A stretch of DNA of 64,000 nucleotides. Source: Azolla caroliniana. Taxonomy: Eukaryota; Plantae; Polypodiophyta. The position numbers and the translations under genes are program-made. The stretch spans positions 24,738,001 to 24,802,000 of the forward strand of contig JBHGNT010000002.1 in NCBI GenBank assembly GCA_043228905.1, written 5' to 3'. Positions 1-64,000 of this stretch are shown one piece after another. The notes under the pieces are model-generated. The model ran no database searches. It was not told where the DNA came from and was given only the letters and a program-made list of their open reading frames with translations. Position 1 is the first letter of the stretch; each line of letters begins with the position of its first letter.

Positions 1-67
1 TTTAACTATTTTATTATAAGAATGCATATCTCTCTAGGATAAGAAAACCTCTCGCTCTCTAACCAAT

Positions 68-998
68 ATGCTGCTAAGGACCTCCTCTACACTTAGTGCT
101 ATTACGACCTCTCTTCAATACAACAATTTCCATATTATGACAATAGCTCAATCCCAACCAACCCTAGATTCAAGCTTTAATTATAACAATAGTCATCACG
201 GTAGTAAGCATCATATTCCTAACCACCATGTGGGTTCTCATCTATCACTCGATCAATCACTAGAGAGTAGGAGAAATTTAGCTTTTACAAGTTTAACATT
301 AAATATTGGTAATGATGGTGATAATGGTAACAATAATTTCCATGGTGTGAATGTAACATCTAAAGATGATGATAATAATGATATTAATTTGATCAGTAGA
401 GAGAAATACTACCAAAAACTATTGGAGGAAGATCCACACAACCCTTTGCTTCTTGGGAACTATGGAGAGTTCTTGTACAAACACTCTCCTCATCGGGAAG
501 AAGATATGAGGAAATGTGAAGAGCTCTATGAAATGGCCATTGTTGGAGATCCCACTGATGGCACAATTCTTGCACGCTATGCTGAGATACAATGGGATGT
601 TCATAAAGACCGACAACAAGCTAAAGTTTACTATGATCAAGCCATCCAATCTTCCCCAAATGATTGGTATGTATGTGCATGTGCTCATGTACATATGCAT
701 GTAAGCATACATTCATTAATAAGCTTCTTAACATTATATTTTTCATATATTTGTGTTACTTTCAAAATCTATGTGTTTCTTGTTTGACAATATTGTCACG
801 TTTATATAAATGATCAAAATTGAATTGATTGAACTTCATATATAAAGGATATTAAAATGTTTTTGCAGCTATGTCATGGCTTCGTATGCTTCATTTCTAT
901 GGAATGATGTGGAAGATGATGATGAAATAGATACAAAGATGATTGAGACTATTTCACCATCACTTATAACTCCGACATTGATTCGTGCAAAGACATAG
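68..998 (+). CDS. Plant TPR-like superfamily protein, 2 exons (68-666, 869-998)
   Basis: The protein starts MLLRTSS and has TPR-like helices (YYQKLLEEDPHNPLLLGNYGEFLY; ELYEMAIVGDPTDGTILARYAEIQW). A GT donor at 667 (tg|gtatgt) and an AG acceptor at 867-868 (ttttgcag|c) restore the family motif DCYVMASYASFLW plus an acidic tail, with TAG at 996-998. Confidence 0.88.
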
Positions 999-3180
999 AA
1001 CGTTGTTTATGAGAACAAGCCTACTCCTCTAGGCCCAATATGGTGTATATATTATACTATATGTATATATAATCCATTGCAATATGCTATGGAACCATTA
1101 GTTAGTCATGTATTAATATTAAACTACTCTTGCCCTTATTTATGTCTAGTTGTTAGCTACTAGAAACAAGTGACTGTAACACAAATTTGTTTTGAGCAAG
1201 CAATTACAAGGCCTAAATCATGTTAAGAAGGTTGTTGAGGAGTTGTTTAATATTCTATCTACCCAACTATTCCATTGCAAGAGAATTCTATTTGATGGTT
1301 AAAATTCAAAATATCCAATGGATATTGTAACCATATGTGTACATTTTTAATATGGCCTCTATTCAACAACATATAAGACAGAGGGTTTTACAAAATGGGA
1401 TTTAATTATATATATATGTTTATCTTTAAGACTTATCTAAAAGGCAAACATCTTGATATTGTACCACAAAAGTGTTTAACGCATTGACATAGTGACAACA
1501 TACCAACATCCATCCATTTTGTGTTTTGCCAATAGAAGAAGTTCATTCTACTCTAAAGATTTGTGCCATATGCCAACTAAGAGATAAATTACAATTCTAA
1601 GAGACACTTGCATGTTGAGAGATGATTGCAAGAGGTTTATTATGTCTTTAGTCCCTCAATTGCACTTGGAAAAATGTCTTGAATTGTCTACTTCTTGAAT
1701 CCTCAAGGTAAACTTGACAGAGAGTCTCATCATTAATCAGATTATATTCATTGAATGTTCGACTACAAGTCCATAAGAATATTCCAAATAATTAATGACC
1801 CAAGCTTTGGAGAATGAAATTTTCCTGATGTGATCACACTTAAAATTAAAAACATGTATTAATTTTTTCAACTTTGTTCTTTGAACTAACTAGGAAAACC
1901 TCAATCTTCTTTAGGCTTTGTAGATATGTCTCCCAACCACCACACCTATGAAGCTTGTTGCTCTTAGTTTTGACAACTCAATATTGTTGAAGCCCCAATA
2001 TCATGCTAAAAGATTGGTATACACAACATGCTTAATCTAGTGTTGATGCTCACAATGAGAGTCATGGGGATGAACCCATGCTCATCCATAGGGGAGGGAG
2101 AAACAACTCAAGATTGTTGCTTGCTTTGTGGATACTGAAGTAAAAATCAATTTGGTCAAACGTGCGACCAATAAATTAGTAATATGTTCAAGAAACCAAC
2201 ATGCATTAACTAATATGACGTTGTTTATAGGGAAATTAATTATAAAGTATATGTGTACAAAATAGCTAGAGAGAGAGAGAGAGAGTCTACACACACAAAA
2301 ATCAAATTTATTGATATTTACAAGAATAGCCTTGATCCAGACTAGCATTAGGCTAGTGCTTCAATGAGTCTGGCATCAATCGAAATTAGTGTTTTGGTAC
2401 GCTAGTTGATCCATGGTATTATACAAATGCATGTAGATTATTGCATGTATACCGTATACGACACAAAAAAACCTATCAATGTGAAAATTTTGTTTAAATT
2501 ACATAATCTTGCTACATAGGTTCTATTATGTATGCTTTATGCAAGATAAAGATTGGTATTCAACCCCCAACTTGTAATCTAATCTTTAACAACAATACTC
2601 CTTGTTTTTTCAAAATATATAGTTTTGCCTTTTCTAGTATCAATCAATGGCTATGTTATGCATGTCCTTGAACAAGAAGGAAATTGTATGAAAATTGTAT
2701 ATCCCATGCACATTGAGTTTCTTTTTTATTTTGGACTTGAACATGCATTAACCCTATGCCTGATTGTAGTAAAACTTACATTTCCCTTATATGTAAGGGT
2801 GAAAGGTTCTTTGGACACCATGAAGTACAACAACTCTTTACAATGTCTATCTCATGATTTTAGGTGTCTTCTTACTTGAAAATACATAATAACAAATAAG
2901 TTTTGTAACATCATTATTATGTGGTTTAAGAATATTTCCTTTTACCCTACATATCTATTGTCGTACTCCATAGGGACCATTAAATAAAAACTAATTTTTC
3001 ATACTCCAATTGTCCAATAGGCTCTAATATCTACTGTAGTCAAACACTATCTTATATGATGGGATGGGTAAAGCTCCACCTCCTTAAGTGAAAACACATT
3101 GAAAAGGTTTACAAAATTTTCGAGTTAACAATGTCCAAAGTTGTAGCATAGCAACCCATGTAGCTTTAGCTACTAAGTAC

Positions 3181-3393
3181 TTTGTGTGAACACACGATCA
3201 TATCAATAAATGTGTGTGACAAACACCAAAATGGTACCACAATTGAGTGTATTCACCTCTGCAAGGGCAAGGAGACATGTTGAATCACTATTATGTTTGT
3301 GTGAAAACACATGATTATATTAATAAATGTGTGTGAAAAACACTACAATGATACCACAATTGAGCATGGTCACTGAGACATGTTGAATCACTA
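3181..3393. repeat. Degenerate tandem duplication, about 115-bp unit x2
   Basis: tttgtgtgaa..aataaatgtgtgtga..taccacaattgag..gagacatgttgaatcacta occurs at about 3181-3290 and again at about 3296-3393. Confidence 0.6.
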
Positions 3394-4222
3394 CTCTCTC
3401 TCTCTCTCTCTAGTAAATAGACGGCCTCAAAATCTCAAGTGAGATCCCATAGACGTGAGCAATAATGTAATGAAAACATCAATAGGAAAGGCAAATATTA
3501 TGCCTTACTAACTCATATATTGGATTTCCCCAAATGATAACAACCCATGATGTTTCTGACAATGACAACCACCAAGGTAACCCACCTTTCAATTGCCAAA
3601 TATGTCTTTCCACCCCAAATTGTGTGTCAAATATGAAGGCATTACGTACCCACCAAACATTCCTGAACACCTAATATATCTGAAGATCTAGAAAACATTT
3701 TGAACATGTAACAAAAGATAACCCAAGCCTACTTGTGCAAAGACCCATTGGAATGAGGTTTATATATACATTTGTCTCCTCCGTCCCACTCTTCATATTG
3801 TAGAATCAATTGAAAGAACCTAAGTTCAATCCTCACAACAACTTGGTCGGAGTGTCCTATGTAGATCGTGTGGGTCGTTGCCATTAAGAATATGTCAATC
3901 TATATATTCGATTGGTTATATGCTCCTATTCTATTTACCTTCTCCCTCTCTATAATAATCCCCCACCCCCTCTCTCATTCCATTCTTCTTTATCTTTTAT
4001 ATTTCATTTAAATAACAACCATGTCACTAGAGTTGGACAATAATGATTGAGATGCAAAAGAAACCAAAAATGATTATAGCTTAACATCTTTATATACAAA
4101 GAGCTATCAAGTGTTTCAAGAGGATCCATGATGTATTGGAACCACCTCAATCCATATACATGTGTTCACATGCGGAATCCGCAAATCGAAAGAGAAGATT
4201 TGCCTAAACATATCAAAACAAA

Positions 4223-5161
4223 TTATGTCGCAAGAAGCAACATTGGAAGTGGTGGTAGTGAAGATTCCATCTTTCCTTCATCGTCTTCTTCAGCATCCCA
4301 TAAAAATGAAGCATAAGAAGCCATAACATAGCTGCAAAAATTAGAGTAGACTGGTCCTTTAGCAACTTCATTATTGAGTGTGTATCTACATAAAATAATA
4401 ATGTAGATCTAAAGATTTATCAAGTCTGGTTCATACATATATACATACATGCATACATACCAATCATCAGGGGAAGACTGGATAGCTTTATCATAGTACA
4501 ATTCTGCTCGTTCACGATCTTTACGAGTATCCCATTGGATCTCGGCATACCGAGCGAGAATCTCACCATCATTGGGATCTGCAAGTATGGCCCTTTCATA
4601 TAACTCTTCACATTTCCTAGCATTTTCTTTATTACTAGAGTACTTGTACATGAACTCTCCATAGTTCCTAAGAAGCAAGGGGTTGTTCGGATCTTCTTTC
4701 AATAGTGCTTGATAATAATTCTTCCTAATTATGAATTCATCATCATTATCATCATCATCATCATCTTTACTTGTCTTCGTAAAGCCATGATCGAAATTAC
4801 CACCCCCATTATTATCACTACTTAATGCTAAGCTAAGCAACTTTGGTTTGCTACTCTCCCTTGATAGATCTAATGTTAGATCATAGCTAGTTGCATGCTC
4901 ATTATTACTAAGCTTGCTACTAAAATAATTGTCATTATTAAAGCATGAATGTAAGTCTGGTTGGGATTGAGCTCTACTCATTAAACAATGAAGAGGGACC
5001 TTCAAATTTATATGATCTAATGAGGGTTGAATATTTAAAGAGGAATTAGAGGGAGAGAGGGAAAATTGAGATACAATATACTCATGGGTACTTGTATGCT
5101 CAACGTGTGATAAGAAAGAGTTAATAACACCACTTGGTGCAGAGGAACTCCTAAGAAGCAT
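4223..5161 (-). CDS. Plant TPR-like superfamily protein, paralogue of 68-998, 2 exons (5161-4461, 4331-4223)
   Basis: The protein starts MLLRSSSAP and has the same TPR-like core. It has the same phase-2 intron (tg|gtatgt ... tttttgcag|c). Exon 2 reads CYVMASYASFLWDAEEDDEGK..., with the stop TAA at 4225-4223. Confidence 0.88.
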
Positions 5162-6564
5162 ATTGGTTAGAGAGCGAGAGAGAGAGAATGTGTGTGTTGT
5201 GCCTTACACCTTAAGGGAGAACTCTTGATGGCTTTATGTAAGAATCCTTTTATATGAAATGGTACAAATTCATTTGTTTTGCAATTTGACATAAATTGCT
5301 TGGTGCAAGTGGACACACACCACTTTAAAAGCTGAAACTCCTTTTGCATCAATTTGATACCAACCGTTGGTCATCAACTTGTATTCATCGATGAAAACTT
5401 GTCAATATCATTCACTATGAGACAATCAGTGTAACAAGAAGCACACATTCATTAGAATATAATGATCTCTCTCCCTTCCTTCCCCCCAGGGCCCACCCCC
5501 CAAAAAACCTGCCCTCCAGGATAGATTCATTGAGAGAAAGACCAAAATCACCCTTCTTACTAGGGGCCATAACAATGTCTATATGCACCTCATCAAAAAG
5601 TTGATTTACCTAAGCTTGACTAAAATCATATTTAAATTTTTTGCAAGCTCACTTTTCAACAAAATCAACCATTCATCAATAGGCACATAATTAGAAAACT
5701 TGCATGTTTAATCATGGCTAGAAATTATATTGTAGGTAACCAAAGATTAGTACAATCATAAACTATGTAGCTAGAATGATAAGTGCATCGAAATGATTAT
5801 GTTGTACTTAATGGCAGTAGTTAGATAATAGCTTCTTACAACAAAAATCATGAGCCTTTTGGTCCTCATGAGTCATGGTAACTTACCGTAATTGATTGTG
5901 TCATACTTAGTCATTGATGTTGCAAAAATATTATTGTATGATTTTAAGGAGGTGGGATATGATTCACATTTTCAAAACCGAAGGTAGTATCAATAAGACC
6001 CTTGATATGAGGGGTAATATTGAGAAAGGTTACCAAATTCTACAATTATACTTTATAAGAACAATAATAGGCTTGAAAAAAAGTATTATATTTGACCAGT
6101 CGAATTCTTAGACAAGATGTTATTAAATATCCAGATAGCATGTCACATGGACCTTTGCACTATCTCCTCCTCACAAACCTCCTACTGTCAAACTAACCCA
6201 TATCCCACATGGACCCCTACACCATCTCCTCCCCACAAACTTTGTAACCCATACGCTTAACCATCTCCTCTTTTCCTCACACCTCCATTGCCTATCATGC
6301 TCACAATCTCTAGTTTTCAAATGAATTGACCCTTGCTTTGGGATGTATTGGTTTTTCTTTTATCCCTTTATCAGTACATTTGCCATTTGTAAGTTAGTAT
6401 GTATGACAAACACAATACGTCTAGTATCAAAAGAACAAATGTCATCATTGATCTTGCTAATTGCTAACAATCTTTATCGAATTGGTAATAAATTGCATGC
6501 GCACACAATATTGCATGCATATACAATGTCTCTCTTACACGCACACAATATTACATGCACATAT

Positions 6565-6645
6565 AATATATATATATATATATATTGATATATATATATA
6601 TTGATATATATATATATATGTATGTATATATATATATATATATAT
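6565..6645. repeat. Interrupted (TA)n microsatellite
   Basis: Read directly from the sequence. Confidence 0.9.
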
Positions 6646-7229
6646 ATTTATTTATCATCTATGTATCATTCTATAAACATGTTGTAGTTATCAAGACATT
6701 ATGTATAGAACACATTGTCATGTAGTCCCTCTTATTTGCAAACTTATTTATACATATGAGTTAATAGAAAATATCCACATTGGAAAAGAGAAGACTAAGT
6801 AGTAAGTAATTATAAGGGAAAACCTTAACATGTTTACAAAAACATTCACTTCAGTTTAATATAAAACATCACTAGTCTTTCTCATCATAAAACAAAAGAT
6901 AAATGCTAAATGCTAAATTACTGGTATTTTATCAATGAAAACTAGAAACACCCCAATATGAGCATGAAGCTTCATATCTTTTAACGAACCTTTGTATTAA
7001 TCTATTCTTTCTTCTTGAATAGAGAAAGAGGACTTCATGGCATGATTGTCATGCCAAATTCCCAACTACATTTGTTATTGAAGAAATTTTTAGTCATTTT
7101 GATTCACATTTGACACATGATTAATGAAGTAGGTATAACAAAAACGTTTTATATTGTTAGTCTTTAGGAAACAAGGTGCAAAGTGTGAAGGCTTGACTTA
7201 TTGGTATTGAAGGAGTGGCAACAATGTCA

Positions 7230-7900
7230 AGTTTCTTCAATGATAGATAGGATTAGCAAGAGGAAACAATGAGAAAAGACACAAAATAAGGGAACCCCTA
7301 GGGATAAACTTATCGCAAAGATGTGGTGCTTTATGCAAAGATGTGCCGCAAACTTCCTTTTAGAGCTATTAATTAATAAGTTGAATGTTAATAGCTCTAA
7401 AAGGAAGTTTTTTTTTCCAAAAAATGACTCTAAAAGGGAGATTATGCTTTTGAAGAGACAAAATAAAGATAAATCATACATGAAATTGTGGAAAGTTTAA
7501 AATACCTTGGCCTTACCGTTCCCTCGAATCATAGATAGAATAACGTGCTACCCATTGCTTAGAGGCGGGAGGGAAAAGGAGCATAATATCCATTCGAGAA
7601 CACATGCAATGGTGGATAAATTAAATGTTGGGTCCTCAAGAATACCTTACCGATCCACTTTTGTGACACCAATGCATCTCTATAGGGTGGAAGTATAAGA
7701 CACTAGCATCTCTAAGTCCAATTTGAAATAGTTTAATATTTTGCAAAAACAAATTTATAAAGTTTCTCCAGTAAAAAAACAAATGACATAAAACCTTTTA
7801 TTTGTTCAGACAAGATCACTTCCCATTGAGATTATGGCCATTGAAAGGGTTGTTGAATCCTTGCTTAAGGTTCAAGAAAATCCCTCACATCAAATTCCTA
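7230..7900 (+). mobile_element. Highly decayed non-LTR (RTE-like) RT C-terminal remnant
   Basis: Broken frames read ..VESF-KYLGL.. (about 7488-7515) and ..VTPMHLYRVEV.. (7663-7695). It resembles the minus-strand remnant at 27-28 kb. Confidence 0.4.
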
Positions 7901-8398
7901 GAATGAAATGGTAAGCAAGAAAAAAAATAAAAAACACACATAAAAGTAATATTTTGTGATGCGGGTAGATGTAAGATATAGAAAATTAGTTTGGAAAGTG
8001 GGACACAACAAACTTGCATCATGATGCATTGATTTAACTTGTTTTCTTATTGATGTAGAGTATCTACTTGAAAAAACGAGCGATGGCGGGAGCGCGAGCA
8101 GCAGCAGAGCGTGGAGTGGGAGTAGCAGAATAGGGCGCGCAGACAGGGCGAACAAGAGTAGGCGCAGGCGCAGGTACAGGTGCATGATGAAGAACGCGCA
8201 CGCTGTCCACCAGAGCAGGAGCAGGAGCACAACGCCAACTGTTGTCTAGGTACTCCCACACCCACAGTCCTCCCTCCCTCCCCCAACCAGAAAACGTACA
8301 TTAATTAATTAATTAAACAACACACAAAACAAAGGGGGAAGGGAAGACCTACATAGATAGCCTCGCAAGACACATAACTCGCTCTGGAGGGAGGAATC

Positions 8399-9853
8399 GT
8401 GCTTCCACCAACGACCCGTTTGCTCGATGAAGAAGGTGGTTCAAATCTCGACATTACGTTGTCCCCTGAGGCCAACCGTTTCTTATCGGAGGAAATCGAA
8501 CGTCTACAACATACCTCCTTCATATGTAGGTTTCTGGCAGGTAGACCAAGTCGGGGAATGGTTCGGGACATGTTCCAGGTGACTGTGATGGAGAACATGC
8601 CTGTGATCAAGAGTGTCAGGGGTTTAGGGAAAAACTTCTTCCACATCGAATTAGGTAATGGCTCGCTGGCGCAACCACTGGTCGAGCTCAAGGTACTCGA
8701 ACTGAAGTACGACAAGGTGTTGCTTCAGCCATGGTCACCAGGGTTCAATCCGATTGAAGAGTTATGGAAACTCAACAACCCTAGGGTGATCAACGCAACA
8801 TTTCCCGGCCTCCCTCCTCATTTGTGCCATCTGCTCCCTCTTTTTGGCGAACAAATAGGGATGATATGTCCTCAAAAAGTGTCAATGGCAGACACAGTTG
8901 TGGTGGTGCCCAAGTTGCTCATCTTGGTGCCTTCCCTCCAAGGACTTCCATCAAGGATTAGACTCTACTCTGAGGAGCTAGGTCTCACAGTGGTGAAAGT
9001 GGTTTACGAGGGACTTCCGGGGCAGTGTTTCATTTGCAAACAGACAGGACACCTAGCTAAGGCGTGTCCTCGCAAGATTGGAAAGGGAAGCTCGGGACCT
9101 CGACCCTCGGGCAAAGTCGGGCCAACCAAGGGTGACGAGGCTCCTTGGATACCCGCTAAGAAGAAGGGGAAACTTGGAGGCCTAGGTGCATCCTCTTCCA
9201 CCCTTTTTCGTGACCACCCCTTTGAAAGAAGTCCCGCTACCTTGTCACCAGCAAGCGCGGACGAGCAACCCTTGAAACGGGTAAAGATCCTCTCCGGGAG
9301 TGCTGATGCACCCGACCTACAGGTGAGAGCTACCAACAGATTTACACCTCTTCAAGGGTTAGGGGATGGCGACCCAGAAGCGCTGGCAGCAATGTTGTCC
9401 CCATGCGACTCCTCATGCCTTCCCCCGCGAGAGCCTGAACTTGTGTTCTCTACCCCGATGGAGATGCAACCCCAACTCATACCGTCCACCCCGAAAGAGA
9501 AGTTGGTAAAGGCCCCCCTCTCGTTGGAACGTGAAGGTGGTAGGGGCCTTAGATTAGTGAAATCGTGGATCCGGACGGGCAAGCTCAAGGACAAGGGAAA
9601 GGGTAAGATAGGCCGACCAACACCTGGTTTGGCGACGCCTCTCTTAGATAGAGGGATGCAAGAGGTGCCACCGCTTCGGAGCACAAATGTATCGCGGGAT
9701 CTATTTGAAGCGGGTCGGGAACGATCGGCTGAGAATCCCGTAGGGGATTTGCAGCCTGCTGTGGAGACCATACCCCCCGAAATAGGTGTTAGGTTGCCCC
9801 TTAACATGGGGATCGGCCCGAATATGGGCGTCAACGTCACCGCTTTCGGATGA
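8399..9853 (+). CDS. LINE ORF1 (DUF4283/RRM-like region plus CCHC zinc knuckle); start probably damaged
   Basis: The knuckle reads CFICKQTGHLAKAC and is preceded by a VVYEGLP motif. An in-frame ATA at 8357 and TAA at 8375 suggest an original ATG...CAA N-terminus. Confidence 0.85.
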   Translation: MLPPTTRLLDEEGGSNLDITLSPEANRFLSEEIERLQHTSFICRFLAGRPSRGMVRDMFQVTVMENMPVIKSVRGLGKNFFHIELGNGSLAQPLVELKVLELKYDKVLLQPWSPGFNPIEELWKLNNPRVINATFPGLPPHLCHLLPLFGEQIGMICPQKVSMADTVVVVPKLLILVPSLQGLPSRIRLYSEELGLTVVKVVYEGLPGQCFICKQTGHLAKACPRKIGKGSSGPRPSGKVGPTKGDEAPWIPAKKKGKLGGLGASSSTLFRDHPFERSPATLSPASADEQPLKRVKILSGSADAPDLQVRATNRFTPLQGLGDGDPEALAAMLSPCDSSCLPPREPELVFSTPMEMQPQLIPSTPKEKLVKAPLSLEREGGRGLRLVKSWIRTGKLKDKGKGKIGRPTPGLATPLLDRGMQEVPPLRSTNVSRDLFEAGRERSAENPVGDLQPAVETIPPEIGVRLPLNMGIGPNMGVNVTAFG

Positions 9854-12800
9854 GGATCCTAACGTGGAATGCACAGGGCCTTGGTGGAGGCCGACAACAC
9901 CAAGAGTGCCGAAGACTTCAGGAGGAGCTGAATCCCCTTAATATAGGGGGCCATATTGACATATTGCTTTTGCAGGAACACCACCTCTCGCAAGAGCGAA
10001 CTCAGAGCTTAGTAAACCCCCTGTCGGGTGGGTGGACCACATGGTGGTCAGCTGCACAAGGGGACCTCCACCGAAGAGGAGGGGTCTGCATCTCGATCAA
10101 CGATAAGGCCCAATACGAAGTAACATCATCTGGCACGTTGGTGGAGGGTCGGGCCTTATACGTGCTTCTGAAATGGAATCACCTACAGGTTGGGGTGCTA
10201 AACATTTATGCCCCTAACTCAGCCCCCGAGAGAGCAATCTTTTGGAGGACGCTAGCGACAACATTACCTGATGCCGAGGCTTGGGTAATGGCAGGTGATT
10301 TCAACATGACTGAACACCTGGGAGATAGGAAAGGAGGGACCCAGAGGCCTATTTATGGTGCAGAGCTGGATTCATGGGCTTTCCTAATTGGCAAAATCGG
10401 GGTGAGGGATACATGGGGCTCTTCCCTTAGGAGAAGCTCACATTCACTGCATTTTTCCAGAGCCGCCGGGAATGCTAGGGGCGGTAGTCTTGCACGACTT
10501 GATCGCATATACATCAGCTCATCCCTCGAAGAGCTTGGGGGCGCCTTTGCTATCTTGGCAGGTCTTACCTTTTTAGATCATCAACCGGCGAGACTAGACC
10601 TTAACCCACCCAACGATAGCAAGGGCAGTCTCAATGTGAAGATCCCCACAAAGATCATGAAGAGTGAAGAGGTGAAGGCCGGTTTACAAAGTATATGGCA
10701 GGACACCACGGGCAGTGAATCAGCCAGCGAAGATTTGCAAAAAAAATTGGCCCTCTCCTCCTCCTTCTTACAACAGGAGACCAAGCGCGCCCTCCAGCAG
10801 GTTAGAGCCATTGAAACAAAATTAAGGAAGGCCGTTGCGGCAACGCAACGGCTGCTACAGGTAGACCCTAGTTGCACTTGGTCTAGAGCTAAGTTGGAGG
10901 AAGCAAAGATGAAGGTACAGGAGAGGACTTTGGAGAAGAATCGAATGCTGTTTCGAAGAAATGCAACATGGTGGGCTAGAAAAGACGACAAGGTCAACTG
11001 ACATTTCTTTCACTACAAGGCACCCAAGGGTGGTGGTGGACGTATACAAGGGTTGCGAAAACCAGACGGCTCGATAACGGAGGACAAGACTGAGATTCTG
11101 TCAATGGCAACACAATACTATCGTGACCTCCTCGCACCTATGCAGGTGAGGCAACACACAGAGCTGGCTGATCGAGTGATGTCTTGCATTCACCCCAAGG
11201 TAACCCAGGCGATGGAAGTTGTGCTCGATAGCCCCATCTCTCGTTTAGAACTCTCGGAGGCGCTTAGGGGATTGCGAAGGGGTGCATGCCCCGGCCCCAA
11301 TGGTCTCTCACGAGATTTCTTCGAGATTCATTGGGAATGTGTCATCCCGTCTTTGGAAGCTGGAGTTCAAGAGATTTGGTCCTCAGGAAAGATGCCAATT
11401 GGTTTGGCTGAGGGGCTGATATATCTCATCCCCAAAGTGTCAGAGCGAAGCCTAGAGTTGCGCCAGTGGCGTCCAATCACGATCCTTAACACGGCATACA
11501 AGATACTCACTAAAGTCCTAGCTCAGCGGTTAGCAAGCTTCTTACCAGACATCATACATGACAATCAAACTGGATTTGTCAAGAACAGGTGTATCTTTGA
11601 TAATGTGGCGCTTCTTTGGGAAGCTATGGCATTGGCCGGCCGCTTCGTATCGAGCTCGACTATTCTGATGTTAGACTTCGAGAAGGCCTACGACCGGGTG
11701 TTATGGCCCTTTTTGGAAAATGTGATGCGAGCTTTGGGCCTACCTCAAAAATGGAGGAATTGCACTTCTGCACTCTACCGGACAACTATGAGTAGCGTGC
11801 TGTTGGCTGGTTCTAGGGGACCCGCCTTCCAACTACAACGCTCAGTGAGGCAAGGTTGTCCCCTAGCCCCATATCTCTATCTCTTTGTAACCGAGGCTTT
11901 CTCTGCCTACTTACAAGCACCAACCAACGGGCTGCGGGGATTGCCCATCCCCAATGCGACTGAAGATTTGCTGTTATCTGAATATGCCGACGATACGGTT
12001 CTTTTCTTGCAAGGTGATGAGGAGAATCTGCAGTGGGCTGAACATCTTGTTGAGGACTTTTGTCAGGCGGCTGGGGCCAAGATCAATTGGAATAAAACCC
12101 AAGGCCTATGGTTCAGCGAACAAGAGAAACCAAGATGGCAACCCCATGCCGATTTTATGTGGGTCCCTAATGGGACGACGTTCAAGTACCTTGGATTTAC
12201 TATGGGGAGGTCAATCCCCAAGGGAGCACAATTGGCCCACGTACAAGCCAAAATAAACAGGAAGTTGACCCAATGGAGTAGATCTAAACTATCCTTCGCT
12301 GGTAGGGTCCTTGTTGCGAACCAAGTGTTGCTCGCTACCATGTGGCACTCAGTCTCCTGCTGGATTATGGACCTTGCAGGTCTGCACGCGATTAAGGCTG
12401 CCATCAGGGGGTTTATATGGTCAGGTAAGGACAACCCAAGGGCTGCTGCGAGAGTGTCATGGTGTTGGTTAACGCAACCGCGGGCCAAAGGGGGGCTTGG
12501 CCTCATAGACCCCTTAATGCAAAGTTGTTCATTGATGGCTAAAATGGTGGTTTGCTGCCTCCTGCCAGGTAAGGGGTGCTGGAAGGTACTTCTTCGCAAC
12601 AGGCTGCAGGCAGGAACTCCCAAGTATGGTAGGCCTTGGCCCGACTTCTTGAATTGGTGCTGCACGAGCGGAGTCCCACCCAAGCTAGCTTGCCATCCGG
12701 AGGACAAGGTCACGAACTCCATCTTGCGGGCATGGTGCCATCTACGACAACATTTGGTCAAACACACCCTGGAGACATTGACCGAATGGACTAGACAGCC

Positions 12801-14163
12801 ACTATTCTGGAATCCTCACGTGCGAACAAGTAACGACACGATGCAAGGGCAACTTAAGGGCCTAGCATGGGGAAAGTTGGCACAAACAGGCCTCTTATCT
12901 ATAGACGATTGGAGACGTATGGCTGTTTCAGGAAGAGCCCAAGAGGACCTTTTCCCTCCCCTCAAGGGAGCTACGAAAATGTGGAGACTGATAGCTGAGG
13001 CAGTTGCTAGGGTTCCGATGGGGGAGGCGAGAGAACCTGCATGGTTCGGTCTCTTTGACGAGGTTGGAATGGTCAAGTCGCTAAAGGGTGTGAGCGGATC
13101 GGGGAGAGATACAATTTTTGGGGACAGTCAGAGCAGGGGCTCTTGGCACCCAATCCGAGTGGTGGCACAGGTTGACAACATCTGGAAGACAGACCCGGAT
13201 GTTGTTGAGGTGGAACCCCATTGGAGATTAAGGGTATATGGCTGTCGCCCCCTTGTCGATCTGGATTGGGACCCAGGGGATTTTAGATGGAAACATGATG
13301 ATAGACTCCATCACTTCTTCGATTACACCACTAAATTGGGTCGGACTTTGCAGCTGCAGCTGGGTAGCCCCCTTCGCAATGGCTGGCGAACATTGGGCAT
13401 CCCCGATGAGGCGCTCATTACCTTTTGGAAAGGTATCTGGCGCCTCCACATGCCTGAAAAGATCAAGCTCTTTTGGTGGCAGATCGGTCACAATGTGGTG
13501 CATGTTGGTGAATGGCTAGGTAAACGCGGCGGCCCATTAGGCTGCCCACTGTGCTCTCAACCTATTGCGACTCTGAGACATTGTCTGTGGGATTGCCCTC
13601 AAGCTCAAAAGATCTGGGATAGAGTGACTCGCCTCCTTGCGGCATGTGAAGTTGAAGGAACAGCCTCGTGGAGCGCTGCGGCATGGATTGGTCACTCGGT
13701 TGAAGGGTGGACGGACACCGTCAATGCGGATAGTTGGTGCTATGTATGCACGAGAGGCAAAATCATCAAGATCCGTTTCGAAAGAGGCTTGCAGCCCGCA
13801 TCCCCTAGGTTTCCACAAATCTGGATGCTGATTGCAGGTTTCACCTTGTGGTACATATGGAAAGCGCGTTGCCTCAAGGTTTTCCAAGGTACGGTACGGC
13901 CCCCGGACGAAGTGATCATGGACATATGGTTCACGATTATCAGCTGCCTACGAGGGCAATTGGAAGAGATTTGCAGCCACTCCAACGACGTGATCTCTGC
14001 CCAGTTGCGCTTTTGGCAGAAATGGAGGAACACACCTATGGTGATGCATGGCGAGAGTGGGCCGAGGTGGAATTACCAGCCCCCACGCTGGTTGTTTCCT
14101 ACTCACCTGCCACCCTCTCTTCGTTGTAGGCCCCAAGAGCCGACTCGTACTAGGCAACATTGA
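9850..14163 (+). pseudogene. LINE ORF2 (APE endonuclease, RT, zf-RVT) with one in-frame TGA at 10999-11001
   Basis: Motifs: ILTWNAQGL, LLLQE, NIYAPN, GDFN, RLDRIY; WRPITILN, LDFEKAYDRV, RQGCPLAP, EYADD, FKYLG; CPLC..HCLWDC. The two ORF-track pieces (9850 and 11053) are in the same frame. Confidence 0.92.
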
Positions 14164-14389
14164 AGGCCATCGCCTTAGATATAGGTAGCTTCTTACATTA
14201 AGTTAGGCCGCAAGGCATTGTAAGTAGGCTGATCTTCTTTTACTTGATCGGAGGTAGACTCCCCGATGTGTGTATAAGTCTCCTTGTAGACTCTCTATGT
14301 AATAATCCTTCCTAACTAATGGGAAAGTAGCTTCATTTTGGGAAAAAAAAAAAAAAACTTGTTTTCTTATTTCTACCTTGTCCTTCAAT

Positions 14390-14441
14390 CTTATCTATCT
14401 ATCTATCTAATCTATCTATCTACCTATATATATATATATAT
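14390..14441. repeat. (TATC)n + (TA)n microsatellite
   Basis: Read directly from the sequence. Confidence 0.85.
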
Positions 14442-14469
14442 AATTTAACGTGTTTCCTCATGTGCACTC

Positions 14470-16100
14470 ATCACATAATGACATCGTCAACAACTTCAAT
14501 CGAGTGTTGATGGAGCTCTCCTCACAATGGCGAAACTTCAAAAAAGAAGTGAAGGAACTTGCTCTCCAATCCCGCCTTCTACACAACTATAATGAACAAC
14601 GCGAACAAGATAATGCTTGATGAGGCCGTTAGACACATCCACTCGGAAGAGCTTTGAAGAAAATTAATGGGACTTACCTTGAGAAAAATATTGAGGCACA
14701 CTTCTCTAAGGAATCAATATTGAGAATTGGTGGAGATCAAGGTAGATCGAAAGGAAGGAGAGGCAAAAAATGATCAAGGTTGGATACAAGGTGCGAATCT
14801 GAGCTAGATAGCTAGTCATTAGCCAAGAAAATCTAAGGGAAGAAGGACAGTTGGAAAGCAGATTCTTCTAAACCAACTTGTTCAACAACAAGAAATGAGC
14901 CCAACCTCATCTTTGTGATACCATCGAATTTAGTCCTCTTGCTCAAAGAGTTTTTGACTTTTGAAATCTTATATAGTGCACAAGTTGCACAAATGTGGTT
15001 GCTTGACTCAAGCATCACCTTCCATGTGACTCCCAATCATGAATAGTTCTCGAACAAGCTCAGTTTGACTAGATTATGTGCAAGAGTGCAAGATCTTTGG
15101 AATTGAAAACATCTTAATTCAATTATCAAGCAGAAGCATGATCACCTAGCACCAAGTACAACATGTACCCAATCTAATGTGGTGTTTAATCTCAATCGAC
15201 ATGATGCCCGAAGGACGATACAAGATGATGTTGAGTGAGTCGTCATGGCGCATATCGAAAGGTAACATGCTTATCCTTCACTGTGTAAAGTACAACCACC
15301 TATCTCTGCTTACAGTAAATCAATCAAGAGAAGTCATTAAATGTAGCAGAGATGCTAAAACCAAAGTCAAAAGGCAACAAAGATTATTGACACTTGGCTA
15401 CATCTTGAATCTCCACCATATAGAATCTAACTTTTGACCATTGTCAATATGAGAACCAACCACGAGCACCACATTTAACTCATTACAACACAATATGAGG
15501 CCCCCTAGAGTTAGTCCAAAATGACATTAGTAGAATGATGCCTGGAAGGTCTCTAGGTGACGTGAGGTACTTCATCACATATGTAGATGATGGTACCCGA
15601 AAAGTTTGAACTTACCCAATTGAGTCCAAGGATGGGGCGTTGGAAAGGTTCACCTAGCATCTCATAGAGGTAGAACTTGAATGTGGTCACAAAGTGAAGA
15701 TGTGATGGTTAGGTAATGGAAGAGAATACACCTCTTAGGCATTCTTGATGCAGAGCAAATGCATTAAACAATCCTAGAGTGAGTGATTGCCATATTATAA
15801 TATGTTGTACTGTATATTTCATCAACTTATCACCATCAAATACCATCAAGTTGCAAGTGCCACAATCACTCTAGACTAGATAGAAACTAAAATACAATCA
15901 ACTTCGCACATTTGGGTGTGTAGCGTACATATTCATGTTGATCGAGAAAATACATCTTTCTTAGATACAGGATTGACTGGTAATTCAAGTACCGACTATG
16001 GTACTTAGAGCAACAACATAGTCTTCAATCAAAGCTCAATGAGCTCAACCCCGAGTACATCTATAATTGGGTAGAAGGGTCATTTTTTCCAAAAATGTTA
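14470..16100 (+). mobile_element. Old, heavily mutated Ty1/Copia internal remnant
   Basis: A protease-like WLLDSSITFHVTPNHE*F lies at about 14996-15050 and an integrase-like YFITYVDDGTRKV* at about 15568-15610. There are many stops and frameshifts. Confidence 0.65.
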
Positions 16101-16346
16101 ACACTAACCACTACATGATCCCTTTGAGAAAGGAGCAGAAACACAAAGGACAGAAATATCATCTCATGGTGTCATGATATGGCAAGCCCTAAAGGTAGAT
16201 AATGGAAAATGGTGGGGGGGGAGCAACCATATATGAAAAAGATATACTCAGTACAAGAGGTGTAGATTTCAAAGCTTTGCCATCATACATTAAGGATTTT
16301 TATTTTTTCTGCATTTTCGAAGCAAAAGGGGTTTATGGTTTAGTTC

Positions 16347-16775
16347 TGTTGAGATATCAAGCTCAACTAGTTTAATCTAGTTAGTCAACACATGTAACTT
16401 AGTAGTTACCTAGATCGAATCTAGTTAATGTGTTGACCTGAAGCCTTTAAATAGGACCTTGTACTTAAGTGGGATATTCTAGATTCTCCACTCCTTAGTA
16501 CATTTAATGTAGGACTTACACATAAGTACCTATGTTCTACCCACACATATGCACCCTTGCACATGGGTTGTATATATACCTCATTGTGGGTATTTTTGTA
16601 TGTTGATGACACTTTTCAATATAGTCAATCATCCCCCATTTATCTTTGTGTTCAAGTGTAACTTCCTCTCTCTCTCACACACTCTCACGCGCATATCATA
16701 CTAATCTTCCGCCGCTTAATGTAACCATATAATTAGTCTCTAATTAACCCTAGTTAATTACCTAATTACTTAACA
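16347..16775 (+). repeat. Copia 5' LTR
   Basis: tgttgagatatc...cttaaca; near-identical to 19972-20404. Confidence 0.95.
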
Positions 16776-16930
16776 TGGTATCATAGCGCGTGGTTTAGGA
16801 AATCCACTAAGCCCATCGCTTATTCGTGATTGTGTGTTCGAGACGCCGACAACAAATCCCGGCTATTCGCTATCCGCTACCGTAGTGCCACTACGAAAGA
16901 CATGTACGCGACCAAGAGAAGGAAAACAAA

Positions 16931-19650
16931 ATGGAAGACACAACAATCAACATGAACAAACAAATGGGAAGCTCGCTCCCTAGCGAAAAGCTAGACCGAA
17001 TCAACTATTCATCTTGGGAGTACAAGATGAATCAATACCTTATCGGCCAAGGGTATTGGAGCTACATCAACGGCGCACAAGAAAACAAACCCGAAACCAC
17101 ACACGCCAACTACCCAACGTGGGAGCAAGGAGCGAGTCGGGTAATGCATTGCTTGGCAACATTTGTAAACGACCACATGCTTAGCCACATTCGTGACGCC
17201 AAGACGCCCAAAGAGGTGTGGGAAAATCTCAAGAAGATTTTCGTCGCGGACACATCTGCGCGCAAGCTTCAACTCTGGCAAGAGTTGAACAACATATGAC
17301 AAAAAGAAATGTCCATGACGGACTACACCGCCAAGATCAAGAGCATTTGCGACTCTCTTGGCTCCATCAACGTCAACATCGACGAGGACGAGATGGTGCA
17401 AGTATGCTTGGGCGGCCTCACACAACGATTCAACCCGTTGAGAACGGCAATCTTGGTGAGAGATACCCCTCCCTCGTTCTTCAACCTCCAATCAATGCTA
17501 TTGGTCGAAGAAAACCACGTTCAACCAAAGACCAACACATCGGAAGGACAAATGCTCTTCTCTGATACGGATGGTGCCCATAGACGAGGTCGACGCGGAA
17601 GAGGTCAATTCGACCTATCCCACGAAGGGAATTCACAATTTCGGCAAGGAAACGAAAGCCATTGAGGAACCTTCACAAGAAGGGGGAGCTTCCACGCCGA
17701 ACAAGGTCGGCGAACGACGCCACCTACGTACAACTATTGCGGCAAAATCGGCCATCGCGAAGAGGAGTGCCGAAAAAGACAAAGCGAGTCGGCCTCAGCA
17801 AGCCGGCAACTCACAAATTACGCCGTGAACGCGGATTACGCGGACTACGGCGGACTCTTCGTGATGAGGCATAGAGCGAACTCTATGATGGCCTCCGATC
17901 CCGCAAACTCCGCAAGCACCTCCAACTCCGAACATGCATGGTTCGTAGACTCCGGCGCCTTGCACCACATGACGTCGCACCAAGAGTGGTTTCGCGACTT
18001 GCGAACGCCGGATCGACCCAGCTACATAGAGATCGGAGACGACACTCTGCATCCCATTCGGCACATCGGCGATGTCCCATTCGGGAAAGAAGGCGAGCAA
18101 ACTTGCATCAAGAATGTCTTGCACATGCCCACAATAACAAAGAATTTGGTCTCGGTCGGCCAAATCGTGGAGCAAGGCATGCAAGTCCACTTCAACACTG
18201 AAGGTTGCTTCATCGAGAAAGACGGCCTACTCATAGCCAAGGGACGGAGAGACGGTCGCTTGTTCATCCTCGACTCAAACAAGGTAAAATCGGCCATGTA
18301 CGCCAAAGGTCTCAAGACCGAGATAAACATCGAGTTGTGGCACAAGCGAATCGGCCACGTAAACCTCCAACGGCTTCACGGAATGCAATCAAAGGGAGTC
18401 GTAATCGGACTTCCGACCTTTGAATCGAAACGAGTCGACTGAGTGTGTGAAGCATGCCAACTCGGCAAACAACATTGACTCCCATTCCCGAAGGAGACCT
18501 CCGCAAGCAAAGGCCTCCTTGACAGAATCCACTCGGATGTATGGGGACCGGCTCAAACGCCGATGCTCGGCGGATGCCGCTACTACGTCACCTTCATCGA
18601 CGACCACTCGCGCTACGCGTGGATATACCCGATGAAGAAGAAGAGTGAAGTGCTCTCCCACTTTCAAAGGCTCAAAAGCCAAGTGGAGAAAGAAACCGGT
18701 TGGCACATTTGATGCCTACGATCGGACGGAGGAAAGGAGTACTTCTTCGACGAGTTCACCTCCTACCTCCAAGGTGAAGGCATTCGTAGAGAATTCTCAT
18801 GCTGACACACTCCCCAACAAAACGGAGTAGCCGAGAGAAAGAATCGGCAAATACTCGAGGTAGCACGCGCCATGATGCATGAGAAGCACATGCCGAACTT
18901 CTATTGGGCGGAAGCGGCATCCACGGCCGTCTATCTCATGAATAGATGCACCACAAATAGCGTGCACTAGCTTACTCCATACGAGATCTTTGTTGGAAGG
19001 AAGCCCATCCTCTCGCACCTCAAGGTGTTCGGAAGCATTGCGAATGTACACATCCCGAACGAAAGTCGAGAGAAGCCCGACGCGAAGTCGGAAGAATGTA
19101 TCCTCATAGGATACTTGTCCGCGAAAAAGGCGTACAAATGGTTCAACCCTTCGACCCGAGCGGTGCGGATAAGTCGCGACGTCGTTTTCGACGAATCAGC
19201 ATCTTGGTATAAGCCCGATGCGACTCCATCCGACCTGAACGAGGAAGAGTTGAACGCCAACTCGGACGACGAAACTCGGCCAAGTCCTCCACCGAAGGAC
19301 AATCCAAGCTCTACCGAGCTAATTGGCCCACAAGAGCCTCCACGTGATGAAAACACGTCGCGGCCAAGTCCGACCTCGGACAAAGGCAAAGGTAAGATGC
19401 CCGAATACGAAGTCGAGGTCCACCCCAATGACCGTGATTCGGATGGTTCGGCTCGCTCACTAGACAGTGAGTTCGGTGTACCCATCATGAGGACACCCGG
19501 AGTAAAGAAGGCACTCACATCGACAAACGAGAAACTCCGCTGCTCATCACGAGCGAAGACCCAAGTCAATCGTTACGCCTACAACGAGTATATGGCCCAT
19601 CACTATGCCCTCACGATGAAGGTAGTGGCCGAACAAGAGCCCGAGGATCC
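16931..19650 (+). pseudogene. Copia gag-protease-integrase, disrupted by stops and frameshifts; RT/RH absent
   Basis: Gag EKLDRINYSSW with a CNYCGKIGHREEEC knuckle; protease WFVDSGA; LWHKRIGH..CEACQLGK; integrase HSDVWGP, FIDD, NGVAERKNR; ISRDVVFDE. Confidence 0.9.
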
Positions 19651-19684
19651 AAGCCTTCGTCACAGGCTTGAGGGGGAGAACAAC

Positions 19685-19900
19685 GCTGCGCAACAAAGCC
19701 GTGGAGAGACGCGCAACAAAGCCGCGAAGAAAGCCGCGAAGAAAGCCACCGTGGAGAACTGCGCAACGAAGCCACGAAGACGCGAAGAAAGCCACGCAAT
19801 GCCACGCAACAAAGCCGCGGAGAGCCACGCAACGCCGCGCAACAAAGTTGCAGAGAGCCGCGCAACAAAGCCGTGAAGACGCGAAGAAAGCCGCAAGCCA
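19685..19900 (+). repeat. GC-rich degenerate tandem repeats in the Copia 3' UTR
   Basis: Recurring units gcgcaacaaagccgcggagagccac and gaagacgcgaagaaagcc. Confidence 0.8.
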
Positions 19901-19971
19901 CACCGACGCCGACGAAGCTGAAGGAAGCTAAACCAGACGTTGGATGCCTCACACTTGAGCTTGAGGGGGCG

Positions 19972-20404
19972 TGTTGAGATATCAAGCTCAACTAGTTTAA
20001 TCTAGTTAGTCAACACATGTAACTTAGTAGTTACCTAGATCGAATCTAGTTAATGTGTTGACCTGAAGCCTTTAAATAGGACCTTGTACTTAAGTGGGAT
20101 ATTCTAGATCCTCCACTCCTTAGTACATTTAATGTAGGACTTACACATAAGTACCTATGTTCTACCCACACATGTGCACCCTTGCACATGGGTTGTATAT
20201 ATACCTCATTGTGGGTATTTTTGTATGTTGATGACACTTTTCAATATAGTCAATCATCCCCCATTTATCTTTGTGTTCAAGTGTAACTTCCTCTCTCTCT
20301 CTCTCATACACTCTCACGCGCATATCATACTAATCTTCCGCTGTTTAACGTAACCATATAATTAGTCTCTAATTAACCCTAGTTAATTATCTAATTACTT
20401 AACA
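19972..20404 (+). repeat. Copia 3' LTR
   Basis: Matches the 5' LTR with about 7 substitutions and a 4-bp (TC) indel by eye. Confidence 0.95.
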
Positions 20405-20554
20405 AGTTCTATATACGAGGACATTTTGGTCTTAATCTCATGTACTTGTGTTAATCAAGTGTATTAAGCCTAAACCCATGTGCTAATCGTTCCCAAACGT
20501 TCATGGAAGATAGAGGAAGAGGATAAGAAAGAAGGGAAGTCGTGAAGGCCGAAT

Positions 20555-20670
20555 CTTCGCCTCCTCGGAACATTCGGCCCAAGCGTTCACCAAGTCCTTA
20601 GAACCGCTGCGTCCTAGGAATGTTCGCCTCCTTGGAACGTTCGCCCCCTCGAGCATTCACATCCTAGGAA
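20555..20670. repeat. Degenerate ~18-bp tandem repeat (cctcggaacgttcgcc-like) in an older, unresolved element
   Basis: Units: cctcctcggaacattcgg, tcctaggaatgttcgcc, tccttggaacgttcgcc, cctcgagcattcaca. Confidence 0.5.
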
Positions 20671-21299
20671 GGTTTGGTTTTTTAGGATTGATCATATAAA
20701 ACATATTCACACAAAAAGAGATCTAAATGTGGTGTTGTGAAGTGGCGTGCCCAAAGGTGGAAAACGTAGGAAAAAGTATTTAAAGCAAAGGAGTCACAGA
20801 TATTTGATATCTATTTATAAAAATAACATAGTTAAAACCATTTACCTTGTACTATGGGTGCAAAGTTCGAATCTTTGTAATGTAACGTGAATTAAGGAGT
20901 ACTCATCCTTTTTCTTTTCCAAAGCAAAAATAGGAATAATTGCATTTAGTGCAAAATTTGAGGTGCTTCTCTCCCTATAAAAGGAAGGGACGAGGGCTCA
21001 TTTTGGCTCTCGCGGATTTTGTCTTCTCGAATTTCTCTTTGGCAATTTTGGGGCTTCTAGGTTTTTCTTTTTTGTCCTCGACTCTTTTTTCTTTAGGGTT
21101 TCGATGGAGAAGGAGCTCCCCATTTTGATGTTCCTCTTTCATCATTTTGGAGCTCAAACTCAGGTTTGTGAGTGAAGGTATACTTTTGTCTTGGTTTTTC
21201 CTTCTTGACCTTCTCTTCTACTTAGGTGGTCATCGTGGAATTTGTCATCACCAAGCTCGTTATGCGTGGGAGACTTTGTGATGAGATTCACCTAGCTAC

Positions 21300-21723
21300 T
21301 GTCAGGAATAGTACTAAAGCAGAGATGGAATTAGTACTAAGAAGAGTAGTACTATTAGTACTAAGAGGACGGGACTACGTAAGATTCCCGAGAGAGAGGA
21401 AGTGAGAAGAGGAGAGAGAGAGATAGGATGATGACAACAGCTCTTATATTATATGAAAGATAAGTACAAATCGGCTAAGAGGCTTAAGACTGGTGTTGAA
21501 CCAATTTGGTTCAAAACAATGCCTTGTGCCTCCTTTTATAGTGTTTTTAGGAATAATCCTGAAGCTTCTAGAATGTTCCAGAGAGATCTGGAATATACAT
21601 TAATTTTCTATGATAAACAATAAATGAAAATAATATCCTACAAATTACAATTCATAGTCTAATGGTAAGAGCTCGACCCATGTAACATAAGGTCATGGGT
21701 TCGAGTCTTGCCACATCATGACA
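21300..21723 (-). repeat. Chromovirus 3' LTR
   Basis: Near-identical to 26531-26954. Confidence 0.95.
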
Positions 21724-21734
21724 CTATCTACCCC

Positions 21735-24700
21735 TTAAAGACGACGAGTGGAACGAGTCAGTGCTAATTGCGGACCGGGTTTGTCCGGATACTTTCGGTG
21801 AAAATCAACAAGAAGATCCTGTGCATTGGCAACATGCTCGACGGGTTCCCAAGTATGTTCGCTCGGACTATAACCGAGCCAATCGACCAAGTAATAAAGT
21901 TTGTTGCGAACAAGTTTGGAATCGAGGATGACAACAACTTCATACTCCGGGCCGGCATCCAACTCCAGCGGGGGCGGCGGTGGTGTCACACGATCGGGAA
22001 TGGTGTTTTCTTTATAAGGTTCAAGAAGAGAACAATGGAAAACTGGATGTATCTGAAGCTGCGGAGGGAGATCAAGGCGGAAGGTGACATCATTAGTCTT
22101 ACCCGTAATACGGAAGGGACCGAGTCGTCGATAATCCAACTTGTTGCACGGTCAAGTAGTCTTGATGTGATGACGTAAGAGCCATACTCGATCTCCGATG
22201 GCAAAAGAGGAGGGAATCCGATGACGATCCGCATAAGTCTTCTGTGTGTGTTGAGCATGACGAAGGTGAGTAGAGAGATCCATCTGGATCTTGCATAGCC
22301 TCTCCAAATGATCCTCGGCACGAGGGTTGGTAGGTAGCTCCGGAGTGTCGATCACCGACCAGCGAGGATGGAAACCGGTATAAGCGAAAAATGGGGAGAC
22401 CCGAGTCGAGGAGTGAATAGCATTATTATACGCAAACTCTGCAAAGTGGAGAATCTCGGCCCAATCGTCCTGTTGATAACTCAGGAAGCACCGGAGATAT
22501 TGCTCTAGCGTTTGGTTTGTTCGTTCCGCCTGCCCGTCGATCTGAGGATGGTAGCCGGAGGAGAGGTTGCAGGAGACCTTGAGCATCTTGAAGAGATGCT
22601 GCCAAAATTTGGAGACAAATTGCAGGCCTCGGTCACTGATAATACTGTATGGGAGGCCATGATGCCGAAATACCTCACGCATAACAAGAGCGGCGGTTTC
22701 CTCGCTAGTGATGGCTTTAGTACACGGCAAAAAATGTGCCATCTTCGTATATCGATCGACGACGGTTAGGATAGCATCGAACCCCTTCGAGACCGGCAGA
22801 TCTGTGATAAAATCAAGACAAATAGACTGCCACGGCTTACTTGGAATCGGTAAGGGTTCCAACAAGCCATATGGATGGTGTCGTGGCATCTTTGCTCGGC
22901 AGCAAGCATCACAGGTCCGAACGTAGTCGTCGACAAAATGGTGCATGTGGGGCTACCAAAAAGATCGCTGCACTAGCTCCAACGTCTTAGTACTACCGAA
23001 ATGTCCCGCCATATGGGTGTCGTGACAATGTTGGACGATTTGAAGGCGACAGGAGCAATCGGGGACATATACGCGCTTTTTAAAGAATAACAAACCATCA
23101 TGATATTCGAATTGTCGGTAGTCAATACCTGGTTGTTGAGACTGAGAACAGGATGCCCGAGAAGTATCAATGTGCGCTAGGATGTCTTGAGCAAAACTAT
23201 CCGTCTTCAAGGTTGCACGTATGTCATCGGTAATCCGTGAATCCATCGGGGTGTGAAAAATCCGCGTCGTGTGCAATTGTGTTGGTCCCAATATTACTTG
23301 CTTTTGATTATCAAATGTTGCGTCACCAGGCCGAGGTGCAAGATATGAACGCCGTGATAGTGCATCTTCTTTTCCTTGCTGCTTCCCCAGTCGATATGTG
23401 ATTTTGAAGTCGAAACGCGTGAGGAATTGCGCCCACCGAGCTTGCCGTCGATTTAGTACGCGAGCGTTCTGAAAATAAGCAAGATTTTTTTGATCGCTAA
23501 AGACAATGACCTGATGTGGAGAGCCCTCTAAGAAATGCCGCCATTGTACAAATGAATCCACGATGGCTAATAACTCCTTGTCATGTATTTCGTAGTTGAT
23601 TTCTGTGACATCGAATTTGCGTGAATGGAAAGCCACCGGATGCAACTCTTCTTTATCGCCTTGTTGAGAAAGGATGCTACCGAGGGTGAAATCTGATGTG
23701 TTGGCCTCCATGATGAATGGTTTGCTTGTATCCACATGAGCTAGAATCGGTGCTGATGTAAAGGCTTGCTTAAGATGCCGAAAAGCCATATCTGCTTCTA
23801 TGGACCAAAGAAATGCTTGGCCCTTCTTCGTAAGTTGTGTGAGAGGTAAAATAATCTTCCAGTAATCCTGTATAAACTTACGGTAGAAGTTAGCAAAACC
23901 TAGAGAACATTGTACATCTCGTACCAACCGTGGAATTTGCCACTCTAGTACAGTTTGGATTTTAGCTGGATCCATGGCGATGCCCTTTGAGGAGATGACG
24001 TAGCCTAGAAATTCCACTTGCTTGCAGTCAAAGCTACATTTTTCTAGCTTGGCATAAAGACCATTCTCGCGGAGTTGCTTTAGTACTAATAGTACATGAG
24101 AATCGTGCTCTTCCTGGGTCTTCGAATAAATCAATAGATCATCCAGATAAATGATCAAACAGATATCCAAGAGGTCTCTGAATATATCATTTGCCATGTG
24201 TTGGAAGACTGCGGGTGCATTGGTTAGGCCAAATGGCATAACAGTATACTCGAAATGCCCATACCGCGTGTGAAAGGCGGTCTTCCACTCATCTCCCGGT
24301 CGGATCCGCACGAGGTTATACGCTCCTCATAGGTCGATTTTAGTAAAAAACTTGGCACGATTAACTCGCTCTAAAAGACTTGATATAAGAGGAAGTGCAT
24401 ACCTATTCCGGATGGTGACTTTATTCAATCCGCGGTAATCAACGACAAGACGAAGTGAGCCATCTTTCTTCTTGACAAAGAAGATGGGTGCACCGGCCGG
24501 AGATTTCGAATGGCTGATGAACCCGCTTGCCAAGTTCTCCTCTATGTAGGCTTGAAGGACTTCTAACTCGGTGGGTGACAAGTTGTAAATCGGTCCCCAT
24601 GGTGGCTCGGTTCCTGGTTGTAAATCGATGTGACAGTCATAGGGACGGTGATGAGGAAGGGTACCGGCTTTTACCTTGTCAAATACATCGGCATAAGGGG

Positions 24701-26456
24701 ATGATATTTTGCTGGAAGTTGTACTGAGGAGTCCTTCTTAATAGTGTTGGAAGGATGTACTGATATTGCAAATAGGAACATTGCCTCCTTGGGTCCTTCT
24801 TCGCGTAGTTGATGGAGTGAAATGGTCGAAACTTGGTGAGTTGATTCTTGGGGTGGTCGACATCAGACTTCTCTTGTTCTCCAATCTATGGCTGGATTCT
24901 CTTGTTCTCCAATCCTAGGACAATGGGATGCTCTGGACTACTAATTATATTAAATGATATTACACACACAAAACTACCTAGGACAACTTGAATGGGTTCT
25001 GATTCTTCTACAATATTCCCGGAAGCAATGGGACGACCATCAATGACTACTACAGATGCGGGACAAGGAAGTTTTCTTAAGGATATCTGAGAAGCTTGGG
25101 CAAAATTTCGATCCATGAAACAAGAATTAGCTCCGGAATCTAAAAGTGCTAGGACGGGTACTGGGGGAGTACTTTTAGTACTAACAATGACTTGGGCTAG
25201 GAACACATTGCTAACTTGCTTGGAAGGAATGGAACCACTAATGGGCTGTACAGATCTAGGGCTGCTGTCCAACCAAACGGCTCCTATTTTGGCTGGACTC
25301 AATCGTTTAACTCTTCATCTAATTGACTAAGGATTTCAAATTTATTTGAGATACTTGGGCTATTAGTACTATGAATACTATCAAACACTCTATTAGTACT
25401 ATTAATACTATCAGACACTCCTAAGGGAAGAATTGACTCGGGTTTAGTACAGGCTACAATTTGATTTACCTGTCTTCTTGGCCTATGGGGACAATTGATT
25501 GCGATATGCCCTGGTCCACCGCAATAAAGACATAATCGATTTGCACGTCATCGTTGCTTTTCTTCTTTCGATAATGGGTCGCGTCGATGCATGGTATCGA
25601 TCTCCATCGGTGTCGAAGTATTTGCTTGAGGTATGTCTCGTGCAAACGGTCTAGCCGCGACTGCGGCGTAAGTGGGCTCTGGCCTAGCACGTGGTATCTA
25701 TAATTGACGTTCCGAACACCGTTCGAAGAGGCGGTTGTCACATCGGACCGCTCGACTGATTGCCTCCGTAAGAGACTTTGGTTCTTCGGGGAAGGTTAGA
25801 AGTAGATCTTTGACATCATTTCGCAGGCCATAGCGAAACTGCTCCATTAGTGCTTGATCATCCCAGGGTATGTCGGAAACGAGTAGGCGGAAATCCGCCG
25901 CGTAGGCAGAGGCTGGACGATCGCCTTGACGCAATCGCTGGATCTTGTTGATCGCCATCCTGATGCTGTCGGTGTCTCCAAAGTAGGCTTTGAACTCACT
26001 AATAAAATCTTCAAAGTTATTAAGCAAGGGCGATTGTTTTTCTAGAAGCGGAGCAAACCATGCTAAGGCTGAGCCGCTAAGCAACATGCCTATTAAGCCG
26101 ACTCGGGATGCATCAGTGGGGTATCGAGAAGGATGCATTTGGAGGACTAATCGTACCTGATTAAGGAATCCCCTGAATTGCGATCACGTTCCATCAAATT
26201 TCACAGGAAGTCCAATCTTCGGCTCTTTATGAAATCCTTGGGGACTTGATCCTTGTTGTTGCAATGCTGCTTCGAGTTGTTGCACCCGTAACGCTAACTC
26301 CCCATGCTGTTGCTGCGTTTGTTGCTTTTCTAGAGCGATTTGTTGCAAATCCCCTATCAGCCGTTGGTTTTCTTGTTCCAGGGCAACAAACTTTTCTTTT
26401 AGGCACTGTAACTCGGAGAAAACGGATTGATATTCTTGGGCGCTAATAGTAGCCAT
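21735..26456 (-). pseudogene. Chromovirus gag-pol with several stops and frameshifts
   Basis: Gag EPKIGLPVKFDG and RLCLYCGGPGHIAINC; protease ALLDSGA; [21 protein letters not shown] and IYLDD; RH NYEIHDKELLAI; integrase GHFG..CDAC, SDRG; chromodomain EYEV..YYLVDWLGYSPSEHTWEP. Confidence 0.92.
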
Positions 26457-26516
26457 AGTAGAGGGAAAAGGGTAGGAGGATGAGGGAGAACGACAAGTAG
26501 GCTGGAGGAAAGAGGA

Positions 26517-26528
26517 AAATTGGTTCAA
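26517..26528 (-). promoter_or_regulatory. Putative self-priming PBS (non-tRNA)
   Basis: The minus strand reads gtTTGAACCAATTT with no TGG start. It is complementary to AAATTGGTTCAA in the LTR (26738-26727). Confidence 0.7.
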
Positions 26529-26530
26529 AC

Positions 26531-26954
26531 TGTCAGGAATAGTACTAAAGCAGAGATGGAATTAGTACTAAGAAGAGTAGTACTATTAGTACTAAGAGGA
26601 CGGGACTGCGTAAGATTCCCGAGAGAGAGGAAGTGAGAAGAGGAGAGAGAGAGATAGGATGATGACAACAGCTCTTATATTATATGAAAGATAAGTACAA
26701 ATCGGCTAAGAGGCTTAAGACTGGTGTTGAACCAATTTGGTTCAAAACAATGCCTTGTGCCTCCTTTTATAGTGTTTTTAGGAATAATCCTGAAGCTTCT
26801 AGAATGTTCCAGAGAGATCTGGAATATACATCAATTTTCTATGATAAAGTATAAATGAAAATAATATCCTACAAATTACAATTCATAGTCTAATGGTAAG
26901 AGCTCGACCCATGTAGCATAAGGTCATGGGTTCTAGTCTTGCCATATCATGACA
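26531..26954 (-). repeat. Chromovirus 5' LTR
   Basis: TG..CA ends; TATAAAA on the minus strand at 26771-26765. Confidence 0.95.
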
Positions 26955-26989
26955 ACTACCATCCTATACTTAGGAGGAGGGTGTATGGC

Positions 26990-28094
26990 GGTTGTTTCTT
27001 AACTTGTCGAAACTTTGTACTACTAAGAAAATGTTTTTGGACGTTTTCAAACTCTTTCCAAGGAAATTTAGGGATGCTACCACCCCAAACTTCCACAGTT
27101 CCACCCTATAGAAAAGCATCTGTATCACTCGAAAAGGTATTTCTTGAGGACACAACACTTAATATCTCCATGATTGCATGTGTTCTCAAATGCATAATAT
27201 GCTCCCTTTCCTACCTCAACCCGGCGCGTAGCGCATTTATTCCATGTATGATAACTTCAAGGCCAAGATATTTGAAGTTTTCCACACTTTCAAGTGGCTC
27301 ATTATTGTACATAATGCAGGTTTATCTTTTTTTGGGTTCTTCACAAGCATAATCTTTGTTTTAGAGTTGTTGACACTTCTTGAATGCTTTTTTCCTTCAC
27401 AAACTTAACAACCATTTCTTCCCATTCATCAATGCATACACCAAATAGAGTTGGTGAGAATGGGAATCCTTGCTTAACACCAATAGTGCTATTGAAAAAA
27501 TCTAAAACTCTAAAAATCTATCACCCATATACACAAAACTTATAACCTTCTCAATGTAAATTCAGGAAATTGTAAGCATATATTCACTTGGCACCTCGAA
27601 TTCTTCCATTTGCCTCCAAAGATGCTCATGAGGTACCATATCAAAATCTTTCTTGAAGTCTACGGAGCAACAATATAAACCTTACCTCTCAAGTGACTTT
27701 CCTCCATTAATACTTGAAGGGTGACAAGATGATCAATGGTGCTATGGTGTTTTCGAAATCTAACTTGTCTATAAGCTCTCTTACTATTTTTTTCAACCCA
27801 TGCACTTGCCTTTGATTCTATTATACATCCAAATAGTTTTGTCATTCACGAGTAAACCATGATGGTTCAGTAGTTGTTTACATTATTTACATCTCCACCT
27901 TTATGTAAAAGTTTGATTAAATTTGTAGTCTAATCTTATAGCATGCCATGTTGCAATGCATGATTAAACATATCACTTATCCATGTATGAGCTTCCTTTC
28001 CCATTCATTTGAGTATTTCAACCTTTATACATTAAAGATCGTTGATTTTCCTTTCAAGAGGCCAATTTCTTAAGTCCTATACATATATCTTCAA
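26990..28094 (-). mobile_element. Decayed RTE-like non-LTR RT remnant
   Basis: Fragments read FRKHHSTIDHLVTLQVLMEE, IGVKQGFPFSPTLFG, VENFKYLGLE and YRVELW in broken frames. Confidence 0.7.
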
Positions 28095-28715
28095 TGATAA
28101 AGAAGGGAGACATATGTAAAAGAGAACCATAACACATTATCTTTCTTGCAAACGATAGCTCATATAAATTCTTACAATGCATAGACAAGGTGAGACGAGT
28201 TAAGTGACGCAAAATATGCGGACTATTACTCGGCCACAACCGAGTCTTAGGATTGACCACAGAAGATGGGAATAGGAAGAAATGCATGTAGTATACACAC
28301 AAACAATAGAGCAAGAGAGAGTACACAGTATGTTTACATGGAAAACCCTAAACGAGAAAAAGCATGGGAGCCCACAAGCTCTGAACTATCAGTATATCTA
28401 AAAGGAATACAACAAGAGAACACAAAGGCAACGACCTCGTCCTCACACTCTTCGCCTGGTGGCGGTTATAACAGAGACTTACTTTGTTTCTGTGCGTGTG
28501 TGTGTGTGTGTGTTACGCTTTGTACAACAGTTACACTCAATATGACAACACAAAATAATGATACAACACAACCACTCTGTTTGCCCTAGGTCATATTTAT
28601 ACTAATATGACTTTCAGGCTATTTACAAATATAGCCACAATGAGCTACCAGAAACATATTTACATATATGTCCCTTCATCCGGTGAGAGGTTCTCACCTG
28701 GCCTGCGTCATCTGG
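28095..28715 (-). repeat. Possible truncated LTR of an unrelated element, cut by Gypsy A
   Basis: It begins TG where the RTE-like frame stops. The minus strand has a TATAAAT (about 28600) and a tagggttttccatgtaaa U5-like motif. No partner LTR is in the window. Confidence 0.3.
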
Positions 28716-29392
28716 TGTCGTGAAGAAAACCGGCCATAGGCGGAATCGGAGAGAAAGCGCGTAAACCGGCCCCTACACGGATGGACGCATGACTGGATAC
28801 TTTGTACACGAACCAGTGGATGTGACTACTAAGCCACACACATTTATTAGAGGGGGATTGTGCGTATCCCAGGGAGGGGCAGGGAATAAAAGGGAAGAGG
28901 ACAAGGGAAAACAGATATCGCGCGCGGGGAGGAAGAAGGAGGTTGCTGCAGAACGGAAGGCAGAGCTCTCTCTCTTCGTCTCTCTTCGTCGCTCTCTACG
29001 GGTGTCGGGAGGTTGCTGCAGAACGGAAGGAGGATCTCTCTCTCTTCGTCTCTCTTCGTCGCTCTCTGCAGGTGTCGGGAGGTCGCTGCCTCTGCTTCGT
29101 GGACAGCCCGTGTGCTTCCAGCAGAGTCGCTCCCCTTCCCCTTTTGTTTCTTTGAGTCGGCGACTGTCGTCGGTGTGCGTGTGTAGGGTCCCCGTGTCGG
29201 GCCCGTCGCCGCTTTGTCAGTTGTAATTGTCGGAGTTTGTAATCTCTGTCATTATAATTAAGTGTTACGTTCTGTTCCTCTCTCTCTCGCTTCTACGTGT
29301 CGGTGAATCTTTCTCTCTCTCTCTGTCACTCCTCGGTCTAAGACCCCCGTGGTCCCGCCCCTTTTTACACGTACGCGCGTAACAACGCGACA
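28716..29392 (+). repeat. Gypsy A 5' LTR with an internal ~69-bp tandem duplication (about 28938-29076)
   Basis: tgtcgtgaagaaaacc...cgcgaca; same LTR type as copy E. Confidence 0.9.
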
Positions 29393-31224
29393 TCTTTGGT
29401 GAACCCGACGTGAAAGGGTGGCAAAGGAGTCGAAAGATGAGGGGATCGGAGCTAGCAGAGGCAATGGCGGTGGCCGTCGACCGGCTGGTGAGCGCTCGTG
29501 AGGGAACGGGTACCCTCGACAGAGCCATAGAATCGATCGTCGGCTCTATAGGCCGTTTCGGAGGGAAAGACGCCACAAGTTATTTGGAGGCTTACTGGGC
29601 TGAAATGATCATGAGGGATATCCCAGTGGACAGGCGGCTGTCCGGATTCCCTCGGGTGGTGACGCCGGGCATCCATGCGGAGGTGCTCGAGGTGCTGGCC
29701 GGATGCCAGACTTGGGAGGAGTTCGAGCTGCAGCTCCTCGAGAAGTACGGGTTTGATGACTCACTCCGGCTGTCGAGGTGGGACTTCATGGCGTGGGTGG
29801 AAAGCCCCGGAAAAGGGAGGAACACATCGGTGCTCCTCCAGGAGTTCGAAAAACGGTTCGCGGGGCTATCGACGCTGGACCGGACGGTGCTCGAAACAAG
29901 TCGGTGCCGGTTGGGAGGAAGGAAGAGACCCAAATCTGGATGGAGTCGGGGTCAGCATCGAATGACGTGGTCAGAGGCCCATCCGGAGGAGCGGCTCAGG
30001 AGGAGCTAACACAGATGGTGCGCGACCTACTGATCGCATAGGCCCAAAGAGACAGTGGTGAACAACCTCGCGACCGGAGGCCGCCGGCTGGGCAGCGGTG
30101 CATGTGGTGTGACGCGATCGGTCACATTCGGAAGGACTACGCGTATTTCGCCGACGCGCTCAGGACCAACGTGGTGTATCTCTGGAATGGGCGGGTGCAC
30201 GCGAGTGAGACCCGGAGAGCCCTGGAACTGAATACGGGGCGCAACGGAATGAAGAGGTTGATGGAAGAGGCCGCGGCACAGCACGTTGAAGCCGTTAACT
30301 ACTCAGTGTCGGCGGGAATTCGGGTCGGGGGTGATGAGACCCAGAAGGTGAAGGACTCCGGATTCTGGTCGCTAGTGCTAGAAGGCCTCTCCGGAGTTCG
30401 GCTGAGGAAGGAAGAGGCGGACCGCTGTCGTGAAGAAAACCGTCCATAGGCGGAATCGGCGCACCAAGGCGTGGGAACCGGTTCTTCACGCGCGCACGCT
30501 CCGAGTTGTACATAGAAGCGAATTAGGAGGATAATCTCGACAACGGGCCCTAACACAAGTGGAGACAAAGACCGCGCGAACAGTCTTTTCGGTCGCGCGC
30601 GCGAGCGAAGGAACTGTACGAGTCGGCGGCCTAACTACGCGGATGCGTGAAGGACGGAGCGGATCCCTGTCCAAAAGGGACAGGGAATAAAGCTGACATG
30701 ACGGCCTGCTCGTCGGCCTATATAAGGAGCAGGAAAGAGCTGTTGCAGGTATCTCACGCAGAGAGGACGAAGTGCTGCCGGACCGTTTCTGGACGCTTCT
30801 CTCTCTGTTTCCTTCCTTCTTGAGCTCCATAGCTTTCTGTGCAGGGTTCCGAGGAGGCTCGCGCTGTTTCGAGGAATGCCCGAGTGCTTCCGGCAGCACC
30901 TCCGACCTACTACCCCCCCTTTGTGCTTCAAAGCGAACAAGCATCGGCATCTGTTCGCCGGCTTGTTCGGTTGTAGCCAACCTGTGCCCCATCGAGGGTT
31001 GTAGTCGTGTTAGCCATTTTTGTTAATATACACACTTAGTCATTAGCATCTGTCTGTGTCGGTGTCTGTTCGCGTTCTCCGTGCTGAAGGGCCGTGTCCC
31101 TGTGTATTCCCGGTCCTGCGTAGCCGGTTCTCTCTCTTTCTCCTCCCTCGCTTGCTCTTTGGTTCGAGACCCCCGCGGTCCCGCCTCGTTTTCCATACGC
31201 ACTTGCGTAATATCTTGACATCTT

Positions 31225-31242
31225 TGGTGAACCCGACGTGAA
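31225..31242 (+). promoter_or_regulatory. Primer binding site complementary to the 3' end of plant tRNA-Trp
   Basis: TGGTGAACCCGACGTGAA is the reverse complement of TTCACGTCGGGTTCACCA, the plant tRNA-Trp 3' end as recalled. The same site follows LTRs A, D, E and F. Confidence 0.8.
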
Positions 31243-31264
31243 AGAGGCGGCAGAAGGGCAGAAG

Positions 31265-33391
31265 ATGAGGGGGTCGGATCTTGCAGAGGCCATGGCTTCG
31301 GCCGTGGACCGGATTGTAAACGCGCGCGAGGGCACCGGTGCCCTCGACAGAGCCATTGAGGCGGTCGTCGGCACGATCGGCCGGTTCGATGGGAAGGATG
31401 CCATGAAGTATTTGGCGTCCTACGGTGCAGAGATGCTGATGCGGGACATTCCGGAAGAAAGGCGTCTTGCCGGATTTCCCCGAGTGGCGATGCCGAGCAT
31501 CCATGCGGAGGTGCTCGAGGTGCGGGCGGAGAGCCGTACCTGGGAGGAGTTCGAAGGTCGGCTCCTAGAGAAATACGGGCTGGACGACGCGCTCCGGCTT
31601 TCGAAGCGAAGGTTCATGGAATGGGTGGAGTCCCCGGGGAAGGGAAGAAACGCGTCGGCACTCCTCCGGGAGTTCGAGGAAAACTTTGCGCGCCTTTCGG
31701 CGCTCGACCGAACCATCCTGGACACGAGCCGGGTCTTGCTGTTTGTCAAGTCGGTCGACGAGCGGGATCGGGAGCAAGTGGGCCTCTTGCTGGAAACCGA
31801 AGACAGGCTCACTACTGACTGGGCGGCTGTCAAGAAAGTCTGTGGCCGTTTTGACAAACGGCGAGAATGGGCGGATAACGGGGCAACCGGGTCGGGCTCG
31901 GTCGCAGCAAGGAAGCTCGAACCAGCGCCATAGGTGCGAAAGGAAGAGACCCGAGAATGGTTGGAAACCGGTTCGGCTTCGACCGGCGTAGTCAGAGGCT
32001 CAACCGGAGGAGCGGCGCTGGAGGAATTGACGAGGGCGATAAAGGACCTCCAAATCGCGCAAGCCCGAAGGGAAGGTGGCGAACCGGCTCGTGACCGACG
32101 GCCGGCAGCAGGAAACAGGTGCATGTGGTGCGATGAAGTCGGCCACATTCGGAAGGACTGCGGCGACTTCGCGGAGGCGCTGAGGAACAGGGTGGTGTAC
32201 CTGTGGGAAGGACGGGTGCATGCCAGCGACACCCGAAGGGCCCTGAGCCGAAACGACGGGCGAGGTGGTATGAAAAGGTTGATGGAAGAGGCGGCGGCCC
32301 GACACGCGGAAATCGTCCACTACTCGGCGTCGGCCGGCATTCGAGTCGGGGGCGGCGAGGCCCGAAGGGAAAGCAAAGCCAGATTCTGGCCGACGATGCT
32401 GGAAGGCCTTGCCGGTGCAAGGCTTAAAAGGGAGGAATCGGACCGTGCGGAGAAACGGGTACGGGAGATGACCGGGTGGAGCGACCCGGTCGAGGAAGAG
32501 ACGGGCTTCGTGGAAGCCGCTTGCCAGAACTACGAGGCTCTGGTAGAAGAGAAGCGGGTGGGGAAACCCGGGACGACCGGGCCCTCACAACGATACGAGA
32601 CCCGGTCCGGGCCACGACGGGACGAAGCCGGCAGGGCCGGTACGCAAGATAAACCCCAGAAGGGCGGGTACCGTCTGGGGACGGAGATAGAAAGGACCAC
32701 GGACTTACGAAAGGTCCTGGAGGAACGGATCCTCGACAGCAAGGTGGAGCTGTCGTTACGAGAGGTGCTGGGAATCGCCAAGAAGGAGTTCCACGACTCC
32801 ATCGTGGACTTGGTGAAACGGAAGAGGCTGTCAACGGAGACAGAACCGGAAAGACCGGTGGAAGTGCGGACGACGCACCTAGATGACATGGCGCTGGGAG
32901 ACGAGTGGGCGGAAAGCCACTATTCGAGACCACACTGGGCCCGAGCGACCACGGAAACCCCGGTGAAGATCGGCGATGTCCAGGAACCGGTGATAGCTTT
33001 GGTGGACCACGGATCGGAGATCAATTTGATGTCCATGGACTTCTATAAGAAGGGCAAGTGGCCGATCAACACCAAGCACGGGTGGAAAATAAGGGCAGCA
33101 ACGCGCGCCACCGAGGAACTGCACGGGGCCTGTCCGAATGTGCGAGGCAAGATCGGCGACGTCGAGATTGACCAGCACTTCTTCGTGCAGGAGACGTCTT
33201 CGCATCCGGTCATACTGGGAGAGCCGTACATCACGGTGGCGCGAATGGAGACCAAGGTGCTGGACAATGGTTCGGCCTACGCGAGGGTCAAAAGCCAAGA
33301 CGGGCGCCATTCGGTCCAGTTTCTGACGGTACGGCCGAACCACGAACGTAACCGCGACTCCCTCGGTTCCGAAAACCGAGAGGATTTTTAG
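31265..33391 (+). pseudogene. Copy B Gag-protease ORF with a single premature TAG (31931-31933)
   Basis: Knuckle CMWCDEVGHIRKDC; aspartic protease ALVDHGSEINLM..VILGEPY; ends ENREDF*. Other copies have CAG or CAA at the TAG position. Confidence 0.9.
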
Positions 33392-33447
33392 AGAGGACTG
33401 CCAAGGCGTGGGGCCACGGCAGTTCGGATGCTGCGGGAAAACCCCAC
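33382..33447 (+). promoter_or_regulatory. Putative -1 ribosomal frameshift signal (G GAT TTT plus pseudoknot)
   Basis: Conserved at 33382, 38669, 42265, 46582, 54587 and 59036. The stem is 33395-33402 / 33418-33425, and loop GTGGGG pairs with CCCCAC at 33442-33447. Confidence 0.8.
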
Positions 33448-36400
33448 ATCTGTACGATAAAACCGTGTACAATAGGTAGGAAATTTTGCTTCTCCGACAG
33501 CGGAGCATGTACGACGGTCGGCATCGCCGGCCGAGAGAAAACAAAGACGGAGGGGAGACTTCGAGCGTGCGGAGCTCTCGGCCCTGACGAAGAAATCAGT
33601 GGCGCCATGGAGGCGGTCTCCTTCGACGACACCTTGGGAATGCTGGGGAAGGTAGTCGAAGAAGACCTTAACGAAGACCGGACGATACCGGTATGTTCCG
33701 AAGAAATGTACGAAGTCATCGCGGACTTTGGTCGGGGGCTCGAGTCGGATCGGACGGCCCGAGTAAGCACCAAGTACAAGACTGTGGACCGGAAGGTAAG
33801 GCCAGTCGCGGTACCGTTACCGGAGGGCAGCGAGTCGCGAATCAAAGGGGTTGCATCGGACCCCAGCCTACGAGATCCGGCCTGTATAGGACACACCTTC
33901 ACCAACGAGACGCTCCGGGAGCTCAAAATCGGTGGGGGCGGGTTCCTACTACCGGCGGAGGAACACCGGTTTCGGAGAATGCTCGGAAGGCACGGGAAAG
34001 CCTTCGCATTCTCACCGGAGGAAATCGGGTGCGTAAACCCGACGATCGTAGAGCCGATGGTGATATTCACGGTACCGCATGTACCGTGGAATCTCAAGCC
34101 AATTCCGGTTCCGAGAGCTCACATCCCGAAGTTGATGGAGCTGTTGAAGCAGAAGGTTGATATGGGCATTCTCGAGCCGTCGAGCGCCCCGTATTCAAAC
34201 CGATGGTTTACCGTACCAAAGAAAAACGGATCATTGCGCTTCATTCAGGACCTGCAACCGGTCAATAAGGTGACCATTCGGAACGCAGGGATTGGACCGA
34301 CCATAGACGAGTTCGCGGAGGCCTTCGCCGGAAGGTCGATTTACTCGGTCGGTGATCTATACTCAGGGTACAACCAGTTCCAGCTAGCCGTGGAGAGCAG
34401 AGACATTACGACGATGCGAACTCCCCTCGGCCTAGTGCGGATGTGTACGCTGCCGCAAGGAGGGACTAACTCGGTGGCCCACATGGTGAATGCGATGAAC
34501 AAGGTTCTGAGGGACTGCATCCCGGACATCACCATGCCGTTTCTAGACGACATCCCGATCAAGGGATGCCCGGTAGCGGAAAAGGACGAGACGATCGGGC
34601 CGGACGGATGCCGGCGATTCGTGGCGATGCACATCGACGACTGCGAGAAGGTGCTGCAAAGGCTAGAGGCTGCGAGGCTCACCTTCTCGGGGGAGAAATC
34701 AGCCTTCGGGCAGTCGGAAATCATGGTGGTCGGACATTTATGTGGACCATATGGCCGGAAACCGTCTCCGGCAAAGGTAGAAGCCATCTCCGCGATGAAG
34801 CCTGATTGCAACTCGGTCACGGAGGTACGAAGATTCTTGGGAGCATGCGCCTTCTACCACATATGGATCCCGCATTACGCGCACGTCGCGGAGCCGCTGT
34901 ACGGATTATTGAAGAAAGGGCGAAGATTCGAATGGCTAGACAAGCACACGGAGTCGGTCCGGAAGCTGAAGGAGGCTCTTTCGGCAGCACCGGCGCTCCG
35001 AAAGGCCGTCTATAGGAAGGGCACCCCAGTGTACATAACGGTTGACACGAGTCCGACCGGAATCGGGTGGGTCGTCAACCAAGAAGACGAGGACGGCAAT
35101 CGGTTTCCGATCCGATTCGGCGCGAAGGTCCTCAGTGAGCGGCAGCGAGGATACGCCCAGGTTAAACGCGAACTCTGGGGTATTGTTTCGGCGGTCAAGG
35201 CCGACAAGGACTATCTGATCGGGACAGAGGTAATCATAGAGACGGATTGCATGCCGATTCTCGGCATGGTTTCCGGATGCGCGACGCCGGACCTGGCAAT
35301 GCTCAGGTGGATAGCGTACATCAAGTCTGTGGACCCGGAAATACGACACATTTCCGGGAAAGACAACGCCATGGCCGACATGCTTTCGAGGGCGAGGTTC
35401 GATGACGAGGGCGGCATGGTTTCGGAGGACGAAGAGGTCGGCGTGGACTTCTTCGAGGCAGCATACGTGACAACCGACGGGACGAGCACTCCGGCGCTTA
35501 ACGACTTCGACGCGAGCAAGTACGATGGGGAGTGGCTGCAGATCGGCGGGTTCTTGAGGACAATGGCGCCGGATGCGTCATGGACGAAAGACGAGGCCAA
35601 CCGGATCCGGAAGAAAGCGTACCGGTTCTTTCTCCGGGATGGCTATCTATGGAAGCACCCGAAGAAGAGGGACGGCGCTCCGCTCCGGGTGGTGGCGATG
35701 AAGGAAGAACAGGAGGAGCTGCTGACGGCCTACCACGACAGCCCTTGGGCCGGATACCGTGGAACTTGGGTCACGTTCGAGAAGATAAAGGAGAAGTACT
35801 GGTGGCCGGGACTGTACCGGGACGTGCACCGATTAGTGACAACTTGCGAGAGCTGTCAGATGCACTCCGTGGTCCGACACCGGGACGAGCTTCACCCTAC
35901 GTACCCTCCGACCATCCACTTCAAATGGATGGTAGATCTGGTGACGATGCCAATGGGGGTAGGACAGATGCGGTACCTGGTCCTAGCGCGGGAGGATCTG
36001 ACGAACCAGGCGGAAGGCCGGGCCCTTCCGAACAAAACGACCGCGGCCGTATGTCGGTTCCTAATCGAGGACGTGATATGCCGGTACGGGTGCGTCGGGA
36101 AGATCGTGGCTGACCAAGGGGAGTTGGACGCCGAAGAAGCCGCGGAGCTGTTCGACCGGCTGGGAATCAAGCTCTTGCTCACCACTGCGTATAATCCGGA
36201 GGCGAATGGAAAGGTGGAGCGCGGACACGGACCGATCGTCAAGGCGCTGGTTCGAGCATGCGGAGGCCAAGTCGGTAACTGGCCGCGGCTGCTACCTTAT
36301 GCTTTGTGGGCAGACCGGACCACGCACAGTTCGGTAACCGGGTACATGCCGACGGAGCTCATGTTCGGCCAGAAGCCGATCATGCCGATAGAACGGACGA

Positions 36401-36870
36401 TCTCCTCGTGGGCAACGGTCGACTGGAGGGACGAGATGAGCCGAGAGGAGTTGTTGGCCGCACGTATACGACAGCTCGAGCGGAGACCGGAGGACGTGGC
36501 ACTGGCTGCGGAGAAGCTCCGGGTGGCGAGGACAAAGAACAAAGCCAGGTTCGACCGAACGCACCGGCTCCGACCGAAGAAAATCGACAAAGGTGACTGG
36601 GTGCTCGTCTACGACAGCAGCCTCGACAACCAGCACCGAGCTACACGGAAGTTCGCACGAAGGTGGTTCGGGCCTTACGTGGTGCAGAGCGCCAATGACA
36701 ACGGGACATATCACCTGGCGGAACTAGACGGCACGAGAATGGCGATACCGGTTGCAGGGAAGCGGATCAAAGCGTTCAAGAAGCGACACGACGACGAGCC
36801 AGACCCGGCTCTCCTAGTCAGCAGTGACGAACGATCCGAAAACGAGGAAGAACCGACGGGCGAGGAATGA
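33382..36870 (+). CDS. Copy B Pol (RT-RNase H-integrase), -1 frame relative to Gag-PR, intact
   Basis: The frame is open from the GGATTTT site. RT YSNRWFTVPKKNG, DLYSGY, LPQG, PFLDD; RH TVDTS..KRELWG..ETD; integrase H..CESC, VDLV, NGKVERGH, WFGPY. No chromodomain. Confidence 0.93.
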   Translation, partial: GFLERTAKAWGHGSSDAAGKPHICTIKPCTIGRKFCFSDSGACTTVGIAGREKTKTEGRLRACGALGPDEEISGAMEAVSFDDTLGMLGKVVEEDLNEDRTIPVCSEEMYEVIADFGRGLESDRTARVSTKYKTVDRKVRPVAVPLPEGSESRIKGVASDPSLRDPACIGHTFTNETLRELKIGGGGFLLPAEEHRFRRMLGRHGKAFAFSPEEIGCVNPTIVEPMVIFTVPHVPWNLKPIPVPRAHIPKLMELLKQKVDMGILEPSSAPYSNRWFTVPKKNGSLRFIQDLQPVNKVTIRNAGIGPTIDEFAEAFAGRSIYSVGDLYSGYNQFQLAVESRDITTMRTPLGLVRMCTLPQGGTNSVAHMVNAMNKVLRDCIPDITMPFLDDIPIKGCPVAEKDETIGPDGCRRFVAMHIDDCEKVLQRLEAARLTFSGEKSAFGQSEIMVVGHLCGPYGRKPSPAKVEAISAMKPDCNSVTEVRRFLGACAFYHIWIPHYAHVAEPLYGLLKKGRRFEWLDKHTESVRKLKEALSAAPALRKAVYRKGTPVYITVDTSPTGIGWVVNQEDEDGNRFPIRFGAKVLSERQRGYAQVKRELWGIVSAVKADKDYLIGTEVIIETDCMPILGMVSGCATPDLAMLRWIAYIKSVDPEIRHISGKDNAMADMLSRARFDDEGGMVSEDEEVGVDFFEAAYVTTDGTSTPALNDFDASKYDGEWLQIGGFLRTMAPDASWTKDEANRIRKKAYRFFLRDGYLWKHPKKRDGAPLRVVAMKEEQEELLTAYHDSPWAGYRGTWVTFEKIKEKYWWPGLYRDVHRLVTTCESCQMHSVVRHRDELHPTYPPTIHFKWMVDLVTMPMGVGQMRYLVLAREDLTNQAEGRALPNKTTAAVCRFLIEDVICRYGCVGKIVADQGELDAEEAAELFDRLGIKLLLTTAYNPEANGKVERGHGPIVKALVRACGGQVGNWPRLLPYALWADRTTHSSVTGYMPTELMFGQKPIMPIERTISSWATVDWRDEMSREELLAARIRQLERRPEDVALAAEKLRVARTKNKARFDRTHRLRPKKIDKGDWVLVYDSSLDNQHRATRKFARRWFGPYVVQSANDNGTYHLAELDGTRMAIPVAGKRIKAFKKRHDDEPDPALLVSSDERSENEEEPTGEE

Positions 36871-39800
36871 AGACGGGCCGGTTTTCTCCGTCCCAACTCT
36901 CTTGGCGCATACCGGAGGATGCGCGGTTAGGTGGGGGCGGATGTCGTGAAGAAAACCGTCCATAGGCGGAATCGGCGCACCAAGGCGTGGGAACCGGTTC
37001 TTCACGCGCGCAGGCTCCGAGTTGTACATAGAAGCGAATTAGGAGGATAATCTCGACAACGGGCCCTAACACAAGTGGAGACAAAGACCGCGCGAACAGT
37101 CTTTTCGGTCGCGCGCGCGAGCGAAGGAACTGTACGAGTCGGCGGCCTAACTACGCGGATGCGTGAAGGACGGAGCGGATCCCTGTCCAAAAGGGACAGG
37201 GAATAAAGCTGACATGACGGCCTGCTCGTCGGCCTATATAAGGAGCAGGAAAGAGCTGTTGCAGGTATCTCACGCAGAGAGGACGAAGTGCTGCTGGACC
37301 GTTTCTGGATGCTTCTCTCTCTGTTTCCTTCCTTCTTGAGCTCCATAGCTTTCTGTGCAGGGTTCCGAGGAGGCTCGCGCTGTTTCGAGGAACGCCCGAG
37401 TGCTTCTGGCAGCACCTCCGACCTGCTACCCCCCCTTTGTGCTTCAAAGCGAACAAGCATCGGCATCTGTTCGCCGGCTTGTTCGGTTGTAGCCAACCTG
37501 TGCCCCATCGAGGGTTGTAGTCGTGTTAGCCATTTTTGTTAATATACACACTTAGTCATTAGCATCTGTCTGTGTCGGTGTCTGTTCGCGTTCTCCGTGC
37601 TGAAGGGCCGTGTCCCTGTGTATTCCCGGTCCTGCGTAGCCGGTTCTCTCTCTTTCTCCTCCCTCGCTTGCTCTTTGGTTCGAGACCCCCGCGGTCCCGC
37701 CTCGTTTTCCATACGCACTTGCGTAATATCTCGACACCGCGCGGAACAACGGGTCCAGGAGGTCACTGGTTGGGACGATCCGGTGGAAGAGAAAACGGGC
37801 TTCGTAGAAGCCACTTGCCAAAACTACGAGGTTCTGGTGGAGGAGAAACGGGCAGGAAAGGCCGGAGGGGTTGGGGCCCTGAGGTATGAGACCCGGTTCG
37901 GGCCGAAACCGCCGGTGCCGGCAACCAATGCGTGCTGGATGGGAAGAAGCAGGCGGGGTTTCGGTTGAGCACCGAAATTGAGAGAGCAACGGACCTACGG
38001 AAGGTCCTTGAAGAGCGAATCCTCGACAGTAAAATGGAGCTGTCGTTGCGGGAGGTGCTGGGAATCGCCAAGAGGGAGTTCCATGACTCTATCGTAGACT
38101 TGGTGAAGAGGAAGAGGCTCTCGACGGAGCCGGAACCGGAGAAGCCGGTGGAAGTGTGAACCACGCACCTGGAAGACGGAGCCCTGGAAGATGAGCTGGC
38201 GGGAAGCCACTACACGAAGCCGCATTGGGCCAGGGCGACTATGGAAACCCCTGTACGGATTGGCAACGTTCTAGAACCAATGGCGGCGTTGGTAGACCAT
38301 GGATCCGAAATCAACCTGATGTCCATGGATTTCTTCAAGGGTAAATGGTCGATCAACACCAAGCATGGCTGGAAGATACGGGCAGCGACGCGCGCCATGG
38401 AAGAACTACATGGGGCCTGTCCGAACGTATGGGTGAAAATCGGCGATGTCGAGATTGACTAGCACTTCTTCGTGCAGGAGACGTCCTCGCATCCGGTTAT
38501 ACTAGGAGAGCCATATATCACGGCGGCACGGATGGAGACCAAGGTGCTGGACAACGGTTCAACCTATGCAAGAGTCAAAAACTAGGACGGGTGCCACTTG
38601 GTCCAGTTCCTAACGGTGAGACCAAACCACGAGCGTAACCGCGAGGCCCTCGGCAATGAAACCCGAGGGGATTTTTAGAGAGGGCTATCAAGGCGTGGGG
38701 CTGTGATAGTCCGGACTCCCAGGAACAACCCCACAAATGTATAGTACGAAAGAAGTCTTGTACCATGGGTAGGAAGTTTTGGTTTTCCGACAACGGAGGT
38801 TGTACTATAACCGGCGTCAGCGGCCAGGAGAGGAAGCGAGCGGAGGAGCGGCTCAAGGGATGCAGAGTCCTCTTCCCCGACGAAGACATCAGCGGCGTCG
38901 TAGAGGCGGTCTCTTTTGACGACACCTTGGGCGAACTACGAAAGGTGATCGATGAAGACCTTAGAGAAGACCGGACCGTTCCGGTAGGATCGATGGGAAA
39001 GGATCGGGTCAGATCGGATGGCCCGCGTGGGTACGAAATACAAGACTGTGGACCGGAAGGTGAGGCCAGTCGCGGCACCCTTGCCGGAGGGCAGCGACGA
39101 GTGGATAAAAGGGGTCTCGTCGGACCCAAGTTTACGGAATCCGGCTGGCATAAGGCACAGGTTCACCGACATAACGCTACGGGAGCTCAAGGTCGGTGGG
39201 GGCGGCTTCCTACTACCGGTGGAGGAGGACCGGTTTCGGAGAATGATCGGAAGGCACGGGAAGGCTTTCGCATTCTCACTGGAGGAGATCGGGTGCGTAG
39301 ACCCGACAATTGTCGAACCGATGGTGATCTTCACGGTACCGCATGTACCGTGGAATCTCAAGCTGATTCCGGTGCCAAGAGCTCACATCCCGAAGTTGAG
39401 GGAGCTCCTAAAGCAAAAGGTGGAGATGGGCATCCTTGAACCGTCGAGTGCCCCGTATTCGAATCGGTGGTTTACGGTGCCGAAGAAGAACGGCATGCTG
39501 CGCTTCATCAAGGTGACCATCCGTAATGCAGGGATTGGACCGACCATAGACGAGTTCGCGGAGGCCTTCGCTGGAAGGTCGATCTATTCTGTCGGTGATC
39601 TGTACTCGGGGTACGATCAGTTCCAACTAGCCGTGGAGAGCAGAGACATTACGACGATGCGGACTCCTCTCGGCCTACTGCGGATGTGTACCCTACCACA
39701 AGGAGAGATGAACTCAGTGGCTCACATGGTGAACGCGATGAACAAAGTGCTCAGGGATTGTATCCCGGACATCACCATGCCGTTCTTAGACGACATCCCG

Positions 39801-42800
39801 ATCAAGGGATGCCCGGTGGAGAAAAGGGACGAGGCAATTGGGCTGGACGGATGTCGAATTTTCGTGGCTTCCCACATCGATGACTGCGAGAAGGTGTTGT
39901 AGAGACTAGAGCGCACGAGGCCCACCTTCTCCGGGGAAAAGTCGGCCTTCGGACAGTCGGAAATCTTGGTGGTCGGGCACCTGTGCGGGCCTTACGGTAG
40001 AAAACCGTCTCCGGCAAAGGTAGAGGCCATCTCCGCGATGAGGAACGTTTGTGGGTCGGTCATGGAGGTCCGTAGATTCTTGCGGGCATGCGCGTTCTAC
40101 CACATCTGGATCCCGCACTACGCACATGTCGCGGAACCCCTCTACGGACTATTGAAAAAGGGGCGTAGCTTTGAGTGGAGGACAGAGCACACGGAGTCGG
40201 TTCGGAGACTAAAGGAGGCGCTTACGGCAGCGCTTGCTCTCCGTAAAGCGGTTTACGGCAAGGATGTTCCCATCTGCGTAACGGTGGACACCAGCCCGAC
40301 CGGGATCGGGTGGGTAATCAGTCAGCAGGACAAGGGTGGCGTACGATTCCCGATCCGGTTCGGGGCGAAGGTATTGAGCGAGCGGCAGCGAGGGTACGCC
40401 CAAGTTAAGTACGAACTTTGGGGTGTCGTTTCGGCGGAGGATTATCTAATCGGGACGGAGGTGATTATCGAGACGGACTACCTGCCGATACTCGGCATGG
40501 TTTCCGGCATGGTTTCCGGCATGGTTTTCGAAGCGGGGCTTCATGGAGTGGGTGGAGTCCCCCAACAAAGGAAGAAATGCGTTGGTACTCCTCCGGGAGT
40601 TTGAGGAACGCTTTGCGCGCCTTTTGGCGCTCGATCGGACCGTTCTGGACACAAGTCGTGTCCTACTGTTTGTCAAATCGGTTGACGCACGGGATCGGGA
40701 GCAAGTGGGCTCCTTACTGGAAACCGAAGACGGGCTGACGGCCGACTGGGCCGCGGTAAAAAGAGTCTCCGGCCGTTTTGACAAACGGTGGGTTTGGGCT
40801 GATACAGGGGCTACCGGGGCGGGTCCTGTCGTAGCAAGGAAGCTCGAACCGATACCACAGGCGCGAAGGGAAGAGACCCGGGAGTGGCTCGAAACCGGTT
40901 CGGCTTCGACCGACGTGGTTAGAGGCTCGTCCGGGGGAACAACTTTGGAGGAGTTGACACGAGCGGTAAAGGATCTCCAGATTGCCCAGGCTCGGAGGGA
41001 AGGCGGCGAATAGGCTCGTGACCGACGGCCTCCGACAGGAAATAGGTGCATGTGGTGCGACGAGGTCGGCCACATCCGGAAAGACTGCGCGGACTTTCCG
41101 TAGGCTTTGAGAAGCCGGGTAGTGTACCTGTGGGAAGGTCGGGTGCACGCCAGCGATACCCGGAGGGCCCTGAACCGAAACGACGGGCGAGGAGGAATGA
41201 AAAGGCTGATGGAAGAGGCGGCGGCCCGGCATGCGGAGACCGTCCACTACTCGGCGTCAGCCGGTATTCGGGTCGGAGGCAGCGAGGCCCGGAAGGAGAG
41301 CAAAGCCGGGTTCTGGCCGACGATGCTGGAAGGCCTCGCCGGTGCCCGACTAAGGAAAGACGAGGCGGACCGCGCGGAGAAGCGGGTCCAAGAGGTAACC
41401 GGGTGGAGTGACCCGGTCGAAGAAAAGACGGGTTTCGTCGAAGCAGCTTGCCAGAACTACGAGGCTCTGGTTGAAGACAAACGGGTAGGTAAAACCGGAG
41501 GGGCCAGACCCCCACAGAGATACGAAACCCGATTCGGGCCGAAACAGAACGAGGCCGGTGAGACCAGTGCCCGGGATAACCACAAGAAGGGCGGATACCG
41601 GTTGGGCACGGAGATCGAAAGGACCACGGACCTACGAAAGGTCCTGGAAGAACGAATCCTCGACAACAAGGTGGAACTGTCGTTGCGGGAGGTGCTCGGA
41701 ATCGCCAAGAAGGAGTTCCACGACAGAACCGGAAAGGCCGGTGGAGGTGCGGACGACGCACATAGAGGACATGGCGCTGGAAGACGAGTGGGCGGAGAGC
41801 CACTATTTGAGGCCATACTGGGCCTGAGCGACCACGGAAACCCCGGTGAAGATCGGAGATGTTCAGGAACCGGTGGTGGCGCTGGTGGACCACGATTCGG
41901 AAATAAAACTGATGTCCATGGACTTCTACAAGAAGGGGAAATGGCCGATCAACACCAAGCACGGGTGGAAGATACGGGCAGCGACGCGCGCCACTGAGGA
42001 ACTACACGGGGCCTGCCCAAACGTGCGAGTCAAGATCGGCGACGTCGAGATAGACCAGCACTTCTTTGTGCAGGAGACGTCCTCGCACCCGGTCATACTG
42101 GGAGAACCGTACATTACGGCGGCACGGATGGAGACCAAGGTGCTGGAAAACGGGTCGGCTTACGCGAGGGTCAAGAGTTAGGACGGGCGTCATTCGGTCC
42201 AGTTCCTGACGGTGCGACCAAACCACAAGTGAAACCGCGAGTCCCTCAGTGGCGAGAACCGAGAGGATTTTTAGAGAGGGCTGTCAAGGCCTGGGGCCGC
42301 GATAGTCCGGACACTCCGGGAAGACCCCACAAATGTACGATAGAGGCGAAACTAAAGAAACCTTGTACCATAAGTAGGAAGTTTTGTTTCTCCGACAACG
42401 GAGGGTGTACGATAGTTGGTGTCGTTGGCCGAGAGAAGGCAAGGGCGGAAGAGCGACTTCGGGCGTGCGGAGTTCTCGGGCCCAGCGAGGAAATCAACGG
42501 AGCCGTGGAGGCAGTCTCCTTCGACGATACCTTGGGAATACTGCGAGAGGTGGTCGGAGAGGGCCTTAAAGAGGACCAGACGATACCGGTTTGTTTAGAA
42601 GAGATGTACGAAGTCATCGCAGACTTCAATCGAGGGCTCGAGTCGGATCGGACGGCCCGGGTTAACACGAAGTACAAGACTGTGGACCGGAAGATAAGGT
42701 CAGTCGCGGCACCCTTACCGGAGGGCAGTGAGTTGCGAATCAAGGGGGTCGCGTCGGACCCCAGTTTATGAGATCTGGCCTGCATAGGACACACCTTCAC

Positions 42801-44455
42801 CGACAGAACGCTACGGGAGCTCAAAATCGGTGGGGGCGGGTTCCTACTACCGGCGGAAGAAGACCGGTTTCGGAGAATGCTCGGAAGACACGGGAAAGCC
42901 TTCGCATTCTCACTGGAAGAGATCGGGTGCGTAGACCCGATAGTCGTGAAGCCGATGGTGATATTCACGGTACCGCATGTGCCGTGGAATCTCAAACCAA
43001 TTCCGGTACCGAGAGCTCACATCCCGGAGCTGATGGAGCTGTTGAGGCAGAAAGTCGATATGGGCATCCTCGAACCGTCGAGTGCGCCGTACTCGAACCG
43101 GTGGTTTACCGTACCGAAGAAGAAAGGGACGTTGCGCTTCATTCAAGACCTGCAACCGGTCAACAGAGTGACCATTCGGAACGCAGGAATCAGACCAACG
43201 ATAGACGAGTTCGCGGAGGCCTTCGCCGGAAGGTCGATCTACTCGGTCGGTGATCTGTACTCGGGGTACGATTAGTTCCAATTAGCCGTGGAAAGCAGAG
43301 ACATTACGACGATGTGAACTCCTCTCGGCCTAGTGCGGATGTGTACCCTGCCACAAGGAGGGACGAACTCGGTGGTCCACATGGTGAATGTGATGAACAA
43401 GGTGCTGAGGGATTGTATCCCGGACATCACCATGCCATTCTTGGACGACATCCCAATCAAGGGATGTCCGGTGGAGGAAAGGGACGAAATGATCAAACCG
43501 GACGGATGCCGGAAATTCGTGGCGACACACATTGACGACTGCGAGAGGGTGTTGCAAAGGCTAGAGGACGCGAGGCTCACCTTCTCCGGGGAGAAATCGG
43601 GCTTCGGGCAATTAGAGATCATGGTCGTCGGACATCTATGCGGACCTTATGGCCGGAAACCATCTCCGATTTAGGTGGAAGCCATCTCCGCAATGAAGCC
43701 CGACTGTAACTCGGTCACGGAGGTACGGAGGTTCTTGGGAGCATGCGCGTTCTACCACATATGGATCCCGCATTACGCTGTCATGAAGAAAACCGTCCAC
43801 GAGCGGAATCGATGCACCGGAGCGTAGAAACCGACTCTTCATGCACGTGCGCCTTAAGTTGAACATAGGAGATCCTAGGTAGATTCGGTTGGTAGGGAGT
43901 AAAAGGGGAAACGGCTCCTTCCTTGCCTATAAAAGGAGGGAGACGAGGAGGGTAGATGGATCGCGGAGAGTCGAGGACGAAGTGCTGGCGGATTGGGCGG
44001 GAAGGCTTCTCTCTCTCTCTCTCTGGTTCGCAGACTCCATAGCTTCCTTCTGTGCAGGTTTCGGGAGGCTCGCGCTGCTCTGAGGAATGCTCGAGTGCTT
44101 CCGGCAGCACCTCCAACCTGTTCCTGTCTTTCTGTGCGTTTACGAACAGGTATCGGCATCTGTCCGCCGGCCTGTTCGGTTGTAACCGACTTCGTGTTTG
44201 TTGTCTTCGTGTTCTTGTTGTTTGTCTTGTCAATACATACATACTTTCGTGTCTTTCTGTGTCGCTGTCCCATTCTCGTCTTTGCGTCGAAGGGCCGTGT
44301 CCCTGTGAAACTACGCTCGCACGTAGTGGGTCTCTCTCTCTCTCTTACTCTTCGGTACAGGACCCCCGAGGTCCCGCCTCACTCCACGCATCCGCGAGGA
44401 ATACCTCGACATCTTTGGTGAACCCGACGTGGAAGAGGCGGCAGAAGAGCAGAAG

Positions 44456-46591
44456 ATGAGGGGGTCGGATCTTGCAAAGGCCATGGCTTCGGCTGTGGAT
44501 CGGATATTGAGCACACGCGAGGGCACCGGTGCCCTCGACAGAGCCATTGAGGCGGTCGTCGGTACGATCGGCCGTTTCAGCGGAAAGGATGCTACGAAGT
44601 ATTTGGCGTCCTACGGGGCGGAAATGCTGATGCGGGACATTCCGGAAGAGAGGCGTCTTGCCGGGTTCCCTCGAGTGGCGATGCCGAGCATCCATGCGGA
44701 GGTGCTCGAGGTACGGGCGGAGAGCCGTACCTGGGAGGAGTTCGAAGGCCGGCTCCTAGAGAAATATGGGCTGGACGACGCGCTCCGGCTTTCGAAACGG
44801 GACTTCATGGAATGGGTGGAGTCCCCCGGCAAAGGAAGAAACGTGTCGGCACTCCTCCGGGAGTTCGAGGAACGCTTTGCACGCCTTTCGGCGCTTGACC
44901 GAACTATCCTGGATACGAGCCGGGTCCTACTGTTCGTCAAGTCGGTGGACGAGCAGGACCGGGATCAAGTCGGCTCCTTGCTGGAAACTGAAGACGGGTT
45001 GACGACCGACTGGGCTGCGGTTAAGAGAGTCTGTGGCCGTTTCGACAAACGGCGAGAATGGGCTGACAACGGGGCGGCCGGTGCGGGCTCTGTTACAGCA
45101 AGGAGGCTTGAACTGGCGCCGCAAGTGCGAAGGGAAGAAACCAGGGAATGGCTCGAAACCGGTCCGGCTTCGACCAGCATGGTCAATGGCTCGTCCGGAG
45201 GAGCAGCGCTAGAGGAGTTGACACGGGCGATAAAGGATCTCCAGATCGCCCAGACTCGAAGGGAAGGCGGCGAACTGGCTCGTGACCGACGGCCGGCAGC
45301 AGGGAACAGGTGCCTGTGGTGCGACGAGGTCAGCCACATTCGGAAGGACTGCGGCAATTTCGCAGAGGCGTTGAGAAACCGGGTGGTGTACCTGTGGGAA
45401 GGCCGGGTGCACGCTGGCGACACCAGAAGGGCCCTAAACCGAAATGACGGACGAGGAGGTATGAAGAGACTGATGGAAGAGGCAGTGTCCCGACACGTGG
45501 AGGCCATCCACTACTCGGCGTCGGCTGGCCTTCGGGTCGGGGGCAGCGAGGCCCGAAAGGAGGGCAAAGACGGATTTTGGTCGGCAATGCTGGAAGGTCT
45601 TGCCGGCGCACGGCCAAGGAAAGACGAAACGGACCGTGCTGAGAGACGGGTCCGGGAAATAACCAGGTGGAGCGATCCGGTCGAGGAGAAGACGGGCTTC
45701 GTAGAAGCCGCTTGCCGGAACTACGAGGCTCTGGTAGAAGAAAAACGAGTGGGGAAAGCCGGAGCGGCCGGGCCCTCGCAACGGTACGAGACCCGATTCG
45801 GGCAACGACGGAACGATGCCGGTGGGCCCGGCCCGCAAGACAACCCCAGGAAGGGCGTGTACCGACTGGGGACAGAAATAGAAAGGGCTACGGACCTACG
45901 AAAGGTCCTAGAAGAACGGATCCTCGACAACAAAGTGGAGCTGTCATTGCGGGAGGTGCTAGGGATCGCCAAGAAGGAGTTCCACGAATCCATCGTGGCC
46001 CTGGTGAAACGGAAGAGACTGTCGACGGAGACGGAACCAGAAAAACCGGTGGAGGTGCGGACGACGCACATCGACGACTCGGCGCTGGAAGATGAGTTGG
46101 CAGAGAGCCACTATTCGAGGCCACACTGGGGCCATGCGACCACGGAGACCCCGGTAAAGATCGGAGATGTTCGGGAACCGGTGGTGGCGTTGGTGGCGTT
46201 GGTGGACCACGGTTCGGAAATAAACCTAATGTCCATGGATTTCTATAAGAAGGGGAAGTGGCCGATCAACACCAAGCACGGGTGGAAGATACGGGTGGAA
46301 ACGCGCGCCACCGAGGAACTGCATGGGGCCTGCCCGAACGTGCGAGTCAAGATCGGCGACGTCGAGATTGACCAGCATTTCTTCGTACAGGAAACGTCTT
46401 TGCACCCGGTCATCTTAGGGGAACCATACATCACGGCGGCGAGAATGGAGACCAAGGTGCTGGACAACGGTTCGGCCTACGCGAGGGTCAAAAGCCAGGA
46501 CGGGCGCCATTCGGTGCAATTTTTGACGGTGCGGCCGAACCAGGAGAGAAACCGCGAATCCCTCGGTGGCGAGAACCGGGAGGATTTTTAG
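44456..46591 (+). CDS. Copy D Gag-protease, open frame
   Basis: Uninterrupted ORF with CLWCDEVSHIRKDC and ALVDHGSE, carrying a 9-bp duplication (VALVALV). Confidence 0.9.
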   Translation: MRGSDLAKAMASAVDRILSTREGTGALDRAIEAVVGTIGRFSGKDATKYLASYGAEMLMRDIPEERRLAGFPRVAMPSIHAEVLEVRAESRTWEEFEGRLLEKYGLDDALRLSKRDFMEWVESPGKGRNVSALLREFEERFARLSALDRTILDTSRVLLFVKSVDEQDRDQVGSLLETEDGLTTDWAAVKRVCGRFDKRREWADNGAAGAGSVTARRLELAPQVRREETREWLETGPASTSMVNGSSGGAALEELTRAIKDLQIAQTRREGGELARDRRPAAGNRCLWCDEVSHIRKDCGNFAEALRNRVVYLWEGRVHAGDTRRALNRNDGRGGMKRLMEEAVSRHVEAIHYSASAGLRVGGSEARKEGKDGFWSAMLEGLAGARPRKDETDRAERRVREITRWSDPVEEKTGFVEAACRNYEALVEEKRVGKAGAAGPSQRYETRFGQRRNDAGGPGPQDNPRKGVYRLGTEIERATDLRKVLEERILDNKVELSLREVLGIAKKEFHESIVALVKRKRLSTETEPEKPVEVRTTHIDDSALEDELAESHYSRPHWGHATTETPVKIGDVREPVVALVALVDHGSEINLMSMDFYKKGKWPINTKHGWKIRVETRATEELHGACPNVRVKIGDVEIDQHFFVQETSLHPVILGEPYITAARMETKVLDNGSAYARVKSQDGRHSVQFLTVRPNQERNRESLGGENREDF

Positions 46592-49500
46592 AGAGGGCTG
46601 CCAAGGCGTGGGGCCGAGACAGTCCGGACACTCAGGAAAGACCCCACGATTGTACGATAGGCAGGAGATTTTGCTTCTCCGACAACGGAGGGTGTATGAT
46701 GGTCGGCATCGTAGGCCGAGAAAAGACAAGGGCGGAAGAGCGACTTCGAGCGTGCGGAGTTCTCGGCATGGATGACGAAATCAGCGGAGCCGTGGAGGCG
46801 GTCTCCTTCAACGACACCTTAGGGATGCTGAGGAAGGTTGCCGGAGAAGACCTTAACGAAGACCGGACGATACCGGTATGTTCCGAAGAGATGTACGAAG
46901 TCATCGCGAACTTCAGTCGGGGGCTCGGGTCGGATCGGACGGCCCGAGTTAGCACAAAGTACAAGACTGTGGACCGGAAGGTAAGGCCAGTCGCGGCACC
47001 CTTACCGGAGGGCAGCGAGTCCCGGATCAGAGGGGTTGCGTTGGACCCCAGTTTACGAGATCCGGCCTACATAGGACACACCTTCACCAATGGGACGCTC
47101 CGAGAGCTCAAAATCGGTGGGGGCGGGTTCCTACTACCGGCGGAGGAAGACCGGTTTCGGAGAATGCTCGGAAGGCACGGGAAAGCATTCGCATTCTCGC
47201 CGGAAGAAATCGGGTGCGTGGACTCGACGATCGTGGATCTCAAGCAGATTCCGGTACCGCGAGCTCACATCCCGAAGTTGATGGAGCTACTGAGGTAGAA
47301 AGTAGAGATGGGTATTCTCGAACCGTCGAGCGCGCCATACTTGAACCGATGGTTTACCGTACCAAAGAAAAACGGAACATTGCGCTTTATTGAGGACCTG
47401 CAGCCGGTCAACAGAGAGACCATCCGGAACGCAGGAATCGGACCGACCATAGACGAGTTCGCGGAGGCCTTCGCGGGAAGGTCGATTTACTCGGTCGGTG
47501 ATCTGTACTCGGGGTACGACCAGTTCCAGCTAGCCGTGGAGAGCAGAGACATTACGACAATGCGAACTGCCCTCGGCCTAGTGCGAATGTGTACCCTGCA
47601 ACAAGGAGGGATCAACTCGGTGGCCCACATGGTGAATGCAATGAACAAAGTACTGAGGGATTGCATCCCGGTCATCACCATGCCGTTTCTACACGACATC
47701 CCCATCAAAGGGTGCCCGGTGGAAGAGAAGGATGAGGCACTTGGGCCGGACGGATGCCGGCGATTCGTAGCAACACACATCGACGACTGCGAGAAGGTGC
47801 TACAAAGGCTAGAGGACTGCGAGAAGGTGCTACAAAGGCTCACCTTCTCCGGGGAGAAATCAGCCTTCGGGCAATCAGAAATCCTGGTGGTCGGGCATCT
47901 GTGTGGACCATATGGCCGGAAGCCGTCTCCGGCAAAGGTAGAAGCCATGTCCGCGATGAAGACCGACTGTAGCTCGGTTACGGAAGTTCGGAGGTTCCTG
48001 GGGGCATGCGCATTCTACCACATATGGATCCCGCATTACGCCCACGTTGCGGAGCCGCTATACGGGTTGCTGAAGAAAGGGCAAAAATTCGAATGGCAAG
48101 ACGAGCATACGGAGTCGGTCCGGAAGCTGAAGGAAGCTCTTGCGGCAGCACCGGCGCTCCGGAAGGCTGTCTACGGGAAGGGTACCCCGGTATACGTAAC
48201 GGTGGATACGAGTCCGACCGGGATCGGATGGGTCATCAACCAAGAAGACGAGGACGGCATTCGGTTCCCGATCCGATTCGGCGCGAAGGTCCTTAGTGAG
48301 CGACAGCGAGGGTACGCCCAGGTTAAACGTGAACTCTGGGGTATCGTTTCGGCAGTAAAGGCCGACAAAGACTACCTGATCGGGGCAGAAGTGATTATCG
48401 AGACGGATTTCCTGCCGATTCTTGGCATGGTTTCCGGATGCGCGACACCGGACCTGGTGATGCTCAGGTGGATAGCGTACATCAAGTCCCTGGACCCGGA
48501 AATACGGCACATTTCCGGAAAGGATAACGCCATGGCCGACATGCTTTCGAGGGCAAGGTTTGATGACAAGGGCGGCATGATTTCGGAGGACGTAGAAGTC
48601 GGCGTGGACTTCTTCGAGGCAGCATACGTAACGGCCGATGGGACGAGCACTCCGGCACTTAACGACTTCGACGAGAGCAAGTACGACGGCGAGTGGCTCC
48701 AGATCGGTGGGTTTTTGAGGACGATGACGCCGGATGCGTCATGGACGAGGGACGAGGCAAACCGGATCCGGAAGAAAGCATACCGATTCTTTCTCCGGGA
48801 CGGATACTTATGGAAGCACCCGAAGAAGAGGACCGGCGTCCCACTCTGGGTGGTAGCGATGAAGGAAGAACAGGAGGAGCTGCTCACGACCTACCACGAC
48901 AGCCCTTGGGCTGGACACCGTGGAACGTGGGCCACGTTCGAAAAGATAAAGGGGAAGTACTGGTGGTCGGGGCTGTACCGGGACGTGCATCAGTTCGTGA
49001 CAACTTGCGAGAGCTGTCAGATGCACTCCATAGTCCGACATCGGGACGAGCTTCACCCTACGTACCCTCGGACCATCCACTTCAAATGGATGGTAGATCT
49101 GGTGACGATGCCGATGGGAGTAGGACAGATGCGGTATCTGGTCCTAGCTCGGGAAGATCTAACGAACGAGGTAGAAGGCCGAGCCCTTCAGAACAAAACG
49201 ACCGCGGCCGTATGTCGGTTCTTGATCGAAGACGTGATATGCCGGTACGGGTGCGTCGGGAAGATTGTGGCCGATCGCGGGGAGTTGGACGCCGAAGAGG
49301 CCGAGGAGCTGTTCGACCGGCTAGGAGTCAAGCTCTCGCTTACCACTGCGTACAATCCGGAGGCGAATGGGAAGGTGGAGCGCGGACACAGACCGATTGT
49401 CAAGGCGTTAGTTCGGGCATGCGGAGGTCAAGTCGGGAACTGGCCGCGGCTGTTGCCTTATGCGTTGTGGGCGGACCGAACTACGCACAGTTCGGTAACC

Positions 49501-50031
49501 GGATTCATGCCGACAGAACTCTTGTTTGGGCAGAAGCCGGTCATGCCGATGGAACGTACGATCTCGTCGTGGGCAACCGTGGACTGGAGGGACGAGATGA
49601 GCCGGGAGGAGCTGCTGGCGGCGCGTATACGACAGCTCGAGCGAAGACCGGAGGACATGGAGCAGGCTGCGGAAAAACTTCGGGAAGCAAGGATGAGGAA
49701 CAAAGCCCGGTTCGACCGAACACACCGGCTCCGACCGAAGAAGATCGAGGAAGGCGACTGGGTGCTGCTCTACGACAGCAGCCTCGACAACCAGCACCGA
49801 GCGACGCGGAAGTTCGCAAGAAGGTGGTTCGGGCCTTACGTGGTACAAAGCGCCAACGACAACGGGACGTACCATTTGGCGGAACTCGACGGTACGAGAA
49901 TGGCGATGCCGGTAGCGGGGAAGCGGATTAAATCGTTCAAGAGGCGTCACGACGACGAGCCGGATCCGCTTGGCTTGGACCGCGACGACGAGCGATCCGA
50001 AGCTGAGGAGGAACCGACGGGCGAAGAATGA
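46582..50031 (+). pseudogene. Copy D Pol with an in-frame deletion (about 47236), a TAG at 47296-47298 and a short duplication in RT
   Basis: The 46696 and 47308 ORFs are in one frame. RT reads FLHD instead of FLDD, and DCEKVLQRL is duplicated. Confidence 0.9.
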
Positions 50032-52967
50032 AGGCTAGACCGGTTTTCTCCGTCCCAACACAATTTGGCGCATGCCAGTGGATGCGCGGTTAGGTGGGGG
50101 CGGATGTCGTGAAGAAAACCGTCCACGAGCGGAATCGGTGCACCGGAGCGTAGAAACCGACTCTTCATGCACGTGCACCATAAGTTGAACATAGGAGATC
50201 CTAGGTAGATTCGGTTGGTAGGGAGTAAAAGGGGAAACGGCTCCTTCCTTGCCTATAAAAGGAGGGAGACGAGGAGGGTAGATGGATCGCGGAGAGTCGA
50301 GGACGAAGTGCTGTCGGATTGGGCGGGAAGGCTTCTCTCTCTCTCTCTCTCTGGTTCGCAGACTCCATAGCTTCCTTCTGTGCAGGTTTCAGGAGGCTCG
50401 CGCTGCTCTGAGGAATGCCCGAGTGCTTCCGGCAGCACCCTTAACCTGTTCCTGTCTTTCTGTGCGTTTACGAACAGGTATCGGCATCTGTCCGCCGGCC
50501 TGTTCGGTTGTAACCGACTTCGTGTTTGTTGTCTTCGTGTTCTTGTTGTTTGTCTTGTCAATACATACATACTTTCGTGTCTTTCTGTGTCGTTGTCCCA
50601 TTCTCGTCTTTGCGTCGAAGGGCCGTGTCCCTGTGAAACTACGCTCGCACGTAGTGGGTCTCTCTCTCTCTCTTACTCTTCGGTACAGGACCCCTGAGGT
50701 CCCGCCTCACTCCACACATCCGCGAGGAATACCTCGACAACGCCCACGTTGCCGAGCCGCTATACAGGTTGCTGAAAAAGGGGCGAAAATTCGAGTGGCG
50801 AGACGAGCATACGGAGTCGGTCCGAAAGATGAAGGAGGCTCTTGCTGCAGCTCCGACACTCCGGAAGGCTGTCTACGAGAAAGGCACTCCCATCTACATA
50901 ACGGTAGATACAAGTCCGACTGGGATCGGATGGGTCGTCAACCAAGAAGATAAGGACGGCATTCGGTTCCCAATCCGGTATGGCGCAAAGGTCCTCAGCG
51001 AGCGACAGCGAGGATACGCCCAGGTTAAACGCGAACTCTGGGGTATCGTTTCGGCGGTGAAGGCCGATAAAGACTATTTGATCGGGACAAAGGTGATTAT
51101 TGAGACGGACTGCCTGCCGATTCTCGGCATGGTTTCCGGATGCGCAACCCCGGACCTGGCAATGCTCAGGTGGATAACGTACATCAAGTCCCTGGATCCG
51201 GAAATACGGCACATTTCCGGGAAAGACAACGTCATGGCCGACATGCTTTCGAGGGCGCGATTCGACGACGAGGGCGGCATGGTTTCGAAGGACGAGGAAG
51301 TCGGCGTGGACTTCTTCGAGGCGGTTTACGTAACAACTGAAGGGGGGAGCACTCCGGCGCTTAACGATTTCAACGAGAGCAAGTACGACGGGGAGTGGCT
51401 ACAGATCGGAGGGTTCCTGAAGACAATGACGCCGGACGTGTCATGGACAAAGAACGAGGCCAACCGGATCCGGAAGAAAGCGTACCGATTCTTCCTCCGG
51501 GACGGGTACATATGGAAGCACCCGAAGAAGAGGAACGACATCCCACTCCGAGTGGTGGCGAAGAAGGAGGAACAGGAGGATTTGCTGGCGGCGTACCACG
51601 AAAGCCCGTGGGCTGGACACCGTGGGACGTGGGCCACGTTCGAGAAACTAAAGGGGAAGTACTGGTGGGGATGTGCATCGGTTCGTGACAACTTGTGAGA
51701 GCTGTCAGATACACTCCATAGTCTGACATCGGGACGAGCTCCACCCTACATACCCTCCGGCCATCCACTTCAAATGGATGGTAGATTTGGTGACGATGCC
51801 GATGGGCATCGGGCAGATGCGATATCTGGTGCTAGCCCGGGAGGACCTGACGAACCAGGTGGAAGGCCGAGCCCTACAGAACAAAACGACCGCGGTCGTG
51901 TGTTGGTTCCTGATCGAGGACGTGATATGCCAGTACGGGTGCGTCGGGAAGATCGTGGCTGACCGCGGGGAGTTGGACACCGAAGAGGCCGAGGAGCTGT
52001 TCGACCGGTTAGGGGTCAAGCTCTCGCTCACCACAACGTACAATCCGGAGGCGAACAGGAAGGTGGAGCGCGGACACGGACCGATCGTCAAAGCACTAGT
52101 CCGAGCGTGCGGAGGCCAGGTCGGGAACTGGCCACGACTGTTACCTTATGCCTTGTAGGCGGACCGGACAACGCACAGTTCAGTAACCGGGTTCATGCCG
52201 TCAGAGCTCATGTTCGGACAGAAGCCGATCATGCCAATGGAACGAACGATCTCCTCTTGGGCAACAGTGGACTGGAGAGACGAGATGAGCCGGGAAGAAC
52301 TGATAGCGGCGGATGTCGTGAAGAAAACCGTCCCTTAGCGTAATCTGTGCATAGCGCGCGTGAACCGGCTCTTCACGCGTGCACACCCTTTAATGTATAT
52401 AATAGAGAATTAGGTACAAAGGTATATCCTAGGTAGTTAGATTCGGTAGGTAGAAAGTTAATGACGGAAACGGCTCCCTTCTTGAAGCTATAAAAGAGAG
52501 GGAGACTCGGGGAGTAGGGGATTATTATTTTCTAAGGAGGACGAAGTGCTGTCGGACCGAAACCGAACGCTTCTCCTCTGTTCGCTCCCCATCGCTCTTC
52601 TCTGTAGGGTTTCGGGAGGCTCGCGCTGCTTCGAGGAACGCCCGTGTGCTTCCGGCATCACCTCCATCCTATCCCCTTTCGTGCGCAGATGAGCACGCAT
52701 CGCCATCTGTTCGCCGGCCTGTTTGGTTGTAACCGCTCGCCTGTTGTGTTGTTTATTTGTCATTCGTTAATATACAAGCATTCGTGTCTCTCTGTCTCTA
52801 TGTCCATTCGTGTCTTCTGCATTGATAGGGTTGTGTCCCTGTGTTTCTTTGCTCATACGTAACCGAGCGTCTCTCTCTTTCTCTTTCCCCTTCTACCACC
52901 TGCTCTTTGGTTCAAGACCCCGGTGGTCCCGCCTCGTTTCTCCACGCATGCGCGTAGTAACGCGACA

Positions 52968-53088
52968 ACGTGAAAACGACATTCCGTCACAGTGACCTCG
53001 AAGAGGAGATCTACATGCAACAACCGGAAGGATTCGTGGAGAAAGGGAAGGAGCACCTGGTTTGTCGGTTGAAGAAGAGCCTGTACGG
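52968..53088 (+). mobile_element. 121-bp Ty1/Copia RT fragment between two Gypsy LTRs
   Basis: Translates as VKTTFRHSDLEEEIYMQQPEGFVEKGKEHLVCRLKKSLYG, matching the Copia DVKTAFLHGDLEEEIYM..LKKSLYG motif. Confidence 0.92.
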
Positions 53089-53612
53089 TGTCGTGAAGAA
53101 AACCGACCATAGGCGGAATTCGAGAGAAAGCGTGTAAACCGGCCCTTACACGGATGGACGCATGACTTGATATTTTGTACACGAACTGGTGGATGTAAAT
53201 ACTAAGCCACACGCATTTATTAGGGGGGGATTGTGCGTATCCCGGTGAGAGGGACATGGAATAAAGGGAGGAGGACAAGGGAAAACGGGTATCGCGGGCG
53301 AGGAGGAAGAAAAGCGGGGGCTGCAGAACGGAAGGAGGGGTGCTCTCTCTTCGACTCGAATCGTCGCTCTCTGCGGGTGTCGGGAGATCGCTGCCTCTGC
53401 TTCGTGGACAGCCCGTGTGCTTCCAGCAGAGTCGCTCCCTTTCCCCTTTTGTTTCTTGGAGTTGTGAGACTGTCGTCGGTGTGCGTGAGTAGGGTCCCCG
53501 TGTCGGGTCCGTCGCCGCTTTGTCAGTTGTAACTGTCGGAGTTTGTAATCTCTTGTCATTATAATTAAGTGTTATGTTCTATATCTCTCTTTCTCGCTTC
53601 TAAGTGTCGATG

Positions 53613-53614
<2 letters not shown>

Positions 53615-53662
<48 letters not shown>
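53615..53662. repeat. (TC)n microsatellite expanded in the E LTR
   Basis: Read directly from the sequence; shorter in the A LTR. Confidence 0.9.
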
Positions 53663-53667
<5 letters not shown>

Positions 53668-54586
53668 GGTCCAAGACCCTCGTGGTCCCACCCCTTTCTA
53701 CACAAACGCGTGTAACAACGCGACATCTTTGGTGAACCCGACGTGAAAGGGTGGCAAAGGAGTCCAAAGATGAGGGGATCGGAGCTAGCAGAGGCAATGG
53801 CGGTGGTCGTCGACCGGCTGGTGAGCGCTCGTGAGGGAACGGGTACCCTTGACAGAGCCATTGAATCGATTGTCGGCTCTATAGGCCATTTCGGAGGGAA
53901 AGATGCCACAAGTTATTTGGAGGCTTACCGGGCCGAAATGAACATGAGGGATATCCCGGTGGACAGGCGGTTGTCCGGATTCCCTCGGGTGGTGACGTCG
54001 GGCATCCATGCGGAGGTGCTCGAGGTGTTGGCCGGATGCCAAACTTGGGAGGAGTTCGAGCTGCAGCTCCTCGAGAAGTACGGGTTTGACGACTCACTCC
54101 GGCTGTCGAGGCGGGACTTCATGGCGTGGGTGGAAAGCCCCGGAAAAGGGAGGAACACGTCGGTGCTCCTCCAGGAGTTCGAAAAACGGTTCGCGCGGCT
54201 GTCGACGCTGGACTGGACGGTGCTCGAAACAAGTTGAGTACTGTTGTTTGTCAAGTTCGTGGATGCGCTCAACAGGGAAAAGGTGGGGCCCCTATTGGAA
54301 ACGGACGAAGGGCTCACGACGGACTGGGCCGTGGTAAAACGGGTCTACAGCCGTTTCGACAAACGGTGCGATTGGAGCGACGGAAGCACGTCGGGATCGG
54401 GGCCGGTCCCGGGGAGGAGGCTCGAGGAGCCTATATCACAGCAGCACGGATGGAGACCAAGGTGCTGGACAACGGTTCAGCCTATGCAAGAGTCAAAAGC
54501 CAGGACGGGCGTCACTCAGTCCAGTTCCTAACGGTGCGACCAAACCACGAGCGTAACCGCGAGGCCCTCGGCAGCGAAACCCGAGG

Positions 54587-56113
54587 GGATTTTTAGATAG
54601 GGCTATCAAGGCGTGGGGCCGCGATAGTCTGGACTCCCCGGAACAACCCCACAAATGTACAGTACGGAAGAAGAATTGTACCATGGGTAGGAAGTTTTGG
54701 TTTTCCGACAACGGAGGTTGTATTATAACCGGCGTCAGCGACCGGGAGAGGAAAGGGAACACTTTGGCGCTTAACGAATTTGACGAAAGCAGGTACGACA
54801 GGGAGTGGCTCCAATTCGGGAGGTTCCTACGGACGATGACGTCGGACGTAGCATGGGCGAGAGAGGAGGCGAGCCAGATACGGAGGAAGGTGTACCGATT
54901 CTTCCTGCGGGACGGGTGCTTATGGAAGCACCCAAAGAAGAGAAGCGACATCCCACTCCGAGTAGTGGCAAAGAAAGAAGAACAGGGGAAACTACTGGCG
55001 GCATTCCACGAGAGCCCATGGGCTGGACACCGCGGAATGTGGGCCACGTTCGAGAAGCTGAAGGAGAAGTACTGGTGGCCAGGGCTATACCATGACGTGC
55101 ATCGGTTCGTAACGACTTGCGAAAGCTGTCAGGTGCACCTGACCTACCCGCCTACTGTCCATTTCAAGTGGATGGTGGACTTGGTGACGATGCCGATGGG
55201 GGTAGGACAGATGCGATACCTGGTACTTGCACAAGAAGACTTAACGAACCAGGTGGAAGGCCGTGCACTGCAAAGCAAGACAACCGCGGCGGTATGCCGG
55301 TTCCTGATCGAAGAAGTAGTGTGTCGGTACGGATGCGTTGGGAGGATCGTGGCAGACCGGGGAGAGCTGGATGCGCGGGAGGCCGAGGAGTTGTTTGACC
55401 GGCTAGGCGTCAAACTCTCCCTCACTACGGCGTACAATCCGGAGGCGAACGGAAAGGTGGAACGTGGGCACGGACCGATTGTAAAGGCGTTGGTGCGTGC
55501 ATGCGGTGGGCAGGTCGGGAATTGGTCGCGAATCCTTCCTTACGCGCTATGGGCGAACCGGACTACGCACAGTTCGGTGACAGGGTTTATGCCGGCGGAG
55601 CTAATGTACGGACAAAATCCGATCATGACGGTGGAACGGACGGTTTCTTCGTGGGCGGCGGTAGATTGGAAGGATGAAATGAGCCGGGGGGAGTTGCTAA
55701 CGGCGCGGATTCAGCAACTCGAACCGAGGCCGGAGGACGTGATACAGGCGAAGGAAAAGCTGCGAGCAGCGAGGGAGCAGAACAAGACCCGGTTCAACCG
55801 AACGCACCGGTTGCGACCAAAGAAGATCGAGGAAGGCGATTGGGTGTTGGTATACGACAACAGCCTTGACAATCAGCATGAGGCGGTGCGAAAGTTTGCT
55901 AGGAGATGGTTCTGGCCCTACATGCTGACGAGCGTGAACGACAACGACACGTACCACCTCGCGGAAGTCGACGGGACACAGTTAGCGGTGCCGGTGGCCG
56001 GGAAGCGGATCAAAGCTTTCAAAAAGCGGTTCGAAGTCGAGTCGGAGCCTGCGAGTGGGAGCGACAATGACGATCAATTCGGGTCCAGCGGAGAATCAGA
56101 GAGCAACGAGTGA
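54587..56113 (+). CDS. Copy E residual Pol: N-terminal stub fused in frame to integrase
   Basis: The frame is open from the slippery site; ..VSDRERKG|NTLALNEFDES.. joins directly to the pre-integrase region. Confidence 0.75.
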   Translation, partial: GFLDRAIKAWGRDSLDSPEQPHKCTVRKKNCTMGRKFWFSDNGGCIITGVSDRERKGNTLALNEFDESRYDREWLQFGRFLRTMTSDVAWAREEASQIRRKVYRFFLRDGCLWKHPKKRSDIPLRVVAKKEEQGKLLAAFHESPWAGHRGMWATFEKLKEKYWWPGLYHDVHRFVTTCESCQVHLTYPPTVHFKWMVDLVTMPMGVGQMRYLVLAQEDLTNQVEGRALQSKTTAAVCRFLIEEVVCRYGCVGRIVADRGELDAREAEELFDRLGVKLSLTTAYNPEANGKVERGHGPIVKALVRACGGQVGNWSRILPYALWANRTTHSSVTGFMPAELMYGQNPIMTVERTVSSWAAVDWKDEMSRGELLTARIQQLEPRPEDVIQAKEKLRAAREQNKTRFNRTHRLRPKKIEEGDWVLVYDNSLDNQHEAVRKFARRWFWPYMLTSVNDNDTYHLAEVDGTQLAVPVAGKRIKAFKKRFEVESEPASGSDNDDQFGSSGESESNE

Positions 56114-56227
56114 GGACGGGTTTCTTTGATATCTGCCCATCTCTGGCGCATACCGATGGATGCGCGGTTTGGTGGGGGTGGATGTCGTAAAGAAAACCGG
56201 CCATAGGCGGAATCGGAGAGAAAGCGC

Positions 56228-59200
56228 TGTCGTGAAGAAAACCATTCACAAGCGGAATCAGTGCACCGGAGTGTAGGAACCAGCTCTTCATGCACATACA
56301 CCTTATGTTGTACATAAGAGAGAATTAGGTACATAGAAGATCCTAGGTAGGTAGATTCGGTAGGTAGGAAGTTAATGGGAAACGACTCCTTTCTTGCCTA
56401 TAAAAGGAGGGAGACGGGGAGGAGAAAAGGGGGATCACGGTTAGAGAGGACGAAGTATTGTCGGGTTGTCGGCCGAAGGCTTCTCTCTCTTCCATACTCC
56501 GTAGCTTCTTCCTGTGCAGGTTTTCGGGAGGCTCGCGCTGCTCTAAGGAATGCCCGAGTGCTTCCGGTAGCACCTCCAACCTACTCCTTTCTTTCTGAGC
56601 GTTTACGAACAAGCATCGGCATCTGTTCGCCGGCCTGCTCGGTTGTAACCGACTTCGTGCTTCTTGTTGTTTGTCCTGGTTAATATATATATACATACAT
56701 TCGTGTCTCTCTGCGTCGGTGTCCCACTCGCGTCTTTGTGTCGAAGGGCCGTGTCCCTGTGAATCTACGTCCACACGTAGTCGGTCCCTTCCCTTCTCCT
56801 TTGTCTCTTGCTCTTCGGTACAAGACCCCCGAGGCCCCGCCTCATTCCACACATCTGCGAGGAATACCTCGACATCTTGGTGAACACGACGTGAACGAGG
56901 CGGCAGAAGAGCAGAAGATGAAGGGGTCGGATCTTGCGGAGGCCATGGCTTCGGCCGTGGATCGGATATTGAGCGCACGCGAGGGCACCGGCGCCCTCGA
57001 TAGAGCCATTGAGGTGGTCGTCGGTACGATCGGCCGGTTCAGCGGAAAGGATGCCACGAAGTATTTGGCGTCCTACGGGGCAGAAATGTTGATACAGGAC
57101 ATTTCGGAAGAGAGGCGCCTTGTCGGGTTCCCTCGAGTGGCGATGCTGAGCATCCATGCAGAGGTGCTCGAGGTACGGGCGGAGAACCGTACCTGGGGGG
57201 AGTCTGAAGGCCAACTCCTAGAGAAATACGGGCTGGACGAAGCGCTCCGGCTTTCGAAACGGGACTTCATGGGATGGGTGGAGTCCCCCGGCAAGGGAAG
57301 AAACGCGTCGGCACTCCTCCGGGAGTTTGAGGAACGCTTTGCGCGCCTTTCGGCGCTTGACCGAACCGTTCTGGATACGAGCCGGGTCCTACTGTTCGTC
57401 AAGTCGGTGGACGAGCAGGACCGGGATCAAGTCGGCCCCCTTGCTGGAAACCGAAGACGGGCTGACGATCGACTGGGCTGCGGTTAAGAGAGTCTGTGGC
57501 CGTTTCGACAAACGGCGAGAATGGGCTGATAACGGGGCGGCCAGTGCGGGCTCTGTCATAGCAAGGAGGCTTGAACCGGCACCGCAAGGGCGAAGGGAAG
57601 AGACCCGGGAGTGGCTCGAAACCGGTTCGGCTTCGACCGGCATGGTCAATGGCTCGTCCGGAGGAGCAGCATTGGAGGAGTTGACGCGGGCGATAAAGGA
57701 TCTCCAGATCGCCCAGGCTCGAAGGGAAGGCGGCGAACCGGCTCGTGACCGACGGCCGACAGCAGGGAACAGGTGCATGTGGTGCGACGAGGTCAGCCAC
57801 ATTCGGAAGGACTGCGGCGATTTCGCAGAGGCATTGAGGAACCGGGTGGTGTACCTATGGGAAGGTCGGGTGCTCGCCGGGGATACCAGAACGGCCCTAA
57901 ACCGGAACGACGGGCGAGCAGGTATGAAGAGACTGATGGAAGAGGCAGCGGCCCGACACGTGGAGGCCATCCACTACTCGGCGTCGGCCGGCATTCGGGT
58001 CGGGGGCAGCGAGGCCCGAAAGGAGGGCAAAGACGGATTCTGGTCGGCAATGCTGGAAGGTCTTGCCGGCGCACGGCCAAGAAAAGACGAAACGGACCGT
58101 GCTGAGAGACGGGTCCGGGAAATAAATGGGTGGAGCGATCCGGTCAAGGAGAAGACGGGCTTCGTAGAAGCCGCTTGCCAGAACTACGAGGCTCTGGTAG
58201 AAGAAAAACGAGTGGGGAAAGCCGGAGCGGCCGGGCCCTCGCAACGGTACGAGACCCGATTCGGGCAACGATGGAACGATGCCGGTGGGCCCGGCCCGCA
58301 AGACAACCCCAGGAAGGGCGGGTACCGACTGGGGACAGAAATAGAAAGGGCTACGGACCTACGAAAGGTCCTAGAAGAACGGATCCTCGACAGCAAAGTG
58401 GAGCTGTCATTGCGGGAGGTGCTAGGGATCGCCAAGAAGGAGTTCCACGAATCCATCGTGGACCTGGTGAAACGGAAGAGACTGTCGACGGAGACGGAAC
58501 CGGAAAAACCGGTGGAGGTGCGGACGACGCACATCGACGACTCGGTGCTGGAAGATGAGTTGGCAGAGAGCCACTATTCGAGGCCACACTGGGCCCGAGC
58601 GACCACAGAGACCCCGGTAAAGAGCGGAGATGTTCGGGAACCAGTGGTGGCGTTGGTGGACCACGGTTCGGAAATAAACCTAATGTCCATGGACTTCTAT
58701 GAGAAGGGGAAGTGGCCGATCAACACCAAGCACGGGTGGAAGATACGGGTGGTGACGCGCGCCACCGAGGAACTGCATGGGGCCTGCCCGAACGTGCGAG
58801 TCAAGATCGGCGACATCGAGATTAACCAGCACTTCTTCGTACAGGAAACGTCTTCGCACCCGGTCATCTTAGGGGAACCATACATCACGGCGGTGAGAAT
58901 GGAGACCAAGGTGCTGGACAACGGTTCGGCCTACACGAGGGTCAAAAGCCAGGACGGGCGCCATTCGGTGCAATTTTTGACGGTGCGGCCGAACCAGGAG
59001 AGAAACCGCGAATCCCTCAGTGGCGAGAACCGGGAGGATTTTTAGAGAGGACTGCCAAGGCGTGGGGCCGAGACAGTCCGGACACTCAGGAAAGACCCCA
59101 CGATTGTACGATAGGCAGGAGATTTTGCTTCTCCGACAACGGAGGGTGTATGATGGTCGGCATCGTAGGCCGAGAAAAGACAAGGGCGGAAGAGCGACTT

Positions 59201-62200
59201 CGAGCATGCGGAGTTCTCGGCACGGACGAGGAAATCAGCGGAGCCGTGGAGGCGGTCTCCTTCGACGACACCTTAGGGATGCTGAGGAAGGTTGCCGGAG
59301 AAGACCTTAACGAAGACCGGACGATACCGGTATGTTCCGAAGAGATGTATGAAGTCATCGCGAACTTCAGTCGGGGGCTCGGGTCGGATCGGACGACCCG
59401 AGTTAGCACAAAGTACAAGACTGTGGACCGGAAGGTAAGGCCAGTCGCGGCACCCTTACCGGAGGGCAGCGAGTCCCGGATCAGAGGGGTTGCGTCGGAC
59501 CCTAGTTTGCGAGATCCGGTCTGCATAGTACACACCTTCACCGACGGAACGCTCCGGGAGCTCAAAATCGGTGGGGGCGGGTTCCTACTGCCGGCGGAGG
59601 AAGACCGGTTTCGGAGAATGCTCGGAAGACACGGGAAAGCCTTCGCATTCTCACCGGAAGAGATCGGGTGCGTAGACCCGACAATCGTGGAGCCGATGGT
59701 GCTATTCACGATACCGCATGTGCCGTGGAATCTCAATCCGATTCCAGTACCGAGAGCTCAAATCCCGAAGTTGATGGAGCTGTTGAGGCAGAAAGTCGAT
59801 ATGGGCATTCTCGAACCGTCGAGTGCCACATACTCGAACCGATGGTTTACCGTACCAAAGAAAAACGGAACATTGCGCTTCATTCAAGACCTGCAGCCGG
59901 TCAACAGAGTGACCATTCGGAACGCAAGAATCGGACCGACCATAGACGAGTTCGCGGAGGCCTTCGCCGGAAGGTCGATTTACTTGGTCGGTGATCTGTA
60001 CTCGGGGTACAACCAGTTCCAGCTAGCCGTGGAGAGCAGAGACATTACGACGATGCGAACTCCCCTCGGCCTAGTGCGAATGTGTACCCTGCCACAGGGA
60101 GGGACCAATTCGGTGGCCCACATGGTGAATGCAATGAACAAGGTACTGAGAGATTGCATCCCAGACATCACCATGCCATTTCTAGACGACATCCCGATCA
60201 AGGGGTGCCCGGTGGAAGAGAAGGACGAGACCCTCGGGCCGGACGGATGCCGGCGGTTCGTGGCAACACACATCGACGACTGCGAGAAGGTGCTACAAAG
60301 GCTAGAGGTTGCGAGGCTCACCTTCTCCGGGGAGAAATCGGCCTTCGGGCAATCAGAAATCCTGGTAGTCGGACACCTATGTGGACCATATGGCCGGAAG
60401 CCGTCTCCGGCAAAGGTAGAAGCCATCTCCGCGATGAAGACCGATTGTAGCTCGGTTACGGAAGTTCGGAGGTTCCTGGGGGCATGCGCATTCTACCACA
60501 TATGGATCCCGCATTACGCCCACGTTGCGGAGCCGCTATACGGGTTGCTGAAGAAAGGGCGAAAATTCGAGTGGCGAGACGAGCACACGGAGTCGGTCCG
60601 GAAGCTAAAGGAAGCTCTTGCGGCAGCACCGGCGCTCCGGAAGGCTGTCTACGAGAAGGGTATCCCGGTATACATAACGGTGGATACGAGTCCGACCGGG
60701 ATCGGATGGGTCGTCAACCAAGAAGACGAGGACGGCATTTGGTTCCCGATCTGATTCGGCACAAAGGTCCTCAGTGAGCGACAGCGAGGGTACGCCCAGG
60801 TTAAACGCGAACTCTGGGGTATCGTTTCGGCAGTAAAGGCCGACAAAGACTACCTGATCGGGACAGAAGTGATTATCGAGACGAATTGCCTGCCAATTCT
60901 CGGCATGGTCTCCGGATGCGCGACACCGGACCTGGCAATGCTCAGGTGGATAGCATACATCAAGCCCCTGGATCCGGAAATACGGCACATTTCCAGAAAG
61001 GACAACGCCATGGCCGACATGCTTTCGAGGGCGAGGTTTGATGACGAGGGCGACATGCTTTCGGAGGACGAAGAAGTCGGCGTGGACTTCTTCGAGGCAG
61101 CGTACGTGACGACCGATGGGACGAGCACTCCGGCGCTTAACGGCTTCGACGAGAGCAAGTACGACGGCGAGTGGCTCCAGATCGGTGGTTTCTTGAGGAC
61201 AATGACGTCGGATGCGTCGTGGACGAGGGACGAGACCAACCGGATCCGGAAGAAAGCATACCGATTCTTTCTCCGGGACGGATACTTATGGAAGCACCCG
61301 AAGAAGAGGAACGGCATCTCGCTCCGGGTGGTGGCAATGAAGGAAGAACAGGAGGAGCTGCTGACGGCCTACCACGACAGCCCTTGGGCTGGACACCGTG
61401 GGACGTGGGCCACGTTCGAGAAGATAAAGGGGAAGTACTGGTGGCCGGGACTGTACCGGGACGTGCATCTGTTCGTGACAACTTGCGAGAGCTGTCAGAT
61501 GCACTCCATAGTCCGGCATCGGGACGAGCTTCACCCTACGTACCCTTCGACCATCCACTTCAAATGGATGGTAGATCTGGTGACGATGCCGATTGGAGTA
61601 GGAGAGATGCGGTATCTGGTCCTGGCTCGGGAAGATCTGACGAACCAGGTGGAAGGCCGAGCCCTTCAGAACAAAATGACGGCCGTATGTCAGTTCCTGA
61701 TCGAGGACGTGATCTACCGGTACGGGTGCGTTGGGAAGATCATGGCTGATCGCGGGGAGTTGGACGCCGAAGAGGCCGAGGAGCTGTTCGACCGGATAGG
61801 AGTCAAGCTCTCGCTTACCACTGCGTACAATCCGGAGGCGCATGGGAAGGTGGAGCACGGACATGGACCGATCGTCAAGGCGTTAGTTCGGGCATGCAGA
61901 GGTCAAGTCGGGAACTGGCCGCGGTTGTTGCCTTACGCGTTGTGGGCGGACCGAACTACGCACAGTTTGGTAACCGGATTCATGCCGGCAGAGCTCATGT
62001 TTGGGCAGAAGCCGATCATGCCGATGGAACGTACGATCTCCTCATGGGCAACCGTGGACTGGAAAGACGAGATGAGCCGGGAGGAACTGTTGGCGGCGCG
62101 CATACGACAGCTCGAGCGAAGACCGTAGGATGTGGAGCAGGCTGCGGGAAAGCTTCGGGTGGCAAGGACGAGGAACAAAGCCCGGTTCGACCGAACGCAC

Positions 62201-63220
62201 CGGCTCCGACCAAAGAAGATCGAGGAAGGCGACTGGGTGTTAGTCTACGACAGCAGCCTCGACAACCAACACCGAGCAACACGGAAGTTCGCAAGAAGGT
62301 GGTTCGGGCCTTACGTGGTACAAAGCGCCAACGACAACGGGACGTACCATCTGGCGGAACTCGACGACACGAGAATGGCGATACCGGTAGCTGGGAAGCG
62401 GATCAAAGCGTTCAAGAAGCGTCACGACGACGAGCCAGATCCGGTTAACCTAAACCGCGACGACGAACGATCCGAAACCGAGGACGAACCGACGGGCGGG
62501 GAATGAAGACTAGACCGGTTTTCTCCGTCCCAACTCAATTGGCGCATGCCGGTGGATGCGCGGTTAGGTGGGGGCGGATGTCGTGAAGAAAACCGTTCAC
62601 AAGCGGAATCGGTGCACCGGAGCGTAGGAACCGGCTCTTCATGCACATACACCTTATGTTGTACATAAGAGAGAATTAGGTACATAGAAAATCCTAGGTA
62701 GGTAGATTCGGTAGGTAGGAAGTTAATGGGAAACGGCTCCTTTCTTGCCTATAAAAGGAGGGAGACGGGGAGGAGAAAAGGGGGATCACGGTTAGAGAGG
62801 ACGAAGTGTTGTCGGGTTGTCGGCCGAAGGCTTCTCTCACTTCCATACTCCGTAGCTTCTTCCTGTGTAGGTTTTCGGGAGGCTCGCGCTGCTCTGAGGA
62901 ATGCCCGAGTGCTTCTGGCAGCACCTCCAACCTACTCCTTTCTTTCTGAGCGTTTACGAACAGGCATCGGCATCTGTTCGCCGGCCTGCTCGGTTGTAAC
63001 CGACTTCGTGCTTCTTGTTGTTTGTCCTGGTTAATATATATATACATACATTCGTGTCTCTCTGCGTCGGTGTCCCACTCGCGTCTTTGTGTCGAAGGGC
63101 CGTGTCCCTGTGAATCTACGCTCGCACGTAGTGGGTCTCTTTTCCTTTCTCTCTTGCTCTTCGGTACAGGACCCCCGAGGTCCCGCCTCATTCCACGCAT
63201 CCGCGAGGAATACCTCGACA
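56228..63220 (+). mobile_element. Gypsy copy F, full length but with non-matching flanks (probable recombinant)
   Basis: LTRs at 56228-56874 and 62579-63220. The left flank is GCGC (inside the E LTR) and the right flank is ACGG (inside a Copia). The U5 regions of the two LTRs differ. Confidence 0.93.
56918..62506 (+). pseudogene. Copy F gag-PR / pol with a frameshift (about 57438) and stops (60752, 62126)
   Basis: Same motifs as B and D; slippery site at 59036. Confidence 0.9.
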
Positions 63221-63222
63221 AC

Positions 63223-64000
63223 GGGGTCATGAAGTTCAGCAAAGGGAGCCTGATTGTGGCTCGGGCCCGGAAGGTAAACACGCTGTACCTGATGAATGCC
63301 TGGTTATGTCCGGAAGAAGTGAACGTGGCATCCAACACTGCCGGTGAGCTATGGCACAAGAGGCTATGTCATATGAGCGAGAAGGGGATGAAGAGGCTTG
63401 CAGACGACAACCTCATTCCAGTGAAGAACGTGCACTTAGAGAAGTGCACTGATTGTCTGGCCGGTAAGCAGAACCGGACCTCCTTCCGACCAAGGCCACC
63501 GATGAGACGTAATGCACCACTGGAGTTGGTGCATTCGGATGTGTGTCAAGTAGACACGAAGTCACATGCCGGAGCGCAGTACTTCGTGACGTTCATAGAT
63601 GACCACAACCGGAAGCTGTGGGCCACACCATTGAAGACGAAGGATCAGGTGTTATCCGTCTTCAAAGAGCTCCACGCGAGAGTCGAAAGAGAAACCGGCC
63701 GGAAGCTGAAGGCGGTTCGAGCAGACAACGGAGGAGAATACCGGGGGCAGTTCGAGGAGTACTGCCGCTCGAAGGGAATCCAGCTCGAATTTACCGTGCC
63801 GAAGACGCCGGAACTAAACGGACTGGCCGAGAGGATGAACCAGACCATAATGGAGAGGGTCCGGAGTATGCTAGTGCATGCAAAACTACCCAAGAAGTTT
63901 TGGGCTGAGGCACTGTCGACGACGACATATGTGATAAACAGATCACCCTCAGTACCCTTGGACGGAGACACGCCACAGAGAGTATGGACCGGTAAGGAAG
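63223..64000 (+). mobile_element. Ty1/Copia GAG-pre-integrase and integrase core, open to the window end
   Basis: Manual translation gives LWHKRLCHMSEKG..CTDCLAGKQ, LELVHSDVC, YFVTFIDD, RADNGGEY, NGLAERMN and FWAEA with no stop. Confidence 0.92.

What the first reader, a model, noticed from the sequence alone, without database searches (positions are those of the whole stretch)
28712..63224. Gypsy family with 4-bp target sites centred on CpG (N-CG-N): a possible CpG-targeting integrase
Seen: B has TSD CCGC/CCGC and D has ACGC/ACGC; the host reading frames rejoin cleanly with a 4-bp duplication. Unpaired flanks are C-right ACGT, E-left ACGG, F-left GCGC and F-right ACGG. A-left is CTGG, which could be CCGG after CpG deamination. 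Six of seven target sites thus have CG in the middle. Known: most plant LTR elements make 5-bp TSDs with weak sequence preference, as the Copia and chromovirus here do. Inference: in a CpG-poor host, a CG (possibly methyl-CG) preference would steer insertions into CpG-rich transposons, including the family itself. That would build nests away from genes without a chromodomain. Caveat: the sample is small and the targets are CpG-rich.
Basis: partly seen in the sequence, partly recalled or inferred. Interest (0 to 1): 0.85.

Follow-up and report, generated by a model that had tools for sequence, protein, structure and literature searches.

The report
Phygy-like retrotransposon inserting at CG sites
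A plant jumping gene here nearly always lands with CG in the middle of its four-base landing site, but this habit is already published for the Phygy group of moss retrotransposons, to which it likely belongs, and whether DNA methylation guides it remains untested.

Summary
Copies B and D have 4-bp duplications CCGC and ACGC, and 6 of 7 target sites in the window carry a central CG. Independent data remove the small-sample caveat. In metagenome contigs, 15 of 15 readable junctions of the family are N-CG-N, four of them in DNA of 30-36% GC. In 3 of 4 laid sequencing runs the majority flank before the LTR ends in ACGT.

The preference is not new. Neumann et al. 2019 (PMC6317226) list Phygy as 186 elements, 4-bp TSD 100%, motif NCGN, primer tRNA-Trp, no extra domain. 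This family matches on TSD, motif and domain content. It is slightly shorter (6,961-7,311 bp), and no labelled Phygy sequence was available for a tree.

Most likely the integrase itself reads CG at the centre of a 4-bp stagger; flexibility alone does not explain it (21 of 22 CG among YR steps). Methyl-CG dependence and steering into transposons are untested; flank CG density gave no support for steering. Verdict: likely new member of a known kind, low interest.

The parts
28712..28715 (+). A left flank CTGG, the only site without central CG; unpaired
28716..29392 (+). Copy A 5' LTR, followed by the primer-binding site
29393..40517 (+). Copy A internal region, interrupted by copy B and truncated in the RNase H region
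30422..30425 (+). B left TSD CCGC
30426..37736 (+). Copy B, full length 7,311 bp, LTRs 795 bp and 99.1% identical
31225..31242 (+). B primer-binding site, 18 nt complementary to a CCA-ended plant small RNA listed as miR894; tRNA-Trp identity recalled
31262..33391 (+). B ORF1, gag plus protease-like region with DUF4100; premature stop at 31931-31933
33382..33388 (+). GGATTTT at the ORF1/ORF2 overlap, found at 6 places in the nest; predicted -1 frameshift site
33352..36870 (+). B pol: RT, RNase H, integrase with weak SH3-like C-terminus; no chromodomain, no second RNase H
36930..36941 (+). B polypurine tract before the 3' LTR (36942-37736)
37737..37740 (+). B right TSD CCGC
40525..52967 (+). Copy C, 5' end missing, interrupted by D; integrase cut short and joined to the LTR 52314-52967, likely by a deletion at a GGCG microhomology
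43775..43778 (+). D left TSD ACGC
43779..50739 (+). Copy D, full length 6,961 bp, LTRs 97.9% identical
50740..50743 (+). D right TSD ACGC
52968..53088 (+). 121-bp Copia RT fragment; begins with C-right ACGT and ends with E-left ACGG
53089..56227 (+). Copy E 5' LTR (53089-53725), internally deleted body, and 45 bp of an A-type 3' LTR (56183-56227) ending in F-left GCGC
56228..63220 (+). Copy F, 6,993 bp, LTRs 96.3% identical, flanks unmatched (likely recombinant)
63221..63224 (+). F right flank ACGG, start of a Copia pre-integrase/integrase region running to the window end

Best explanation
This is a nest of six copies of a chromodomain-less Ty3/gypsy retrotransposon, likely of the Phygy lineage, that makes 4-bp target duplications centred on CG, likely because its integrase reads that dinucleotide itself. 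Shown: 4-bp duplication, central CG, avoidance of T at position 1 and A at position 4, a conserved primer site, no chromodomain. Inferred: the intasome cuts with a 4-bp stagger and must bend the target sharply at its centre, which favours a pyrimidine-purine step as in 4-bp retroviral integrases; added base contacts then narrow the choice from any such step to CG. Methylation of the CG is predicted not to be required. The nest itself is inferred to come from repeated insertion into CG-rich element DNA that tolerates it, followed by deletions and LTR recombination.
For: B and D paired TSDs, only 4 bp gives a gap-free join. 21 of 22 junctions have central CG and the other has TG: 6 of 7 in the window, 15 of 15 in metagenome contigs. 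Majority loose-end flank ends in ACGT in runs X1 (27 contigs), X4 (33) and X10 (12), with low overall agreement of 0.40-0.51, i.e. many different flanks. CG is only 3.5-40% of YR steps in the window backgrounds; P at most 6e-8. T1/A4 seen in 2 of 42 positions against 28-39% background, the same depletion reported for 4-bp-TSD retroviruses, which also favour central YR (PMC4422553 section 6). Phygy: 4 bp 100%, NCGN, tRNA-Trp 81%, no extra domain. Nearest solved integrases by sequence are Ty3 and PFV. No methyl-binding or chromo family on Pol at E up to 1.
Against: No labelled Phygy sequence could be fetched, so membership rests on features, not a tree. Lengths 6,961-7,311 bp fall below the published Phygy range 7,656-9,968. 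Nothing here separates methylated from unmethylated CG; the family's own DNA shows methyl-C-type decay (LTR differences at 5.6% of CG, 5.1% of CHG, 1.7% of CHH sites), so many targets were probably methylated. No integrase residue was tied to CG reading. A-left is CTGG. One dropped locus (L097, no LTR alignment) has ACCG.
Confidence: 0.62

Rival explanations
1. The integrase (or a partner) prefers methylated CG, so insertions are steered to silenced DNA without a chromodomain.
For: Near-absolute CG rather than any YR step. Host gene region is CG-depleted (o/e 0.31) and family DNA shows methyl-C-type decay. 6 of 7 window sites and at least 5 of 16 outside flanks lie in retrotransposon DNA. A paper titled on CpG methylation affecting retroviral integration in vitro exists (Kitamura 1992, seen only as a reference line).
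Against: No methyl-binding domain found. Four flanks are CG-poor, AT-rich DNA (L065, L074, L091, L096: GC 30-36%, CG 0.5-1.5 per 100). Flank CG density is not above the window background. Drosophila errantiviruses reach sequence-specific palindromic targets, including CGCG, in an animal with little CG methylation (recalled).
Confidence: 0.2
2. The family is a separate non-chromovirus lineage that shares or converged on the NCGN habit, rather than Phygy proper.
For: Shorter than published Phygy. Phygy was defined as specific to P. patens, and no hit named P. patens appeared in the three protein searches.
Against: TSD length, NCGN motif, lack of extra domains and probably the primer all match the Phygy row and no other row of the table. 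Relatives at 64-68% RT-RH identity are in the liverwort Riccia sorocarpa, and Phygy is reported in the liverwort Apopellia.
Confidence: 0.12
3. The CG centre is a by-product of CG-rich targets, small sample or selection after insertion.
For: The nest has 9 CG per 100 bp; only two window sites are paired TSDs.
Against: 15 of 15 outside junctions are N-CG-N at mean local CG frequency 0.035 (P about 3e-24 local, 1e-15 at flat 0.10); ACGT majority in three runs from three studies.
Confidence: 0.02

Closest known systems
Phygy, non-chromovirus Ty3/gypsy clade of Physcomitrium patens (Neumann et al. 2019, PMC6317226)
   Same: 4-bp TSD, NCGN target motif, no chromodomain, no extra RNase H, no extra ORF, coding region fills the interior; primer site likely tRNA-Trp.
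   Different: Shorter (6,961-7,311 bp against 7,656-9,968); host not identified; ORF layout here is gag-protease then -1 frame RT-RH-INT, where the table gives 'ND' for Phygy.
TatI (OTA superclade, Selaginella)
   Same: 4-bp TSD and tRNA-Trp primer.
   Different: TatI carries an extra archaeal-type RNase H in 100% of elements; none found here. No NCGN motif listed for it.
Selgy (Selaginella)
   Same: Short non-chromovirus, 4-bp TSD, no extra domain.
   Different: tRNA-Ala primer, 4.4-6.7 kb, no target motif listed.
Retroviral integrases with 4-bp TSD: PFV, MoMLV, PERV, XMRV (Serrao et al. 2015, PMC4422553)
   Same: Central YR step favoured; T at first and A at last TSD position disfavoured.
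   Different: Their YR enrichment is about 63% above random; here the centre is almost always CG.
Drosophila errantiviruses of the gypsy, ZAM and Idefix groups (review PMC5408687)
   Same: Ty3/gypsy integrases with sequence-specific palindromic 4-bp targets (TATA, CGCG, ATAT).
   Different: Their CGCG site has GC, not CG, at the centre; animal lineage.

Membership tests
Phygy | Placement of RT, RH and INT domains in the Phygy clade of the REXdb phylogeny (the formal definition) | not testable with these tools
   No labelled Phygy sequence was returned. The tree only shows kinship with unnamed and Riccia elements; its single outgroup is too distant to root it.
Phygy | 4-bp TSD | tested here: met
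   B and D
Phygy | NCGN target motif | tested here: met
   21 of 22 junctions; ACGT majority in 3 of 4 runs
Phygy | Primer-binding site for tRNA-Trp | tested here: inconclusive
   The site is conserved in A, B, D, E, F and in A, B, E is the exact 18-nt complement of a CCA-ended plant small RNA listed as miR894. That this is the 3' end of tRNA-Trp is recalled; searches did not confirm it.
Phygy | No chromodomain, no extra RNase H, no extra ORF; coding region fills the interior | tested here: met
   Pfam at E up to 1; ORF1 and pol span 31262-36870 of the interior 31221-36941
Phygy | Length 7,656-9,968 bp (descriptive only; the paper calls size relatively insignificant for classification) | tested here: not met
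   B 7,311, D 6,961, F 6,993; paper passages
TatI | Extra archaeal-type RNase H domain | tested here: not met
   No RNase_H or RVT_3 hit on either Pol
Chromoviruses (Galadriel, Tcn1 and others) | C-terminal chromodomain | tested here: not met
   C-terminal 156 aa give only a weak SH3_Tf2-1 match
Selgy | tRNA-Ala primer site and REXdb placement | tested here: inconclusive
   Primer identity as Trp is recalled, not shown; placement not testable; length exceeds the Selgy range

The most novel reading that the evidence does not exclude
Phygy-type integrases read methylated CG directly at the centre of the target and so find silenced DNA without a chromodomain or host tether: an LTR integrase that acts as its own methylation sensor, across a lineage spread well beyond one moss.
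Probability: 0.17. Interest if true: 0.7.

Novelty: new member of a known kind. Interest (0 to 1): 0.2.

Why it matters
The target preference itself is published, so the finding mostly confirms a known exception among plant LTR elements in another family. What it adds is modest: a refined motif (CG centre, T first and A last avoided, ACGT commonest), a likely gag-protease / -1 frameshift / pol layout where the reference table has none, and evidence that the lineage is wide and abundant. The open point is mechanism. My searches for 'NCGN' with 'retrotransposon', for 'Phygy' and for methylated-CpG targeting showed no test of why CG is chosen. If methylation matters, this would be a new route to heterochromatin targeting and a sequence-selective integrase of practical interest.

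Tried and rejected
No whole genome is held, so the genome-wide TSD count could not be run. Related-locus scans found nothing in viral contigs and no confirmed relative among 9 pattern matches in prokaryote genomes. Host identification from the TPR exon failed: 0 of 131 candidates scored; the host stays unidentified. The atlas gave only generic Gypsy clusters, first hit commonest Streptophyta. Cluster look-up of 10 relatives gave no organism names. The primer tRNA could not be named: no tRNA in the window; 1 of 120 viral loci with the 14-mer held any tRNA, a tRNA-Met; the one paper with miR894, tRNA and Trp was irrelevant. First read-laying on a 1.2-kb stretch did not list the LTR-start loose ends. 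No RNA holder listed. Of 119 metagenome loci, 17 matched the window by blastn; L090 was dropped for lack of an LTR alignment, and L028 (ACGC), L097 (ACCG) and L062 (GGCC) were not counted for the same reason. The idea that E-left and F-right ACGG are one TSD was rejected (different Copia regions). The CGGA before the LTR at 52314 was not counted as a target site because it matches the polypurine-tract end. Earlier-finding look-ups by words and by sequence returned nothing.
Full report
Observation. The window holds a nest of six related Ty3/gypsy copies between 28716 and 63220. Nine LTR starts match TGTC[AG]TGAAGAAAA, and a tenth variant start lies at 56183. B (30426-37736) sits in the gag region of A between CCGC and CCGC. 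D (43779-50739) sits in the RT region of C between ACGC and ACGC. Of duplication lengths 0 to 7, only 4 restored a gap-free match to an uninterrupted copy at both sites. The Copia element at 16347-20404 and the other Gypsy at 21300-26954 have 5-bp duplications.

Structure of the nest. A is the outer element; the 45-bp LTR piece at 56183 is 97.8% identical to its 5' LTR. C lacks its 5' end, and its integrase is cut and joined to the LTR, likely at a GGCG microhomology. A 121-bp Copia RT fragment lies between C and E. F has LTRs 96.3% identical but unmatched flanks, one in an A-type LTR and one in Copia. Recombination and deletion are inferred; local misassembly cannot be excluded without reads spanning the joints.

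Independent test. No genome was held. Seventeen matched the window by blastn; 16 aligned to the LTRs. Four of these follow a polypurine tract. The other 12 have host flanks, and 12 of 12 are N-CG-N. Three right flanks were readable and 3 of 3 are N-CG-N. L061 is a solo LTR with TCGT and GCGT, so its two junctions may be one site. The flanks do not match each other, and their mean CG frequency is 0.035. Dropped rows: L090, L028 (ACGC), L097 (ACCG), L062 (GGCC), none with an LTR alignment. Laying contigs of four runs on the LTR start gave loose-end majorities ending in ACGT for X1 (27 contigs), X4 (33) and X10 (12); for X11 no such row was among those shown, 112 rows being hidden. A majority line gives no per-site count.

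Motif. Over 22 junctions the centre is CG 21 times and TG once. CG makes up 3.5% to 40% of pyrimidine-purine steps in three window backgrounds, so generic flexibility does not explain it (P at most 6e-8). Among the 21 CG sites, T first or A last occurs in 2 of 42 positions against 28-39% background, and A first or T last in 23 of 42.

Anatomy. The primer site is conserved in five copies and is the exact complement of a CCA-ended plant small RNA listed as miR894 (PMC5846777, passages); that this is tRNA-Trp is recalled. ORF1 carries DUF4100 and a protease-like motif DHGS, shared by 14 of 19 relatives checked, 4 having DTGS. Pol follows in the -1 frame past GGATTTT, seen at six places in the nest; frameshifting is inferred. 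Pol has RT, RNase H and integrase, with no chromodomain, second RNase H or methyl-binding family at E up to 1. The nearest solved integrases are Ty3 and PFV. The best protein relatives are unnamed (up to 81%); the only named organism among the 120 listed hits is the liverwort Riccia sorocarpa (62% at full coverage). A tree of 82 RT-RH sequences, taken from 107 of 120 hits that covered the region plus three window sequences, groups B and D with unnamed relatives inside a tight lineage that includes Riccia elements. The host is likely a non-seed plant but was not identified.

What is known. Neumann et al. [quoted passage not shown] Their table lists 186 Phygy elements, 4 bp 100%, NCGN, tRNA-Trp 81%, 7,656-9,968 bp, no extra domain. 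Jedlicka et al. 2019 (PMC6911290; passages and section 8) found 4-bp TSDs with GC-rich centres, 4 bp commonest in Phygy, and Phygy nested in Tcn1 in P. patens. Phygy is reported enriched at centromeres of the liverwort Apopellia (PMC12885004, passages). Serrao et al. 2015 (PMC4422553; abstract and section 6) show central YR preference and T-first/A-last depletion for 4-bp retroviral integrases. PMC5408687 (passages) gives TATA, CGCG and ATAT targets for Drosophila errantiviruses. PMC7466625, PMC13469084, PMC9033089 and PMC12877858 (passages) added nothing on target choice.

Mechanism. The best reading is intrinsic selection by the integrase. A 4-bp stagger needs a sharp central bend, which favours a YR step, and the shared T-first/A-last depletion fits that geometry. 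Extra base contacts are inferred to narrow YR to CG; no residue was identified. The methyl-CG rival stays open: family DNA shows methyl-C-type decay (18 of 320 CG, 10 of 197 CHG, 10 of 594 CHH positions differ between LTR pairs), so targets inside elements were probably methylated, but four flanks lie in CG-poor DNA of 30-36% GC.

Steering into transposons. At least 5 of 16 outside flanks match elements of the window: two the family itself and three the other Gypsy. Flank CG density (0.035) equals the window outside the nest (0.033) and is below the CG-weighted expectation (0.055). This gives no support for strong steering, but the comparison is crude.

Verdict. Real, well supported and already described as a property of Phygy. 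It works like Phygy; formal membership is probable but untested, and length is below the published range. Likely a new member of a known kind, interest 0.2. The methylation question is the only part worth pursuing.

Noticed in passing
window 33382-33388 (also 38669, 42265, 46582, 54587, 59036): Conserved GGATTTT just before the ORF1 stop, with pol in the -1 frame: predicted frameshift after the protease, a layout the Phygy row of the reference table leaves undetermined.
   Followed up: partly
window 31934-33391 and 44453-46588: Protease-like motif reads DHGS instead of the usual D[ST]G (usual form recalled); 14 of 19 relatives checked share it, 4 have DTGS.
   Followed up: partly
window 31225-31242: The primer site is the exact complement of the small RNA annotated as miR894, which is likely a tRNA 3' fragment and could target these elements.
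   Followed up: partly
window 137-932 and 4269-4981: Inverted duplicate of a TPR-protein gene, about 72% identical, the two copies facing each other.
   Followed up: no
window 8378-14163: Near-complete L1-type LINE with zinc knuckle ORF1, endonuclease and RT, broken by stops.
   Followed up: no
L004, L024, L025, L032, L041, L044, L049, L064, L079, L080, L105, L118: A different repeat family in metagenome contigs begins TGTCAGCGCGTTTGC just before the same 16-base motif; its left flanks are varied and not CG-centred.
   Followed up: partly
L019 42-745 (minus strand): One LTR preceded by a polypurine tract and followed by a primer site: a tandem array of two elements sharing an LTR.
   Followed up: no
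window 40490-40525: Junction of A and C carries a short tandem repeat of TTCCGGCATGGT, a likely repair scar.
   Followed up: no
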